From the NCBI GenBank assembly GCA_944391415.1, contig CALXTM010000006.1, positions 9,488-73,487 of the forward strand: a stretch of DNA of 64,000 nt, written 5' to 3'. The position numbers and the translations under genes are program-made. Position 1 is the stretch's first letter. Every line of letters begins with the position of its first letter. Below the pieces are notes generated by a model. The model was not told the origin of the DNA. It was given only the letters and a program-made list of their open reading frames with translations, and ran no database searches. Shown one piece after another: positions 1 to 64,000 of the stretch. This DNA is from an uncultured Alphaproteobacteria bacterium (GTDB lineage Bacteria; Pseudomonadota; Alphaproteobacteria; RF32; CAG-239).

Positions 1-2549
1 ATATTATCTACTTCTTGCCGGGCAATATCTTCAGAATAGCCAGATGCCAGAATAACCGCAATTGATGGTAATTTTTCTTTTACCTTGTTGGTTAGTTGAG
101 CACCACTCATGCCTGGCATAACCATATCAGTTAAAAGCAAGTCAAAGGCAGAATCGTGTTCTAAAATGTCTAAAGCATTTTCGGCAGAGTTGCTGTCTAC
201 AACATCATAGCCTTTTTTCTTGAGTGCTCTGACGGCAAAAGCACGCACCGAATCTTCATCTTCAACAAACAAAATTCTGGCAGGATGACCATTTATGCCG
301 GCGGCCGAATGGGTACGGTCGATGGTGTTGGAAATGTTTAAGCCCATAATAATCTTTTGATTGATATTGGCAGGGGTGGAAAGAGTCTCTTGCACTTTGA
401 GAATGGTTTGTCCGGAACGACCGGTAACCACGGTTTTGGGTGATGATTCTGTTTCTTCATCGGGGCCGTTTTCAAAACGCGGCAGGTAAATGGAGAATGT
501 TGTGCCTTGTCCAAGGGTTGAATTTACGCGAATAAAGCCTTCGGTCTGACGGACAATGCCATAGACCATTGCAAGACCAAGACCTGTACCAGAGCCAACA
601 GTGTTTTCTTTGGTGGAGAAAAACGGATCAAAAATGCGGCTCAAATTTTCGGGGGGGATTCCACAACCGGTGTCTGTGACGTCGATTACCACAAAATCTC
701 CAGGATTGATGATATCATCTCCAAAGGCGTATTTCTCAGGCAGATAATAGGTATGGGTAGAAATGGTAAGTGTGCCGTTGCCGTTCATGGCATCTTTGGC
801 GTTGACAGCTAAATTGATGATGACTTGAGAAAATTGGTTGGGATCAACTTTGACATATCCGAGGTCGGATTCATGTTGAAATACCAGTTTGATTTTTTCA
901 CCAAGAATACGTTTCAGCATTTGGTTGAGGTCGGCAAAATTATCGGTGATGTCTATTAATTTCGGAATAAGCGGTTGTTTGCGTGAAAATGCCAATAATT
1001 GACGAACCAAGCTGGTGGCACGGTTGGCGTTTTGTTTAATTTGAATAAGGTCGGCAAAAGATGGGTCACCAACGCCATGGCGCTGTAATAAAAGGTCTGT
1101 AAAACCAATCATGGCGGTCAGTAGATTGTTGAAATCGTGAGCAACACCACCGGCTAATTGCCCGACAGCCTGCATCTTTTGGGCCTGTGCAAACTGAATT
1201 TCGAGATTCTTTTGTTTGGTGGCATCAATGACGTAGATTATGAAATCGGCTTTATCAAAATTTTGGTTTTGATGCAGGTTACGCAAAGCATTAATATATA
1301 AATTGAGTGTTTTGTTTTTGGTTTTGAGTTCAAGATTGAATGAACCAGAGCCAGCTTTGGCAAAAGCTGCTTCTATTTGCGATCGGTTTTTTGGTGCAAG
1401 GCGATTAAACAGGTTGATGGATGATTCGGCAGAATCGCTTATTTCAAAAAGTTCGGCTGCTTTGGGATTGGAATTGATAATTCGTCCGTCGGCAGAAATA
1501 AGAATCATACCAATCGGCGAATTGTTAAACAGCCAGTTTATTTCATCTAATGATTGCTCGACTTGTTTTTTTAGTTCGTCTGCGGATGGAAGTTGATGGA
1601 CTACGGCTCCGCGAAACATAATTTTTTCTTTTTCACGGTAGGCACTTTGAAAAACATAGGTCTCTTGCTCAATACCGTCTTTGTCCGTAAAACGAATGGG
1701 ACCAAACCAGTGATCTTGCTTGATGGGAATTACCGAATCGGCTGAGATAAATTCTTTGAGCGATTGACCGACAAATTGATGAGGCTGACGTCCTAAAAAT
1801 GCCGCCAAATCATTGTTGACATAGCTTAGGGTATAGGATTTGTCCATGCTATAAAGTCCAACCGGCAAATTATCCAAAAAATCGTGCAAGGAATTGCATT
1901 CTTCTCTGAAAACATAGTCCATGTTTTGTTTGGCAGTGATGTTATTTAGGCGCCAGTGAAAATAGGTTTCTTTTTTGATGCGTTTTACAGAAAAGGCTCC
2001 GTCAAATATTTTAGGCTTTTTGAGGTAGATTGGGTGTAAAGATATTTCAAAATATTCCAAATCGTTAAAAATACGGTCGCTTTGGTGCTTTAAGATGAGC
2101 GACAAAGTTACTTTTTCGGAGCAGAGGTTGCGCTTGGCTGTTTGCAGACGATAAAGAGCCGCGCGGTTGTCAGAACCTTCGGCCAAATATTTTTCAAGAA
2201 AAGACAGAATATCGGTGCGTTTTAATAAATCTTTTGCTGGTTCGTTTTCGATGATAATTTCACCTGATGGGTTTTCTATGCGAACGGCATTAGAATCATT
2301 GCGGATAATTTCGTTGGCAAAACCGCCATAGCTTATGGCCGCTTCTCCGGCAGTGAGAGTTTTTATGGCGGTAATGAGGCAATAAACAGTTATCACAGAG
2401 GTGGTTAGCGTGCTGTATAGTTGATGCTGCGGACATGAGAAAAACCAAATCAGACTTAGTGTAAGGGCAATTAATGCAAAAGCCAGGCGCAAAAGAGCGC
2501 TTTGCAAAATTTTATCTGGTCTATTGTTGATTCTTGAGCTGCATAACAT
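1..2549 (-). CDS. cckA: Hybrid sensor histidine kinase/response regulator, CckA-like (C-terminus runs off the left window edge)
   Basis: Own minus-strand translation; absent from the ORF track because no stop codon lies in the window. Two N-terminal hydrophobic helices and a PAS-like middle. H-box [22 protein letters not shown], HATPase motifs ([33 protein letters not shown]) and a receiver domain ([15 protein letters not shown]...[13 protein letters not shown]). First in-frame ATG at 2549 overlaps the flhB 3' end; an internal TTG at 2507 is an alternative start. Confidence 0.75.
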
Positions 2550-3594
2550 AATTAATTACCTCGGCTACGGCTTTGAAATGTTCGGTCGGAATGGTTTGGT
2601 CAAGCTCGGTTGATGCAAACAAAGCTCTTGCCAAAGGAGGATTCTCAACAATCGGAACATCATTTTCCTCTGCGACAGATTTTATTCTGAGTGCTACGGT
2701 ATCAACACCTTTGGCCGTAACTTTCGGCGCAGGCATAGTGTTCATATCGTACTCTAATGCTACAGCATAATGGGTAGGGTTGACAATAACAACATCGGCC
2801 TTGGGGACATTTTCCATCATACGTTGGCGCGCACGCTCCATGCGAATTTGGCGGATTTTTGATTTGATGAGGGGGTCTCCTTCCATTTGTTTGTATTCTT
2901 CTTTTACTTCTTGTTTGGTCATGCGCAATTTTTGCAAATGAGAATATTTTTGCCAAGCGTAGTCACCGGCAGCTATTACCAAAACGGCAATAGTAACCGT
3001 AAATAACAGCAAAACAACAAGATGATGAATAAATTCCAAAATACCGTATTCCGACATGGTGGGGAGCAATTCGGCATCAGGAATATATGGTTGTAGGACT
3101 TTGTAGGCCAAAAAACTTACCACACTGATTTTGATGATGCCTTTTAGGCTTTCGACAATTTTTTGTTTGTTGATAAAATTGGGCAAGGCCGCAAATATAT
3201 TAAGTTTGTTCCAATTGGGCTCAAGCTTTTTGGGGGCATAGATAAATCCGGTTTGGCTGAGAGAGGCCAAAACACCCAAGACCATAAATGCCACAAACGG
3301 AATGGCCATCACTTTGAAAAAGCCAAAGATGCTTTGCTGCAAAAGAACCACAAAATTGCCGGCGTCGATATGAGTATTGCCGGAGCGCTCGATAAATGAT
3401 GCTCCAATGCGGCCAAGCCACTTAAACATAATGGGAATGAATAACCATACAATAAACAGCGAACCTAACAGAATAATAAAACTTTTGGCATCTTGGGATA
3501 TGGCAACATCACCTTCCTCTTTGGCTTTGGAAATTTTTCGTTCGGAAGGTTCTTCGGTTTTGGAGGCTTCATCTTCGTCTTCGGGGGCAACCAT
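2521..3594 (-). CDS. flhB: Flagellar type III export protein FlhB
   Basis: 357-aa ORF. Acidic N-terminus with KTEEPSERKISKAKEEGDVA, four TM segments, and the NPTH autocleavage motif (VIVNPTHYAVAL). Confidence 0.9.
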   Translation of the reverse strand: MVAPEDEDEASKTEEPSERKISKAKEEGDVAISQDAKSFIILLGSLFIVWLFIPIMFKWLGRIGASFIERSGNTHIDAGNFVVLLQQSIFGFFKVMAIPFVAFMVLGVLASLSQTGFIYAPKKLEPNWNKLNIFAALPNFINKQKIVESLKGIIKISVVSFLAYKVLQPYIPDAELLPTMSEYGILEFIHHLVVLLLFTVTIAVLVIAAGDYAWQKYSHLQKLRMTKQEVKEEYKQMEGDPLIKSKIRQIRMERARQRMMENVPKADVVIVNPTHYAVALEYDMNTMPAPKVTAKGVDTVALRIKSVAEENDVPIVENPPLARALFASTELDQTIPTEHFKAVAEVINYVMQLKNQQ

Positions 3595-3606
3595 GGTATG
3601 CGTCCT

Positions 3607-4362
3607 TTAGTTGGTGAAGAAGTAGAGCCCGTCGCCATAATAGTGGAAAAATACCAAAATTATGACCGGAACGGTTAAAAATAACATGCCAAGCCCTAAA
3701 TATATTTGCAGGGGAAGTGACAGAAAGAAAATATTGAGCTGGGGCATTAAACGAGATACCAGCCCCATGCCCGAATAAAAAATAATCGTAAACGCAATGA
3801 ACGGCGAGCCAAGTTTAAATCCAAAGGCAAAAGAACGGCTGATAGTTTGAATCAGATGTTGGGCAAAATCGCTCCAAGGAAGCGGTAGACCTGGTTTGAA
3901 AAGATAATAGCCTTCTATCAGTGCGCGAATCATCAGATGATGAATGTCGGTGACAAAAATGAAAGTTATGGCAATGATGCTTAAAAATGTTTCTATAAGC
4001 ATGGTTTGGGTTTGAAAGGCCGGATCAAACATTTGGGCATTGGAAAAACCAATGGCTTGCGAGGCAATTGATCCGGCAAAATTAAGCGCAAAAAATAAAA
4101 CTTGCATGATGATGCCAAGAAAAATTCCGGTGCTTATTTCGTTTAATATATAGTAAAGCATTTGGCTGAAATCTTTGGGAGCAGGCGGAAGAAGCGGCGA
4201 AATAACAGGTAGTAAAACGAGAGTGAGTGCCAAGGCAAAGACCAGACGAACTTGAACATTGACATAGGATGCGGAAAAACCGGGCATCAGCATAAAAACA
4301 GCCCCTATTCGCATGAATATCATCAGATAGTTATATAGTGTTATGTTGAATAATTCGGTCAT
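3607..4362 (-). CDS. fliR: Flagellar type III export protein FliR
   Basis: 251-aa polytopic membrane ORF between fliQ and flhB, with FliR-like sequence and size. Confidence 0.85.
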   Translation of the reverse strand: MTELFNITLYNYLMIFMRIGAVFMLMPGFSASYVNVQVRLVFALALTLVLLPVISPLLPPAPKDFSQMLYYILNEISTGIFLGIIMQVLFFALNFAGSIASQAIGFSNAQMFDPAFQTQTMLIETFLSIIAITFIFVTDIHHLMIRALIEGYYLFKPGLPLPWSDFAQHLIQTISRSFAFGFKLGSPFIAFTIIFYSGMGLVSRLMPQLNIFFLSLPLQIYLGLGMLFLTVPVIILVFFHYYGDGLYFFTN

Positions 4363-4376
4363 TTGCTATGGTCTCT

Positions 4377-4640
4377 TTAGCCGCCGGCAATCCTGGCAAA
4401 AAGTGATTCTGACAAGGTTTGCATTTGGTTAAACATAAACGGAAACAGCAACACCAAAGTTAAAAACACGCAAATAATCTTGGGAACAAAGGCTAACGTC
4501 ATTTCTTGAATTTGGGTAAGGGCCTGGAAAATACCAATGATGAGACCAACCGCAAGCGCTACGCCAATAACTGGTGTGACAACCTTTAACAAGGTAAAAA
4601 TGGCATCACGCGATATTTCAAAAATTTCTGCTTCGTTCAT
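4377..4640 (-). CDS. fliQ: Flagellar type III export protein FliQ
   Basis: 87-aa two-TM ORF with the QIQEMTLAFVPK motif typical of FliQ/YscS, directly upstream of fliR. Confidence 0.85.
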   Translation of the reverse strand: MNEAEIFEISRDAIFTLLKVVTPVIGVALAVGLIIGIFQALTQIQEMTLAFVPKIICVFLTLVLLFPFMFNQMQTLSESLFARIAGG

Positions 4641-4647
4641 CTAAAAT

Positions 4648-5805
4648 TTACTCCAAAGGATTTTGTTCTTCAAAATAACGATAATTTTCAACTCCGGTAA
4701 AGAAAATACCGTCAAAGCCTTCATTAACGATGTCCTTAAAATAACGTGAAATAATTTTTTGCCATTGAGGCTCCCAATATTTGACAATTATTGAATTAGG
4801 CGAGGAAAAAGAAGGGCGAACCAGCCATGAGGGGGTGCCAAGTTTCCAATCATTGTTCCAAAAATAATCATCGGGGGAGGCCTCGGAGACATTCATCGCG
4901 GCAATCAACAGACGCTTTGAACCGTTATGCTTAAAATGAAGACGTGATAAATCTTCAGCCGAAAAACGTTCTTTGTTGGCAAAAAGCGGGTTTATGATGA
5001 TAATATCATAATTGGTTTTAACCAGGTCTGATACCAAATCGTCTTTAGTGGCATAGCGGCTGTCGTCAATCAAAATAAGAATGTTTTGCGCATCTTTTAC
5101 GTTTTCGATGTTTTTGGCCGAATCGTTTAGACTATCATGATCTCCGATGTTGTTAAAAGCATCGGCCAACGAGGTAAAACCATAGGAGATTTTTTTATCG
5201 ATCATGGCACTGATATAAGCCGAATCAAGTGCATTTTGATCAGCGCAATTTTCGATGGTGATAAAACCCAAATTATGCCGTTTGCTGATATCGCTTTCTT
5301 TATTGTTGCCGCAATAGATGTTGTTGAGGGCTACAGCATCAACAGAATGAAGATACTCATAGGCTGCGGTGTAGGGTTTGGGATCTTGAAGTTTGGTGTC
5401 GTGCTTGAATAAAAACGAATCATCTGCTGCATTGTCGCTAAGACGTGCCCGGTTATAGCCTTCGCGGTCGTACTCCCACAGACTTTTGGTCAAAAGATCT
5501 TGTCCTTCATGAGCAATGATTTTGAAATCTTTGTTTTGCTCTTTGGCATAACGAATCAGCATAAGCAAATTGTCTCGCATGGCTGCGCGGTAATTGTATA
5601 TGCTGTCTGGAACCTCACTCAGATTAAGAATCCGCTCTTCTTTGGTGTAGGGATTGTAGTGATTAAATCCGTATAAACCGGCAACGGCGTCGGTTGTCAA
5701 CGTCGTTGCCATAAGAGTGGCTAAAACAGCTATTGGTTTGCACAATCTAAGTAACAACATCGGCTTGGTGTTTCCCCGTCCTTTCCGGAATTTCCGCAAC
5801 ATCAA
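4648..5805 (-). CDS. Secreted TM1410/GH114-like putative glycoside hydrolase family protein
   Basis: C-terminal half (YDIIIINP...RLLIAAMNVSEAS...YFWNNDW...VKYWEPQWQKII...GFDGIFFTGVENYRYFE) resembles the endo-alpha-1,4-polygalactosaminidase/TM1410 fold by eye. The signal peptide begins at the internal Met (MLLLRLCKPIAVLATLMA), so the likely start is 5760. Confidence 0.5.
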   Translation of the reverse strand: MMLRKFRKGRGNTKPMLLLRLCKPIAVLATLMATTLTTDAVAGLYGFNHYNPYTKEERILNLSEVPDSIYNYRAAMRDNLLMLIRYAKEQNKDFKIIAHEGQDLLTKSLWEYDREGYNRARLSDNAADDSFLFKHDTKLQDPKPYTAAYEYLHSVDAVALNNIYCGNNKESDISKRHNLGFITIENCADQNALDSAYISAMIDKKISYGFTSLADAFNNIGDHDSLNDSAKNIENVKDAQNILILIDDSRYATKDDLVSDLVKTNYDIIIINPLFANKERFSAEDLSRLHFKHNGSKRLLIAAMNVSEASPDDYFWNNDWKLGTPSWLVRPSFSSPNSIIVKYWEPQWQKIISRYFKDIVNEGFDGIFFTGVENYRYFEEQNPLE

Positions 5806-7366
5806 GAGCTATGTGCGCCAAAGGAGATACCATATCCAAGGGATTTTGCAAAATATCTTTGGCACAAAAGCGTTCCAAATAAACACGGATGGTCGCACCA
5901 GAAGAACCTGTGCCAGAAAGGCGATAAACAATGCGCGATCCATCGGTGAATCTTATTATCAGGCCGTTTTTGGTTGATGAGCCGTCAACCGGATCATGGT
6001 AGATGAAAGGAGCGGCATCGGAGACAATGAAATCGCCAAATGTCTTGCCGGATAATGACGGCAGTTTGCTTTCGAGGTCTGCCATAAGCTTATCGGCTAC
6101 GGCAGTATCAACTCCTTCAAAGTCAAAACGAATGTAGTAGCTGCGGCCATATTTTTTCCAGTGTTCAACAGTTATCTCTTCAACCGTTTTGCCGGTTGCT
6201 GCTAAAATATTGAGCCAGAATAAAACTGCCCAAATGCCGTCTTTTTCACGGATGTGAGATGAACCGGTGCCGAAACTTTCTTCCCCACAAAAAGTGATGC
6301 GTTTGGAATCCATAAGGTTGACAAAGTACTTCCATCCGGTCGGAACCTCATAATAGCCAATATTGTGGGCTTTGGCAACACGCGCAACTGCGGTGGAGGT
6401 TGCAGCTGATTTGGCAACTCCATAAATGCCGTCTTTATAATATGGTATGAGGTTGAAATTGTCGGTTAAAATGGCAAGACTGTCGTTGGGGGTAACAAAG
6501 AAACTTTTACCCAAGATCATGTTGCGGTCGCCGTCGCCGTCGTTGGCAGCCCCAAAGTCTGTGGCTTGATCAGAGAACATGAAATCGACCAAATCTTTGG
6601 CATAGACCAAATTGGGATCGGGATGTAATCCGCCAAAATCGGGCTTGGGAACGGCATTAACTACCGAGCCTTTGGCTGCGCCCAATAAATCCTCAAAAAT
6701 GGCAACGGCATAAGGGCCGGTAACGGCGTTCATGGCATCAAAGCGCATGGTAAAACCGTTGGCAAACATTTTTTTGATGGCGGCAAAGTCAAAAATCTTT
6801 TGCATCAGCTCAACATAGTCTTTGACCGGATCTATAACCTCGATTGACATGCCGCAGTATTCTTGAGTGCCAAGCTGTGACAAATCAACATCTGGTCCCA
6901 AACAAATTTTGTATTCGGAAATACTTATGGTTTGCTGATATATCTTGTCGCTTAGTTGGGCGGGAATTTGTCCGCCGGTCTCGTTGGAATATTTGATGCC
7001 AAAATCGCCATTAATGCCACCGGGATTGTGCGAGGCCGACAGAATAAAACCTCCGTTTAGTTTGTTTTGCAAAATAATGTTTGAGCCGGCAGGAGTGGAG
7101 ATAAAACCGTTTTGACCGATGATAAGTTTTTTGACACCATTGGCAGCTGCCATTTTGATGATTTTTTGAATAGCGATATCATTATAAAAACGACCGTCAC
7201 CGCCAAGTAAAAATACCTTGTCTTGTAAGTTGCTGATTACGTTGAAAATACTTTGCATAAAGTTTTCAATATAATTTTCCTGCATGACAACTTTGGATTT
7301 GCGGCGCAAACCGGCCGTTCCCATTTTTTGATCCGTGTAGGGGTGGGTCTTTACGGTGGTAATCAT
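5747..7366 (-). CDS. pgm: Phosphoglucomutase (alpha-D-glucose phosphate-specific)
   Basis: 539-aa ORF with the active-site phosphoserine loop SASHNPGG, metal loop DGDGDRN and sugar loop GEESFG. Confidence 0.9.
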   Translation of the reverse strand: MITTVKTHPYTDQKMGTAGLRRKSKVVMQENYIENFMQSIFNVISNLQDKVFLLGGDGRFYNDIAIQKIIKMAAANGVKKLIIGQNGFISTPAGSNIILQNKLNGGFILSASHNPGGINGDFGIKYSNETGGQIPAQLSDKIYQQTISISEYKICLGPDVDLSQLGTQEYCGMSIEVIDPVKDYVELMQKIFDFAAIKKMFANGFTMRFDAMNAVTGPYAVAIFEDLLGAAKGSVVNAVPKPDFGGLHPDPNLVYAKDLVDFMFSDQATDFGAANDGDGDRNMILGKSFFVTPNDSLAILTDNFNLIPYYKDGIYGVAKSAATSTAVARVAKAHNIGYYEVPTGWKYFVNLMDSKRITFCGEESFGTGSSHIREKDGIWAVLFWLNILAATGKTVEEITVEHWKKYGRSYYIRFDFEGVDTAVADKLMADLESKLPSLSGKTFGDFIVSDAAPFIYHDPVDGSSTKNGLIIRFTDGSRIVYRLSGTGSSGATIRVYLERFCAKDILQNPLDMVSPLAHIALDVAEIPERTGKHQADVVT

Positions 7367-7462
7367 TATCTCTCCTTGGATAAAATGGTTGAAGCATAAA
7401 ATAAATTATGCTTGGTAATTTATCATCCCAAGGGGCTAAAAACAAGAATTATGACAAAGTTA

Positions 7463-8257
7463 TCAGCATGGTTTGGCAAAAATAAATTCGGCCAGAGAAT
7501 TAAGCTCCATTTTGGCGGCAAGATGCGATAAATTCATGCGGCGATGAAGTTTCTCATGGCTTAGATCCAAAACAGTAAGTCCGTCTAGAAACAATTCTTT
7601 GTAGATAACACGGTCTTTAAGACCCTGGCAAAACCTAAAACCATATAGTTTGGCAAGATTTTCCAACTTGGCAAAAACGGCTATCTTGTTATTGGAGCGA
7701 ATCGGCGATATTTTGTTGCCGCAAACAACCCAATTGAGATATGGCAAACCGTGGGCAGCCAGATATTTTTTTGTATCCCAGACAAATTCGGCATAGGGAC
7801 CTGGACGTATAATCTCGCCGCTGTCGGGGTCAATATCGGCAATGGAAGATAAATCAACCAAGCTGTCTCCTATCGGAGTTACAAGAGTGTGCGGGTATTT
7901 ATGCGCCTGTTCAAAAAGATAATTTTTGCTTCCGGGAGTATCAATGATTATGGCATCAAATTTTGCAGCCAAATCATTAATTAATGAATCTAACTCTTTG
8001 ATGTTGCTTTGATCATCACGAGGCTCAAAAATATAATGCAGCGGAATAGGCAGGCTTATTTGATGATTGTTGCAGAAACGACGCCTGTTTTCGATGTATT
8101 TGGAAAGAGAACATTGTCTGCCGTCAAGGTCAATGACAGCAATATTAAAATTTTCGTACATCAATTTGATGGCAAGGTGCATGGCAAGAGTTGATTTGCC
8201 GGTGCCGCCTTTTTCATTACCTATTACAACAATATGGGCTTTTGTGTTATCAGTCAT
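7463..8257 (-). CDS. mipZ: ParA-family division-plane positioning ATPase MipZ
   Basis: Deviant Walker A VVIGNEKGGTGKSTLAMHL followed by VIDLDGRQCSLSKYIENRR, matching the MipZ signature of alphaproteobacteria. Start overlaps the upstream carboxypeptidase stop (ATGACTGA). Confidence 0.75.
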   Translation of the reverse strand: MTDNTKAHIVVIGNEKGGTGKSTLAMHLAIKLMYENFNIAVIDLDGRQCSLSKYIENRRRFCNNHQISLPIPLHYIFEPRDDQSNIKELDSLINDLAAKFDAIIIDTPGSKNYLFEQAHKYPHTLVTPIGDSLVDLSSIADIDPDSGEIIRPGPYAEFVWDTKKYLAAHGLPYLNWVVCGNKISPIRSNNKIAVFAKLENLAKLYGFRFCQGLKDRVIYKELFLDGLTVLDLSHEKLHRRMNLSHLAAKMELNSLAEFIFAKPC

Positions 8258-9443
8258 GTTTTACCATTGCTATATTTTGTTGATCATCCGACGGAGCGGC
8301 TATGACAATACATGATTTGTTTGCTCTTTTCAAGCTGTAGCAAGTTTTATCCGCTTCATTTTTGGCAAATCCGGTCAACTGAGAACGATAAACAACTGCG
8401 GCGCCTTTGGAGGCAGGTTCAACTTTGATTTCGGTTTTTTGCGCATAGGGTAGATGAATTTGACTTTGAATGTCAAGCGCATAGTTGCGGGCTTTGATAT
8501 AATTGGAAAAAGCACCAATCTGAATGGCCCAGACAGATTGATTTGAATCTTGATTATTTTCAAGCGATGGAAGCTCAAGTTTGGCATACATGCGATGCGG
8601 TTTATCGGTGGTAGTGTTTAGTTTTTTAAGACCCGTATTCATCAGGCGCGCAACTTTGAGGTCGCGATCTTTTATGGTGTTGTGTCCCATTGTTACGGCA
8701 ATTACTCTGCGTCCGTTGCGTTCGGCCGAGGTGACAATATTGTAGCCGGCAGCCGACGTATAGCCGGTTTTCATGCCATCGGCTCCTTTGAATTTTTTGA
8801 GCAGATGGTTGTGAGTATAATAGGTTTTGCCGTTATGGGTAAATTTGGTGGTTGAAAATAGATCGTAATATTCAGGAAAATGATGATAAACGGCACTGGC
8901 CAGAATCGCCATGTCGCGAGCAGTGGTCTTTTGCTGACGATTGGGCAGGCCGGAAGCGTTTTTGAAAACGGTATTTTTCATGCCAAGGTCTTTGGCCGTT
9001 TTGGTCATGAGCTGGGCAAATTTTTCTTCTGATCCGCCAAGCGCTTCGGCCAAGACACTGGCACAGTCATTGGCTGATTTTATGATTAAGGCCAAAACAG
9101 CATCTTTGACGGTGATGGTACTGCCAGGTTTTAGCCCCAGACGAGAAGGTTCGCGGTTGGCGGCAAAACGTGAAACTTTGAGCTCTTCATCAAATTTCAA
9201 ATCGCCTTTTTCCAGTGCGCCAAAGGTGATGTAAAGGGTCATTAATTTGGTGAGTGATGCCGGATAGCGGCGCTCGTCGGCATTCGAGGCGGATATTACC
9301 TCGCCTGAGATGGCATCGATGACAATGGATGAAGTGGTGCGTTTGGCAGCGTGAGCCGAAAAACTTAAACTAACGCAGACAAACAAAAGGATATAAAATA
9401 AAACTCTTTTAGAAATAAAACTGATTTTCATCTTTATCACCAT
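8250..9443 (-). CDS. D-alanyl-D-alanine carboxypeptidase (S11, PBP5/6 type) with C-terminal SPOR domain
   Basis: SxxK (SLTKLMT), SxN (SANDCA) and KTG (KTGYT) motifs and a signal peptide. C-terminal WAIQIGAFSNYIKARNYA... is SPOR-like. The start may be the internal Met at 9431. Confidence 0.85.
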   Translation of the reverse strand: MVIKMKISFISKRVLFYILLFVCVSLSFSAHAAKRTTSSIVIDAISGEVISASNADERRYPASLTKLMTLYITFGALEKGDLKFDEELKVSRFAANREPSRLGLKPGSTITVKDAVLALIIKSANDCASVLAEALGGSEEKFAQLMTKTAKDLGMKNTVFKNASGLPNRQQKTTARDMAILASAVYHHFPEYYDLFSTTKFTHNGKTYYTHNHLLKKFKGADGMKTGYTSAAGYNIVTSAERNGRRVIAVTMGHNTIKDRDLKVARLMNTGLKKLNTTTDKPHRMYAKLELPSLENNQDSNQSVWAIQIGAFSNYIKARNYALDIQSQIHLPYAQKTEIKVEPASKGAAVVYRSQLTGFAKNEADKTCYSLKRANKSCIVIAAPSDDQQNIAMVKHD

Positions 9444-9524
9444 CAGGATATATTTTGATTTTTTTATGATAGATGAAAAAAGAAAATAAATTCTTAATAA
9501 GAAAAAATATTTTGTAAATTTAGC

Positions 9525-9553
9525 TTGACTTTGAGATAGTTTGCAATTAAAAA
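9525..9553 (+). promoter_or_regulatory. Candidate sigma70 promoter of tRNA-His
   Basis: TTGACT (9525-9530), 17-nt spacer, TAAAAA (9548-9553), about 10 nt upstream of the tRNA 5' end. Confidence 0.35.
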
Positions 9554-9563
9554 AGCTCGTGAC

Positions 9564-9641
9564 GGCGGATTTAGCTCAGTTGGTTAGAGCGCTGGTTTGT
9601 GGTACCAGATGTCGTGAGTTCGAGTCTCATAATCCGCCCCA
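9564..9641 (+). tRNA. tRNA-His (anticodon GTG) with encoded G-1 and CCA
   Basis: Hand-folded cloverleaf. Acceptor gcggatt/aatccgc, D arm gctc-agttggtta-gagc, anticodon arm ctggt-ttGTGgt-accag, T arm gtgag-ttcgagt-ctcat. Extra 5' G opposite discriminator C. Confidence 0.9.
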
Positions 9642-9946
9642 TTTAAAAAGCTCCCATGTTTTAGGGAGCTTTTTTAGTTGGGCGAATGCCGATTTGCTTG
9701 AGAGCAAATCGGATGAGACTATTCTGGCTCGTAAAGTTTGTGTTTTTTTGTAAAAAACACGCACTAACTCGCTGCGGTCACCGCTATGATAACGCTTGCG
9801 ATGCATTATAAATGACCTCGCAAGCTAACAAACGCGTAACTTACAGTCCAAAAAATTGTCATTTTTTGAACTTAAGCATAATCCGCCCCATTTAAAAAGC
9901 TCCCATATTTTAGGGAGCTTTTTTAGTTGGGCGAATGCCGATTTGC
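9628..9946 (+). repeat. 70-bp direct repeat pair (9628-9697 and 9877-9946, one mismatch) flanking a 179-bp insert
   Basis: Both copies contain the tRNA-His T-stem 3' strand, acceptor 3' strand, CCA, the terminator and the last 12 codons of mutT. The single difference is g9658 versus a9907, in the terminator loop. Confidence 0.9.
9645..9675. terminator. Bidirectional rho-independent terminator (tRNA-His / mutT); second copy at 9894-9924
   Basis: aaaaAGCTCCC-atgtttta-GGGAGCTttttt, flanked by an A-run and a T-run. Confidence 0.7.
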
Positions 9947-10347
9947 GCTATTAATTCTTTATCTGCTTCGGCAAAATTATAGTTTTTTAATTCTTGGGGA
10001 TATACCCATGCGGTTTGGCAATGTTCGGTGTCAACTATTGGGGCGTTGGGATCTGACATTGTGGCATGAAATAAATTGATTTCGACAGTGGCAAAATCAT
10101 AATTATGTGTGGTTTGAGCAATAAACTCGCCGATTTGAGCGGTTATATGCAGTTCTTCCTGTAATTCGCGTTTGAGTGTTTGAGGCAATGTCTCGCCGGG
10201 CTCTTGTTTGCCACCTGGAAATTCCCATACCAGAGGCGGTTTCTTGTCAGCCGGGCGTTGAGCAATGAAAATTTTGCCGTTTTTGGTTAAAGCTGCCGCT
10301 GCAACAGTAATCTTTTTCATGATATTTTCCTTAAAGTTTTTATTCAT
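9910..10347 (-). CDS. mutT: NUDIX hydrolase, MutT-like (8-oxo-dGTP diphosphatase family)
   Basis: Nudix box GGKQEPGETLPQTLKRELQEELHI. The start may be the internal MKKITVAAAA at 10320. Confidence 0.75.
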   Translation of the reverse strand: MNKNFKENIMKKITVAAAALTKNGKIFIAQRPADKKPPLVWEFPGGKQEPGETLPQTLKRELQEELHITAQIGEFIAQTTHNYDFATVEINLFHATMSDPNAPIVDTEHCQTAWVYPQELKNYNFAEADKELIAQIGIRPTKKAP

Positions 10348-10423
10348 AATTCTTCTTTATCTTGCAAAAGTCAAATAAATAAGTGTAAATTAAAAAATAA
10401 AATCTATATGGAGGGTAGGAGAA

Positions 10424-10975
10424 ATGAAATTTATTGTTTGCTTGATTGTGGGGGGATTGTGTTTTTGGTCAGCGGAAACAAAAGCTGACGATAATGCGGC
10501 AGAGGTGGATCAGAAGGTTGATTTGACACACTTTCAAATCGAGCAACAAGCACAAACCAAGGCAATGCAACAGATTGAAGAAAAACAAAAACTCCAAGAA
10601 GAAAAAAACGCAGCCGATGAGACAGAAGAGCAGATTAGTGAACCTATGAGTGAAAAAGAACAGCGTCTTTCAAAACGTCGGGCCGAAATTGCGGCAGAAA
10701 GAGCAAGTGAGACCAGCAGGTTTAAGAAAAAAGCCATTGAAAATACCGAGGCACGAGAAAAAAAATATGAAGAAATAATGCAAAGAAAGCAAGAAAAAGC
10801 TTCAAGATTTCAAAAAGCCGCAGCCGAGAAGGCAGAAGCTGAAAAACAAGAAGCAATTAAAAAAGCTGCCGAACCATCAAAATCGAGATTTACGGAAAAA
10901 GCCAAGCAAAGAGCTATTGAAAGAGCAAAAAAACGAGAGGAAAAAGAAAAAAGATTGCGCAGAAATCGCCGCTAA
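10424..10975 (+). CDS. Secreted Lys/Glu/Ala-rich low-complexity (coiled-coil-like) protein
   Basis: Signal peptide MKFIVCLIVGGLCFWSAETKA, then a highly charged KE-rich sequence. GGAG-type SD upstream (ggagggtaggagaaATG). Confidence 0.55.
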   Translation: MKFIVCLIVGGLCFWSAETKADDNAAEVDQKVDLTHFQIEQQAQTKAMQQIEEKQKLQEEKNAADETEEQISEPMSEKEQRLSKRRAEIAAERASETSRFKKKAIENTEAREKKYEEIMQRKQEKASRFQKAAAEKAEAEKQEAIKKAAEPSKSRFTEKAKQRAIERAKKREEKEKRLRRNRR

Positions 10976-10997
10976 ATGAAAAATTTTGAAAAAAATA

Positions 10998-11026
10998 TTG
11001 ACAAAAAGAAAAGAAGTATATATGTT
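10998..11026 (+). promoter_or_regulatory. Near-consensus sigma70-like promoter feeding the structured intergenic array
   Basis: TTGACA (10998-11003), 17-nt spacer, TATGTT (11021-11026), just after the stop of the upstream gene. Confidence 0.45.
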
Positions 11027-11060
11027 GCCCCTATCATTTTATCATTAGCATATTATTTTT

Positions 11061-11145
11061 AAGGGAAAGCTTTTACGTATAAGAGTTTACAATTCTAGCC
11101 TAAAATCAGATATTTCAGTACATAGGTTTGGGCTTTCCCTTTTTT
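11061..11145 (+). ncRNA. Module A1: long hairpin (10-bp closing stem aagggaaagc/gctttccctt) followed by a T-run
   Basis: Perfect closing stem 11061-11070 / 11132-11141, then ttttt. No ORF. Confidence 0.35.
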
Positions 11146-11149
11146 ACAT

Positions 11150-11233
11150 ATATAAGCAGAGGAACTCGTGTTTAAGGAATCTCCACCTTAGGACAGTCGA
11201 GACAACCCGTTACACCATCCTCTGCTTTTTTAA
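11150..11233 (+). ncRNA. Module B1: structured element closed by gcagagga/tcctctgc, followed by a T-run
   Basis: 8-bp closing stem 11156-11163 / 11218-11225 plus tttttt. The 3' 49 nt are identical to B2. Confidence 0.4.
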
Positions 11234-11239
11234 AATTTA

Positions 11240-11320
11240 GGAAAGGATTGCTTTCACAATTCTGGATTTCTTACCTTTGGACACTGCTGAGTTATCAGAT
11301 CATCAAAGGCAATCCTTTCC
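11240..11320 (+). ncRNA. Module A2: long hairpin (12-bp closing stem ggaaaggattgc/gcaatcctttcc)
   Basis: Perfect stem 11240-11251 / 11309-11320. Shares the internal cacaattctgg-like motif with A1. Confidence 0.35.
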
Positions 11321-11331
11321 TTATAAATTAG

Positions 11332-11418
11332 ATATAAGCAGAGGAGCTTGTGTTTGATGGATTTTCTCTACCTTAGGACAGTCGAGACAACCCGTTACAC
11401 CATCCTCTGCTTTTTTAA
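11332..11418 (+). ncRNA. Module B2: second copy of the gcagagga...tcctctgc element, with T-run
   Basis: Identical to B1 over accttaggacagtcgagacaacccgttacaccatcctctgcttttttaa (11370-11418 = 11185-11233). The 5' half has diverged. Confidence 0.4.
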
Positions 11419-11514
11419 TATCCGAGGTTGCTTAATTGTCTTCTAGCAGAGGTAACAATAAAAGCCCCTCGGTTTTTTTATAAAAATTGATAGAATACAA
11501 AATGGCGATGGTAA

Positions 11515-12798
11515 TTACCATCCTTTGGCTGCTCGAGACCATAGTTGGGTATTGTTTCCTCCGGGGTAAACCAATATTCCGCCGACAGTCGGACTTTTGC
11601 ATCCGGTCGTTTCAGGATAAGAAAAAGGTTCTTGCGTGAGAAGGCATTTTGCCATATCGGCAAAAATCCTGGCTTCCATATATTTACCGTTGTAGCCATA
11701 ATTGTCTGACCATTCAATTTTGGAAGATGGATTTTTTATTTTTTCAAATATAGCTTTATGTTCGGGAAGAATTGGTGCGTTACCATGCAAGAGATTTTGA
11801 AAATCGCTCAATATAACGGGGTTGTTCCAGCCGCCGCCAAAAATCAAAAAGTGATTAGGCGTGCCAATGGGAGAGTAGCGTAATGTATACGCAAATATAT
11901 AGGCGCTAAAAAACTCGGCCGTACGAATGCGGTCGGCAAAAGAAATGTCGGGATCTGTTAGTTCTGGAATGATTTTGTACCATGCAGGATCTGATGATTT
12001 GGGAGGATTTTTTAATAAAAAATTCTCTTGGTTTTGGGTTTGGACAGAGTGATCAAATAGCTCTTTTAACAGAGATAGATTTATGTGTCCTTGTTTGCCA
12101 TATTTACCATCAAAATCGCAAGGTTCGTTTTTTTCATGACGAGCTAAATAGTCAACAAAGTGGTTAAAAGGACCTGTGTCCCAGCCCATAACTTTGTCGT
12201 CATAGATGATTGCAATATTGCCGGTGTTGCCGCCATTGCAAAAAGCTAAAGGAAATATTCCTTTGGCTTTTAGGTCACGAGCTAAGTGTTGATTGTGGAC
12301 AGGGGCTAACGGTGCGGCTTCACCGCCGTTCATCAAATCATCAGAGCGGAAATCAAAGGCCACTGGTAACTTGATTAGGTCGGCAAGCATTTGGCCAGAG
12401 CCTATCTGCAAAGTGTTGGCTTGTTTGCCTTGAGTTGCAACCGATGGCGGAAGATGATAACAAGTTTGACCATGAAAGCCAACGGCATTTATTTTGTTTT
12501 TTGCAAATTTTGCTTTGGTAATAAGCTCGTTGACGGTTTGAGTTACTAACCTAATATAGGCATCGTGTAAGTCTTTAAAATGTAGTTTGGGGTCGTTGGC
12601 TATAGTTTTTATATCGCCGTCGTTTTGGGCCAAAATTTCTTTGAGCCGGCGGAAGCCTGATGATATTTTTTGAGGAATTTCTATTGAATGTCCGCAGATA
12701 TCAGACATTTTGTCGCCTGCAAAATGTGTTAAGACGGCATCAACAGCATCCAAAGAATTGCCCGTCATAATGCCGATGCAGTAATATTCTGAACTCAT
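11515..12798 (-). CDS. anmK: Anhydro-N-acetylmuramic acid kinase
   Basis: N-terminal IGIMTGNSLDAVDAVL and FHGQTCYH motifs, consistent with the AnmK family. Confidence 0.75.
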   Translation of the reverse strand: MSSEYYCIGIMTGNSLDAVDAVLTHFAGDKMSDICGHSIEIPQKISSGFRRLKEILAQNDGDIKTIANDPKLHFKDLHDAYIRLVTQTVNELITKAKFAKNKINAVGFHGQTCYHLPPSVATQGKQANTLQIGSGQMLADLIKLPVAFDFRSDDLMNGGEAAPLAPVHNQHLARDLKAKGIFPLAFCNGGNTGNIAIIYDDKVMGWDTGPFNHFVDYLARHEKNEPCDFDGKYGKQGHINLSLLKELFDHSVQTQNQENFLLKNPPKSSDPAWYKIIPELTDPDISFADRIRTAEFFSAYIFAYTLRYSPIGTPNHFLIFGGGWNNPVILSDFQNLLHGNAPILPEHKAIFEKIKNPSSKIEWSDNYGYNGKYMEARIFADMAKCLLTQEPFSYPETTGCKSPTVGGILVYPGGNNTQLWSRAAKGW

Positions 12799-12906
12799 AA
12801 TCTTCCTATGTCGTATATTGTTTGTATTTATGATTATGGTGGTCTAATTTTTATTGTCAATAAAATGTTTTGTTTATCATTTATGGCTATCACAAATCGA
12901 AAATTT

Positions 12907-13156
12907 TCACCCGATGTAACTCAGCAAATAAAAAAAAGCACCCCAATGGGGTGTTTTTTTGATTGGCTGCGCTACATGGATTGTGCACGCGCTATCGCAC
13001 GGTGCACCCCTAAAGGGGCTTTCAGCGTTCATGTCTGCCACAAATGCGGCAGGCATGAATCCGAACTACAATCGTGGCTCTCACCCGATGTAACTCAGCA
13101 AATAAAAAAAAGCACCCCAATGGGGTGTTTTTTTGATTGGCTGCGCTACATGGATT
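12907..13156 (-). repeat. Perfect 76-bp direct repeat pair (12907-12982 and 13081-13156, period 174 bp) flanking a 98-bp insert
   Basis: Each copy holds the tRNA-Gln 3' part from the T-loop (aatccatgtagcgcagcca on the tRNA strand), the terminator and about 30 bp beyond. The copies are identical base for base. Confidence 0.9.
13104..13134. terminator. Bidirectional terminator downstream of tRNA-Gln (duplicate at 12930-12960)
   Basis: aaaaaaaaGCACCCCaatGGGGTGttttttt. Confidence 0.65.
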
Positions 13157-13211
13157 CGAACCACGATTAACGGAGTCAGAGTCCGCTGTCCTACCATTAG
13201 ACGATAGCGCA
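13138..13211 (-). tRNA. tRNA-Gln (anticodon CTG)
   Basis: Reverse complement folds as acceptor tgcgcta/tagcgca, anticodon arm gcgga-ctCTGac-tccgt, T arm cgtgg-ttcgaat-ccatg, discriminator G, encoded CCA. Confidence 0.9.
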
Positions 13212-13335
13212 ATATGGTTTGACTGTGAAAAGGGTATATATCAATTGATTTTAAATTGCAACTAAAAAATTTTTTTAATTAAAAATGAACCTTTTTTGTT
13301 TTAACATCGTTTTAAGTGGTATGAAAGGAGAAAAC

Positions 13336-13590
13336 ATGCAAAATATTTCTGATCTTATTAAAGAAGCAAAGCCGTTGTATTTTGCCAGAAAAAAACGCAA
13401 TAATCGGATTAAGGCCGGTTTGGCAACATTGGCGTGTGCTTTTTTGCTTTTTGCTTTCATTCCGCAGAAACAATCGACGGATTTATATTACTATTGGGAT
13501 CTGGGATATACGGAAAATTCCAATAATTTGACATATGTTGAAAATTTGGGTTTGCCGGTGGATGACTACGGATTGCTTTTGGTGGGGTAA
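13336..13590 (+). CDS. Small single-pass membrane protein (candidate ECF partner)
   Basis: ATG at 13336 preceded by aaaggagaaaac. One TM (AGLATLACAFLLFAFI). Stop abuts the sigma-factor start (TAAATG). The ORF track extends it to 13285. Confidence 0.45.
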   Translation: MQNISDLIKEAKPLYFARKKRNNRIKAGLATLACAFLLFAFIPQKQSTDLYYYWDLGYTENSNNLTYVENLGLPVDDYGLLLVG

Positions 13591-14088
13591 ATGAAAGAGA
13601 TAATAGAGCAGAATAAAGGTGTTATTCGAGCTGTGATAAAAAAAATCACCGGCACCTATAATGAAGATTTGGAGCAAGAGGTATATATCAAAACCTGGCG
13701 CAATCTGCAAAATTATAAAGAAAAAGGTAAAATATCATCATGGATTGCTGCTATCACCGCAAATGTATGCAGGGATTATTTTAAATCCAAAGCCTATAAA
13801 ACCGAAAAATTGGAGGTGGCAGCCGATGAGGCATTACAGAATAAAGCTGTGCAGCCTGTGCAAGAAAAGTTGATTGATGCCAAAGCTCGTCAAAAAATTA
13901 TTTTACAAGCGGTGGATGCGTTGCCTGGCAAAATGCGCAAGGTCGTGATTTTGTTTGAGTTTGAAGATTACACTATTGAGCAGATTGCCAAAAAACTCAG
14001 AGAACCGGTAGGAACCATAAAATCGCGACTTCATAACGGAAGAAAGATTTTGGCGGAAAAACTTAAATTTTTACAAGGAGAAAAATAA
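13591..14088 (+). CDS. ECF-type RNA polymerase sigma-70 family factor
   Basis: 165 aa with region 2 (EDLEQEVYIKTWRNL...WIAAITANVCRDYF) and region 4 (FEFEDYTIEQIAKKLREPVGTIKSRLHNGRKIL). Confidence 0.85.
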   Translation: MKEIIEQNKGVIRAVIKKITGTYNEDLEQEVYIKTWRNLQNYKEKGKISSWIAAITANVCRDYFKSKAYKTEKLEVAADEALQNKAVQPVQEKLIDAKARQKIILQAVDALPGKMRKVVILFEFEDYTIEQIAKKLREPVGTIKSRLHNGRKILAEKLKFLQGEK

Positions 14089-14547
14089 ATGAAAAAAATA
14101 TTGTTAACTGCTGTTTGTGCCAGTGTATTGACTTTGTCGGCCGGATGGGCCGCTGCTCAGCCATTGCCGCCTGAGGAACCAATGGGACCAGGACCTGTAA
14201 GGATGGAAGAGCCGTTGGCAAAAAGACTTAATCTGACCGATGAGCAGAAAGAACAGGCCGAAAAAATCAGAGAAGAAGGCCGTAAAAAAATGGAGCCTTT
14301 GATGCACGAAAGAAAATTGCTGCGTGAAGAAATGGAAGAGGTGCGCAAAGAAAATATGGAGGATTTTGAGAAGATATTGACACCTGAGCAAAAAAAGATT
14401 TTTGATGAGATGAAACAACACAAGGGTCCAAAACCGCCACGCCCAGGCAAACATCGTAGACCGGGGCCAAGACCTGATCATTATCCTGAGCATCCGGCAC
14501 CATTGCCAGGTGATGGACCGGTGCGGCCTGAGCCGGTTGATGACTAG
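14089..14547 (+). CDS. Periplasmic Spy/CpxP-like (LTXXQ motif) protein with Pro-rich tail
   Basis: Signal peptide, LNLTDEQKEQAEKI and LTPEQKKIFDEM LTXXQ motifs. Start overlaps the sigma-factor stop (TAAATG). Confidence 0.6.
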   Translation: MKKILLTAVCASVLTLSAGWAAAQPLPPEEPMGPGPVRMEEPLAKRLNLTDEQKEQAEKIREEGRKKMEPLMHERKLLREEMEEVRKENMEDFEKILTPEQKKIFDEMKQHKGPKPPRPGKHRRPGPRPDHYPEHPAPLPGDGPVRPEPVDD

Positions 14548-14573
14548 TAAAATAGTTTTTTGGGAGATGGCAA

Positions 14574-14888
14574 ATGAAATATTTTATAACGGCATTAATT
14601 GCGGTTATGCTGATAAGTCCGATGGCCGAGGCAAGATGGTACGGGCATCATAGACGACATGGCGATTGTTGCTATGCGGCGGATATTGCCACAGGGATTA
14701 TCGGTACGACGGCAGGGGTGATGATTGCCAATGAACTGATGAATCATCCGCGCCGAAAACATCATGCCGAAAGAGTATATATCTATGAGCCTGAAACAAA
14801 ATGCTATACCATAGTATCTCGCAAAACCGGCAAGGTTACGCAAGAATGCGTTAGCAGTTCGGAAAATGAGGTTATCTATGTCGATTAG
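14574..14888 (+). CDS. Small secreted His/Arg-rich protein with glycine-zipper segment
   Basis: Signal peptide MKYFITALIAVMLISPMAEA and glycine zipper ATGIIGTTAGVMIA. Followed by a terminator. Confidence 0.5.
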   Translation: MKYFITALIAVMLISPMAEARWYGHHRRHGDCCYAADIATGIIGTTAGVMIANELMNHPRRKHHAERVYIYEPETKCYTIVSRKTGKVTQECVSSSENEVIYVD

Positions 14889-14910
14889 GTTATCTTAAAC
14901 TTTGTAATTG

Positions 14911-14938
14911 AAGCCGCCTTTAAAAGGCGGCTTTTTTT
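14911..14938 (+). terminator. Rho-independent terminator of the ECF cluster
   Basis: AAGCCGCCtttaaaaGGCGGCTTttttt. Confidence 0.7.
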
Positions 14939-15002
14939 ATTAAATATTAACCGTTATGATTATAAAATTGCACCAAAATCGACTGTGGGGAGATGTTGAA
15001 CA

Positions 15003-16202
15003 ATGACAAGAATCAGAGAGTGGTTTGAAAAATGGTTTAATAATGAAATGACCAGCGGTTTGTTGATGATTGCCGCGATGTTTGCTTCGATTTTGTGTGC
15101 GAATTCTCCATGGCGAGAACCGATTGAAAATTTTTGGAATACCAGGTTGTTTGTCGGTATTGCAGATGTCAAATTTTCGAGGCCGTTGGATTGGTGGATT
15201 AATGATGTTTTGATGGTGTTCTTTTTTCTGCAAATCGGTTTTGAGTTGAAGAAAGAAATAAAAGAAGGATTTTTGTCGGATCCAAAACAAATTTTGGTGC
15301 CGGCATTGGCGGCCTTGGGCGGAATTATATGTCCGGCAATTATTTATGCCATTATTAACCACGGAGAACCTCAGTATATGAATGGTTGGGCAATCCCAAC
15401 GGCAACTGATATAGCTTTTGCAATTTGCGTGTTGATGTTGGTGGGCAAGGCGGTGCCGCAGGCGGTTAAAATATTTTTACTGGCAATTGCCATATTCGAT
15501 GATTTGGGAGCAATCATCATTATTGCATTGTTTTATAATCAGGGGGTATCAATTGATTTGTTGGGTTATGCCGGGGTGGCGTGTATTTTGCTTTATATGG
15601 TAAATAAAATGCAAATTACAAGTTTCGTGCCATATCTTGTTTTGGGTGTGGCCTTGTGGTATTGCTTCTTAAACGGCGGGGTGCATACAACGATTGCCGG
15701 AGTGGTTGTGGCAATGGCATATCCGATGAGGGTTACAATGAAAAAATATTCGCCGTTGGAGCATATGATTCGTAAATTAAAACCTTGGGTCGATTTGCTG
15801 ATATTGCCGGTATTTGCTTTTGCATCGGCGGGATTGTATTTGCGTGATGTGACTTATGAAACCTTTACTCACACGCTTACTATCGGAATTATCTTGGGAT
15901 TGTTTTTGGGAAAACAAATAGGTATTTTCAGTATGACATGGTTGCTGATAAAGGCCAAAATTGCCGCTTTTCCTAAAGAAGTAAAATTGCTTGACATTTA
16001 CGGAGTGGCATCGGTGGCAGGAATTGGGTTTACCATGGCATTGTTTGTGGGTAAACTATCGTTGCCAGGAAGTATGCAAGAAGAAATTCGTCTTGGAATT
16101 TTGTGCGGCTCGTTGTTGTCGGCCTTGTGGGGAGCTGTGGTCTTTCATTGGGACAGATATTTGCAACATAAAGAAGAACTAAAAGCCAGAATGAGGATTT
16201 GA
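15003..16202 (+). CDS. nhaA: Na+/H+ antiporter NhaA
   Basis: 399-aa polytopic ORF with NhaA hallmarks (WINDVLMVFFFL, GWAIPTATDIAFA, AIFDDLGAIIIIALFY). Confidence 0.9.
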   Translation: MTRIREWFEKWFNNEMTSGLLMIAAMFASILCANSPWREPIENFWNTRLFVGIADVKFSRPLDWWINDVLMVFFFLQIGFELKKEIKEGFLSDPKQILVPALAALGGIICPAIIYAIINHGEPQYMNGWAIPTATDIAFAICVLMLVGKAVPQAVKIFLLAIAIFDDLGAIIIIALFYNQGVSIDLLGYAGVACILLYMVNKMQITSFVPYLVLGVALWYCFLNGGVHTTIAGVVVAMAYPMRVTMKKYSPLEHMIRKLKPWVDLLILPVFAFASAGLYLRDVTYETFTHTLTIGIILGLFLGKQIGIFSMTWLLIKAKIAAFPKEVKLLDIYGVASVAGIGFTMALFVGKLSLPGSMQEEIRLGILCGSLLSALWGAVVFHWDRYLQHKEELKARMRI

Positions 16203-16258
16203 AAATATCTGATATCGTAACTATATAATAAACAGCATAATCATTAAGGAGAAAAAAT

Positions 16259-16798
16259 ATGGTTACGATGAAATTTAAAAATGCCAAATGGAATTTAATT
16301 GCCGGAATTGCCATGTTGGCATTGGGGCTTTTGATTTGGTTTAATCCTTTTGGAACAATGTTGGCATTGGCCTTTTATATAGGGCTCGGCTTTATTTTGA
16401 TCGGAGCATTTTATATGATGGCTTCGATGAATGTCAAATCAGGCTGGTATTTATTGGTCGGAGCTCTTGATTTGTTGGTTGGGTTGATTTTGATATTTAA
16501 TCTGGGGGTTACGGCGGCAAGTTTGCCGATTATTTTGGCGCTGTGGAGTTTGGCCGTAGGCGTTATCCAGATTATAGGGGCTTTTGAGGTCAAAAAATTT
16601 GCTTTGCCGTGGAAATGGTCGGCGATTATGGGTGGTGTTGGAGTAATCTTTGGATTGGTTATTTTGGCATATCCGATTATTGGCGCGGTTACCATATCAA
16701 CAGTGGTTGGTTTGTATGCGGTAATGTTTGGTATTTTGCAATTGATAGAGTACAAAATATCTAAAAACAGCTATACAATCGTGATTGAAAACAACTGA
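16259..16798 (+). CDS. HdeD/DUF308-family membrane protein
   Basis: 179 aa with six repeated Gly/Leu-rich TM helices in the DUF308 pattern. Confidence 0.65.
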   Translation: MVTMKFKNAKWNLIAGIAMLALGLLIWFNPFGTMLALAFYIGLGFILIGAFYMMASMNVKSGWYLLVGALDLLVGLILIFNLGVTAASLPIILALWSLAVGVIQIIGAFEVKKFALPWKWSAIMGGVGVIFGLVILAYPIIGAVTISTVVGLYAVMFGILQLIEYKISKNSYTIVIENN

Positions 16799-16801
16799 TG
16801 C

Positions 16802-17752
16802 TTATTTGCGGTAGGAGGCGCGGCGGATACGGTCATTGATGGCAAGCCCAAGTCCGATATCGGGGATTGGTGCCATGGCAATGGCAGGATATTGGCTTTG
16901 CTCTTCTGCCAAATGCATAAAAGCAAACAAATTGGCGGCGGCCTCAACCAGGTTGCCGCTTTTGCTTAGATTGAGGTTACCATCTTGATTGCCAAACCCA
17001 ATGTAGAACTCATCGTCGCGGCGGTCTTGGGCAAGAACATTGATGCGCATGGGAATTTTGGGCGCATAGTGTTTGAGCAGTTGTCCCGGGGATGATGGTT
17101 GATCGGGATTGCCATGAGAAACAAGTATTTTTTCACCCAAAAACGACTCCAATTCTTCTTTGGCCAGACCACCGGCACGCAAAATAACCGCTTGGTTGGT
17201 GGTGAGGTCGAGGATGGTTGATTCTACACCGACCATGCATGAGCCACCGTCAAGTATCATATCTACTTTGGTGCCAAGGCTGTCGTATACATGACGAGCA
17301 GTGGTCGGAGAAATGCTTTGCGAGCGGTTGGCTGACGGAGCGGCAATCGGCACGCCGGAGTGTCTTATCAGCTCAAGAGCTATTGGATGGTTGGGCATGC
17401 GCACCGTCATGGTTTGAAGACCGGCACAGACCAAATCAAGCGCCGGGTCAAAGTTTTTGCGCTTAACCACAAAAGTTAACGGACCAGGCCAAAAGTGATG
17501 CGCTAAAGCAAGCATGCGTTCATCAGTTATGGCAAGTTCGTCAAGCATGGCAAAATCTGCAATATGTGAAATAAGCGGGTTAAAAGTGGGACGCCCTTTG
17601 ACGGCAAAAATATTGGCTACGGCCTTAGAATTAAAAACATTGGCACCTAAACCATAGACAGTCTCAGTCGGAAAAGCAACGAGCCCGCCGTCTTTGATAA
17701 TTTGTGCCGCCTCGGATAATGATTTGGAGGTGTATGGATAAATGTTAGTCAT
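16802..17752 (-). CDS. tsaC: L-threonylcarbamoyladenylate synthase (Sua5/YrdC long form)
   Basis: FPTETVYGLGANVF, RPTFNPLISH and SANRS motifs plus a Sua5 C-terminal domain. Likely start is MTNIYPY at 17752, overlapping the upstream ORF stop (ATGACTAA). The ORF track extends it to 17827. Confidence 0.85.
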   Translation of the reverse strand: MTNIYPYTSKSLSEAAQIIKDGGLVAFPTETVYGLGANVFNSKAVANIFAVKGRPTFNPLISHIADFAMLDELAITDERMLALAHHFWPGPLTFVVKRKNFDPALDLVCAGLQTMTVRMPNHPIALELIRHSGVPIAAPSANRSQSISPTTARHVYDSLGTKVDMILDGGSCMVGVESTILDLTTNQAVILRAGGLAKEELESFLGEKILVSHGNPDQPSSPGQLLKHYAPKIPMRINVLAQDRRDDEFYIGFGNQDGNLNLSKSGNLVEAAANLFAFMHLAEEQSQYPAIAMAPIPDIGLGLAINDRIRRASYRK

Positions 17753-18161
17753 CGATTTGTAATATATACCTTGCAGCATCTGGAAAATTTTTAAAAGTAT
17801 GTAGCACCATAAAGGTCGATTTGTCAATCAACAAATAATTCTGTGTGGCTGCTTGCCAGGCAATATATGTTTCAGAGGTGGCACCTAGGAGTAAAATATT
17901 TTGATGTTGGGGGCTGTCTGCCATAATGTTTTCGGCCAAAAGGTCATAGAGAGAATGTTTGTTGATATCAATACCAAAAATACAACGTCCTTCTGCTAAA
18001 AATCCGTTGTAATGTTTTAGAAACTCTATAACATCGGCGGGGATTGACGGCAATCCGCAGGAAATTAAGGCTGATTGTTCCCGATTGATTGCTTTCTCAT
18101 CAAGAGGATAGCCGGTAATGCCATAATCAAGCGTGTTAATTTGAGCAAGGAGACGTTTCAT
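17745..18161 (-). CDS. SMI1/KNR4 (SUKH)-like immunity protein
   Basis: 138 aa. GLPSIPADVIEFLKHYNGF...IFGI...LLLGATSETYIAW fits the SUKH pattern by eye. ATGA overlap with the upstream nuclease gene. Confidence 0.55.
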   Translation of the reverse strand: MKRLLAQINTLDYGITGYPLDEKAINREQSALISCGLPSIPADVIEFLKHYNGFLAEGRCIFGIDINKHSLYDLLAENIMADSPQHQNILLLGATSETYIAWQAATQNYLLIDKSTFMVLHTFKNFPDAARYILQIDD

Positions 18162-19225
18162 CGTCCGTCCTTAGACAAAGATGGTGTCTTGAGCTTGCCG
18201 CGAAAATACAGGCGTTCTTTTTCGGGATTGCGAATAATTTGAAATTCGCGTAAAAAACCGCCAAAAAATATAATGTTGCGATTGAGGTCAATCTCAGTTG
18301 GCGTGTGCAAAACTTTGTGATGCGGAAAATTAAAACATAAAGATAAATTGGAAATGTCATTGGCCTGCGAATAATCGTCAAACTCGTTGGCATATTGGCG
18401 ATTTTTGATATGATGGACACTAAATATTTCTGAGACATATCTGACTTCTGGCGGACATCTTTTGGTCTGTTTGTCAAGATAGTTGATATAGGTTAGAAAA
18501 TCTTTGGCTTGTTTTTCTTTGCCAAGCAAAGCCATCTTTTCACTGAATTCTTGCCCATAGCAAGCAGAAAACATTTTGAGAAAACGCGTGCGTTGGTTTG
18601 GCATTTTGTGTGCCGGGCATTCACGGTTGTGAATATTTATCATATCCAGCATATCAAAAAATGTAAGTTGGTTTAACTGTTCAAGGGGATAATTTATTTT
18701 GGCTAATTGGTTGCATATTTGATGATGCATAAAATGAAAACTGTTGAATTTTTTCATCTCTTGCCAAGAAGGAACTTGATTGAGGTCATATTCTGATGGC
18801 TGGTATAATGACTGTAACGGATATTTTTCGGTGCTTTCTTTGGCTAGACGGTAGGGAGAGGATAAATCATCCTGGCTCGGAATAAAACGCAGTCCTTCGA
18901 AATCAATATCTATTATCATCGTTTGTTCGCGCGAAAGAGGCGTTTGATCGGGAGGGGTGATATGCGGGGTGCCGATACCATAAAAAGCTATCAGCATTTC
19001 GAGCTCCGATTTAAGATGTTTCATTGCCGGGGAAGATGCTTTTTTGTTTTTGTTGGCTGATGAATTGTTCTTTTTTTCGCCACAGGTATCTTTGCTTTTG
19101 TAGTTGTTGCCTTTGTATTCGCGATAACGGGTTTGAAATAAAGTGTGTAATATACAGCTAAGTGAAGCGACAACTGCTTCTTCTTCTTTGCGGAGATGAG
19201 ATATATGTTTTTTCTTTTTACCCAT
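18158..19225 (-). CDS. HNH/EndoVII-fold nuclease domain protein (candidate toxin/effector) with novel N-terminal region
   Basis: C-terminal SVHHIKNRQY...NDISNLSLCFNFPHHKVLH matches the HH-N-H beta-beta-alpha-metal motif. Lys-rich N-terminus MGKKKKHISHLRK. No signal peptide and no recognisable trafficking domain. Confidence 0.55.
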   Translation of the reverse strand: MGKKKKHISHLRKEEEAVVASLSCILHTLFQTRYREYKGNNYKSKDTCGEKKNNSSANKNKKASSPAMKHLKSELEMLIAFYGIGTPHITPPDQTPLSREQTMIIDIDFEGLRFIPSQDDLSSPYRLAKESTEKYPLQSLYQPSEYDLNQVPSWQEMKKFNSFHFMHHQICNQLAKINYPLEQLNQLTFFDMLDMINIHNRECPAHKMPNQRTRFLKMFSACYGQEFSEKMALLGKEKQAKDFLTYINYLDKQTKRCPPEVRYVSEIFSVHHIKNRQYANEFDDYSQANDISNLSLCFNFPHHKVLHTPTEIDLNRNIIFFGGFLREFQIIRNPEKERLYFRGKLKTPSLSKDGR

Positions 19226-19377
19226 GGTACGTATTTGCGCTTTGTTTGTCTAAAAATAGCATTTATTTGTAATTTTGTCTAGAAGATTCGTTGTAATTGT
19301 TGAAAAAGATGTTTGCGTTATATTAACTAATTGGAGCTTACAATAAACTAACAAAAAAAGGTTGTAGGAGAATCATC

Positions 19378-20793
19378 ATGTTAGAAGTGGTGTTTAGCAA
19401 CAAAAAGCCTTTGGCAAAAAAGACCAAAGTTATTTTGATGTATGAACAAAAGAATGTACAAGCCGATTTTTTAACCACGGATGAGGCCGAATTGGTAAAA
19501 AAAGCAATAGTTCAGGCGGATTTTTGCGGTAAAACGGGGCAGTTTGTCGAGGTATTTGGCGGCAGAGCCAAGATATTGTTGGCAGGAATCGGAAAACAGG
19601 GTGATAATTTGGCATTGCAAAAGGTTGGTTGTGAGCTGTTTGGCAGATTGTATCATGATGAAACAGCCTATATAGCGGCAGAAGATGATAATGAGGGCAT
19701 AAATATTGCTTATGGCTTGTTGTTGGGCTCTTATAGTTTTGATAAATATAAAACCGAGAAAAAAGCCGATGATTTTGCTAAATTGGAGCAAATTGTCGTA
19801 AAAGCGAGCAATGCCGAAAAGGCCCAAGAAAATTTTAAGATGTATTTGGCATTGGTAACAGCAATAAGATATGCAAGAGATTTGGGTAATGAACCGGCCA
19901 ACTATCTGACGCCGGAGGTTTTTGCTTTGGATGTCGAAAGATTGCGCTATTTGGGGCTTCAGGTCGAAGTGTTGGATGAGAAGGCAATCAGGTTGAACGG
20001 GTTGGGGTTGATTGATGCCGTGGGTAAAGGCAGCAAAAATCCTCCTCGATTGGTGGTTGCGGCGTGGCTTGGAAACAGAGCAAGCTCGGAGTATGATTTG
20101 GCAATTGTAGGCAAAGGAATTTGTTTTGATGCCGGGGGAATGAGTTTGAAATCCAATGCCGGTATGGTCGAGATGAAAATGGATATGACCGGGGCGGCGG
20201 CAGCAATTGCCTCATTAAAAGCGTTGGCTTTACAAAGAGTACGCAAAAATATTGTGGCTGTAGTAGGGCTGGCCGAAAATATGCCGGGCGGAAACGCCAT
20301 GAAAATCGGTGATGTTTATACTGCATATGACGGCAAAACAGTAGAGATTATGAATGCCGATGCCGAAGGACGTTTGGTGGTGGCTGATTGTTTAGCCTAT
20401 GTGCAGAAAAATTATCAGGTAAAAAATGTGGTAGATTTGGCAACGTTGGGCTCTTTGAAAACGACATTGGGCAATGTCTATGCCGGAGTATTTGCCAATG
20501 ACAAAAAACTGGCCGAAAAGTTGATTGAAGCAGGGGAAAAAACAGGCGAAAAATTATGGTTGATGCCTCTTGATAAAGAATATGATAAAATGCTTACATC
20601 AACAATTGCCGATATGCGAAATATTGCCATCGATAATAAAGCATCAATCGTTTCGGCTGCTTTTTTGGAACGATTTATTGAAAAAGGTATTAGGTGGGCT
20701 CATATAGACATTAGCGGAATGCGATTGGACAAAAACGGATTGGCATCGGGTTTCGGGGTTAAGTTGCTTAATGAATTTATCAGAGGATTGTGA
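19378..20793 (+). CDS. pepA: Leucyl aminopeptidase (M17)
   Basis: VGKGICFDAGGMSLK and NADAEGRLVVADCLAY motifs. Confidence 0.9.
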   Translation: MLEVVFSNKKPLAKKTKVILMYEQKNVQADFLTTDEAELVKKAIVQADFCGKTGQFVEVFGGRAKILLAGIGKQGDNLALQKVGCELFGRLYHDETAYIAAEDDNEGINIAYGLLLGSYSFDKYKTEKKADDFAKLEQIVVKASNAEKAQENFKMYLALVTAIRYARDLGNEPANYLTPEVFALDVERLRYLGLQVEVLDEKAIRLNGLGLIDAVGKGSKNPPRLVVAAWLGNRASSEYDLAIVGKGICFDAGGMSLKSNAGMVEMKMDMTGAAAAIASLKALALQRVRKNIVAVVGLAENMPGGNAMKIGDVYTAYDGKTVEIMNADAEGRLVVADCLAYVQKNYQVKNVVDLATLGSLKTTLGNVYAGVFANDKKLAEKLIEAGEKTGEKLWLMPLDKEYDKMLTSTIADMRNIAIDNKASIVSAAFLERFIEKGIRWAHIDISGMRLDKNGLASGFGVKLLNEFIRGL

Positions 20794-20794
20794 G

Positions 20795-21919
20795 ATGAAA
20801 ATAGATGAGAGAATTACTAAGCTTGCAGAAAAGATATTAAAAAATTCGGTTGAGCTTAAAAAAGGTGAAAAAATTTATATTGAGGCTTTTAGCGAATCGA
20901 CCAAAGATTTATTTAATGAATTTATCAGAATAGCTGCCAAAATGGGAGCAATACCATTTTATTTTTATAATGACAACTCATTTGTTAAAAATCTGGTAGA
21001 AAATTCCAATCCTAATCAGATTGAGCAATATGCCAAATGGCATGCCGGACTGATGGATGAGATGGATTGTTATGTGGCGGTGAGAGGATATGATGATTTG
21101 TTTGCGCTGTCGGATATTGCACCGGCCAAGATGAAAGCCTATAATCAAATCTATTATAATATGGTGCATTTTGACAGGAGAATTGCCAAAACCCGCTGGT
21201 GTGTGATGCGCTATCCCAATGATACGATGGCGGCGGTGTCTAAGATGTCACGCAAAGCGTTGGAGGATTTTTTCTTTGAGGCTTGTTTGGTTGATTATAA
21301 AAAAATGGGCAAGGCAATGAAGCCTTTGAAAGATTTGATGGACAAGACCGATAAAGTGCGCATTAAAGGCCCAAACACCGATCTTGAGTTTTCGATTAAA
21401 GGGTTAAAGGCAATTGTTTGTGACGGAAAGATGAATATCCCGGACGGCGAGGTTTATACCGCTCCGGTCAAAAATTCAATCAATGGGCATATTCAGTTTA
21501 ATACCGACACGGTATATGGCGGAACTTTTTATTCCAACGTCTATCTGGAGTTTAAGGACGGCAAAATCATCAAAGCTGAAAGCCGTGCCAATAACGACAA
21601 ATTGCAAAAGCAAATCAACGTTGATGAGGGGGCGCGCTATATGGGCGAATTTGCCATCGGGGTTAATCCTTATATCAGGAAAGAAATGCTTGATATTTTG
21701 TTTGATGAAAAAATTGCCTGCTCGTTGCATATGGCGATAGGCAACTCTTATAATGACGAAACCTTTAACGGCAACCGCTCGAGTGTGCATTGGGATTTAG
21801 TCTTAATCCAAGATAAAGCCCACGGCGGCGGTGAGATTTGGTTTGACGATAAATTGGTGCGCAAAGACGGTTTGTTTGTTCTGCCGGAGTTGAAAAAACT
21901 TAATCCTGGTAACTTGTGA
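20795..21919 (+). CDS. Aminopeptidase, M29 (AmpS/PepS) family
   Basis: About 375 aa with an M29-like sequence (GEFAIGVNP, SLHMAIGNSY). ATG at 20795 lies one base after the pepA stop. The ORF track extends it to 20771. Confidence 0.8.
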   Translation: MKIDERITKLAEKILKNSVELKKGEKIYIEAFSESTKDLFNEFIRIAAKMGAIPFYFYNDNSFVKNLVENSNPNQIEQYAKWHAGLMDEMDCYVAVRGYDDLFALSDIAPAKMKAYNQIYYNMVHFDRRIAKTRWCVMRYPNDTMAAVSKMSRKALEDFFFEACLVDYKKMGKAMKPLKDLMDKTDKVRIKGPNTDLEFSIKGLKAIVCDGKMNIPDGEVYTAPVKNSINGHIQFNTDTVYGGTFYSNVYLEFKDGKIIKAESRANNDKLQKQINVDEGARYMGEFAIGVNPYIRKEMLDILFDEKIACSLHMAIGNSYNDETFNGNRSSVHWDLVLIQDKAHGGGEIWFDDKLVRKDGLFVLPELKKLNPGNL

Positions 21920-21923
21920 CAAC

Positions 21924-21958
21924 AAAAAACTCTTGCCTTTGGGGGCAAGAGTTTTTTT
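21924..21958. terminator. Bidirectional terminator
   Basis: aaaaaACTCTTGCCtttgggGGCAAGAGTttttttt between convergent genes. Confidence 0.7.
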
Positions 21959-21960
21959 GT

Positions 21961-22635
21961 TTAGCTTACATCTGAAGAGATAGAAAATGGCGCTCTCTCA
22001 ATAAAAAATCCTGCTTTATTTTTTTTGAGGGACCAAATCTGATCGTCATGGGAGAAAAATTCTCCTAGCTTGACAGGACGTGACAGAAAATCATAGATGC
22101 TGATTTCATTGCCTTCATCGTCCTCAAATAGCTCAGCATCGTCGGCAAATGTCGGTATTAATAAAGAAATGCCGGTGGCATCTTTGACTGACCATGCCGT
22201 GGTTACGAAGCTGTTGTCTTCAGGGTCATAGAGTTTGACAAGCCTGCAATCTTTTACGGTAAAGCCGATGTGTTGGCTAAGGAAGAACGCAAAATATTCA
22301 CTCCAATAAATGGTTACTTTATAAATAACCCGGTCCTTGCTGAAATAATACAAATCCCAATTTCTGTAAAAGAACCTGTCTTCTTCAATGGGATAAATGG
22401 TATATTGTGGCAAGGGAGTGTGATAATTTTCAACATCATAGTCCTTAAAAGCCGGAAAGATGTGCGGAGCATCTTCATCAAGGGCGTACCAAACAACCTC
22501 AGAATGTTGGCTTAATTCAATGATGCCAAGTTTTGCAATACCATGACCACCAAGGCGTTTTATATAATTAGATGCTGATTGGCAATCAGGATAATAGCAG
22601 TCTTCATAAGCAAGCTCTAAAAAATTTGAATCCAT
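21961..22635 (-). CDS. Hypothetical acidic cytoplasmic protein (orphan)
   Basis: 224-aa ORF bracketed by terminators. No motif I recognise. Confidence 0.5.
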   Translation of the reverse strand: MDSNFLELAYEDCYYPDCQSASNYIKRLGGHGIAKLGIIELSQHSEVVWYALDEDAPHIFPAFKDYDVENYHTPLPQYTIYPIEEDRFFYRNWDLYYFSKDRVIYKVTIYWSEYFAFFLSQHIGFTVKDCRLVKLYDPEDNSFVTTAWSVKDATGISLLIPTFADDAELFEDDEGNEISIYDFLSRPVKLGEFFSHDDQIWSLKKNKAGFFIERAPFSISSDVS

Positions 22636-22699
22636 AATAATTTGTATTTAATGTTTGTTTATAGACAAATTTAAGCATTTTAGATGTTTTTTGTCAAAT

Positions 22700-22736
22700 A
22701 AAAAAACTCCCCAACAAAATTGTCAGGGAGTTTTTG
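22700..22736 (-). terminator. Terminator downstream of the PFOR gene
   Basis: aaaaaaACTCCC-caacaaaattgtca-GGGAGTtttt. On the minus strand the T-run follows the hairpin. Confidence 0.5.
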
Positions 22737-22750
22737 GGTTAGCCTTTAGG

Positions 22751-25700
22751 TTATTCGACTACTTTGAACTCAGCCATGTGCTCTAATAAAGAACGTTTTT
22801 CGTTGACATTCTCTTGAGCCTTGTTGAGCAAGTGCTCGTATCTTTCCGGATTTTGTTTGTTAACAATCTGGAAACGAGTCTCATTGGCCATATAGTCAGC
22901 CAAAGGTTTGGTCGGAGCCTTAGAATCCAAGGTCAAAGGAGCTTTGCCCTCGTGAATGTTCTCAGGATTGTAACGATACAGCGGCCAAGAACCTGATTCA
23001 ACGGCGGCTTTTTGGTGAGCAAGACCGTCAATCAAGTTGAAGCCTTGAGCAATACAATGCGAGTAGGCAATGATGATGGAAGGTCCATCATAAGCCTCGG
23101 CCTCGTTCATGGCTTTGATTACCTGAGTATCATTGGCACCGATTGAAACTTGGGCAACATAGACATTGCCATAGGACATGGCAATCATACCCAAATCTTT
23201 CTTCGGCAATGATTTACCGGCAGTAGCAAACTTGGCCGAAGCACCCATCGGGGTGGCCTTGGATTGTTGTCCGCCGGTGTTGGAGTAAACGCCGGTATCC
23301 ATTACCAAGATATTGATGTTTTTGCCCGAGGCAATGGCATGGTCAAGACCGCCGAAACCAATATCATAGGCCCAACCGTCGCCGCCCAAAATCCAAACCG
23401 ACTTCTTAATCAAATAATCGGCCAATTTGTCCAAATGTTTGGCCTCAGGAGTGTTGATTGAGGCTAATTTTTCACGCAATTGTTTTACCAAATCACGTTG
23501 CTCATCAATCTCAACATCGTTCTTTTGCGGGTTGTTCAACAATTTTTCAACCAAATCGGCACCAACTTTGTCTTTTAAGCCGTCAAGGAGCTGTTTGGCA
23601 AAGCCGGTTTGCTGGTCGATTGAGAAACGCATACCCAAGCCAAATTCGGCGTTGTCTTCAAATAAAGAGTTGGACCAAGCCGGACCATGACCTTTGTCGT
23701 CTTTGGCATAAGGTGTGGTCGGCAAGTTGCCGGAGTAAATCGAAGAGCATCCGGTAGCGTTGGCAACAACCATACGATCGCCAAACAATTGGGTTAACAA
23801 TTTGATGTAAGGTGTCTCACCGCAGCCAGCACAAGCACCAGAGAACTCAAACAAAGGCTGAATCATCTGGGTGGTCTTGGGCAAGTTCTTGGCAACCTCG
23901 GTTCTCTTTACATAAGGCAAGGTCTCAAAGAACTTCCAGTTGGCTTTTTCGGCTTCCAAATGGTTTTCGATATGATCCATGTTGATAGCTTTGAGCTCGG
24001 GGTTGGTTTTGTTCTTAGCCGGGCAGGCCGAGGTACAAATACCGCAACCCGTGCAGTCTTCAGGCGAAAGCTGCCAAATGAATTTCTTGCCGGCAAACTC
24101 TTTGCCTTTGTAGTCGGCTGATTTGAGTGATGTCGGAGCATTTTTCAACTCCTCTTCCGAGGCAACTTTTAATCTGATTACACCATGCGGGCAAACCAGC
24201 GAGCACTTGCCGCATTGAATACAAGTCTCGGGATCCCAAACCGGAATCTCGGTTGCAATGCAGCGCTTTTCGTACTTGGTTGTGCCGGTCGGCCAGGTAC
24301 CGTCGGCAACATCGGCAAATGCAGATACCGGAAGTTGGTCGCCACGGTCGGCAATAATCTCGCCGGTAACCTTCTTTACAAACTCTGGTGCATCGGAGGG
24401 AACCGGAAGCAAACGATGGAAGGTTGAGGTAACCTCTGAGGGGTATTCAACTTTGTGAAGATGAGCCAGAGATGCATCAACCGCGGCAAAGTTCTTTTGA
24501 ACAATGGCATCGCCCTTCTTAGAATAGGTCTTCTTGATGGCATTTTTGATTTGCTCAATGGCCTCGTCTTTGGGCAAGATGTTGGAAATAGCAAAGAAGC
24601 AAGCCTGCATAATGGTGTTGATGCGTTGGCCCATGCCGGTTGCGCGGGCAACTTCTACTGCATTGATGGTGTAGAAGTTGAGCTTCTTGGCAATAATTTC
24701 CTCTTGAACCTCAATCGGGAGGTGATTCCAAACCTCACCGGCCTCATAAGGAGCATTGAGTAAGAATGTGGCACCTGGTTTGGCAATCTTTAAGATGTCA
24801 ACCTTGGCCATAAACGGAAATTGGTGACAAGCGACAAAGTCTGCCTTGTTAATCAAATAGGCGGCTTTAATCGGGTGGTCAGAAAAACGCAGGTGCGATG
24901 TGGTCATAGAGCCAGATTTGCGCGAATCGTAAACAAAATAGCCCTGACCATATTTGCCGGCGTCTTCGGCAATGATTTTAATAGAGTTTTTGTTGGCACC
25001 AACCGTACCATCGGCACCCAAGCCATAGAATACGGCGCGGACAACATCTTTGCCCTCAGTGTCAATATCATCAGAATAGGGCAGTGAGGTGTTGTTGACA
25101 TCGTCATTAATACCAACCGAGAAACCGTTAATCGGTTTCATTGAAGCACCATTGTCATAGACGGCACGAACCATGCCAGGAGTGAACTCTTTGGACGACA
25201 AACCATAGCGGCCGCCAAAAACACGCGGCATAGAGGCAATCTCGCCATTGGCAAAAGCTTGGGTCAATGTGGCAACAACATCCAAGTACAAAGGTTCGCC
25301 AATAGAGCCAGATTCTTTGGTGCGGTCCAAAACATTAACAACCTTAACCGACTTAGGTAAAGCTTTGATAAACGATTTCTCCGGGAACGGACGGTACAAA
25401 TGAACTTTCATCAAGCCGACATTGTAGCCGTTGTTGTTTAGGTAGTTGATGGTTTCTTCAACCGTTTCGGCACCGGAACCCATGATAACAATAACTTGCT
25501 CGGCGTTTTCGGGGCCAACATAGTCAACAACATGATATTGACGGCCAGAGATTTTGGCAAACTTGTCCATCTCTTGTTGAACAATGCCTTCTACCTGTTT
25601 ATAGTATTTGTTGCAAGCCTCACGTCCCTGGAAGAAAACATCAGGGTTTTGGGCAGTACCGCGGATAACCGGCTTTTCCGGACGCAAAGCATGCTCGGCG

Positions 25701-26311
25701 TTGAATGAATAATCAACACCTTCCAACATGGCTCTTAAATCGTCGTCAGAAAGTAATTTAATCTTTTTAATTTCGTGCGAAGTGCGGAAACCGTCAAAGA
25801 AATGCATAAACGGAACACGCGAACGCAAAGTAGATGTCTGAGCAATGGCGGCAAAGTCATGAGCCTCTTGCACCGAGTTGGAGCAGAGCATGGCAAAACC
25901 GGTTTGGCGGCAAGACATAACGTCAGAGTGATCGCCAAAGATTGACAAAGCATGGTAGGCCAACGAACGAGCGGCAACATGCATTACAAACGGGCTCAAC
26001 TCACCGGCGATTTTGTACATGTTGGGGATCATCAACAACAAGCCTTGCGAGGCGGTAAAGGTGGTGGTCAAAGCACCGGCCTGGATAGAACCATGGCAAG
26101 CACCGGCCGCACCGGCCTCAGATTGCATCTCTTGAACCTCTGGGACAACACCCCAAATGTTCTTTTGTTTGGCAGCAGACCATGCATCGGCCCATTCGCC
26201 CATCGGAGATGACGGGGTAATCGGGTAGATGACACAGACTTCGTTCATGCGGTGGGCAACCGAAGCAGCAGCCTCGTTGCCATCCATCATTTTCATTTTT
26301 ACTTCAGACAT
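22751..26311 (-). CDS. nifJ: Pyruvate:ferredoxin (flavodoxin) oxidoreductase, single-polypeptide NifJ/PFOR type
   Basis: 1186 aa. N-terminal MDGNEAAASVAH...YPITPSS, two 4Fe-4S motifs (CIQCGKCSLVCPH, CTGCGICTSACP) and a TPP-binding GGDGWAYDIGFGGLDH region. Confidence 0.95.
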   Translation of the reverse strand: MSEVKMKMMDGNEAAASVAHRMNEVCVIYPITPSSPMGEWADAWSAAKQKNIWGVVPEVQEMQSEAGAAGACHGSIQAGALTTTFTASQGLLLMIPNMYKIAGELSPFVMHVAARSLAYHALSIFGDHSDVMSCRQTGFAMLCSNSVQEAHDFAAIAQTSTLRSRVPFMHFFDGFRTSHEIKKIKLLSDDDLRAMLEGVDYSFNAEHALRPEKPVIRGTAQNPDVFFQGREACNKYYKQVEGIVQQEMDKFAKISGRQYHVVDYVGPENAEQVIVIMGSGAETVEETINYLNNNGYNVGLMKVHLYRPFPEKSFIKALPKSVKVVNVLDRTKESGSIGEPLYLDVVATLTQAFANGEIASMPRVFGGRYGLSSKEFTPGMVRAVYDNGASMKPINGFSVGINDDVNNTSLPYSDDIDTEGKDVVRAVFYGLGADGTVGANKNSIKIIAEDAGKYGQGYFVYDSRKSGSMTTSHLRFSDHPIKAAYLINKADFVACHQFPFMAKVDILKIAKPGATFLLNAPYEAGEVWNHLPIEVQEEIIAKKLNFYTINAVEVARATGMGQRINTIMQACFFAISNILPKDEAIEQIKNAIKKTYSKKGDAIVQKNFAAVDASLAHLHKVEYPSEVTSTFHRLLPVPSDAPEFVKKVTGEIIADRGDQLPVSAFADVADGTWPTGTTKYEKRCIATEIPVWDPETCIQCGKCSLVCPHGVIRLKVASEEELKNAPTSLKSADYKGKEFAGKKFIWQLSPEDCTGCGICTSACPAKNKTNPELKAINMDHIENHLEAEKANWKFFETLPYVKRTEVAKNLPKTTQMIQPLFEFSGACAGCGETPYIKLLTQLFGDRMVVANATGCSSIYSGNLPTTPYAKDDKGHGPAWSNSLFEDNAEFGLGMRFSIDQQTGFAKQLLDGLKDKVGADLVEKLLNNPQKNDVEIDEQRDLVKQLREKLASINTPEAKHLDKLADYLIKKSVWILGGDGWAYDIGFGGLDHAIASGKNINILVMDTGVYSNTGGQQSKATPMGASAKFATAGKSLPKKDLGMIAMSYGNVYVAQVSIGANDTQVIKAMNEAEAYDGPSIIIAYSHCIAQGFNLIDGLAHQKAAVESGSWPLYRYNPENIHEGKAPLTLDSKAPTKPLADYMANETRFQIVNKQNPERYEHLLNKAQENVNEKRSLLEHMAEFKVVE

Positions 26312-26530
26312 ATTTCATCCTTAAAGTTAACGTTAATAAAACAAAAAAGCCATTGTCAAATTAGACGGTTTTACGCCTGATCTGCCGGCTTTTTAATACA
26401 GAATCCTATTCTTGCGTGCCTTATAGCATCGAAGCGATAAAAAATCCAGCAAAAAATTATTTTTAACCAATGATTTTTGAGTATGTTGGAATGAAAAATC
26501 GTGTGTTTTCGAAATTTTGTCAAAAAGCGC

Positions 26531-26559
26531 TTGCGTGGGTAGCAAAAATGTGGTATAAA
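26531..26559 (+). promoter_or_regulatory. Candidate extended -10 sigma70 promoter
   Basis: TTGCGT (26531-26536), 17-nt spacer ending in TGg, TATAAA (26554-26559). Confidence 0.4.
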
Positions 26560-26561
26560 TA

Positions 26562-26589
26562 TAATTGATATTAATTAAAATATCAATTA
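26562..26589. promoter_or_regulatory. Perfect 11-bp-arm inverted repeat (candidate operator) at the predicted transcription start
   Basis: taattgatatt-aattaa-aatatcaatta. Contains TTGAT...ATCAA half-sites. Confidence 0.35.
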
Positions 26590-26835
26590 GAAATAAATTA
26601 TTAACAAATACACCTTAACAGACTTGGTTTGGAAGCTTGAGTGTAGATATTGATAAATGTTGCATAAAATATATTCGAAAGAGCCAGCGCAAAAATGAAG
26701 GCGGCCCACTGTTTTTTATAACAGAGAACTGCGTGTTCGGGGGAAAAGTTAAGAATTGATTAAGCAACAATTGTCGGTGGAACAATTAGGTATTATAAGC
26801 AAAGTAAAAGTAAGGTGTCATAAAAAAATAAAAAA

Positions 26836-27681
26836 ATGTATAGAGAAGACTACAGCGCAAAAGAGAACAACAACAAAAACGTCTGGAAAATTATCTGGGG
26901 CAGTGTTGCCGGCGTTATTCTGCTGATATTGATAATCGGAGGTTTCTCGGTTATCGGGGCAGAAGATGTCGGTATCCGCGTGACCTTGGGAAAAGTTGCT
27001 AATGAGCCGGAGTATGGCTTGACGGTCAAGTGGCCGCTGATTTCGAAGTTTATCAAATTCGAAAAGACAACCCAGCGGATTGAAACCTCTGATGCAACCT
27101 ATACCAAGGACATTCAGCCGGCGGATATCCAGTATGTTTTTACATACAAGATTGTCGATGCAAATGCACCGGCGTTGTATCTCTCTGCTGGTAAGGGGTA
27201 TGAGGAAAAGCTCATTTATCCCGTGCTGAAGAGTGCTTTGAAAGACGTCATCGGACGTTGGACAGCACAGGATCTGGTATCCAACCGTGAGCAGGCATCG
27301 TCGGAGGTCACAGCTCAATTGGAAAAAGAGCTTTCCAAAGAGTTCTTTACCGAAATAACTTTTCAAATGGCTAATATAGATTATAGTGATGCCTTTGAGA
27401 AAGGAATTGAGGAAAAGGTACTCGCCGAACAGGAAGCTCAGAAAGCCAAAAACCGCACTGTCCAGATTGAAGAAGAAGGACGTCAGGCGGTGATTAAGGC
27501 CGAGGCTGCTGCTAAAGCGATGGATATTGAGGGTAAAGCCCTTGCGCGTAACCCTCAGGTGCTGGAGATTAGAAAGCTGGATGTCCAGAAGGAGTTTGCT
27601 ACAAACATCGGCAAACTTACCGGCACAGTGATCTTCTCAAGCGAGCAAACTGAGACATTGCTGCCGCTGCAGAAGAAATAA
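26836..27681 (+). CDS. SPFH/band-7 (prohibitin-like) membrane protein
   Basis: N-terminal TM anchor, SPFH core and a C-terminal Ala/Glu coiled coil ([31 protein letters not shown]). Confidence 0.8.
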
Positions 27682-27700
27682 TCCTAGCTGTAAAAGAATT

Positions 27701-27732
27701 AAGGACGTTAGAATTTTCTAACGTCCTTTTTT
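27701..27732. terminator. Bidirectional terminator between the SPFH gene and secA
   Basis: AAGGACGTTAGAAtttTCTAACGTCCTTtttt. Confidence 0.7.
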
Positions 27733-27737
27733 GTTGG

Positions 27738-30467
27738 TTATACCTGACCGTGGCAATGTTTGTATTTTTTGCCGCTGCCGCAGGGACAGGGATCATTGCG
27801 GGCAACCTTGCCCCAGGTCGAGGGATCTTTGGGGTCGATTTTTTGTTTGCCATAGGTAAAAGGTGCCGGCTTTTCTTGCGGCTCCGGCGTGTTGGTCGGT
27901 TTGCCCGAAAGCAGGTTGACAGGGCTGTCGTGCCTTGCTTCAACTTTGGTTTGACGGGCGTTTTTTTCCTCCAAGTCAGAGGCCGAGTTGGCCTGAATAA
28001 CCGTACGCATCAAGATAAAGGCAACCTTTTCGCTTAGCTGATTTAACATATCAGAAAACAGGTTAAAGGCCTCTTTCTTATATTCGTTCAACGGGTCTTT
28101 TTGGCCATAGGCGCGCAAAACAATAGTGTGGCGCATATAATCAAGTGTGGCAATGTGGTCTTTCCACAAAGTGTCCAACTCTTGAAGCAAAATCGATTTT
28201 TCGACCATGCGGACAATATCGGCCGGGACATTGGCGTTTTTCATCTTTTGTGCCTCGTCCAAAGCCAAAGTTACTTTGTCAACCAAAATTTCTGAGTCCA
28301 TCTCGTCAGAGTTGACCCATTCTTCTATCGGCAACAAAATACCGCTTAATCTGGCCAAATCTTGTTTAATGGCTTCGACATTCCATTCTTTGGGTGATGA
28401 GCCATAAGTGATGTTTTTGTATATCAAATTGCGAATTTGATCGTGACACATATCGGTTACGGTGTCATGAACATCGTCTGCTTCCATAAGCTCGCGGCGT
28501 TGTTCGTAGATAACCTTGCGCTGCTCGTTCATGACGTTGTCGTATTTGAGCAAGTTTTTGCGAATATCAAAGTTGCGCTCTTCTACCTTTTGCTGAGCTT
28601 TTTCCAAAGCTTTGCTGATCCAGGGGTGAACCAAAGGCTCGCCCTCGGGCAGGCCCAAACGCTGCAACATAATACTCATGCGCTCGGAGCCGAAAATACG
28701 CATCAAATCATCTTCCAAAGATAAGAAGAACTTGGATGTTCCGGGGTCGCCCTGACGGCCGGAACGACCACGCAATTGGTTGTCGATACGGCGGCTCTCG
28801 TGGCGCTCGGTGCCCAAAATATACAAACCACCGGCTTTCTTGACCTTTTCCTTGTCGGCTTCAACCTCTTGTTTGATCTTGTTGCGCAAAGCCTCTATTT
28901 GCTCTTTGGTTTCGTCGCCTTTGAGCATTTGTTTTAAGCGCATGTCAACATTGCCGCCAAGCTGAATATCGGTACCACGGCCGGCCATATTGGTGGCAAT
29001 GGTGATGGCACCCGAGACACCTGCCTGGGCTACAATGGCAGCCTCACGCTCATGGTGGCGGGCATTTAAGACTTCAAACTTTAAGTTGGTTTGCTTGGCC
29101 AACATATCGGCCACAAGCTCTGATTTTTCAATTGAGGCGGTACCAACCAAAACAGGCTGGCCTTTCTCATGACACTCAATAATAGTTTTGATGATGGCGG
29201 CAAACTTCTCTTTTTCGGTGCGGTAGATCTCGTCATGCAAATCTTGACGGATAACCGGACGGTTGGTTGGAATTTCAACACAGGTCAGGTTATAAATATC
29301 GTTAAACTCGGCTTCTTCGGTCATGGCCGTGCCGGTCATGCCGGCAAGTTTGGGATAAAGCCTGAAATAGTTTTGGAAAGTGATTGAGGCAAGAGTTTGG
29401 TTTTCAGATTGAATCTGAACGCCTTCTTTGGCCTCGATTGCCTGGTGCAGACCATCAGAATAGCGGCGGCCCTCCATCATGCGGCCGGTAAATTCATCAA
29501 TAATCATGACCTTGCCGTCTTTGACAATATAGTCAACATCGCGGGTGTGCATTTTGTGAGCCCGCAAGGCTTGGTTGACATGGTGAACCAAACTTACATT
29601 AGCCAAATCATACAAACCACCCTCGGTAATGAGGCCGACTTTTTTTAGAAGCTCTTCAACATGGGTCATGCCTTTTTCGGTTAGGGTTACCTGACGAGCT
29701 TTTTCGTCTTTTTCGTAGTCATCGGGGGTGAGGGAGGGAATAATTTTGTTTACCAAAATGTATTTTTCCGAGCTGTCCTCGGCGGCACCAGAGATAATAA
29801 GCGGGGTTCGGGCCTCGTCAATCAAAATAGAGTCAACCTCGTCGACAATGGCATAGTTGAACGGACGTTGAACCATATCGGCCAAGCGAAACTTCATGTT
29901 GTCGCGCAAATAGTCAAAACCAAGCTCGTTGTTGGTGGCATATAGAATATCTGCATTATAGGCTAATCTTCTAGCGTCGTCGTCTTTTTCGTGGATGATA
30001 TAGTCAACCGTTAGACCCAAAAAACGATAAACCTGCCCCATCCACTCGGCATCGCGCTTGGCCAAATAGTCGTTGACGGTTACGATATGAACGCCTTTGC
30101 CCTCCAAGGCATTGAGGTAAGCAGCCAAGGTGGCAACAAGAGTTTTACCTTCGCCGGTTTTCATCTCGGCAATTTGACCATGATGCAAAACAATACCACC
30201 AATCAATTGGACATCGTAATGACGTTGACCAAGCGTACGCTTGGCGGCCTCTCGTACGACGGCAAAAGCCTCGGGCAGAAGCTCATCTAAGGTTTCGCCT
30301 TGTTTGATTCTTGTTTTAAACTCTTGGGTCTTAGCGCGTAAAGCATCATCGCTTAAGGCGGAAATCTCCGGCTCAAGCGAATTTATTTTTTCTACGGTTT
30401 TGTATTGTCTTTTGATATAGCGGTCGTTGGCAGAGCCAAAAATCTTGCGGGCAAGGCTACCTATCAT
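27738..30467 (-). CDS. secA: Preprotein translocase ATPase SecA
   Basis: 909 aa. Walker [27 protein letters not shown], and the C-terminal zinc motif [14 protein letters not shown]. Confidence 0.97.
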
Positions 30468-30644
30468 AATCTTTTATCCTTATATATTCGTATTCAATTA
30501 ACTAAGATACATTTAGTGTTTTAAATGTATGGTGTCAAGTCCCGTACTAAGTTATGAACGGGTGAAAAAAATAAGTTGGAATTTTTAATCCTTTTATTAT
30601 ATAACTTTTAACTAAAGCGCATTTTTATTTGGAGGAGAGAAAAC

Positions 30645-31454
30645 ATGAATAAAAATTATGTTGCGTTGCTGATGGCCGGGTTGGCCTTTAGCGGAATTGG
30701 AACGGCAAATGCCGCCGGCAAAGATGGAGTGGCCGCGGTTGTAAACGGTAAAAATCTTATGGTGGAAGAAATTGAGGCGGCTTATAATGCCAATCCGGCA
30801 ATTAAAGACAAGGCCTCGTTTGATGAATTTTACAGCAAAACTTTGGATATTTTTGTCGATGGAGAGGTGGTTTATCAGGCGGCAGTGAATGCCAAAGTTA
30901 CAGATACTCCGGAATATAAGGTTCAGCTCAAAGCTTTGCAAGAAGAGTTAGCTCGCAAAATTTATCTGGAAAAACAGGTAAGAGAAAAGGTTAGCGATGC
31001 TGAGGTCAGAAAACTTTATAACGAGTACAAAAACAGCTTTAAGGGTGAAAAGGAAATTAAAGCCAAACATATTTTGGTTGACTCAGAGGCCAAAGCCAAA
31101 GAAGTTATTGCTAAATTGAAAAAAGAAGGTGATTTTGATAAATTGGCCAAAGAATATTCTAAAGAGCCGGCAGAGCTTGGCTATTTTACCAAAGATGTAA
31201 TGGTGCCGGAATTTGCCGATGCTGCATTTAAGCTTAAAAAAGGCCAATATACCAAAGCTCCGGTTAAAACTCAGTTTGGGTATCATGTGATTTTGGTTGA
31301 AGATATCAGAGATGCAAAACCGTTGCCGTTGAAACAAATCGAGGGCAAACTAAGAGCAATGTTGGCACAAAAGACCATGGGTGATGTAGTTCAAGGTTTG
31401 CAAAACAAAGCCAAAATTGTTAAATATGATACGGAAGGCAAGGAAATAAAATAA
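30645..31454 (+). CDS. Periplasmic parvulin-type peptidyl-prolyl isomerase (PpiC/SurA-like)
   Basis: Signal peptide and a parvulin core (IKAKHILV...FGYHVILVEDIR). Confidence 0.8.
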   Translation: MNKNYVALLMAGLAFSGIGTANAAGKDGVAAVVNGKNLMVEEIEAAYNANPAIKDKASFDEFYSKTLDIFVDGEVVYQAAVNAKVTDTPEYKVQLKALQEELARKIYLEKQVREKVSDAEVRKLYNEYKNSFKGEKEIKAKHILVDSEAKAKEVIAKLKKEGDFDKLAKEYSKEPAELGYFTKDVMVPEFADAAFKLKKGQYTKAPVKTQFGYHVILVEDIRDAKPLPLKQIEGKLRAMLAQKTMGDVVQGLQNKAKIVKYDTEGKEIK

Positions 31455-31570
31455 ATATTTGGTTAAATCACAAAAAATCCTCAGGCAGTTGCTTGGGGAT
31501 TTTTTGCTTGCATAATAGGGGTTTTTGTGATAGTTTTTAGGATATAAGTTTAATTTTTAAGATTATTAGT

Positions 31571-31834
31571 ATGGATGTAGGAATTTTAATATTGCGAATT
31601 GTCGTTACAACGATTATCGCAAGTTTTTTGCTTTATTGGTCCTGGTTGAAAAATAATTCATTCAGGTCGTTTGTGGCCATTTTGGCTGGAGCTTTGGGAG
31701 TGGCGATTGTCGGCGGAACAACGGTTGATTTGTTTCGGGTTTCTTGTATTTCAGGATTTTGGGGTATAGGAGTGGCGATAGTTGCTTTCGGAATGGTTTG
31801 GCTGGTGTGCTATAAAATAGTTTTTAAAAAATAA
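31571..31834 (+). CDS. Small hydrophobic membrane protein
   Basis: 87-aa ORF with three predicted TM helices. No homology recognised. Confidence 0.4.
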   Translation: MDVGILILRIVVTTIIASFLLYWSWLKNNSFRSFVAILAGALGVAIVGGTTVDLFRVSCISGFWGIGVAIVAFGMVWLVCYKIVFKK

Positions 31835-31842
31835 TTATTATT

Positions 31843-32070
31843 ATGGACTTTTTGTATGTTTTGGTGGGTCTGATATTGGAATTTGTCTTTGGTTTTTTGA
31901 TGAGTGTCTCAATAGAAAAACTTGATGAAGGCATATGGTTCTTGTTGTTGTATGTCTCTATAGGGGGCATACTATACATTGCAGCTTTGCTTGGCGCTTT
32001 GGCCGGTTGGCTTGTGTTTTTAGGGCTGCTCGCAGGGGTGGCAGGTAATGTTGTAAATGATATAAGGTAA
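31843..32070 (+). CDS. Small hydrophobic membrane protein
   Basis: 75-aa ORF, 8 nt after the previous one, with two to three TM helices. Confidence 0.4.
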   Translation: MDFLYVLVGLILEFVFGFLMSVSIEKLDEGIWFLLLYVSIGGILYIAALLGALAGWLVFLGLLAGVAGNVVNDIR

Positions 32071-32212
32071 TGTATTTAAAAGGCGGTGTTCTTAAATTTT
32101 AGAGCGCCGCTTTTTTGATGATGCAGGCTATGGCAAGTTAGAGCAGACTTGACATAACCTTATATTTGAGCTACAAACGCCTCAAGTTTTTTGACAAGCA
32201 GGACATGATAAG

Positions 32213-33781
32213 ATGAATAAAGTTAATCCACGTAAAACATTTGCCATTATCTCGCACCCCGATGCCGGTAAGACAACTTTGACCGAAAAATTGTTGCTGT
32301 TTGGCGGGGCTATTCAGCAAGCCGGTGCGGTTAAAGCCAGGGGTGAAAACAGACGTGCTCGCTCGGACTGGATGAAGGTGGAGCAGGAAAGAGGAATTTC
32401 GGTTGCCTCGTCGGTGATGACGTTTGATTATGACGGAATTACTTTTAATCTGTTGGACACACCGGGACACGAGGATTTTTCGGAGGATACATATCGGGTA
32501 TTAACCGCGGTTGATTCGGCGGTGATGGTGTTGGATTCGGCCAAAGGTATTGAAACACAAACCAAAAAGTTGTTTGAGGTTTGCCGCCTGCGTGATGTGC
32601 CGATTATTACTTTTATCAACAAACTTGACCGTGAGGGGCAAGATCCATTTGCGCTTTTGGATGAGATTGAACGCACTTTGGCGTTGGATGTAACACCGGC
32701 AAGCTGGCCGGTCGGGTCAGGCAAAGATTTTAAGGGGTGTTATGATATCTTAAACAATCGTATGATTTTGATGGAAAAAAATAAATCGGCCATTAACAGT
32801 GTAATTGAAACATGCTCGGGACTTGATGATCCGAAACTTGATGAAATGTTGCCCGCCTATCAAGTGGCAAAATTGCGCGAAGATGTGATGATGATACAAG
32901 AGCTTTGTCCAAAATTTGATTTGGAGGCTTATTTGGCCGGAACGCTTACCCCGGTGTTTTTTGGCAGTGCTATCAATAATTTCGGCGTGAAAGAAGTATT
33001 GGAAGGTCTGCATAAATTTGCTCCAACTCCAAGACCGCATCCGGCGCAAGAGAGAATGGTGTCACCTGATGAAAACAAAGTAAGTGGTTTTATATTCAAA
33101 ATCCAAGCTAACATGGATCCCAAACACCGCGATAGAATTGCGTTTATGCGGATTTGTTCGGGGCATTTTAGGCGCGGACAGGCACTAAAACAGATCAGAA
33201 CCGGCAAAGAAATCAAAGTGGCAACACCGGTGATGTTTATGGCTCAAGAAAGAGAGCTGGCCGAGGATGCATATGCCGGGGATATTATCGGTATACCCAA
33301 TCATGGGCAGCTTAGAATCGGCGATACTTTGACCGAGGGTGAAAAAATAACTTTTACCGGAATTCCGTCGTTTGCACCGGAATTGTTAAAGTCGGTTAGG
33401 GCGCTTGATCCTCTGAAATCAAAGCACCTTGGCGATGCGTTGAAACAAATTGCCGAAGAGGGCGGAGCAAGCGTGTTTAAGCCGGTGATAGGTGCCGAGT
33501 GGATTGTTGGCGTGGTTGGCGTGTTGCAGTTTGAGGTGATGGCAGACAGAATTAAAAACGAATTTGGTTTGCCGGTAATGTTTGAGCCAACACAATATTT
33601 TACCGCCAGGTGGGTGTTATCGGATGATAAAACGGAAATGAAAAAATTTGAGGATGCCAACCGGCTTAATCTGGCCGAGGATCACGACGGAGAGCTGGTG
33701 TTTTTGGCTCGCAACGCATGGCATTTGAACAAGACAGAGGAAGACTTCCCCAAAGTTAAGTTTGCCAAAATTAAAGAATAA
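32213..33781 (+). CDS. prfC: Peptide chain release factor 3
   Basis: RTFAIISHPDAGKTTLTEKLLLFGGAIQ and DTPGHEDF GTPase motifs; 522 aa. Confidence 0.95.
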   Translation: MNKVNPRKTFAIISHPDAGKTTLTEKLLLFGGAIQQAGAVKARGENRRARSDWMKVEQERGISVASSVMTFDYDGITFNLLDTPGHEDFSEDTYRVLTAVDSAVMVLDSAKGIETQTKKLFEVCRLRDVPIITFINKLDREGQDPFALLDEIERTLALDVTPASWPVGSGKDFKGCYDILNNRMILMEKNKSAINSVIETCSGLDDPKLDEMLPAYQVAKLREDVMMIQELCPKFDLEAYLAGTLTPVFFGSAINNFGVKEVLEGLHKFAPTPRPHPAQERMVSPDENKVSGFIFKIQANMDPKHRDRIAFMRICSGHFRRGQALKQIRTGKEIKVATPVMFMAQERELAEDAYAGDIIGIPNHGQLRIGDTLTEGEKITFTGIPSFAPELLKSVRALDPLKSKHLGDALKQIAEEGGASVFKPVIGAEWIVGVVGVLQFEVMADRIKNEFGLPVMFEPTQYFTARWVLSDDKTEMKKFEDANRLNLAEDHDGELVFLARNAWHLNKTEEDFPKVKFAKIKE

Positions 33782-33796
33782 GAAAAGTCGCGTAAT

Positions 33797-33833
33797 AAAA
33801 ATAACCCCTTGGATATCCAAGGGGTTATTTAAT
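33797..33833. terminator. Bidirectional terminator between prfC and tig
   Basis: aaataACCCCTTGGatatCCAAGGGGTtattt. Confidence 0.65.
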
Positions 33834-33845
33834 AGCTAAAAAGCA

Positions 33846-35201
33846 CTAGGCTGATTTTTTGGCTGCTTTTTTGCTTTCTTTCTTTTCATCGTCGAACTTA
33901 TAGAGCTCTTCGACCGAAACAACTTTTTCGTTTAACTTGGCCTGAGAGATAATATAGTCGATAATCTTTTCCTCAAAAATCGGAGCTTTGAGAGCCTCAA
34001 CAGCATGTTTGTTTTTGAGATAGTAATCCAAAACCATTTGTTCTTGGCCAGGGTATCTTTTAGCTTCGTTCATGATGGCAGCATTGATATCCTCAGGTTT
34101 GATGCTGATTTTGGCATTTTGGCCAACTTCGGATAATACAAGGCCAAGTTTGACTCTGCGCAAAGCAATGTCTTTATACTCTTTGAGCAGATCTTCTTCT
34201 TTTTTGGATTTTTCTTCTGCATCAAGTTGATTGTATTTTTTGGCTTGTTCATATTGCGAAACAATAGCCTTATATTCAGCATCAACCAAAGATGCTGGAA
34301 CTTCAAATTTATATTCCTTATCCAGAATGTCCAAAAGCTGGCGTTTTAATTTCATGCGCGAAGCATTGTCATAGTCGGCTTTGATGCGCGATGCCAAGGT
34401 CTCTTTTAATTTGGCTAAACTCTCGGCACCCAAAGATTTGGCCAAGTCATCGTTGATTTCAACTGCTTTGGGCTCACGAACCTCTTTGACAGTGACGGCA
34501 AAAACAGCATCTTTATCAGCTAAGTCCTTGGCATGATAGTCTGCCGGGAATTTGACTTTGACGTCAACTTTTGAGCCAGCCTCAGCCCCAATTAATTGGT
34601 CTTCAAAACCAGGGATGAATGCGCCAGAGCCAAGCTCTAGAGGATAGTTTTCACCTTTGCCGCCGTTAAATTCAACACCGTCAACCGAGCCAACAAAGTC
34701 AATCATTACAATGTCGCCTTTGGCTGCTTTTTTGCCATCAACTTTGACGGATTCTTTGCGGGTTTCGGCCAGATATTTGACAGCCTTGTCAACTTCTTCG
34801 GCCGGAACTTCGGCAGTGAATTTATCAAGTGAAATTTTCGAAAAATCACCGATTTTAATGTCTGGCAAAATTTCAACATCCATCTCAAACTCAAGATCTT
34901 TGCCTTCGCCAAAAGAATTTATCTTGACGGATGGTTGGTTGACCGGACGCAATTTCTTGTCGGAAAGTACTTGGCTGGTTGAGGAACGAACCATGTCATC
35001 CAAAGCTTCGGCCATAACCTCGTTGAAATATTTTTTCTTGATCATTGACAACGGAGCTTTGCCAGCTCTGAAACCTTGAATTTTTGCCGTCTTGGCAATA
35101 TGGGCCAGTTTGTTGTCAACTTCTTTGGTAAAATCGTCTGCAGGAACAACAACTTTGTATGATTTGTTTAGCCCCTCAGATTTTAATTCGGTAATTTTCA
35201 T
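33846..35201 (-). CDS. tig: Trigger factor
   Basis: 451 aa. N-terminal ribosome-binding GFRAGKAP motif, FKBP-like middle, Lys-rich tail. Confidence 0.95.
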   Translation of the reverse strand: MKITELKSEGLNKSYKVVVPADDFTKEVDNKLAHIAKTAKIQGFRAGKAPLSMIKKKYFNEVMAEALDDMVRSSTSQVLSDKKLRPVNQPSVKINSFGEGKDLEFEMDVEILPDIKIGDFSKISLDKFTAEVPAEEVDKAVKYLAETRKESVKVDGKKAAKGDIVMIDFVGSVDGVEFNGGKGENYPLELGSGAFIPGFEDQLIGAEAGSKVDVKVKFPADYHAKDLADKDAVFAVTVKEVREPKAVEINDDLAKSLGAESLAKLKETLASRIKADYDNASRMKLKRQLLDILDKEYKFEVPASLVDAEYKAIVSQYEQAKKYNQLDAEEKSKKEEDLLKEYKDIALRRVKLGLVLSEVGQNAKISIKPEDINAAIMNEAKRYPGQEQMVLDYYLKNKHAVEALKAPIFEEKIIDYIISQAKLNEKVVSVEELYKFDDEKKESKKAAKKSA

Positions 35202-35247
35202 GCAATTTCTCTCTTTGTTAAAATTTAACCACCTTTGGCTTTTGGGA

Positions 35248-35332
35248 TGGTGCGGGTGAAGGGACTTGAACCCCCACTCCTTGCGGAACCAGATCCTAAG
35301 TCTGGCGCGTCTACCAATTCCGCCACACCCGC
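35248..35332 (-). tRNA. tRNA-Leu (anticodon TAG)
   Basis: Reverse complement gives acceptor gcgggtg, anticodon arm ccaga-ctTAGga-tctgg, a long variable arm, T arm and encoded CCA. Lies directly upstream of tig. Confidence 0.9.
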
Positions 35333-35489
35333 TTGATTGCCACTATAAGCCGTTTAATTGCCTGAATACTAACGTATTATTTTTATAAATCAAGTATAAA
35401 TTCACAATGCAAACAAAATTATTGTAATATCGTTTAATCTTTTATATTATGAGCTAAACAAAAGAATTTATTCGGGAGTATGTGGATTT

Positions 35490-36707
35490 ATGTTGGCTCG
35501 AAATTTGACCAAAACTTTGTTGTCTGCCACGGCTTTGAGCCTTTTGACAGCTTGCGCCGTAGTTGATAAAAGAGATACGTCTGAGGAATCAAACTGGTTC
35601 GTAAAAATGTTTGAAAAAGACGGGCAAAATTATGCGCAAAAGGCCTCGCTTGAGTATTTGCAGGGTAATTTTGAAAAAACTTTGGAATATACAACCGAGG
35701 CACTCAAGGCAAATCCCAGAAACGAACAGGCTTTGCTGGTAGGGGCGTTGGCTTGTGAAAAATTGGGCAGATATAACCGAGCAAGACAATATTACGAAGA
35801 CCTGATAATAATTGACGGTAATGAAACGTCTATATTGGGAACAAGTGACGGGCAGCCGCATAAAATTACCGATATTGCCAAAAAGAATTTGCGCGCGATA
35901 ACCATTACCCAGAATAAATTGACAATTGAAAACAGGGACGGAAGCAAAAGTTTTGCCGTGTCAGAAAAAACAGGACAAGAGGCAAGCAGAAATACCATAA
36001 CCGAGGCTTTGCGTAAAAAATCAATGCCGGTGGTTAGACAACAACCAATCGGAGTGGATGATATCTTTACGCCAGCGCAACAGAATATGGTTTCGCGTTT
36101 CCTTATCTTAAAAGAATTGGCCGAAAAAGATTTTATTACCAAAGAAGAATTTTTGTCGCGGCGTTCGGCTAACTTGGGGGCTTTGTTACCTTTGACCAAT
36201 ATGGCTCCTGGTGTGGGGATGGATAATCCTGTGCCTGATGCCGATTTGATTATTGAACGTTTGGAAATTTTGAAAGAAGGCGTTGAAACCAGAGCAATTA
36301 CTCCGCGTGAGTTTTCGGCTGAACGTGAGGTGATTATTGAGGCGTTGATGTCGCCTGAACCTCGTCAAAGAATGCAAAACAAGGCTCCGTCAAAAAATAT
36401 TTTGGATGCTGCAGGTGATTTGCGGCGCTTGGAGGTGTTGTACAACCTTGATTTGATTACCGCAAATGAAAAAGAAACCGAGAAAAAAGCAGTGGAAAAA
36501 TATTTGGGCATTAACCGCGATAGACCAAAGGCAAATGCGGTTAAAGAGATCAAAAAACAACCAACTGCGGTTGAAAAGACTGCTAAAGACGATGTAAAGC
36601 CGGACGTACAAAAAGATGTTGAGACAGTGAAAGAAAATACTAAAGAAACAACAGCGGTTAAACCTGTAGCTGGTACGCCAACACCTGATGTGACAAGTCC
36701 TTTCTAG
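35490..36707 (+). CDS. Lipoprotein with N-terminal TPR repeats and three SHOCT-like repeats
   Basis: Lipobox LLTAC. TPR-like LEYLQGNFEKTLEYTTEALKANP.... Three repeats: ELAEKDFITKEEFLSRR, EGVETRAITPREFSAER, NLDLITANEKETEKK. Confidence 0.6.
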   Translation: MLARNLTKTLLSATALSLLTACAVVDKRDTSEESNWFVKMFEKDGQNYAQKASLEYLQGNFEKTLEYTTEALKANPRNEQALLVGALACEKLGRYNRARQYYEDLIIIDGNETSILGTSDGQPHKITDIAKKNLRAITITQNKLTIENRDGSKSFAVSEKTGQEASRNTITEALRKKSMPVVRQQPIGVDDIFTPAQQNMVSRFLILKELAEKDFITKEEFLSRRSANLGALLPLTNMAPGVGMDNPVPDADLIIERLEILKEGVETRAITPREFSAEREVIIEALMSPEPRQRMQNKAPSKNILDAAGDLRRLEVLYNLDLITANEKETEKKAVEKYLGINRDRPKANAVKEIKKQPTAVEKTAKDDVKPDVQKDVETVKENTKETTAVKPVAGTPTPDVTSPF

Positions 36708-36721
36708 AGAAAGTCAGATAA

Positions 36722-36753
36722 TAAAAAAAAGCGGAATTTTTATTCCGCTTTTT
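36722..36753. terminator. Bidirectional terminator
   Basis: aaaaaaaaGCGGAATttttATTCCGCttttt. Overlaps the last codons of the minus-strand gene. Confidence 0.65.
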
Positions 36754-37753
36754 GTTTTTCTTGTTTGGCAATTTCTTGCATCCTGAATAGTTTGATGCGC
36801 TCTAACTGTTGCTTCTTGACATATTTGAGATAGCCCTCATAGCTGAACAAGACAATGGCCGAAAGCACCAATGGCAGCAGGTAGTAAATAATGCGGTAGG
36901 CAAGCAATGCCCCAAACAATAAGGCCTGATTGTGATCGCCTGGGATGATATACATAAACAACCCCTCAAAAACGCCAAGGCCACCAGGAACTTGGCTGAA
37001 CACACCCAAAACCTGGGCGATGATAAATACCCCCATAAAGGTTGAGAACGGGATGTCAACAAAGGAAATAAGCGAAAAATATAGCACCAGCGAGGCCATT
37101 AAAATATCAACCGCGCCGATTATTACCTGTGCCAAGGCCATTTTGAAATTTGGCATATCAAACTCAACTTCTTTGATGATAAGCGGTTTTTTATACCAAA
37201 TACTCAAAGCAAAATAGCCAATCAAACCAATTAGAGAAACAAATGCGACTATCTCGGTGGTGAGCTTGGAAACAGAGCCTGCGCCGAAGGCATGATTGGG
37301 GGTGATAAGATAGCCGATGATGATTAAGAAGAAACAAGCAACCAGATAGGTAAAGCCAGAAAAGGTTACCATGCGGACAATCTCGGTTCCCCTAAAACGC
37401 CAGCGGGTATACAGGCGATAGCGGATGGTGCCGCCCGAGACAATAGCATGGCCGGCATTGTTGCTGACCGAAAAACCAATGAAACCGGCAAAAATCCACT
37501 TCCAAGGTGCCAGCTTGCGTCCAATGTAGCGCAAAGCCAAGTAATCATATGATGACAGGGCTACATAGCCCATAAAAGAAGCCAAGCAGGCAAGATAGAA
37601 ATTCTTGGGAGGAATCGAAAACAGCGCATCCTTAATGTCGTCAAGGCTATATTTGGAAAGTTGGCGATAGAGCATATAAGCGGCAACGCCGAAAAAAAAC
37701 AGTCCGGCCCAAGAAATTATCTTTTTTAAGACACGTTTGGTGGAAAAAGCCAT
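36740..37753 (-). CDS. UPF0104/YbhN-type (lysylphosphatidylglycerol-synthase TM-region-like) membrane protein
   Basis: 337-aa polytopic ORF. The pattern SYDYLALRYIG...GFSVSNNAGHAIVSGGTIRYRLY is typical of this family. Confidence 0.65.
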   Translation of the reverse strand: MAFSTKRVLKKIISWAGLFFFGVAAYMLYRQLSKYSLDDIKDALFSIPPKNFYLACLASFMGYVALSSYDYLALRYIGRKLAPWKWIFAGFIGFSVSNNAGHAIVSGGTIRYRLYTRWRFRGTEIVRMVTFSGFTYLVACFFLIIIGYLITPNHAFGAGSVSKLTTEIVAFVSLIGLIGYFALSIWYKKPLIIKEVEFDMPNFKMALAQVIIGAVDILMASLVLYFSLISFVDIPFSTFMGVFIIAQVLGVFSQVPGGLGVFEGLFMYIIPGDHNQALLFGALLAYRIIYYLLPLVLSAIVLFSYEGYLKYVKKQQLERIKLFRMQEIAKQEKQKAE

Positions 37754-37887
37754 TTTGATATCCTTATTTAATTTTTTTAATCTGTATCAGTTATAATTTG
37801 CCAACCGGCAAACGTCAATATTTATATAATCTTTATTAGATGAGATAAAAGGAGAAATGGGTGATGGTAAAATATAAATTATGGTTT

Positions 37888-38354
37888 GTCTCCCATTACC
37901 ACAACCAAAAAAGCTCCTCATGTTGAGGAGCTTTTTGAATTGGAGCAGGTAACGGGAATCTTTTAGTTTGAGTTGTAACGCTTGCCGGTTGGCACTGACG
38001 TTTTCGGCGCGCTAACAACTCTGCACCGCAAAGGCCTCGCAGCCAAATCGTTGGCTGCTCCTCACTTTGCGCCCTCTCGGGTTCGTCTCCCATTACCACA
38101 ACCAAAAAAGCTCCTCATGTTGAGGAGCTTTTTGAATTGGAGCAGGTAACGGGAATCTTTTAGTTTGAGTTGTAACGCTTGCCGGTTGGCACTGACGTTT
38201 TCGGCGCGCTAACAACTCTGCACCGCAAAGGCCTCGCAGCCAAATCGTTGGCTGCTCCTCACTTTGCGCCCTCTCGGGTTCGTCTCCCATTACCACAACC
38301 AAAAAAGCTCCTCATGTTGAGGAGCTTTTTGAATTGGAGCAGGTAACGGGAATC
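37888..38354 (-). repeat. Perfect 197-bp tandem repeat, 2 full units plus a 73-bp partial third unit that forms the 3' part of tRNA-Gly
   Basis: 73-bp blocks at 37888-37960, 38085-38157 and 38282-38354 carry the tRNA-Gly T-loop to CCA, the terminator and about 20 bp more. They are separated by two identical 124-bp inserts. The two identical 69-aa ORFs in the track (37896..38105, 38093..38302) reflect this. Confidence 0.95.
38301..38330. terminator. Terminator downstream of tRNA-Gly (copies also at 37907-37936 and 38104-38133)
   Basis: aaaaaAGCTCCTCAtgtTGAGGAGCTtttt. Confidence 0.65.
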
Positions 38355-38408
38355 GAACCCGCATATTAAGCTTGGGAAGCTCACATTCTACCATTGAATT
38401 ATACCTGC
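38335..38408 (-). tRNA. tRNA-Gly (anticodon CCC)
   Basis: Reverse complement gives acceptor gcaggta/tacctgc, anticodon arm tgagc-ttCCCaa-gctta, T arm gcggg-ttcgatt-cccgt, discriminator T, encoded CCA. Confidence 0.9.
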
Positions 38409-38568
38409 AACGGAAGTGCTTATTCTTTAGCCTAAATAAAATTGTTTGGCAACTAATTTCTTTGCCTTTTTTAATAAAAAAAGCTTTTCTTAATAATTTA
38501 TTGATTATATTATGATAAGAAAAATCGAAATTGGCTGATATTAAATTTGTATTGGTATGAGGTAAGAT

Positions 38569-39183
38569 ATGATAAGTGAAATCAGAGACAGCTTGATCCC
38601 AATGGTGATTGAGCAGACGTCGCGCGGTGAGCGCTCCTATGATATTTTTTCAAGATTGTTAAAAGAGAGAATCATCTTTTTGACCGGAGAGGTTAATGAC
38701 GAGGTGTCGTCTTTGGTTTGTGCGCAACTATTGTTTTTGGAGGCCGAAGACCCCAAAAAAGATATTTTCCTTTATATCAATTCGCCCGGCGGTGTGGTTA
38801 CATCCGGTATGGCAATGTATGACACCATGCAATATATTTCTTGTGATGTAAATACACTTTGTATCGGGCAGGCTTGCTCGATGGGATCTCTGCTTTTGGC
38901 CGGTGGTGCCAAGGGCAAAAGATTTGCTTTGCCCAATGCCAGAATTATGATCCACCAACCGTCAGGAGGATTCAGAGGCCAGGCAACGGATATTGAAATT
39001 CATGCCAAAGAAATTTTGGATATGAAAAAAAGATTGAATCAAATCTATGCGCATCATACAGGTAAAAAGTTGGCAACAATTGAGGCAGCTATGGAACGCG
39101 ATAATTTTATGGATCCAAATGAGGCAAAAAAATTTGGTTTGATTGATCATGTTGTTACCTCCAGAGGCGAACTCATAAAATAA
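38569..39183 (+). CDS. clpP: ATP-dependent Clp protease proteolytic subunit
   Basis: 204 aa. Catalytic Ser ([11 protein letters not shown]), His ([10 protein letters not shown]) and the ERD region are present. Confidence 0.95.
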
Positions 39184-39194
39184 GGATTAAAAAT

Positions 39195-40436
39195 ATGGCT
39201 GATGAAAAATTACATTGTTCGTTTTGCGGCAAAAGCCAAGATGAAGTGAAAAAATTGGTGGCTGGTCGCGGAGTATATATTTGTGATGAATGTATTGAGG
39301 TTTGTATAAGTATCGTTTCCGATGAAATGAAGGAAATGGAAAAAAATGAAGACAGAATCCTGTTTGATGGTTTGCCATCGCCTTCAAAAATAAAAGAGTT
39401 TTTGGATCAATATGTTATCGGACAAGATTTGGCCAAAAAAGTTTTGGCAGTGGCTGTCTATAACCACTACAAACGTCTTAACTCCAAAAAGAGCAATAAT
39501 GATGTTGATATTACCAAATCAAATGTTATTTTAATCGGCTCAACCGGAAGCGGCAAAACTTTGTTGGCGCAGACGTTGGCCAAAATTTTGGATGTGCCGT
39601 TTGCCATTGCCGATGCCACTACTTTGACCGAGGCGGGGTATGTCGGCGAGGATGTCGAAAATATTATTTTGAAATTGGTGCAAAACGCCAATTATGATAT
39701 TGAAAAAGCGCAACGCGGCATCGTTTATATTGATGAAATTGATAAAATTACCCGCAAATCAGATAGTGCTTCAATTACCCGCGATGTGTCGGGTGAGGGA
39801 GTACAACAGGCTTTGCTTAAAATTATTGAAGGAACGGTTGCGAATGTTCCGCCACAAGGGGGAAGAAAGCATCCGCAACAAGAGTTTTTGCATGTTGATA
39901 CCACCAATATCTTGTTTATTTGCGGTGGGGCTTTTGCCGGATTGGAAAAAATCGTCAGCCGCAGAGGCAAAGAAACATCAATCGGTTTTGGGGCCAAAGT
40001 AGCACCGAAAGAAGAGCGTAATATCGGCGATATTATTAAAGATGTTCAGCCGGAGGATTTGCTTAAATACGGAATGATCCCTGAGTTTGTTGGAAGATTG
40101 CCGATTATTGCAACGCTTGATGATTTGGATGAGGCTGCTTTAATCAGAGTTTTGACCGAGCCAAAAAATGCTCTTGTTAAACAATATAAAGCCATGTTTG
40201 AAATGGAAGGTGTAAAACTAACCTTTACTGATGAAGCTTTGACGGCTGTTGCCAAAAAAGCCATCGAGCGCAAAACAGGTGCCAGAGGATTGCGTGCTAT
40301 TATGGAAGATGCGTTGCTGGAGTTGATGTATGAGGTGCCTGATAAACATGATCTGGAAGAAATAATTATTGATGAAAAGGTGATTAACGATAAAAAAGAA
40401 CCGAAATTCATCTATAAGAAAAAGAAAGCTAGTTAG
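39195..40436 (+). CDS. clpX: ATP-dependent Clp protease ATP-binding subunit ClpX
   Basis: N-terminal zinc finger [17 protein letters not shown]...ICDECI, Walker [16 protein letters not shown], Walker B VYIDEIDK. Confidence 0.97.
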
Positions 40437-40439
40437 TAA

Positions 40440-40476
40440 AAAAAAAGAAGGCTTTGATCAAAGCCTTCTTTTTTTT
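40440..40476. terminator. Bidirectional terminator between clpX and the TPR lipoprotein gene
   Basis: aaaaaaaGAAGGCTTTGatCAAAGCCTTCtttttttt. Confidence 0.75.
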
Positions 40477-42280
40477 AGAGTTGACGAACATATCTGGCAA
40501 CCGGTTTGCGAATTTTCTTGATAGTTTGTTCTGCTTGTTCTTTGTCATAGTCGAGTTTTGGTTCGGATTTGATGCCGTTGATGATCTTTTCTTTGGTGGC
40601 ATCAATATCAAGCTCGCCGGAATCGTCTTTCATTTGAAGAGCATGGCGCCATTGAAATCTGGCTTCATTTTTGCGGTGAGCAAACCAATAAGCATCGCCT
40701 AAATGAGAACTGATAATGGCAGATGACGGATATAGTTCAACGGCTTTCTCAAGATATGGTAAAGACATTGTATAATAACCAAGATTGTAGAGGGCAAAGC
40801 CCAAACTGTCATTGATGCTTGGTTCAAACGGAGCTTGATTGTAAGCCTCGACAATCATATCAAAGGCCTGATTGATGTTTTTGTTTTGGCGAATCCAGGT
40901 ATAGCCCAAATGATTTAGGACCAGAAAATGTTTCTTGATGTTATAGGCTTTCATCAGGCTTTCTTCGGCTTCTTGCCATTTACCATATTTTTCCATGGAA
41001 ACGCCTTTGGCATAGTATAATACCCAAAGAGTAACGGGGTTTTTGGCTTTGGCAATGGCACGGTCATAGTATTCAACCGCCTCGGGAAAACGATTGTTTA
41101 AGCGCAGAATGTCTCCAAGCTCGATATAAATTTGGATGTCATCATAGTCTTCACCAAGGCTTTCAAGCAATATTTCGGCACCTTGAAGATCTCCTTGTTT
41201 GATGAGGTTGCGTGCTTTTTTGAGTTGAGCCGGATAATAGGCAATATCGTCCTTGTTGATGCTGTCATAAATTGCATCGGCATCATCAAACATTTCACGA
41301 GCTTCGAAAATGTCAGCCATTAAAATTTTGGCAGTGCTGTATTTGGGGTTCATATAAATGGCAAGTGCAGTGTACATGTGTGCAACATCAAGGGCCTCGT
41401 CATAACGAAAAGTGGAGGCAACGGTAAATAGAGCCTCAGCCGCGCCGGCTTGTACCGAATATAGTACCGGTTGAGTGGTTTTGGGGTCGGCTGCATTGAC
41501 GTCTTGGCGGAGATGCGATAGCAAAGAGTCAAGGGATTGGTTGTTGACGGTTGAGTTCATTAAAGCAACAGCAATGTCTTTTTGGTCGGTTCGGATATAA
41601 AAATTGGTGATTATTTCCAATAATCTGACCGAAATTTCGGCATTTTTATCTTGCAAAAGTTGGTCATATGCTTCGGCAGCCTCACGGTTGCGGCCAAAAT
41701 AATCAAGCAACATGGCGCGGTGTTGGCGATAGATTGTCCCAAGGCCTTCTTCTTTGTTAAGCAAGTTGAGGGTAGCAAAGGCTTTTTTCTGCTGATTGAG
41801 ACCGGCGTAGTTCCAGGCGTTGATTAGCGGTGTTATAAGAGCCTGGTACATGGGGTCATTAATTTGCTCCAGGGTTTTGATGGAAGACTCGTAGTTTTGG
41901 TTGTGCATGTCATTGATGGCAATGAGCATATAGGCAAAGCCATTGGTAGTTTTGAGCTCTACGGCTTTACGGGCATATTCTGCTGCCTCGTCTATGCGTC
42001 CTTTAGAGGCCAAAAGCAAATAAAGTTTGTCAAGAAGATCAATATTGCCAGGATCTTGGGAATAGGCAATTTTGTAGTAGTCGGCGGCATGGCCAAAGTC
42101 TTTGCGAATGTGGGCGACACGTCCGGCCAGGTAGGCTCCGTAGATATTGCCTTTGAGCGGCTCGGAAGATTGGGTTGCCGTGGGTAAAGCAACATCGGAA
42201 GAGTGATGAATTATCGGCGAACAAGAAATAAACAAAGCCGTAGAAAAAAGCAAAACCGAAATCAAACTTATTTTTATCAT
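40475..42280 (-). CDS. Large TPR-repeat lipoprotein
   Basis: 601 aa with lipobox ALFISC and multiple TPR-like repeats throughout. Confidence 0.65.
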   Translation of the reverse strand: MIKISLISVLLFSTALFISCSPIIHHSSDVALPTATQSSEPLKGNIYGAYLAGRVAHIRKDFGHAADYYKIAYSQDPGNIDLLDKLYLLLASKGRIDEAAEYARKAVELKTTNGFAYMLIAINDMHNQNYESSIKTLEQINDPMYQALITPLINAWNYAGLNQQKKAFATLNLLNKEEGLGTIYRQHRAMLLDYFGRNREAAEAYDQLLQDKNAEISVRLLEIITNFYIRTDQKDIAVALMNSTVNNQSLDSLLSHLRQDVNAADPKTTQPVLYSVQAGAAEALFTVASTFRYDEALDVAHMYTALAIYMNPKYSTAKILMADIFEAREMFDDADAIYDSINKDDIAYYPAQLKKARNLIKQGDLQGAEILLESLGEDYDDIQIYIELGDILRLNNRFPEAVEYYDRAIAKAKNPVTLWVLYYAKGVSMEKYGKWQEAEESLMKAYNIKKHFLVLNHLGYTWIRQNKNINQAFDMIVEAYNQAPFEPSINDSLGFALYNLGYYTMSLPYLEKAVELYPSSAIISSHLGDAYWFAHRKNEARFQWRHALQMKDDSGELDIDATKEKIINGIKSEPKLDYDKEQAEQTIKKIRKPVARYVRQL

Positions 42281-42426
42281 TGTATAACAAATCCTAAAAG
42301 CTTAGCCGCACTATATTATTACAACTTTTTTTTCATGATACAACAGCTTTATAAATATATAATTAAATTTGTGCAAATAAATGTTTGTTCTTGCGTCAAA
42401 GAGAGATTTATTTTAAATATGAAATT

Positions 42427-43203
42427 ATGAGCGAAAACAATGATAATATAATAAATTGGTTGGAATTTTATATTGCATCCGGGGTTGATGAAACTTTCGG
42501 CGATGTTCCGTTCGTGGCCGAAAGTAAACCTAAAGAAAAAGTTATTGAACAGCCAAAGGTTAGACCCGCTACATCGGAGTTGGCATTGTCGTCGGTTGAC
42601 GCGGTCAAAAGTGCCGATAATGTATGCCAAAATGTTACGACTATTGAGGAGCTGCAAAAGGTTGTCGAAAACTTTGAGGGCTGCTCATTGAAGTATAATG
42701 CCAAGCATACGGTTATCGGGGACGGAAATCCAAAAGCCAAAATTATGTTTATTGGTGAGGCACCGGGGGCCGAGGAGGATTTAATCGGCAAAGCATTTGT
42801 GGGCAGAAGCGGTCAACTCTTGAATAAAATGCTTGAAGCCATAGGGCTTGACAGAACAAAATGCTATATTTGCAATATATTGCCATGGCGTCCGCCAGGG
42901 AATCGCTCGCCGTCGGATGCGGAAATAGCAGTTTGTTTGCCATTTTTGAAAAAACAAATCGAAATAGTCAATCCAGACTATATTTTTATGTTGGGGGCGG
43001 TTGCGGTCAACTCGCTTATGGGCAATGCCGAGGGAATTTCCAAACTTCGCGGTAAGTGGATGGAATATCAAAACCCAAACGGAAAAATAATAAAAGTTTT
43101 GGCGGGATATCATCCGGCATATTTGTTGCGTACCCCAGCTCAAAAAGCTAAGGCATGGGCTGATTTTTTGCGCCTTAAAAAAGATATGGCGGAAAATAAT
43201 TAA
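42427..43203 (+). CDS. Uracil-DNA glycosylase, family 4
   Basis: GEAPGAEEDLIGKAFVGRSGQLLNKML and HPAYLLR motifs. ATG at 42427 is preferred over the TTG start of the track ORF at 42385. Confidence 0.85.
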   Translation: MSENNDNIINWLEFYIASGVDETFGDVPFVAESKPKEKVIEQPKVRPATSELALSSVDAVKSADNVCQNVTTIEELQKVVENFEGCSLKYNAKHTVIGDGNPKAKIMFIGEAPGAEEDLIGKAFVGRSGQLLNKMLEAIGLDRTKCYICNILPWRPPGNRSPSDAEIAVCLPFLKKQIEIVNPDYIFMLGAVAVNSLMGNAEGISKLRGKWMEYQNPNGKIIKVLAGYHPAYLLRTPAQKAKAWADFLRLKKDMAENN

Positions 43204-43286
43204 CAAAAATGGTATTTGTTTGAATATTTAGTAGTATTTTAGTAAATATCTTATATTATTAAATAAAATTTAGAGAGCGTCGCTAG

Positions 43287-44051
43287 ATGATAAAGGGAAT
43301 GAAAATGAACAAAAACATTAGAATTTTGATGCAAGTGGCTGGAATATCGGCTGCATTGATGAGCGGTGTGGCTTATGCCCAAGAAAGAGATGCCGATGAA
43401 ACAGAATCGATTGGCGAGGTGTTGTTTAAAATTCATGATGTAGTGCCGGAAAAAGATGCTGACGGAAAGGTATTGTATTGTAATATCGGAGCAACTTTCT
43501 TTAATCGCACCAAGTTGGATATGAATAATGTTGCACTGACCTTGAGCTGGACGGATGATGTCGTCGGAGAGGCAATCGATCAAGAAGAAAGAGCAGAGAA
43601 AGAATATAAGAGAACAGGATCAACCGAGCCACGCTCGCGCTATTCTACGGCAGGATTTACCAGTCGCAAAATTAATGCGCCTTTGAAATTGCCGCCGTTG
43701 AAAAGTATGCAACAGGTTTCGCTTAGAACAAAAGTTGACACCGACAGGTGTTTCTTGTTGTTAAATGATATGGATGTTGTGGTTAACAATTGCGGTACGG
43801 CTGCTTTGAACAACAGAGTATCTCAGCAGGGGTGCAATAACTTGTTTAGGTATATCAGTCCAAAGTCGGCAGAGTATTATGTCGAGTTTAAGGAAATTGA
43901 CCTTGAACAACAGCAGGCGATGGAAGATGCCGAGATTGATGTTATGCAAAAAGAGTTGAACGAGGCTTTTAATCAGACGGTTGCCGCAATTAAAAATATT
44001 ACCAACGAAAACGCAACGTTTGATACAACTCAAGATTCTGCCGCTGAATAA
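43287..44051 (+). CDS. Secreted Cys-containing protein, paralog 1 (unknown function)
   Basis: Signal peptide ...AGISAALMSGVAYAQ. Shares a four-Cys module with the next ORF. The start may be 43299 or 43305. Confidence 0.55.
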   Translation: MIKGMKMNKNIRILMQVAGISAALMSGVAYAQERDADETESIGEVLFKIHDVVPEKDADGKVLYCNIGATFFNRTKLDMNNVALTLSWTDDVVGEAIDQEERAEKEYKRTGSTEPRSRYSTAGFTSRKINAPLKLPPLKSMQQVSLRTKVDTDRCFLLLNDMDVVVNNCGTAALNNRVSQQGCNNLFRYISPKSAEYYVEFKEIDLEQQQAMEDAEIDVMQKELNEAFNQTVAAIKNITNENATFDTTQDSAAE

Positions 44052-44066
44052 TAAGGAGTGGTTAAA

Positions 44067-44783
44067 ATGATGCAGCCTAAAATAATGATATATTGGTTGG
44101 CGGCATCGGTTGTCATTGCCGCAACGGCAAGGGCTCAGATGTTTGCAACCGAAAAAACGGTTGAGAGCCGGTTGGCTGGGCAGAGTATGCCAGGAGATGT
44201 AAAATCGCCGGCGATTGTAGGTGCAAATAACGCCGAGACGACAGCAGAAACTCTTGATAATAAAAGTATTGATGAAAACAATAATCAGGAAAGCAGAACA
44301 AAATCGGCTTTGACTGATAAGGTTAAGGCAGAGGAAGAAGAGGATATCTTTATCCCTGAGGGCGAGCTATATAGACTGAACACTCCGACAGCAGATGGAT
44401 CGGTGCGCGGCGGGCAGGCATTTGTTGAGGTGGATGAGCAAGGCAGAATGAAAAAGGTTGATAATATCTTTCTGTTTTATGATCAGTTCCAAATATCAGG
44501 CTATACGGCAGAGACGGTGAGCTGCAATGTGAGATTTAATGTGTTGTCAAATTTGGACAGGAGTATCAATCAGTTGGATGTAAAATTGGTATGGCCTGAT
44601 ATTACCACGACATTGTCTTTTGCCGATGTGGCGCCTAATACGCAAACATATTATAACTATGCCTTACTCGGAAAGGGTTGTTACAGTATGGACAAAGCTC
44701 CGAACATTATTGTCAATCGTTGTCGGGTTAAGGGAATGACGGCGGCCGAATGTGCCAATAAAATTATATGGTTGTCAAAGTAA
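44067..44783 (+). CDS. Secreted Cys-containing protein, paralog 2 (unknown function)
   Basis: AAGGAG SD 8 nt upstream of the ATG at 44067 (the track uses GTG at 44058). Signal peptide IYWLAASVVIAATARAQ. Confidence 0.55.
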   Translation: MMQPKIMIYWLAASVVIAATARAQMFATEKTVESRLAGQSMPGDVKSPAIVGANNAETTAETLDNKSIDENNNQESRTKSALTDKVKAEEEEDIFIPEGELYRLNTPTADGSVRGGQAFVEVDEQGRMKKVDNIFLFYDQFQISGYTAETVSCNVRFNVLSNLDRSINQLDVKLVWPDITTTLSFADVAPNTQTYYNYALLGKGCYSMDKAPNIIVNRCRVKGMTAAECANKIIWLSK

Positions 44784-44787
44784 AAAA

Positions 44788-46545
44788 ATGTCTGTTGCAA
44801 AGACTATAGGCATGATGTGGGTCGCAGTTTTGATGTTGAAAGCGACCACGGCGTATGCAGAAATAAACATTTTGCCGCAACTGTATGAAGAAATTATGCA
44901 AAAAAATGATATCGATAATTCTGATATCAGCAAATATAAAAATATTTTTCGGGCAATAGAAAAGGCTGATTTCGCCAAAGCAGATGAGCTGGCAAATGAG
45001 CTTGATAATGATATTTTGCTGGGGCATGTCGAGGCAGAAAAATATCTGCATGCCAAATATAAATCATCTTGTATGGAGCTGGAAAATTGGCTGGAGTATT
45101 ATTATGATTTTCCGCAGGCAGAAAGAATTTATAAGCTGGCATTACGCAAAGGCTGTAAAGGAATTGCCGGGGTGGCGGAAAGCGAAGAAAAAGTTTTTGA
45201 ATTAAAAAAAATTCCGTTAAAATATTTGGATAGGTTGGGGCGAGCAGATCGCAATTTTTTGGTGCGGCAGGCCAAAAGTTTCAGAAGCTATGTGGCTAAA
45301 GGCAAAACTCTGGCAGCACGCAATATTTTGGAAAATAAGCGGTTTCAAAAGTTGGCGCCCAAGCCGTATTGGGATAGTTTGGCGGCAACTTTGGCCACCA
45401 AATATTTGACCGACAACTATGACAAAAAGGCGCTTGAGTGGGGAATTAAGGCCTCGAAACGCCACAACTCCGGTATGGCAACCTGGGTGGCAGGATTGGC
45501 GGCCTGGCGGCTAAAAGACTATAAAGCGGCGGCAAGCTATTTTGCAAGGCTGGGGAGTTCCAAAAACTCGGATATATGGCTAAAGGCGGCGGCAAGTTAT
45601 TGGTCTGCAAGGGCGTATGACAAGCTGGGCAATTACCTCAAAGCGCAAGAGATGTTAAAACTGGCGGCTAAGCATAAATATACTTTTTATGGGATTTTGG
45701 CGGCATATCAGTTGGGCGAGATGCCGGACTTTAGTTTTGGCGAAGACAAGTATATCAATGATTTTGGCAATAGGAGCTATGTGGAGGAGGTTGCCGCGTC
45801 AAGGGCTATTGTCAGGGCGTTGGTATTAATCGGGGCCAAACAGGAGGAGCTGGCAGAGCAAGAAATGTTTAATGCCTATGACAGCTTGAGTGACAAGCAA
45901 AAAGAGGCAGTGATTTTGATTGCCAATGAGCAAGGAATGCACTCGTTGGTGATTGCCATAGGCAGAAACAAAAATATTGAAAATTTGGCCGGGCATTATG
46001 ACAAAGAACTTTATCCTTTGCCCAAGTGGTTTGACGACCAGCGCTGGCAGGTTGATCAGGCATTGATTTTGGCATTAATCAGGCAAGAGTCGGCATTTAA
46101 GGACAATGCAACCAGCCGGGCCGGGGCGAGAGGGCTGATGCAGTTGATGCCCAACACCGCCTATCATATTACCGGCGACAAAAGTATCAAAAAAGAGCGC
46201 GACCGCTTGCTTAATCCGGAGTATAACTTGCGGTTGGGGCAGCAATATATCAGCTATTTGTTGAACAAGCCGTTTATTGAGGGCAATTTGTTTTTTATGC
46301 TGACAGCTTATAACGGCGGCCCGAGCAATTTGGTCAAATGGCAGAAAGGAGCCAGGTTTGGTAATGATCCGCTGTTGTTTATTGAAGTAATACCGGCGGC
46401 GGAGACAAGAATTTATATTGAGCGGGTGATGGCCAATTATTGGATATATAACCTGCGGTTTGGCAAGGAAAACAAAACCTTGGAGCAGGTGGCCGGCGGC
46501 AATTGGCCGGTGATTGAGGCAGATGATGCTTTTTCCTTTGATTAA
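44788..46545 (+). CDS. Soluble lytic murein transglycosylase (Slt70-like)
   Basis: C-terminal SLT domain (LIRQESAFKDNATSRAGARGLMQLMPNTA, AYNGGPSN) after a superhelical repeat region. Signal peptide starts at the Met at 44788; the track ORF starts at 44752. Confidence 0.8.
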   Translation: MSVAKTIGMMWVAVLMLKATTAYAEINILPQLYEEIMQKNDIDNSDISKYKNIFRAIEKADFAKADELANELDNDILLGHVEAEKYLHAKYKSSCMELENWLEYYYDFPQAERIYKLALRKGCKGIAGVAESEEKVFELKKIPLKYLDRLGRADRNFLVRQAKSFRSYVAKGKTLAARNILENKRFQKLAPKPYWDSLAATLATKYLTDNYDKKALEWGIKASKRHNSGMATWVAGLAAWRLKDYKAAASYFARLGSSKNSDIWLKAAASYWSARAYDKLGNYLKAQEMLKLAAKHKYTFYGILAAYQLGEMPDFSFGEDKYINDFGNRSYVEEVAASRAIVRALVLIGAKQEELAEQEMFNAYDSLSDKQKEAVILIANEQGMHSLVIAIGRNKNIENLAGHYDKELYPLPKWFDDQRWQVDQALILALIRQESAFKDNATSRAGARGLMQLMPNTAYHITGDKSIKKERDRLLNPEYNLRLGQQYISYLLNKPFIEGNLFFMLTAYNGGPSNLVKWQKGARFGNDPLLFIEVIPAAETRIYIERVMANYWIYNLRFGKENKTLEQVAGGNWPVIEADDAFSFD

Positions 46546-46587
46546 GCCTTGATTTTGTGATATAATGAAATCCTAAAGATAAGGATT

Positions 46588-46974
46588 ATGGATTTACTAT
46601 ATTTGCTGCCGTACGCGCTATTGTTGTTGGCAGCCGTTATTTCTTGCTTCGTTAGAGGCGGAGATATCGTGAATAAAATAATGGCATTCTTGGTATTCGG
46701 CGCCGGAATGTTTGTTACATTTGCCGAAAGTGGCTGGTGGAGATTCTCTTTTATTATGCTGGCAGGTCTTGCTTGCACAGCAGAAAGGAGAGGATTCTCC
46801 GATGCCATAGGTGCTTACACCTCTCTTATCATGGGGGTGGCATTTATGGCTCTAATCACCATCAAGTGGGTGATAGCTGATCTTTTCGGTTGGAACCCGT
46901 TTTGGTGGATGACCATCCCCGCCGCTATTTTCAGCGTTATGATTATATGTAACGCTGATTACAAAGAAAAATAA
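46588..46974 (+). CDS. Small polytopic membrane protein
   Basis: 128-aa ORF with four hydrophobic helices. No homology recognised. Confidence 0.45.
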   Translation: MDLLYLLPYALLLLAAVISCFVRGGDIVNKIMAFLVFGAGMFVTFAESGWWRFSFIMLAGLACTAERRGFSDAIGAYTSLIMGVAFMALITIKWVIADLFGWNPFWWMTIPAAIFSVMIICNADYKEK

Positions 46975-47076
46975 GAGTTGCCCGCATTATAGAAGACAGA
47001 TATCTGTTTTTTATGGCGGGCAACTTGTTTTTTTTATCTTAAAGCTTATATCAGAAAGCAGTAATAACCTGAAGGA

Positions 47077-47403
47077 TTGATAACAATGGAATTGTATTTG
47101 TTTTTTGCCTTTTTGCTGTTTTATCTGATAACCGCTTTTATGCTTAATGAGAGAACCAAGCAAAAAATTTGGATTGTATCGTTTATTATCTCGTTTGCCG
47201 TGACATCGGCGGCAATCGGCTTTATCAGAGCGGGCAGGCAAGATGTAATGATGAATGCCGACCAAATGAATTGGTATTATATCTTGTATCTGTTTGGGAT
47301 GATATCGGTGGTTCTGGGGGTGTTTAATTTGTGGATCTACCGCAAAGAGCTGTGGCGGACGTTGTTTGAAAAAACAGATGATGAAGACGATGATGAAGAT
47401 TAA
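47077..47403 (+). CDS. Small membrane protein with poly-acidic C-terminus
   Basis: 108 aa with three TM helices, ending in KTDDEDDDED. Confidence 0.45.
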   Translation: MITMELYLFFAFLLFYLITAFMLNERTKQKIWIVSFIISFAVTSAAIGFIRAGRQDVMMNADQMNWYYILYLFGMISVVLGVFNLWIYRKELWRTLFEKTDDEDDDED

Positions 47404-47430
47404 AAAAGCCGGTATTAAACCGGCTTTTTT
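47402..47430. terminator. Bidirectional terminator
   Basis: aaaaaAGCCGGTattaaACCGGCTtttttt. Confidence 0.75.
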
Positions 47431-47435
47431 TAATT

Positions 47436-48047
47436 TTAAATATCAGCAATAACCGAAAGCGATATAATCTCATCAGGGTTTGTTACTAAGCCATTGGCAC
47501 CATCGCCTTTTTTGATCATATCAACATATTCCATGCCCGATGTTACCTCGCCCCAGACAGTGTATTGACCATTGAGCCACGGACAGTCGGCAAAGCAGAT
47601 GAAAAACTGGCTGTCGGCCGAATCAGGCAACATTGAACGCGCCATCGATACCGTGCCGCGCTTGTGTGGAATACGGTTGAATTCGGCCTTTAGCTTTTGG
47701 CCGGAACCACCGGTGCCGTTGCCATAGGGGCAGCCGGTTTGTGCCATAAAGCCCTCGATAACACGATGAAATTTCAGCCCATTGTAAAAGCCTTGGCGCA
47801 CCAACTCTTTGATCCTGGCAACGTGATTGGGCGCGGCATCAGGATACATCTCTATCACAACGTCGCCGTTTTTTAATTTTAGCAACAGTGAATTCTCGGC
47901 ATCTTTGACGTTATAAGAATGTTTTATTTTTTTGGCACGGGTTTTGCTCTGGGTCAATTTTTTGGTTGCTTCTTGGGGCAAAGTTTTGGTCCTTGAACTG
48001 CTAAGTTTTTTGGTATCGGATTTTTTGAGTTGTTTGGTTTCTGGCAT
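47436..48047 (-). CDS. ppiB: Cyclophilin-type peptidyl-prolyl isomerase with Lys-rich N-terminal extension
   Basis: Cyclophilin core (FHRVIEGFMAQTGCP...GTVSMAR...SQFFICF...LNGQYTVWGEV) preceded by about 45 Lys/Thr/Ser-rich residues. Confidence 0.9.
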   Translation of the reverse strand: MPETKQLKKSDTKKLSSSRTKTLPQEATKKLTQSKTRAKKIKHSYNVKDAENSLLLKLKNGDVVIEMYPDAAPNHVARIKELVRQGFYNGLKFHRVIEGFMAQTGCPYGNGTGGSGQKLKAEFNRIPHKRGTVSMARSMLPDSADSQFFICFADCPWLNGQYTVWGEVTSGMEYVDMIKKGDGANGLVTNPDEIISLSVIADI

Positions 48048-48113
48048 CTTTAATCTCCTTTGTATATATCTATAAAATTATATAGGTATTGAAATAGCAA
48101 AATGCAAAAATTT

Positions 48114-49061
48114 TTAGCGCAAAATAAAATTAATTCGCTCTTGCGGGGTAAGTCCCGAGGGATAATATTTATCAACGCGTTTGATGGCTTTTTTGAGGCC
48201 TAGACCATTGGCAATTTGAATGGCAAGCCCCGGACGAGCGTTGAGCTCCAACATCATCGGTCCTTTGGTGGCATCCAAGACAATATCTGCACCAAAATAG
48301 CCCAATCCAGTCATCTCATAGGCTTTGGCCGCAATCAATAAATGTTCGCGCCAAAATGGCACTTCGATCTTGCGCAAATCAGCATGAGTGTCGGGGTGAT
48401 AGGTTAGGGGAAGATTGTGCTGGACAGCTTTTTTGGTCTTGCCGGTTTTGATGTCCAAACCAACCCCAACCGCACCTTGGTGTAAGTTGGCACGGCCGCC
48501 TGATTCGGCTGTTGATAGTCTGGTCATGGCCATAATTGGATATCCTTTGTAGACAATAATTCTGACATCGGGAACGCCGTTGTAACTGTAGTCTTTAAAA
48601 ACATCGGAAAAATGAACAACCTCTTCAATCAAGGCCTCGTCATAGCGACCACCCAGTGAATAAAGCCCGCTTAAAATGTTGGAAATGTGTTGATATAACT
48701 CACTATAGGTTATGGTTTTGCCAGAGGCCAGGGTAAAACAGCTGTCGGTAAATGATTTGACAACCAAAACACCTTTGCCACCGGAGCCATGAGCCGGCTT
48801 GACGACAAATTCAGTGTGGTTTTTGACCATGGACAAGATATTTTTAACCTGAAACTGATGCTCTATAACCCCAATAAGATTTGGAGTTTCAAGGCCATAT
48901 TGCAAGGCAAGCGCTTTGGTCTGAACTTTGTCGTCAACCAGGGGATAGAGACGACGCTGATTGTAGCGACTGATGATGTGAAAATTGCGTGTATTCATCC
49001 CCAACACCCCTTTGGCACGGAGCATTTTGGCAGAGGTAAATTTTTTGAAAAAGCCAAACAT
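48114..49061 (-). CDS. RimK-related ATP-grasp protein (alpha-L-glutamate ligase-like)
   Basis: 315 aa with ATP-grasp motifs (FVVKPAHGSGGKGVLVV, ADIVLDATKGPMMLELNARPGLAIQ). Confidence 0.8.
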   Translation of the reverse strand: MFGFFKKFTSAKMLRAKGVLGMNTRNFHIISRYNQRRLYPLVDDKVQTKALALQYGLETPNLIGVIEHQFQVKNILSMVKNHTEFVVKPAHGSGGKGVLVVKSFTDSCFTLASGKTITYSELYQHISNILSGLYSLGGRYDEALIEEVVHFSDVFKDYSYNGVPDVRIIVYKGYPIMAMTRLSTAESGGRANLHQGAVGVGLDIKTGKTKKAVQHNLPLTYHPDTHADLRKIEVPFWREHLLIAAKAYEMTGLGYFGADIVLDATKGPMMLELNARPGLAIQIANGLGLKKAIKRVDKYYPSGLTPQERINFILR

Positions 49062-49062
49062 C

Positions 49063-50592
49063 TTAATTTACCTTTTTGACTAAGGGGGCAAAACGTTTGA
49101 GCTCGGTCAGACGATAACCGGTGTAGGTGCCAAGCAACATGACGATAAACAAGATTACCAAATTAAGCTCGTTGAAAACAAACATGATATGACGAACATA
49201 GTCGTTGGCAATTACAAAATAGACAATAACACCGACAAGCAAACTGTTAAACAGCTCTTTGCCGGCATTAACCGGTCCGTCTTCCTCCCAGGTGATGGAG
49301 GCGCGCTCAATAATCCAGGCCGTAATGATTATCGGGAAAAAGACCGAAGCTTGGGCTATTTTGATGTCAAAATTGTAGCCAATGAAAGTTAGCGCATGAA
49401 TTATCAAAATGACAAAAATTACTACCGCCGAAATACGCGGAACCAACAAAAGATTGAGCTTGGACATAATGAAACGAATGATAAGACCCATGATAACAAT
49501 GGCTACAAAACAAATAAGCCCTGTTGCAAAACCGGTTTTGACCAAGGACATTGAAATCAACATCGGCGTAAATGTTCCCATAGTTTGGACACCTACAATG
49601 TTGCGCATCAAAACCACAAGCAAAATACCAAGCGGAAAAACCGAAAGCCATTTTAGGGTGTTTTGCTGCGCCAACGGCAGATTGTAAATGGTATAGTCAA
49701 ACCACCCGGCTTTTTTAGATTGCTTGGCACGTTGGCTGGCCAGATTCATGGTCGAGGTAATAGATTTTTGCAAAGAAAATTTGACACTGGAACCAGTGCC
49801 TCCTTCAACGTCGAGCAATGATTTGCCACCACGCTGGAACAGGAGAAAATTATCAGGCAGACCACGTTTGCCGGTTAGAGGATCATAGATGCGCCAGGCG
49901 CCGCCAATGTAGACCTCAAGCATCAGATCGGGAGTTATTTTTTGTCCTTCCTCTAGACGCAAGCCACGGGCAGTGCGGGATGAAATGCCCTCAACAGCAA
50001 GAATATCTTGCATAATTTTGAGTTTAACTGCCGGGGTGTATTGAACCGGAAGATAGGATTTGAGAGCAGGGTGAAGCGGCTCTTGGTTAAAAAAATTAAC
50101 CAGTTTTTCGGCCGTGTCATCACCCGGCATCGATGCTGAAAGCTTTATAATCTGCCGGGCCTGAGCAAGTTGTTGCTCGTCCATATCTGGAAGCGACGGA
50201 GACTTCGGAGCGGTATCTTTGAGCTTGTCTTTGCCGGTGATGTTGTCAAAAACAATAATTTTGTAATATAGGTCTTGTTCACCAATCATGTTTTTGGTTC
50301 TGAAAACAATGCGGTCGTCATATTTTTGTGTATTGTAGCCATTGGCAATGACATTTTCTTCCAAAATTTTGAAACCTTTATTCTTGCGTGGAATGCCAAG
50401 ACTTACTTTGATCGGTGAACCGTCGGCCAAAAAATTAATGTGAGCCTCGATAGCCCAAACATTGGCATTTTGCCTGGGAGAAATACTAAATCCCCAATAT
50501 TTGATTTTATAATAAATGCTGTATCCGGCAAAGGCCAAAGATAAAACAAGAAAAAAAGTGAGAATAAGACGAGCAGAAATAAAATGTTTCAT
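49063..50592 (-). CDS. Membrane protein: N-terminal (inactive) transglutaminase-like domain fused to a C-terminal multi-pass (7TM-type) module
   Basis: 509 aa. One N-terminal TM, a periplasmic region with GGAWRIYDPLTGKRG, then a dense block of hydrophobic helices over roughly the last 200 aa. Confidence 0.65.
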   Translation of the reverse strand: MKHFISARLILTFFLVLSLAFAGYSIYYKIKYWGFSISPRQNANVWAIEAHINFLADGSPIKVSLGIPRKNKGFKILEENVIANGYNTQKYDDRIVFRTKNMIGEQDLYYKIIVFDNITGKDKLKDTAPKSPSLPDMDEQQLAQARQIIKLSASMPGDDTAEKLVNFFNQEPLHPALKSYLPVQYTPAVKLKIMQDILAVEGISSRTARGLRLEEGQKITPDLMLEVYIGGAWRIYDPLTGKRGLPDNFLLFQRGGKSLLDVEGGTGSSVKFSLQKSITSTMNLASQRAKQSKKAGWFDYTIYNLPLAQQNTLKWLSVFPLGILLVVLMRNIVGVQTMGTFTPMLISMSLVKTGFATGLICFVAIVIMGLIIRFIMSKLNLLLVPRISAVVIFVILIIHALTFIGYNFDIKIAQASVFFPIIITAWIIERASITWEEDGPVNAGKELFNSLLVGVIVYFVIANDYVRHIMFVFNELNLVILFIVMLLGTYTGYRLTELKRFAPLVKKVN

Positions 50593-50609
50593 TGGTTTTG
50601 GTTTGTCCT

Positions 50610-51137
50610 TTAGTGCATGGTGTTTTCTAAGGTTGGATCAATGATGAAACGCCCGTTGATAATGTTGCGTCCGATTAAAACCTGATAGTTGAATTTGTCG
50701 CGGTTGGCTAAGGTAAAGTCGGCTTTGATTGTTTCATTGCCTATTGTAATTGTCATGTTTACGACATAGCGCTCTTCATGTTCGCCAATGCGAACAATGG
50801 TGGTGTGACGCTTAATCGGTTTTTCAAAATGGTGAGTTGAACCGTCTTTGCGGTTGGTAATATTAAAAGAAACCCATTTTTCGCCATCGCGTTCAAACGG
50901 ACGAATATTGTCGGCATCAATTGAGGAGGTTTCGGCACCGGTGTCCATGCGAGCCTGAAACGGCATCACAAAAGGGGTAACATACAAAGTTTCAACACCG
51001 CCTATAATCTTGGCGTTGTTGTAGATAAGCGGTTGCTGCGATGTGGAAGGCAGTGGCGTAGTGATGGTGGTATTATCAACCGGGGTTTGACATCCTGCCA
51101 GCAAAATTGATGCAATAAAAGCGGTAAATTTTTTCAT
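50610..51137 (-). CDS. Retropepsin-like aspartyl protease lipoprotein (family annotated as ATP-dependent zinc protease)
   Basis: Lipobox ILLAGC and an aspartyl-protease signature, ARMDTGAETSSID. 175 aa. Confidence 0.7.
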   Translation of the reverse strand: MKKFTAFIASILLAGCQTPVDNTTITTPLPSTSQQPLIYNNAKIIGGVETLYVTPFVMPFQARMDTGAETSSIDADNIRPFERDGEKWVSFNITNRKDGSTHHFEKPIKRHTTIVRIGEHEERYVVNMTITIGNETIKADFTLANRDKFNYQVLIGRNIINGRFIIDPTLENTMH

Positions 51138-51243
51138 TGTCTAGCTCTGAAGCTCCATTATTTTAAGCGTAATTAATTTAGCCTAAAAAAGCATTTTTTG
51201 TAAAGTTAAACTTTTAAAAATTTACCACTTTTATACAAGATTT

Positions 51244-52482
51244 TTAGAAGAATAATGTGGCCCTTAAAGAAAAAGCAAAAGCCGTGTCTGATTCGGGGTT
51301 GAGTGCCGGGTCAAAGTAAACCTGAATATCAGGAGTTAGGGTCATCCATTTTGACAGGCCAAAGGTGACATAGCTTTCCAAAACTTTTTCATAATCATGT
51401 TCGATCGGCGAACCTACGGCATCTTCGTTGATGTGGTTTAGAGCTCCGGCAAAACCAATTTGATCAAGCGGGTTGCGATTGAAAGGATTGTTTATGACTA
51501 CACCCAAAAGATAGGAATTGTCGATTTCTGCTTGTTCACCGGATACTCCGTTAACACGTCCGAACAAAGCCCATTTGTCGTTTAGGTTTTGGGAGGCGTT
51601 TAGAGACCATCCGTTGGTGGTTTGCGGTTGGGCCTCGACCCAGGGTTGGTTGTAAACTAAAACAGAATATTGCCCGAGACCTAAGCCCGAAATGGTCGGA
51701 TTATAGGATAGGTATCCAAAGGTGGTGTAGTGATTTTCGTCAAGGTTTGAGGTTGAAATACGATTGCCGGTGACGTTGGTGGCATCTTGGAAACCAAAGG
51801 CAAAGCTCCATTCTTCGGTCGGGTCAATTTGAAAATATGAGCCAAGACCGGCGGTGGGGTAAGTGGAAGAGGCATTTTGCGAAAATGTCCAGTTGATAAA
51901 GTTTTCTTGCTGATTGGCATCATAGGTGGTGCCGTCAAAGTTATAAATCGGATATTGGCCCAAACCGATGGTTAGCCACTCGTATTGGCCGGGAAGTTGG
52001 TAGCTTATGTATAATTCGGGAAATTCGTTTTGTTGTTCATCATAGTCATTGATGGAGGTTACAACGCCAATATTGTTGTCAATGGTATTGGAGTTTGCCC
52101 CGGTATATTGGACAATATTATAGGCAAAGTTTAGGGTGGCATTGCCATAGGAATTATTGAACATCTCCCAGGTTATGGCCGGGTATAAAATGGTTTGGAT
52201 AGCAGTATTGTGTCCGCCAGGTGCACCATATTGACCGGTAAAAGAGGCGGTCAATGAATAACCAAGCCCATATTTGTTTTGTAAATAATCCTTAAAATCG
52301 GAATAATCCTGACCAAGTTTGCTAAAGTTTAGGTGACGATAGTGCTCGGAAATCTGCACCCTTCCTTCGGCACTTTCCTGATGCGGCAGGGCATTGGATG
52401 TTTCGGATGCGGTTGCTTGTTGGCAGCAAGAAAAAAGCAGAGCAAACGACAAGGTTTGATATAATAAACGATGTTTGGGCAT
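51244..52482 (-). CDS. Outer-membrane beta-barrel porin (OprB/carbohydrate-porin-like)
   Basis: Signal peptide, alternating aromatic/Gly-rich beta-strand pattern, C-terminal ...SLRATLFF. Confidence 0.5.
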   Translation of the reverse strand: MPKHRLLYQTLSFALLFSCCQQATASETSNALPHQESAEGRVQISEHYRHLNFSKLGQDYSDFKDYLQNKYGLGYSLTASFTGQYGAPGGHNTAIQTILYPAITWEMFNNSYGNATLNFAYNIVQYTGANSNTIDNNIGVVTSINDYDEQQNEFPELYISYQLPGQYEWLTIGLGQYPIYNFDGTTYDANQQENFINWTFSQNASSTYPTAGLGSYFQIDPTEEWSFAFGFQDATNVTGNRISTSNLDENHYTTFGYLSYNPTISGLGLGQYSVLVYNQPWVEAQPQTTNGWSLNASQNLNDKWALFGRVNGVSGEQAEIDNSYLLGVVINNPFNRNPLDQIGFAGALNHINEDAVGSPIEHDYEKVLESYVTFGLSKWMTLTPDIQVYFDPALNPESDTAFAFSLRATLFF

Positions 52483-52650
52483 AATAAAAATCCTTATAAA
52501 AATTGATACTTGCCAGATATATATATCGGCAATGGCAGATTTAAAGGGCTAAAAAAATGAAAAATTTTGTTTACTTTTGTCTAACAGTGTGCTAAACGTA
52601 ACCTCATAACACTATCTATTAGCATATTATTAACTTAAAATCTTAAAAAA

Positions 52651-52971
52651 ATGAGTAAAATTGACACTCCAACCACAGTTGCTAAAACGATGGCTGATTT
52701 CTTGAGCCCAACCTACAAAGGCTGTACATTTGAAAACAAAGCATATCTGGTGACGGTGAAAGACGTCGGGTTGTTGTGGTTGCTTAAGGCAAAAAGCAGC
52801 GGCGTCAGGCAGTTGCTCTTTTGCTACGAGCCGGCGACGGGGTTTGTTTACGTCTGCCCGATAAGGCTTCATTATAAGCTTGTGGAAGAGGGCACGCCAG
52901 TTACAACCGAGGCCGGAAAGAAAGGCAAGGTTGCCATCCAAGACGGTGAGAAAGTCATCATTTGGGAATAA
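52651..52971 (+). CDS. Hypothetical small protein
   Basis: 106-aa ORF followed by a strong terminator. No motif recognised. Confidence 0.4.
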   Translation: MSKIDTPTTVAKTMADFLSPTYKGCTFENKAYLVTVKDVGLLWLLKAKSSGVRQLLFCYEPATGFVYVCPIRLHYKLVEEGTPVTTEAGKKGKVAIQDGEKVIIWE

Positions 52972-52975
52972 GGAA

Positions 52976-53012
52976 TAAAAAAGCGGAAACCACATGGTTT
53001 CCGCTTTTTTTT
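52976..53012. terminator. Bidirectional terminator
   Basis: aaaaaaGCGGAAACCacatGGTTTCCGCtttttttt. Confidence 0.8.
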
Positions 53013-53024
53013 GATGAAATAAAA

Positions 53025-53615
53025 CTATTTTTTGCCTGGCTTGACATAGGCAATGGCAGAATGTTCCTCACAATAGGTTTGGCCAATGCGGACTTTTTTG
53101 CCGCAGAAATGAAAATTCTCGTCTTTGGGATCGCCTATCGGCCAGCGGCAAGTGTGATTGTCAAGATCTGTCAGGGATAAAAATTCTTTTTTGGGTTGAT
53201 TGTCAGCCAAAACATTGAGCGACTTGGCAAGTTTGATGTCATCTTCATTGGGAGAGGAAACAGGTGCTGCAGGCTTGTTTGGGGCTTTGGGCTTTGGTGT
53301 CGGCTTGGGCGTTGGAGCAGCAGGTTGAGCCTTGGCAACATCTGATGAGGTCTCGGCTTTTTTCTTCTCTTCTTTGACAGCAGGTTTTTGGGCTGGTTTT
53401 TCTTTGGCAGCAGTTGGTGTCGCAGGCTCTTGAGCAGGCGAGGCGGATTTTTTCTTGATTGGAGATGGGCGACCGGATAACCCCAGGCGATGTACTTTGC
53501 CAACAATAGAGTTTTTGGATATATTGAGGCGCCGACCGATTTCACCGGTGGTAACACCCTCGGCCCAAAGGCGTTTTAACTCTTCAACCATTTCATCTGT
53601 CCAAGCCATGATCAA
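53025..53615 (-). CDS. gcrA: Cell-cycle transcriptional regulator GcrA
   Basis: N-terminal AWTDEMVEELKRLWAEGVTTGEIGRRLNISKNSIVGKVHRLGLSGR, Pro/Lys/Ala linker, C-terminal CRWPIGDP...FCG...YCEEH. Confidence 0.85.
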   Translation of the reverse strand: MIMAWTDEMVEELKRLWAEGVTTGEIGRRLNISKNSIVGKVHRLGLSGRPSPIKKKSASPAQEPATPTAAKEKPAQKPAVKEEKKKAETSSDVAKAQPAAPTPKPTPKPKAPNKPAAPVSSPNEDDIKLAKSLNVLADNQPKKEFLSLTDLDNHTCRWPIGDPKDENFHFCGKKVRIGQTYCEEHSAIAYVKPGKK

Positions 53616-53760
53616 AATCTCCTATGAAAATATTATCGTTTTTAATCGTTATGATGGCATAATATGGTAATATTTGTTTAGAGTCTAGCATATTTTTCAG
53701 ATATTTTGTTTTGTTTATCTTTTTTTAGATTTTGGTACATTATAATCTAAAATATTATAA

Positions 53761-55026
53761 ATGACGGAGATGAGCTTGAAAATCAGAAAAATATTTAGTT
53801 GTATGATGGTGGCAATGATTACTGGCGCTGTTTCGGCCGAGGCCGGAGTGGCTGATTTTGCCGATTTTTTTGTGATAGATTTGGAAAATGATGATTTGCC
53901 ATCGTTGACGGAATTAGAGGCTTTGACCGCGGAAAAAGATAACTATAACAAAAATTATGGCAGTTTTTATGATTTGCAAGGTGATTTTGACCGAGATTTT
54001 TATGTGATGACTGCCGAATACGGCAGCAGAGAAAAACGAATAAAGGGCGAAAGCGAGGATTTGTATTTGGAATTTTTGGCGATGACGCCAAAAAAATATT
54101 ATCAGTATTTGGGGCCGATGCTGTTTGAAGTGCCTAATATGTCGGAAAAAATTTTGAATCTGCCAGGTATTAAAGAGACAAAAAACAAATTTCCGACCAG
54201 AATTGCACCGCAATTAAAAGATGTGGAAAATTTGGAATTTATGTCACCGGCACTTTATTTTTTGTTGATGCCGGAGGCGTGGCCCGGATTCTACCAAAAT
54301 ATCGAACAACCGCAAAGAATTCCTTATAAACCAAAAGTGGTTTATGACAAAGATTTTTACGCCGCAATTAAAAAATTGGTTAAACCGGAAAAATTTATGC
54401 CGGGATATCAAGAAGAAAATAAACTTGGTAAAAGCGATTTGAGAACTTTGCACCCGGATAAAAACAGTGTGTTGACGGCTGCTGATATAGAGGCATTCGT
54501 AACAACGATTGATGCCGTTGATAGTTGGGCTAAAAAACCGCAAAACGAATTTTGGTTGTCGCGGGTCGGAATTATGTTGATGACATATGAACATCAACAA
54601 GGAATTGGCAAATATGTGCCGGCAGGGTTAAAGGACCTGGTTAATCCTTGTGCCAGATTGGTCCAAAAAGCACGAATCCTGAATAAGGAACTTGAGCTTG
54701 CAAGCATTGTGGCAAAAGAGGGATTTACTCTCAATGAATGGGCCTATACCTGCGACAAAACAATTAAAGCCTATCGTTTGGCCAATGTCAGGGCTGAGGT
54801 CGTTACAGCCATAAGGGAATATAAACGCGGAATCTATGACGGAAAAATCACAGGTATGAGCCCTTATACGCAAAATGCACGGTTTGCAATCATGCAGTCG
54901 ATAATACAGGCTCACAATGCGCCGCTTAGAGATGTGTTGGAGTTTAAAAAGAATCGGCAAGATTTTGAACAAAAACTTAAAAAACGGGGATATCATTTAT
55001 TTGGATATCCGATAAATCGATATTGA
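53761..55026 (+). CDS. Hypothetical secreted protein
   Basis: 421-aa ORF with a signal-peptide-like N-terminus (CMMVAMITGAVSAEA). No motif recognised. Confidence 0.5.
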   Translation: MTEMSLKIRKIFSCMMVAMITGAVSAEAGVADFADFFVIDLENDDLPSLTELEALTAEKDNYNKNYGSFYDLQGDFDRDFYVMTAEYGSREKRIKGESEDLYLEFLAMTPKKYYQYLGPMLFEVPNMSEKILNLPGIKETKNKFPTRIAPQLKDVENLEFMSPALYFLLMPEAWPGFYQNIEQPQRIPYKPKVVYDKDFYAAIKKLVKPEKFMPGYQEENKLGKSDLRTLHPDKNSVLTAADIEAFVTTIDAVDSWAKKPQNEFWLSRVGIMLMTYEHQQGIGKYVPAGLKDLVNPCARLVQKARILNKELELASIVAKEGFTLNEWAYTCDKTIKAYRLANVRAEVVTAIREYKRGIYDGKITGMSPYTQNARFAIMQSIIQAHNAPLRDVLEFKKNRQDFEQKLKKRGYHLFGYPINRY

Positions 55027-55142
55027 TGTGTCTAGTGTGTTGTTTTGCAACAAAAAAAACATTTTTTTGTTGCATTTAAAAAAATAAGTGTTTATACCAA
55101 TGGCGAATCGACAAATTAATGTTTTTATAAGGAAATAAAAAA

Positions 55143-55622
55143 ATGGCTCGTGTTACGGTTGAAGATTGTATTGATAAAATTCCTAATCGTTATGAATTGC
55201 TGATGATTGCAGCTCAACGCGCAAAGGATATTGAGGCTGGTGCCCCGTTGACGGTAGATCGTGATAATGATAAAAACTCGGTAGTGGCATTGCGCGAAAT
55301 TGCCGCAGAGACTGTAAGCATTGAAGAATTGCAACGCTCGTTGGTTATGGGCTTGCAGAAATATGTCGAAGTTGAGGAGCCTGAGGAAGAAGAGCTTGAA
55401 ATTATGGCTGCCGAAAGAGAATTGTCGGATTTGGATGAGCAATTTTCTGGTTTGTTACCGCAGTCTGAAATGGAAGACACAATGCAAATTCATGGCGGAG
55501 ATGATGATGCGGCTGATTTGGACCAAGAAGGAGACGATGCTTTGGACGGTGGCGACGACGCTTTGGACGATGATGTTGCAGGTGATGAAAATTTTGACGT
55601 TGATGATGATTTTGAAGAGTAG
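55143..55622 (+). CDS. rpoZ: DNA-directed RNA polymerase subunit omega with long poly-acidic tail
   Basis: [30 protein letters not shown] is the canonical RpoZ N-terminus. The C-terminal 50 aa or so are Asp/Glu-rich. Confidence 0.85.
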
Positions 55623-55742
55623 TCTCAAGTTATTATAAAGATTTTTGTTGCATAAAAAATTTCGACTATTTAGACTTATTTAAATAATATGGAATATAAG
55701 TTAAATAGCCGAAATTTTTTTTATGTGTAATGAAGTCAGAAG

Positions 55743-57887
55743 ATGTTAAGACAGTATGAACTTGTTGATTTAGTCAAATCGTATGATCCGGACGCAGATG
55801 AAGATGCGCTGAACCGTGCATATGTGTATGCAATGAAAAAACACGGAGCGCAGCTTAGGACATCGGGGGATCCTTATTATTCACATCCGGTTGAAGTGGC
55901 CGGTATACTGACAAAGTTTAAGCTCGATTCGGTATCGATTATTGCCGGATTGTTGCATGATACGGTGGAGGATACCGATGCAACAATCGAAGAAATACGA
56001 GATCTATTCGGTCCGCAAGTGGCGCAAATTGTCGACGGACTGACAAAGTTGGCTATGATAGAACTGAAATCAAAAGATACCAAACAGGCGGAAAATTTTC
56101 GTAAGCTGTTGTTGGCAATGTCTGAAGATATCAGGGTGTTATTGATTAAACTGGCCGACAGATTGCACAATATGCGTACTTTACATTTTTGCCCACCGGA
56201 AAAACGCGCCAGAATCGCCAGAGAAACGCTTGATATATATGCTCCGTTGGCAGAAAGAATCGGTATGCAGGAAATTAAAACCGAATTGGAAGAAATAGCC
56301 TTTAAGGAGTTGCATAAAGAGGCTTATGAATCCATTACCGCCAGACTTAATTTTTTGCGTGAGCAAGGCAGCAATTTGGTGCCGGCAATTATTAAACAAC
56401 TTGAAAAGGATATGGCCGAAGGCGGGGTTAAAGCAACGGTTTCGGGACGAGAAAAGTCTCCTTATTCTATTTGGCGTAAGATGCAGAAGAAAAATGCCTC
56501 GTTTGAACAATTGTCAGATATCATGGCATTTAGGATCATTGTGGATGATGTGGCATCTTGCTACCAGGCGCTTGGAATTGTCCACAGCAAGTATCATATG
56601 GTGCCAAGGCGTTTTAAGGATTATATTTCTACCCCAAAACCAAACGGCTATAAGTCGATTCATACAGGGGTGATTGGCCCGGAAAATACGCGTATTGAAA
56701 TTCAGATTAGAACCCAGGAGATGCACGAGGTTAATGAAAAAGGCGTGGCGGCACACTGGGCATATAAACAAGGCGAAAAAGTGGTGGGCAAAAATTTCAG
56801 GTGGATTCAAGAGCTGTTGGAAATTTTGGAAGAAGCCTCAAATCCCGAAGAATTTTTGGAAAACACCAAATTAGAGATGTATAATGATCAGGTGTTTTGT
56901 TTTACACCAAAGGGCGATTTGATCGGGTTGCCGGTTAATTCTACGCCGGTCGATTTTGCATATGCAGTGCATTCAAAAGTTGGCAATACTTGTGTCGGAG
57001 CAAAAATCAACGGCGAAATTAAACCTCTGCGCACGGTGTTGCAAAACGGCGATCAGGTAGAAATTCTGACATCAAAAGCTCAGCATCCGTCGCCGGAATG
57101 GGACAGATTTGTTGTAACCGGAAAAGCAAAGGCCGCGATAAGACGTTATGTCAGAGCCAATAAGCGCGAGCAATTTGTGACGCTTGGAGAACAAATGCTC
57201 GAAAGAACTTTTAAGGGGGAAAACCTGGAGTTTAGTGAAAAAGGGCTTATCGGCGTGTTGCCTAATTTTGAGGCCGAATCGGTTGAGGATATTTATGCCA
57301 AAGTCGGTGAGGGTTTGATTACGGCATGGGATGTTATGAGGGCGGTATATCCAAGCTATAAACAGTCTAAACTGGGAAAAGTGGTAAAATCGTTTAAGGC
57401 TCGCGGGTTTGGCAAAAATGATAAGAAAAATAAATCTGAGCCATTGAAAATTAAAGGACTGATTCCCGGAATGGCAGTACATTTTGCCGGATGTTGTCAT
57501 CCGCTGCCAGGGGATAGAATCGTAGGAATCGTTACGACCGGTAAGGGCGTGGCAGTGCATTCGATTGATTGTAAAGCCCTTGAAAAATATGCCTCGGAGC
57601 CGGAGAGATGGTTGGATATTTCTTGGGGCGAGGGTGCCACAGAGGAAACGCATATCGGAAGGCTGAAAGTCATTTTGGCCAATGAGCCTGGAGCATTGGG
57701 CGATTTATCAAACCTTATTGCCAGAAGCGATGGTAATATTGCCAATCTTAATATAACAAATCGGACATTGAGCTATTTTGAGTTGCTAATTGATATTGAA
57801 GTGCGTGATTTGAAACATTTGACCGATATCATTGCGGCGTTGCATTCATCAAAAGTGGTATCTTACGTGGCAAGAGCAAATCAGTAA
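55743..57887 (+). CDS. spoT: Bifunctional (p)ppGpp synthetase/hydrolase (RelA/SpoT homolog)
   Basis: HD domain (SHPVEVAGIL...LLHDTVEDT), synthetase domain (KSPYSIWRKM...YKSIHT), TGS and ACT regions. 714 aa. Confidence 0.95.
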   Translation: MLRQYELVDLVKSYDPDADEDALNRAYVYAMKKHGAQLRTSGDPYYSHPVEVAGILTKFKLDSVSIIAGLLHDTVEDTDATIEEIRDLFGPQVAQIVDGLTKLAMIELKSKDTKQAENFRKLLLAMSEDIRVLLIKLADRLHNMRTLHFCPPEKRARIARETLDIYAPLAERIGMQEIKTELEEIAFKELHKEAYESITARLNFLREQGSNLVPAIIKQLEKDMAEGGVKATVSGREKSPYSIWRKMQKKNASFEQLSDIMAFRIIVDDVASCYQALGIVHSKYHMVPRRFKDYISTPKPNGYKSIHTGVIGPENTRIEIQIRTQEMHEVNEKGVAAHWAYKQGEKVVGKNFRWIQELLEILEEASNPEEFLENTKLEMYNDQVFCFTPKGDLIGLPVNSTPVDFAYAVHSKVGNTCVGAKINGEIKPLRTVLQNGDQVEILTSKAQHPSPEWDRFVVTGKAKAAIRRYVRANKREQFVTLGEQMLERTFKGENLEFSEKGLIGVLPNFEAESVEDIYAKVGEGLITAWDVMRAVYPSYKQSKLGKVVKSFKARGFGKNDKKNKSEPLKIKGLIPGMAVHFAGCCHPLPGDRIVGIVTTGKGVAVHSIDCKALEKYASEPERWLDISWGEGATEETHIGRLKVILANEPGALGDLSNLIARSDGNIANLNITNRTLSYFELLIDIEVRDLKHLTDIIAALHSSKVVSYVARANQ

Positions 57888-57992
57888 AAAATATCCTGCC
57901 GTTGGAAAAGGCGAAAAACATCATATGTTAACGGCAGAGGTATTATAGTATGATTAATTGGCTAAAATATAAAAAAATATTGGAAAGGCCGC

Positions 57993-58421
57993 TTGGCAAA
58001 ACTAAAAGGTACGCCACAATCAATAGCGGTTGGAGCGGCTTGTGGAATAGCAATTTCGTTTACGCCGTTTGTCGGGGCGCTGATGTTGGCGATGATTATG
58101 GCCTGGGTGCTGAGAGGAAATATCATGGCAGCTTTGGTGGGGACAACTGTTGGCAACCCTTGGACATTTCCTTTTATATGGGTTTCAATCTTTTATACCG
58201 GGCGCAAAATATTGGGCGGTGATTATACCGAGGCGGCCAATATAGATTTTGCCGAGGTGTTTGCAAAAGCCGTCAAAGCGTTGATTAATTTGGATTTTGA
58301 CTTGTTTTTTAATGACATATGGCCTATTGTATTTCCAATGATGGTGGGGTGTATTCCGTTTTGTATCGTGGTGTGGACTGCAGCTTACTATGTGATAAAA
58401 ATGATGATAAAACCAAAATAA
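57993..58421 (+). CDS. DUF2062-family membrane protein
   Basis: GTPQSIAVGAACGIAISFTPFVG...GNPWTFPFIW matches the DUF2062 pattern. TTG start in the track; N-terminus uncertain. Confidence 0.6.
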   Translation: MAKLKGTPQSIAVGAACGIAISFTPFVGALMLAMIMAWVLRGNIMAALVGTTVGNPWTFPFIWVSIFYTGRKILGGDYTEAANIDFAEVFAKAVKALINLDFDLFFNDIWPIVFPMMVGCIPFCIVVWTAAYYVIKMMIKPK

Positions 58422-58437
58422 AAATGCGGAATTTGCT

Positions 58438-58827
58438 ATGATTATCGGGCTCGGAACAGATATTGTAAGTGTTGAAAGAATTGCCAAGTTATATGATAGA
58501 ACAAAAGAACAAATGCTTGAGCGTATTTGTTGTGAAAGTGAAAAAAAATATGTTGGTAATGGGCAGGGAGCAGAGCTTAGATTGGCAAAACTCTGGGCGG
58601 TTAAAGAGGCGGCAGTTAAGGCTTTGGGAACCGGGTTTTCTGCCGGAGTAAGATTTGAGGATATTGAGCTAAAACATGATGCTTGGGGAAAGCCGGAAAT
58701 AGAATTTCGCGGCAAAGCCAAAGAAATTTTGGCAAGCAAGGCTATGGGGGCTCAAATAAATACGTTGGTAAGCCTTAGTGATGATAAACCATTTGCGCAA
58801 GCGGTTGTTATTATTGAAAAAATATAG
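58438..58827 (+). CDS. acpS: Holo-[acyl-carrier-protein] synthase
   Basis: MIIGLGTDIVSVERI...WAVKEAAVKALGTG. Confidence 0.85.
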   Translation: MIIGLGTDIVSVERIAKLYDRTKEQMLERICCESEKKYVGNGQGAELRLAKLWAVKEAAVKALGTGFSAGVRFEDIELKHDAWGKPEIEFRGKAKEILASKAMGAQINTLVSLSDDKPFAQAVVIIEKI

Positions 58828-58890
58828 TTGTTAATTTATAAAAATGCTGTATGATGGGCAAAGCTTAAAAAAAGACAGTTTCTCGGGATT

Positions 58891-59625
58891 ATGGTTATGG
58901 AAAAAGAGGAAAGTTTTGTAGATACAATAAAGACGATTATTTATGCAATTTTGATTGCGTTGTTAATTCGCAGCCTGTGGTTTGAGCCGTTCAAAATTCC
59001 ATCGGGGTCGATGTATCCCACGCTTTATGTCGGGGATTATTTGTTTGTTTCAAAATATACTTACGGATATTCAAAACATTCGTTTCCGTTTAGTCTGCCG
59101 CTGTTTGACGGAAGAATTTGGGAGGATGAGCCGCAAAGAGGCGATGTGGTGGTATTTAAAACACCGCAAGACAATTCTACCGATTATATTAAACGGGTTA
59201 TCGGATTGCCAGGAGATAGGATAAAACTGGAAAACGGACGTTTGTTTATCAACGGAGAAATGTTGGAACGCAAAAACGAAGAGGAATTTGTTATAAGAAA
59301 TCGGTTCGGCAGTGCGGAAAGATATCGGAAATATGTTGAGGTTTTGCCCGGTGGAAAAGAGCATTTTATATTGGAAGTGTCTGACCAAGAACCTAATGAT
59401 GATTTTGAAGAAATCAGAGTGCCTGAGGGCAACTATTTTATGATGGGAGACAATAGAGACAGATCTGATGACAGCAGAGTTAACGTGGGGTTTGTTCCGG
59501 CTGAAAATTTGGTTGGAAAAGCACGTTTTTTGTTCTTTTCGCATAATGATGAAGATGCTTGGTATAAGCCATGGACATGGCCTAAAAAAATTCGGTGGTC
59601 AAGGTTGTTTAATACTATAGAATAG
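58891..59625 (+). CDS. lepB: Signal peptidase I
   Basis: IPSGSMYPTL catalytic Ser box, YIKRVIGLPGD Lys box, GDNRDRSDDSR box. Confidence 0.9.
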   Translation: MVMEKEESFVDTIKTIIYAILIALLIRSLWFEPFKIPSGSMYPTLYVGDYLFVSKYTYGYSKHSFPFSLPLFDGRIWEDEPQRGDVVVFKTPQDNSTDYIKRVIGLPGDRIKLENGRLFINGEMLERKNEEEFVIRNRFGSAERYRKYVEVLPGGKEHFILEVSDQEPNDDFEEIRVPEGNYFMMGDNRDRSDDSRVNVGFVPAENLVGKARFLFFSHNDEDAWYKPWTWPKKIRWSRLFNTIE

Positions 59626-59646
59626 AGCTGGCAGGGGCTTTGGTTT

Positions 59647-60294
59647 ATGGAAACATTGCAAGAGATATTAAAATATCGGTTTAAGGATAGGAAACTGCTT
59701 GAAAAAGCAATTACCCACGGCAGTATAAATCCTGATGTTGACAATAATTATGAGAGACTTGAGTTTTTGGGCGACAGAGTATTGGGCGTGGCAATAGCTT
59801 CGCTGTTGTATCGGATATTTCCTAATGATCCTGAGGGAAATTTGTCGCAAAGATTTGTCGGATTGGTGTGTAAAGAAACAGTGGCTGAGGTGGCACAAAC
59901 TCTTAAGCTAGATTATTTTATGCGGGTGGCAACCGATGATTTGCGGACAAACGAAAATGTGCTTTGTGATGTTTGCGAGGCAGTCATAGGAGCTATTTAT
60001 ATTGATGCTGGAGTTGACGGAGCAATTGAATTTGTTAATAATCATTGGCGTGAGCTGATTGATAAAAACGTGGCACCGCCAAAAGACAGCAAAACCAAAC
60101 TGCAAGAGTTGTCGCATCATCTTAAACTGGGAACTCCGCAATATAAGCTTGTATCGCGCTCGGGAAGTGAGCATAAGCCATTGTTTGAGATGGAAGTTTT
60201 GCTTGATGATGGGCAGAGTGCTCAAGGCAGCGGAACCAGCAAAAAATTGGCGGAGTTTGCGGCTGCTGAAGCGATGTTGGAGAGGTTAAAATGA
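59647..60294 (+). CDS. rnc: Ribonuclease III
   Basis: ERLEFLGDRVLG signature and a C-terminal dsRBD. Confidence 0.95.
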   Translation: METLQEILKYRFKDRKLLEKAITHGSINPDVDNNYERLEFLGDRVLGVAIASLLYRIFPNDPEGNLSQRFVGLVCKETVAEVAQTLKLDYFMRVATDDLRTNENVLCDVCEAVIGAIYIDAGVDGAIEFVNNHWRELIDKNVAPPKDSKTKLQELSHHLKLGTPQYKLVSRSGSEHKPLFEMEVLLDDGQSAQGSGTSKKLAEFAAAEAMLERLK

Positions 60295-61199
60295 GCGATA
60301 AGCAACAGCCGTTAAGATGCGGCTTTGTGGCTTTGATAGGAGCGCCAAACGCCGGAAAATCTACCATAACCAATGATTTTGTCGGGTCAAAAGTATCAAT
60401 CGTTTCTCCTAAAATTCAAACTACAAGAACGGTGGTGAAAGGAATTGGTATTTTTGAAAATACGCAAATAATTTTTCTTGATACACCGGGGATATTTAAA
60501 CCTAAACGCAGATTGGATCGGGCGATGGTGGCATCGGCCTGGGACGGAAGCAAAGATGCCGATATTGTTGTGGTTGTGGTTGATGCCAAAAAAGGTTTTG
60601 ATGATGAGGCGAAAGCGATAATTAAAAACCTCAAAAACAAAAAAGCCAAAGTCGTTTTGGCAATAAACAAAATTGATTTGGTAAAAAAAGAGACTTTGTT
60701 AAAGTTGAGTGCAGAATTAAACCGCGCTTATCCGTTTGAAGAAACTTTTTTTATTTCGGCTGCCACAAGAAAAAATTTGGATGAATTTTATAAATATCTG
60801 GCCGATAATCTGCCTGAAAGTCCATGGTATTACCCTGAAGAGCAGATGTCTGATATGCCGCTTAAACTGTTGGCAGCAGAGATTGTCAGAGAAAAGTTGT
60901 TTTTGTATTTGCAATATGAACTGCCTTATGCTTTGACAGTGGAGCCGGAGTTGTGGGAGCGACGAGATGATGGTTCGATTAGGGCTGAGATGACAATTTA
61001 TGTCGAACGAGATAGTCAAAAGGTTATTGTGCTGGGCAAAGGTGGGGCAATGATTAAAAAAATCGGCCAAGCCGCACGCAAAGAGATTGAGGATTTGTTT
61101 GAGGCCAGGGTGCATTTGTTTTTGTTTGTGAAAGTTAGAGAAAACTGGCAGGAAGATGCCGGAAGATATGCCGTTTGGGGCTTGGATTTTAAGGCTTAG
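60291..61199 (+). CDS. era: GTPase Era
   Basis: GAPNAGKST, DTPG and NKID GTPase motifs and a KH domain. ATGA overlap with rnc. Confidence 0.95.
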   Translation: MSDKQQPLRCGFVALIGAPNAGKSTITNDFVGSKVSIVSPKIQTTRTVVKGIGIFENTQIIFLDTPGIFKPKRRLDRAMVASAWDGSKDADIVVVVVDAKKGFDDEAKAIIKNLKNKKAKVVLAINKIDLVKKETLLKLSAELNRAYPFEETFFISAATRKNLDEFYKYLADNLPESPWYYPEEQMSDMPLKLLAAEIVREKLFLYLQYELPYALTVEPELWERRDDGSIRAEMTIYVERDSQKVIVLGKGGAMIKKIGQAARKEIEDLFEARVHLFLFVKVRENWQEDAGRYAVWGLDFKA

Positions 61200-61214
61200 A
61201 GGAGTTTAGGAATA

Positions 61215-62114
61215 ATGAAAGTTGTGTTTTTGGGAACGCCGGAATTTGCTGTGCCGACATTGGAGGCGTTGTATAAAAATCATGAGCTGGTTTGTGTTTA
61301 TACCAGAGCTCCTAAAGAGGCCGGAAGAGGCAAAGAACTGCAAAAATCGCCGGTGCATGTTTGGGCCGAGGCACATGGAATTGAAGTCAGAACGCCAAAA
61401 ACACTGCGCAATGGGGAAGAACAGGCCAAATTTGCGGCACTAAAAGCCGATGTTTCGGTGGTGGCGGCCTATGGGCTGATCTTGCCCAAAGAAATTATTG
61501 AGGCATGCCCAAAGGGTTGTTTGAACGTACACGGTTCGCTCTTGCCAAGGTGGCGGGGAGCGGCGCCGATGCAAAGAGCGATTGAGGCCGGTGACAAAGA
61601 AACCGGAATTACCATCATGCAAGTGGTGGAGGCATTGGATGCCGGGGCAATGTATAAAAAAGGCGAAATTGCAATTGATGATGATATGACGGTTGGAGTT
61701 TTGCACGATAAGATGGCCGAACTTGGCGCCAAGTTGATAATTGAAGTGTTGGCTGATTTGGACAATATTAAACTAGAGCCTCAAGATGAATCTCTTGTGA
61801 CCTATGCCAAGAAGATTGACAAAGAAGAAAGCAAACTTGATTTTACAAATCAGGCCGATGTATTGGAGTGCAAAATAAGAGCGTTTAACCCATATCCGGC
61901 GACATATTTTGAGTTTGGCGGGGAGAGGTTTAAGCTCTTGAAATGCAAGGTGGCAGAAAATGTTTGGGGGCTTAAACCGGGTGAAATCAGAGACGACGGC
62001 AAAAGAATGTTTATCGGCTGCGGCAAGGGGTGTTTGGAGGTGCTGGAAATTCAGCGCCAGGGCAAAAAAGCCATGAAAACCGAAGAGTTGTTGCGCGGGT
62101 TTAGATTTAAGTAG
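61215..62114 (+). CDS. fmt: Methionyl-tRNA formyltransferase
   Basis: MKVVFLGTPEFAVPTLEAL... and HGSLLPRWRGAAPMQRAI motifs. Confidence 0.95.
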   Translation: MKVVFLGTPEFAVPTLEALYKNHELVCVYTRAPKEAGRGKELQKSPVHVWAEAHGIEVRTPKTLRNGEEQAKFAALKADVSVVAAYGLILPKEIIEACPKGCLNVHGSLLPRWRGAAPMQRAIEAGDKETGITIMQVVEALDAGAMYKKGEIAIDDDMTVGVLHDKMAELGAKLIIEVLADLDNIKLEPQDESLVTYAKKIDKEESKLDFTNQADVLECKIRAFNPYPATYFEFGGERFKLLKCKVAENVWGLKPGEIRDDGKRMFIGCGKGCLEVLEIQRQGKKAMKTEELLRGFRFK

Positions 62115-62126
62115 GGTTTAAGAAGC

Positions 62127-62166
62127 AAAAAAAACCGTTTATGGATTGAGCCATAAACGGTTTTTT
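62127..62166. terminator. Bidirectional terminator
   Basis: aaaaaaAACCGTTTATGGattgagCCATAAACGGTTtttt. Confidence 0.8.
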
Positions 62167-62171
62167 AATTG

Positions 62172-63110
62172 TCAAGCAAAGAGCTTTTCAATTCTGAGGA
62201 TACGAATATCCGAATCGGAAAGCTCCGATGCCGGTTTGTCGTGAAGGCCCTTGTGTTTGGCCAATCTGCCGGCATAGACGTGCGGCAGAGAACTCATACC
62301 GGTTTGCTTGATAAGATTGGCAGTATCGCAGAAGAGCCTGTAAGCACGCTCGCTGATTACATCGTTTTTGAAAATGTAGTCAATGAGGCTGGCATGCAAA
62401 TAACCGGCAACCTCGATACTGGCCTTGATGTAGGCGAAGCAAACATCTTTGACATTTGCAGGTACATCGAGGCCTGGCTTGTAAGTTGAATAGACAATCT
62501 TTACCTGTTTGGTTAAGATGTCATTTTCATAAGCAAACTCAGGCCTAAGGCAGAGCTTCAACTCCTCAATGCTTGGGGTTATACCAAGCTTGGTGAGCCT
62601 GGTATAATGTTTGATGCTTTGCTTGAGGTAAAGCAGATTTTCGGCAGTGGCTTCATCGGACTGCTCAATCTGCTTGGCAACATCCTCAAGAGCATGGGCA
62701 ATATTGCCTTTGGCAAGTTGCTCTTTGGCTCTTTGGTAGAGGAGTTTTTCGCTGTTGGCCAGGCGCTGAAGCATGACCAGCATTTTACCTATTTGCTTTT
62801 GCTTGGTTTTGTTCTGCTCTTTGGCATATTTTTTGCGCGCGGCGGAAAGAGCCTGAATGACAGATACTTCCGGACGAGCAACGAACTCGAACAACTCCGG
62901 TAAAGTGTTGTGGAGTTTGATGCGTTTCATCTCCGCCAGGCAATTTTGCTGCCATTTTTGATAGATGTTTCTTTCGACCAAATTAAGAAAAACAAAATTT
63001 TTCTTAAGTTGGTCAGACAATTTGCGTTTTTCAAGCTGGGTTATCAGCCAGTAACGCGCAGCCGGAGCAGCATTAGCAAGCAGCTCTTTTTCAGTGTTTG
63101 TTAGTTTCAT
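62172..63110 (-). CDS. Hypothetical protein (orphan, largely helical by composition)
   Basis: 312-aa ORF between two terminators. No motif recognised. Confidence 0.5.
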   Translation of the reverse strand: MKLTNTEKELLANAAPAARYWLITQLEKRKLSDQLKKNFVFLNLVERNIYQKWQQNCLAEMKRIKLHNTLPELFEFVARPEVSVIQALSAARKKYAKEQNKTKQKQIGKMLVMLQRLANSEKLLYQRAKEQLAKGNIAHALEDVAKQIEQSDEATAENLLYLKQSIKHYTRLTKLGITPSIEELKLCLRPEFAYENDILTKQVKIVYSTYKPGLDVPANVKDVCFAYIKASIEVAGYLHASLIDYIFKNDVISERAYRLFCDTANLIKQTGMSSLPHVYAGRLAKHKGLHDKPASELSDSDIRILRIEKLFA

Positions 63111-63193
63111 AATAACATTTTTTTATTAATAATTTTGGTTTATGCCAATGATTGTAGCGCAAAATGAATTAAGAGGCAATAGAAAATTTAGAC

Positions 63194-63230
63194 AAAAAAG
63201 CCCCGAAAGCTAGATTTATAGCTTTCGGGG
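63194..63230 (-). terminator. Rho-independent terminator of the 63243..63986 gene
   Basis: 12-bp stem CCCCGAAAGCTA/TAGCTTTCGGGG with a T-run on the minus strand. Confidence 0.75.
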
Positions 63231-63242
63231 GTAAAGTACATC

Positions 63243-63986
63243 TTATGCTTTGATATATTCTTCAGCTGCATTGAGCAGAATATTAAACGCATTGAGCCGC
63301 CTGGTTTTGCGGGTCACTTCGTGTTCGCGCTCCGCTCCGTCAAGAGATTGTGCCCATTTGAGGCGGGTAATCTCTTTGTCGCGCTGAATTTCTATCATCG
63401 GGATGAGAATGGAAATTAAAGATTTGTCAAAGATAGGGTCAATGACATAATTCTCACCTTGTTTTTTTAGCATTAGTCTAACCGCATCCATAGGAACCAA
63501 ATTGCCGTCTTCCCAAAGCATTATCCAGAAAGGAGCATCCATAAAAAACGGATGTCGTTTTTGCTCTTTTACGGTTATTTCACAAAGGTGATTTAACCTT
63601 TTGTCCGGATAACGCAGGCCTAACACCAAAAGCCTGTTCTTAATGCTTCGAGGCAAGGGTTTGATGAGATATTTTCTTACTTCATCAATATCATTGTCAG
63701 TAAGAATGTAGGGATTTTGACGATTGGCCAAATAGGCGTTGAGCCTACTTTGTATTTGGTTTACAAAACGTTCGGCCGAACATTCCAAAACCGACTTTTT
63801 GTGGGATGTTTGATTTTCGCCGACAGTTTTGCGCATCAATACAGCCTCACCAATCATTTTTTTACTCATCCTAGATATCCATAGGTTTGAAAAGAAATTA
63901 AACTGAGACTGGGATATCTCACCATTTTTTTTCCAATCATGGAGCAGGTCAAGTTTTTCCGGCAACGAAAGTCCTTGCATTTGCAT
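63243..63986 (-). CDS. Hypothetical protein (orphan)
   Basis: 247-aa ORF. No motif recognised. The start could lie further upstream near the window edge. Confidence 0.45.
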   Translation of the reverse strand: MQMQGLSLPEKLDLLHDWKKNGEISQSQFNFFSNLWISRMSKKMIGEAVLMRKTVGENQTSHKKSVLECSAERFVNQIQSRLNAYLANRQNPYILTDNDIDEVRKYLIKPLPRSIKNRLLVLGLRYPDKRLNHLCEITVKEQKRHPFFMDAPFWIMLWEDGNLVPMDAVRLMLKKQGENYVIDPIFDKSLISILIPMIEIQRDKEITRLKWAQSLDGAEREHEVTRKTRRLNAFNILLNAAEEYIKA

Positions 63987-64000
63987 GTATTGGGACTTTG

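Follow-up and report, generated by a model that had tools for sequence, protein, structure and literature searches.

In a 64,000-nucleotide stretch of DNA from an uncultured gut alphaproteobacterium (referred to here as the window), the 3′ parts of several tRNA genes are repeated around short inserts, raising the question of what these inserts are and how they came to lie at the tails of tRNA genes.

Architecture of the tRNA-His, tRNA-Gln and tRNA-Gly loci

The four tRNA genes of the window were placed using ARAGORN and Rfam, at positions matching those of the initial annotation. A repeat search of the window revealed that the tRNA-His, tRNA-Gln and tRNA-Gly loci share the layout tRNA 5′ part, repeat (R), insert, R. 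The R copies (His 70 nt, Gln 76 nt, Gly 78 nt) are 99–100 % identical, and repeats of this length and identity at three of four tRNA genes are beyond chance. Each R extends from the T-loop or the 3′ strand of the T-stem through CCA and the terminator and for a further 22–25 nt past the terminator. The intervening inserts are 179 (His), 98 (Gln) and 119 nt (Gly) long. The sizes given in the initial annotation were correct for His and Gln, while those for Gly (73 and 124 nt) had to be revised.

The gene for tRNA-His (GTG; 9565–9641, + strand; Rfam tRNA score 67.5 bits) is associated with direct repeats at 9628–9697 and 9877–9946 (+ strand, 99 % identical). The first copy comprises the last 14 nt of the tRNA, TTT, a terminator hairpin (9645–9675) and 22 nt (9676–9697) that weakly resemble an inverted tRNA-His 3′ end. 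It is followed by a hairpin-rich insert (9698–9876, + strand; unit minimum free energy (MFE) z=−8 to −9). The last 37 nt of the second copy represent the 3′ end of a convergent NUDIX ORF (9910–10347, − strand), whose C-terminal ...QIGIRPTKKAP* is encoded within this copy.

At tRNA-Gln (CTG; 13138–13211, − strand), R copy 1 (13081–13156) consists of the T-loop AAT, the 3′ strands of the T-stem and acceptor stem, CCA and the terminator, with a terminator-like site present, and also takes in the left part of an imperfect inverted copy of the tRNA 3′ part (13070–13099; local alignment score 30, z=6.6, 0/300 shuffles). This inverted copy, which corresponds to the acceptor 3′ strand and the whole T-arm, straddles the boundary between R and the insert (12983–13080), the latter being composed, in order, of the remaining inverted T-arm, a pseudo T-arm (GTAGTTCGGATTCATG) and hairpins. 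Beyond R copy 2 (12907–12982, 100 % identical to the first; all these features lie on the − strand) comes the native promoter region of AnmK.

The tRNA-Gly locus (CCC; 38335–38408, − strand) had been described as harbouring one insert, but was found to contain three R copies (38277–38354, 38080–38157 and 37883–37960; 99 % identical in the direct-repeat search) and two inserts (38158–38276 and 37961–38079) without any differences between them, all on the − strand; it thus represents a 197-bp unit present 2.4 times with an identity of 196/197. R copy 1 runs from the T-loop GATT to CCA, through the terminator and 24 nt of an inverted tRNA copy; the imperfect inverted match to the tRNA-Gly 3′ part maps to 38275–38294 (− strand; GGTAATGGGAGACGAACCCG versus GGTAACGGGAATCGAACCCG; z=5.4, 0/300 shuffles). 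After R copy 3, the native promoter of an LPG-synthase-like gene begins the flanking region.

In all, R was shown to be imperfectly palindromic, with the terminator at its centre, and the post-terminator stretch at Gln and Gly repeats the tRNA 3′ part imperfectly and in inverted orientation. This contradicts, for these two loci, the initial statement that terminal inverted repeats are lacking; the His locus yielded a z-score of only 0.9. At tRNA-Leu (TAG; 35248–35332, − strand), which served as internal control, the repeat search and local alignment against shuffles detected neither a direct repeat, whose absence had been noted before, nor an inverted copy (z=−1.0); a significant inverted copy occurs only at module-carrying tRNAs. 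The inverted copy pairs with the direct tRNA 3′ copy at the far end of the insert and, at Gln, Gly and two related loci (L078 and L081), the two R boundaries occupy roughly mirrored sites within the direct and inverted T-arms. Units fold with MFE z-scores of −4 to −11 on either strand, and a promoter scan found no promoter inside them. Inserts had been described as looking GC-richer than their surroundings, which applies to Gln (0.57) and Gly (0.56) but not to His (0.39), compared with 0.42 for the window.

These loci define a module (174–249 bp in the window) consisting of an imperfect inverted copy of the 3′ third of the neighbouring tRNA, a multi-hairpin and mostly GC-rich body, a direct copy (T-loop to CCA) and a terminator. 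The order tRNA 5′ part, R, insert, R follows from each module ending in a further copy of the tail and terminator.

Allelic variation among strains and in a sister species

Both the presence/absence and the copy number of modules differ among strains of this one gut alphaproteobacterium. In independent metagenome assemblies of the window species, alleles with zero, one or two units were observed at Gly, zero or one at His, and one or at least two at Gln (the latter in strain L027). The His insert is missing in four strains (L031, L028, L029 and L032), Gly insert copy 2 in a further set (L016, L017, L019 and L021) and both Gly inserts in L020 and L022, while one strain carries an internal body duplication at Gly. 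Filled and empty sites, whose comparison had been proposed initially, thus both exist, in the window species as well as in its sister species.

An assembly artefact was rejected, as the same junctions were recovered across independent assemblies, including those from other studies and assemblers, which also corroborates the specific recurrent architecture proposed for the three loci. An artefact or chance repeat is therefore highly improbable: empty, single and double alleles are consistent between assemblies, with linked SNPs, and the architecture was seen at 54 or more unrelated metagenome loci. In its favour, many short-read contigs end inside R (L026–L030 and L035), so that counts of units in tandem arrays may be inaccurate.

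In the sister species, the empty tRNA-Gly allele consists of the tRNA, terminator and flank, and the filled allele of R (51 nt), a unit (U, 141 nt) and R. The duplicated block spans exactly from the T-loop to the terminator end and contains the sister's own terminator loop, in agreement with the initial view that the flank was duplicated from the target. The Gly bodies of the two species are identical at 113 of 115 positions, compared with third-codon-position identities of 0.69 for clpP and 0.66 for clpX and an identity of 0.83 for the intergenic region. At the sequence level, conservation of the Gly body was thus shown to lie well above the neutral level, indicative of a body that is either constrained or recently moved. 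Moreover, the inverted copies of both species share derived deviations from an ideal copy, so that U has a single origin.

Related modules in other bacteria and their predicted fold

Modules of 164–194 bp with the same layout were identified in relatives behind tRNA-Trp, Val, Ser, Thr and Met. A search with the hairpin-1 pattern retrieved 54 metagenome loci and no match in viral contigs; at approximately 23 of the 54, a gene for tRNA-Trp, Val, Ser or Thr precedes the motif by 50–60 nt and shares its orientation. The class is lineage-wide, being found in uncultured gut and rumen Alphaproteobacteria directly behind tRNA-gene terminators. Bodies of 55–115 nt are common to at least six different tRNAs and several species at 93–98 % identity; for example, a B-type body at Trp, Thr and Val is ~93–95 % identical over ~55 nt (by eye) and carries cognate ends in each case. 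The inverted copy ends 2–3 nt past the T-stem, and a loop of 4–6 nt joins it to the next direct copy.

Tandem module arrays were also observed in relatives (L037, L044 and L070). In tRNA-Trp arrays, variable single-gene units of 0.9–3.8 kb separate the tRNA from a fixed mini module. Among the products of these cargo cassettes, which have the same left end as the modules, are a UvrD-like helicase, a STAND-like NTPase, an HNH nuclease, an HSDR_N protein and a GNAT, but no integrase.

The initial contrast with classical elements, which duplicate only the tRNA-internal core, holds for the window, where R continues through the terminator, but not for many relatives, whose modules are bounded by the tRNA-internal 12–19 nt alone, as in classical tRNA-integrating elements. 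In five of these (L061, L069, L077, L079 and L083), an unrelated terminator directly follows the CCA of the module, the repeat is confined to 12–19 nt and the tRNA-adjacent terminator differs from the downstream one.

The best-sampled related subfamily displays a covariation-supported three-way junction with GNRA apical loops on the tRNA-sense strand. In its alignment, 87 % of cells are paired (98.8 % in hairpin 1), compensatory changes occur in 16 of 24 pairs, and covariation amounts to 0.314, compared with 0.129 in shuffles (0/500 reach 0.314) and 0.02–0.07 in slid controls; a tandem G.A/Watson–Crick swap was also observed. A covariance model of this subfamily matched 75 instances. The three inserts of the window have the same layout but are not members (best score 5.7 bits, E=8.8), which counts against an RNA-like reading of them; the RNA signature would extend to them by analogy of layout only.

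Searches for a recombinase and origin of the extended repeat

Consistent with the initial annotation, no integrase was detected among the 30 window ORFs scanned, including every one of 250–420 aa; no recombinase was found in these ORFs or among the cargo units of relatives. The inserts and modules matched no Rfam family, phage or plasmid feature annotation, or literature report, and no published description of this element class was found, in line with the earlier remark that no such element was known.

The 22–25 nt by which R extends past the terminator appear to be derived, because the empty tRNA-Gly site of the sister species lacks this piece and because GIRPT, a 5-aa insertion in the NUDIX protein that is absent from its homologues, maps to the inverted-tRNA-like 15 nt of His R. 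Sequence comparison thus shows that sites scored as 'empty' in the window species are not virgin. The extra piece may be the remnant of a truncated further unit rather than ancestral flank. For this to apply, each of the three loci would have to have been truncated close to the inverted T-loop, which implies a specific cause.

Possible mechanisms of module acquisition

The three routes listed in the initial annotation, Campbell-type integration of small circles, staggered cuts and template switching, are all still candidates. Our leading interpretation, which we hold tentatively and at slightly less than an even chance, is that the modules are RNA-like cassettes without an integrase that use tRNA tails for recombination and form a lineage-wide class of protein-less folded modules. 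Pairing between the inverted and the direct tRNA copy closes the body into a single large domain. The body may act as RNA transcribed in the tRNA direction, which would arise by read-through or co-transcription, as the units contain no promoter; RNA processing and termination would then use the tRNA-like closing helix together with the terminator copy as their handle. Cassettes would recombine at the T-loop-to-CCA segment of tRNA genes via a recombinase encoded elsewhere; in relatives, modules are stacked with single-gene cargo cassettes having the same ends. Once two R copies are in place, recombination between them may delete or amplify units, giving rise to the zero-, one- and two-copy alleles. 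The AT-rich insert and weak inverted copy (z=0.9) of the His locus argue against this reading, as do the searches for a recombinase and the promoter scan of the units, neither of which yielded a candidate.

The strongest competitor, although unlikely, is a target-duplicating insertion, in which an enzyme makes staggered nicks, one in the top strand within the T-loop and one in the bottom strand ~50–78 bp downstream, at the terminator end or the inverted T-loop of the palindrome, after which the insert is joined and the block copied by repair, R being a giant target-site duplication. Such a geometry would resemble repeat duplication by Cas1–Cas2 at CRISPR arrays or a transposase acting on an extruded cruciform. 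It is favoured by the exact extent of the sister block around an insert that is 98 % identical between species, the palindromic R, its mirror-image boundaries and the native NUDIX coding sequence inside His R. As both R copies share a species-specific terminator in either species, target duplication fits better than an element-borne terminator, unless gene conversion has homogenised the R copies. Conversely, the five relatives with repeats of 12–19 nt carry tRNA-adjacent terminators that are not copies of the downstream ones, the inverted copy, with its derived changes, is part of the transmitted unit, and candidates for Cas1, a casposase or a transposase are absent from the scanned window ORFs.

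Two further routes are less probable. Replication template switching without a dedicated enzyme, which we consider improbable, would involve snap-back at the terminator palindrome, reverse copying of the tRNA tail and a second switch that captured the body as filler; later changes would be due to ordinary homologous exchange between R copies, and selection would since have acted on some bodies. The threefold occurrence of the tRNA 3′ third in the order direct, inverted, direct is that of a tandem inversion duplication, a natural palindrome with its hairpin extended by an A-run and a T-run forms the first junction, the short loop follows the inverted copy 2–3 nt past the T-stem, and copy-number variation is as unequal crossing-over would produce. 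However, independent accidents would not be expected to catch the same filler, whereas near-identical bodies with a covarying fold recur at at least six tRNAs and in different species, and cargo cassettes share the same left end. Marginally less probable again is RNA-programmed mobility, whereby tRNA-matching segments of the module RNA guide a trans-acting recombinase (bridge-RNA-like) or reverse transcriptase, the inverted copy being complementary to the gene right of the T-loop and the direct T-arm half identical to the gene left of it; re-matching of guides would retarget the same body to a new tRNA. The recurrence of one conserved RNA-like body whose tRNA-derived segments all fit the respective host (Trp, Val, Ser, Thr or Met), the sense-strand GNRA loops and the lack of a cassette-borne recombinase are compatible with this route. 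Against it, the putative guides pair with each other in hairpin 1 instead of forming open guide loops, IS110-type, reverse-transcriptase and other candidates are absent from the scanned window ORFs and cargo units, and IS110-type insertion is not known to leave flanking repeats of 12–78 nt.

Comparison with known mobile elements

Genomic islands that target tRNA genes by means of tyrosine integrases are catalogued in Islander (PMC4383910), and tycheposons employ their own integrase lineage for each tRNA (bioRxiv 10.1101/2020.12.28.424599). The modules resemble both in that they insert at the 3′ portion of tRNA genes while leaving these intact, in the displaced or duplicated 3′ fragment from the T-loop that marks the far end, and in the tandem stacking of units beside the tRNA, with cargo in relatives that is defence-like in appearance. 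In contrast to islands, they are non-coding and only 164–249 bp long, with no integrase in any unit or the window; the window repeat continues through the terminator, and each module possesses an inverted tRNA-tail copy and a conserved RNA-like fold. Unlike tycheposons, the same body occurs at many tRNAs.

Tandem inversion duplications reportedly arise in Salmonella from snap-back at short palindromes (work of the Roth laboratory). The modules share their direct–inverted–direct segment copies and likewise have a natural palindrome, here the terminator, at a junction, but a conserved foreign body occupies the second junction and the arrangement recurs across many tRNAs and species. CRISPR spacer acquisition duplicates the repeat, and casposon insertion duplicates its target. 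A comparable R–insert–R geometry, with a partly palindromic block duplicated around new DNA, is seen here, although R is 51–78 nt long and tRNA-derived, the inserts are folded and measure 98–179 nt, both Gly inserts have the same sequence and cas genes were not seen in the scanned ORFs.

CIMEs of Streptococcus are non-autonomous att-flanked elements, and MITEs, REPINs and RPEs are small repeats. Like these, the modules are small, protein-less, folded, bounded by inverted repeats, polymorphic for presence/absence and presumably mobilised in trans; they differ in being strictly tied to a cognate tRNA tail, with ends copied from the target tRNA and flanking repeats of 12–78 nt versus 2–10 nt, and in that a related autonomous element was not found. 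Integron gene cassettes are arrayed, recombinase-less units, some of them non-coding ('empty'), with attC sites that are imperfect palindromes of ~50–140 nt. No intI, attI or Pc platform was seen for the modules, whose anchor is a tRNA gene and whose repeated site is derived from tRNA and terminator and identical within a locus. Nevertheless, like such cassettes, the modules are arrayed and recombinase-less, each ends in an imperfect palindrome able to fold as a hairpin, and new units enter anchor-proximally.

Organization of the duplicated tRNA tails

Four tRNA genes were detected in the window by both ARAGORN and Rfam: tRNA-His (9565-9641) on the plus strand and tRNA-Gln (13138-13211), tRNA-Leu (35248-35332) and tRNA-Gly (38335-38408) on the minus strand. 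The duplication from the T-arm through the terminator, which the initial annotation had described for tRNA-His, tRNA-Gln and tRNA-Gly, was recovered by a repeat finder as direct repeats (R) of 70, 76 and 78 nt, respectively. The two tRNA-His copies (9628-9697 and 9877-9946) are 99% identical, and those at tRNA-Gln (13081-13156 and 12907-12982) are 100% identical. At tRNA-Gly, three R copies of 78 nt each (38277-38354, 38080-38157 and 37883-37960) and two identical 119-nt inserts replace the 73-bp R and single 124-bp insert initially described; this locus represents 2.4 repeats of a 197-bp unit, with 196 of 197 positions identical. The tRNA-Leu gene, as claimed, lacks any such repeat and also lacks an inverted copy.

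At all three loci, R was shown to start in the T-loop or the 3' strand of the T-stem, to continue through CCA and a terminator of A-run/hairpin/T-run form, and to stop 22-25 nt past this terminator; R reaches 56-59 nt past CCA. The inserts, of 179 (His), 98 (Gln) and 119 nt (Gly), are non-coding. They had been described as GC-richer than their surroundings, which holds for Gln (0.57) and Gly (0.56) but not for His (0.39), relative to 0.42 for the window. Consistent with the reported lack of mutual similarity, BLAST revealed no homology among the three inserts, or between them and other fetched sequences. Additional downstream copies of a tRNA 3' part, which would turn flanking genes into cargo, were not found in the window.

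The portion of R beyond the terminator, running on into the insert, was found to be an imperfect inverted copy of the 3' part of its own tRNA, so that R forms a long imperfect palindrome with the terminator at its centre, and the 3' third of the tRNA is present three times (direct, inverted, direct). This inverted copy is pronounced at tRNA-Gln (GCTGAGTTACATCGGGTGAGAGCCACGATT versus GCTGCGCTACATGGATTCGAACCACGATT, z=6.6) and tRNA-Gly (GGTAATGGGAGACGAACCCG versus GGTAACGGGAATCGAACCCG, z=5.4), contrary to the earlier statement that terminal inverted repeats are absent, and is weak at tRNA-His, where it consists of an 8-mer only (z=0.9). Minimum-energy folding joins the inverted copy to the tRNA-3' copy on the opposite side of the insert in a pairing that closes a multi-hairpin domain; MFE z-scores of the units are -4 to -11 on either strand. 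A scan for promoters within the units gave nothing convincing.

Allelic variation among strains

Alleles of the tRNA-Gly locus were read from contigs, derived from many samples, that encode the exact ClpP protein of the window. The number of units, provisional where derived from short reads, was zero in two strains (L020 and L022), one in four (L016, L017, L019 and L021), two in the window and at least two in L023, while L018 carries one unit whose body contains an internal 110-bp duplication. Among contigs encoding the exact NUDIX protein of the window, a 249-bp indel at tRNA-His was present in four strain contigs (L026, L027, L033 and L034), as in the window, and absent from four others (L028, L029, L031 and L032). 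At tRNA-Gln, L027 carries at least two units. The occurrence across samples of zero-, one- and two-unit alleles at tRNA-Gly, and of zero- and one-unit alleles at tRNA-His, contradicts an assembly artefact. Furthermore, SNPs within R differ from copy to copy in some strains, as expected of genuine copies with some independence from one another. Many short-read contigs terminate within R, which is attributable to the effect of the repeat on assemblers; these repeats thus disrupt short-read assemblies at tRNA genes, and the length polymorphism of module loci may be used to type strains.

The 'empty' alleles of the window species retain a footprint. The NUDIX-encoding ORF (9910-10347, minus strand) passes at its 3' end (9910-9946) through the 15 nt of R that resemble inverted tRNA sequence, and ends at a stop codon within the shared bidirectional terminator. 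These 15 nt encode a five-residue insertion (GIRPT), which is missing from all homologues examined; the window protein comprises 145 aa, compared with 129-138 aa for homologues. The closest relative ends in ...LKNVI*, directly followed by the terminator, which together with the GIRPT insertion indicates that the part of R past the terminator is derived.

When L033 and L034 were compared with the window, approximately 120 bp upstream of tRNA-His (window 9444-9564) appeared clearly diverged (roughly 75% identity, estimated by eye), while the sequence from tRNA-His onward, including the module and the NUDIX gene, is near-identical; tRNA-His looks like the boundary of a recombination tract in this comparison.

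Empty and filled sites in a sister species

Searches with LPG-synthase and NUDIX homologues for orthologous virgin sites were unsuccessful as synteny was not kept, and ClpP alone (96% identity) led to a sister species in which tRNA-Gly(CCC) still adjoins clpP. Both empty and filled forms, observed among strains at tRNA-Gly and tRNA-His, were also encountered at this locus. In the empty form (L119), tRNA-Gly is followed by its terminator and unrelated flank, without an inverted copy. The filled form (L117) consists of the tRNA 5' part, R, U, R and then the same flank, where R spans 51 nt (TTCCCG...CCA plus the terminator to the end of the T-run) and U spans 141 nt, comprising an inverted tRNA copy (22 of 28 positions matching) and a body.

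The Gly bodies of the two species are identical at 113 of 115 positions, compared with 87% nucleotide identity for clpP and clpX (third positions 0.69 and 0.66, respectively) and 83% for the clpP-tRNA spacer. Such conservation reflects either strong purifying selection or recent movement; in some strains of both species, the body is dispensable. Within each species the first and second R copies are identical, and the terminator loop is species-specific (AACATG versus ATTTCAA). The inverted copies of both species deviate from a perfect copy at identical places, which argues for a single origin of U, including its inverted arm. The gene located 3' of the locus encodes an LPG-synthase-like protein in the window and a peptidase M20 in the sister species, indicating that the module site is also a rearrangement breakpoint.

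The LPG-synthase-like gene adjoins tRNA-Gly in the window species only (window 36740-38408 compared with L090-L099 and L117-L119), being located after secA, rplA or a hydrolase gene in relatives. In another sister-species contig (L118), a different and far larger insertion, followed by ORFs, splits the terminator loop (...GCTCCTCATTT|TGATCTGTCCCCCGAAAG...) 3' of tRNA-Gly (971-1044).

Distribution of modules in related genomes

A search with the neighbouring AnmK protein returned matches only in uncultured gut Alphaproteobacteria MAGs (best identity 81%), and the corresponding loci contain 179-191-bp units behind tRNA-Trp in several genomes: single units in L005 and L012, two in tandem in L007, and a single one in L013, where it marks the displaced tRNA end of a ~1-kb insertion. 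A single unit was also observed behind tRNA-Ser (L001). From left to right, such units comprise CCA, a terminator of their own between an A-run and a T-run, a tRNA 3' copy in inverted orientation and a 4-6-nt purine loop, followed by a direct T-stem 5' strand with TTCGA, a GC-rich body, AAT, and the 3' strands of first the T-stem and then the acceptor, with CCA last. An inverted copy behind tRNA-Trp is absent from L004, L009, L013 and L015.

A survey with the hairpin-1 pattern GAACTCNYGRRRRAGNGAGTTYGA identified 54 loci in human-gut and rumen metagenomes, and no match in viral contigs. Approximately 23 of these loci carry the motif 50-60 nt behind tRNA-Trp(CCA), -Val(TAC), -Ser(TGA) or -Thr(TGT), in the orientation of the tRNA; in some others it closes a longer array that follows tRNA-Trp. 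Complete units measure 164-194 bp, and tandem arrays occur in L037 (three units), L044 (three units) and L070. Two types of body, A and B, recur. Type-B bodies (GACAAGGAGGAGCAGGCGAGACGGAAGTATCGCCGC...) show an identity of roughly 93-95%, as judged by eye, across ~55 nt at tRNA-Trp, -Thr and -Val, and in each case the local tRNA is matched by the inverted copy, by the direct half of the T-arm and by the right end. A type-A unit with ends re-matched to tRNA-Met was found in MT837473.1 (6307-6560), an unverified 'Bacteriophage sp.' record from human faeces that has the appearance of a bacterial contig from this lineage and not of a phage. Across the lineage, modules are thus associated with eight tRNA species (His, Gln, Gly, Trp, Val, Ser, Thr and Met). 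That one conserved body is re-matched to many tRNAs raises the question of how a mobile unit copies or reprograms its target-specific ends.

RNA-like fold of type-A bodies

In type-A modules, hairpin 1 precedes a three-way junction (Px, hairpin 2 and hairpin 3) with the core GAC-TAC-AAG ... GGT ... ATGAGCGC. Hairpins 1 and 2 were recovered by RNAalifold from an alignment of 20 units, and a hand-drawn structure adds the closing helix Px and hairpin 3, which complete the junction. In this structure, 87% of cells are paired and 16 of 24 pairs exhibit compensatory changes, with a covariation of 0.314 compared with 0.129 in shuffled alignments (0 of 500 as high) and 0.02-0.07 in slid controls. Hairpin 2 is capped on the tRNA-sense strand by a GNRA tetraloop (GGGA, GGAA, GTGA or GAAA) in approximately 15 of the 20 sequences. 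Px commonly consists of CGAA/TGAG (a tandem G.A motif), in place of which four sequences carry four different, perfectly complementary 4-mers. Judged from sequence, these are signatures of a putatively functional RNA read in the direction of the tRNA, and they may instead stem from a folded single DNA strand.

A covariance model of type A retrieved 75 instances among the fetched loci. Applied to the whole window with filters off (cmsearch), it found no member among the inserts (best 5.7 bits, E=8.8), which, combined with the lack of BLAST kinship, indicates that the window bodies represent other families of equal layout. The RNA argument would therefore extend to the three window bodies only by analogy of layout. 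Rfam 15 returned only the four tRNAs in the window at the gathering threshold, and only noise in E-value mode for the window loci and related modules. A hammerhead-like junction (AUGAG, GAAA and GUC motifs) was considered for type A and rejected, as the strand order is unfit, core bases vary and many sequences carry GUG at the would-be cleavage site.

Cassette arrays behind tRNA-Trp

In many samples of one species (L038, L041, L045, L046, L054, L065, L066, L074 and L088), tRNA-Trp is separated by 0.9-3.8 kb from a fixed type-B unit that adjoins the native flank. The interval holds varying single-gene units, each closing with a tRNA-Trp 3' copy, whose cargo encodes a UvrD-like helicase, a STAND-like NTPase, an HNH nuclease, an HSDR_N protein, a GNAT protein or unknowns. 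Some cargo units (L053, L073 and L010) share the left end of the mini units. Accretion of this kind has been described in islands that target tRNA genes (PMC4383910; tycheposon preprint), from which the arrays differ in lacking an element-borne recombinase. No integrase or transposase was identified by Pfam among 30 window ORFs, in line with the initial annotation, nor among seven ORFs of L010, nine of L004/L013 and ten cargo ORFs. When five concatenated units were compared by BLAST with phage and plasmid collections, MT837473.1 was the sole match, and no plasmid was hit.

The region from tRNA-Trp to secE/nusG in these nine contigs, and in L004 and L013, is a hot spot of stacked units, in which the 3' copy is followed by (C/G)T(C/T)AAGATAAAG, a terminator and an AGTCCGTG inverted-repeat motif. 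Its cargo is defence-like in appearance, with a PD-(D/E)XK protein also encoded nearby.

Relation to known systems and possible mechanisms

Modules with this anatomy, strain polymorphism, conservation and recurrence at eight tRNA species, and with the RNA-like type-A fold, are absent from Rfam, annotated phages and plasmids, and the searchable literature, where, as the initial annotation had surmised, no description of such an element was found. The modules share single features with each of the nearest known systems, namely tRNA islands that carry an integrase, att-flanked remnants without one, integron cassettes, MITE-like repeats and CRISPR-type repeat duplication, and in each comparison lack a defining feature. 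Islander-type or tycheposon islands share with the modules of the window and relatives the location in or at the 3' part of a tRNA gene and the displaced 3' fragment as a far direct repeat, but encode a tyrosine or serine integrase, which neither the 30 window ORFs nor the cargo of relatives provide. Their identity block is an att core within the tRNA; the proposed distinction from such core-only duplication stands for the window, with R reaching 56-59 nt past CCA, but not for several relatives, which repeat just 12-19 nt. MITEs carry terminal inverted repeats; in the Gln and Gly modules the inverted tRNA copy pairs with the right-end tRNA copy (the inverted copy is weak in His), but these repeats are target-derived rather than IS-derived. 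MITEs depend on an autonomous IS and duplicate 2-10 bp of target, compared with flanking repeats of 51-78 nt and no transposase in the scanned window ORFs. An integron attC site is an imperfect palindrome with conserved R and L boxes at the cassette 3' end; the imperfect palindrome that the module R forms at the unit end may or may not correspond to such a site. No integron platform (intI with adjacent attI and promoter) was seen among the scanned window ORFs. CRISPR arrays combine short repeats, unique uniform spacers and cas genes, whereas R is 70-78 nt long and tRNA-derived, the Gly inserts are identical and no cas domain occurs in the scanned ORFs. Group IIC introns, IS200/IS605, IS91, Xer/dif-like elements, retrons and LTR/PBS elements were discarded for misfits in size, flanking repeats or matching protein.

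A composite cassette/RNA explanation appears plausible, if somewhat short of probable. The bodies would act as RNAs, with the tRNA-like closing helix and the terminator copy serving as a processing handle; a trans-acting enzyme would insert units at tRNA tails, after which copy number would be set by R-by-R recombination. Target duplication by staggered cuts is a less probable alternative that would explain why the R copies are identical within each species, but it is at odds with the heterologous terminators in relatives. Other less probable alternatives are RNA-programmed insertion and snap-back template switching with capture of the body. The copy order and first junction of the modules fit a tandem inversion duplication, whereas such a duplication contains no foreign DNA and would leave the conserved body between the inverted and the second direct copy unexplained. 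It seems rather improbable that the window modules are cargo-less members of a new integron-like cassette system on tRNA-gene anchors; here a structured RNA with tRNA-complementary and -identical segments would program, or be copied from, the tRNA-tail insertion site, and a body could be retargeted to any tRNA without a carried recombinase. It is a real possibility that the underlying mechanism will turn out to be of a new kind.

Should the composite cassette/RNA explanation hold, a whole human-gut and rumen Alphaproteobacteria lineage would use tRNA tails as landing pads for recombinase-less units, ranging from 170-bp RNA-like modules to 4-kb single-gene, defence-like cassettes. This would constitute a new route to hypervariable islands, in addition to integrons and to islands that carry an integrase, and a new class of structured RNA with 75 or more instances outside Rfam; if RNA-guided or target-templated, the process could interest genome engineering.

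Other repeats near AnmK

Two copies of a ~105-nt element, 89% identical and 185 bp apart, were observed in the window (11133-11421) between a 183-aa ORF (end 10975) and AnmK (end 11515). On the minus strand, the element forms a single long closed hairpin (GCAGAGGA...TCCTCTGC; MFE z=-5.2 to -5.6); it matches no Rfam family and is not linked to a tRNA. The intergenic region varies by ~180 bp among strains (367-372 versus 540-557 bp). A related MAG (L011, 2442-3143) contains, upstream of AnmK, approximately five to six copies of a 117-bp tandem repeat, with 62-73% identity to the reference copy.
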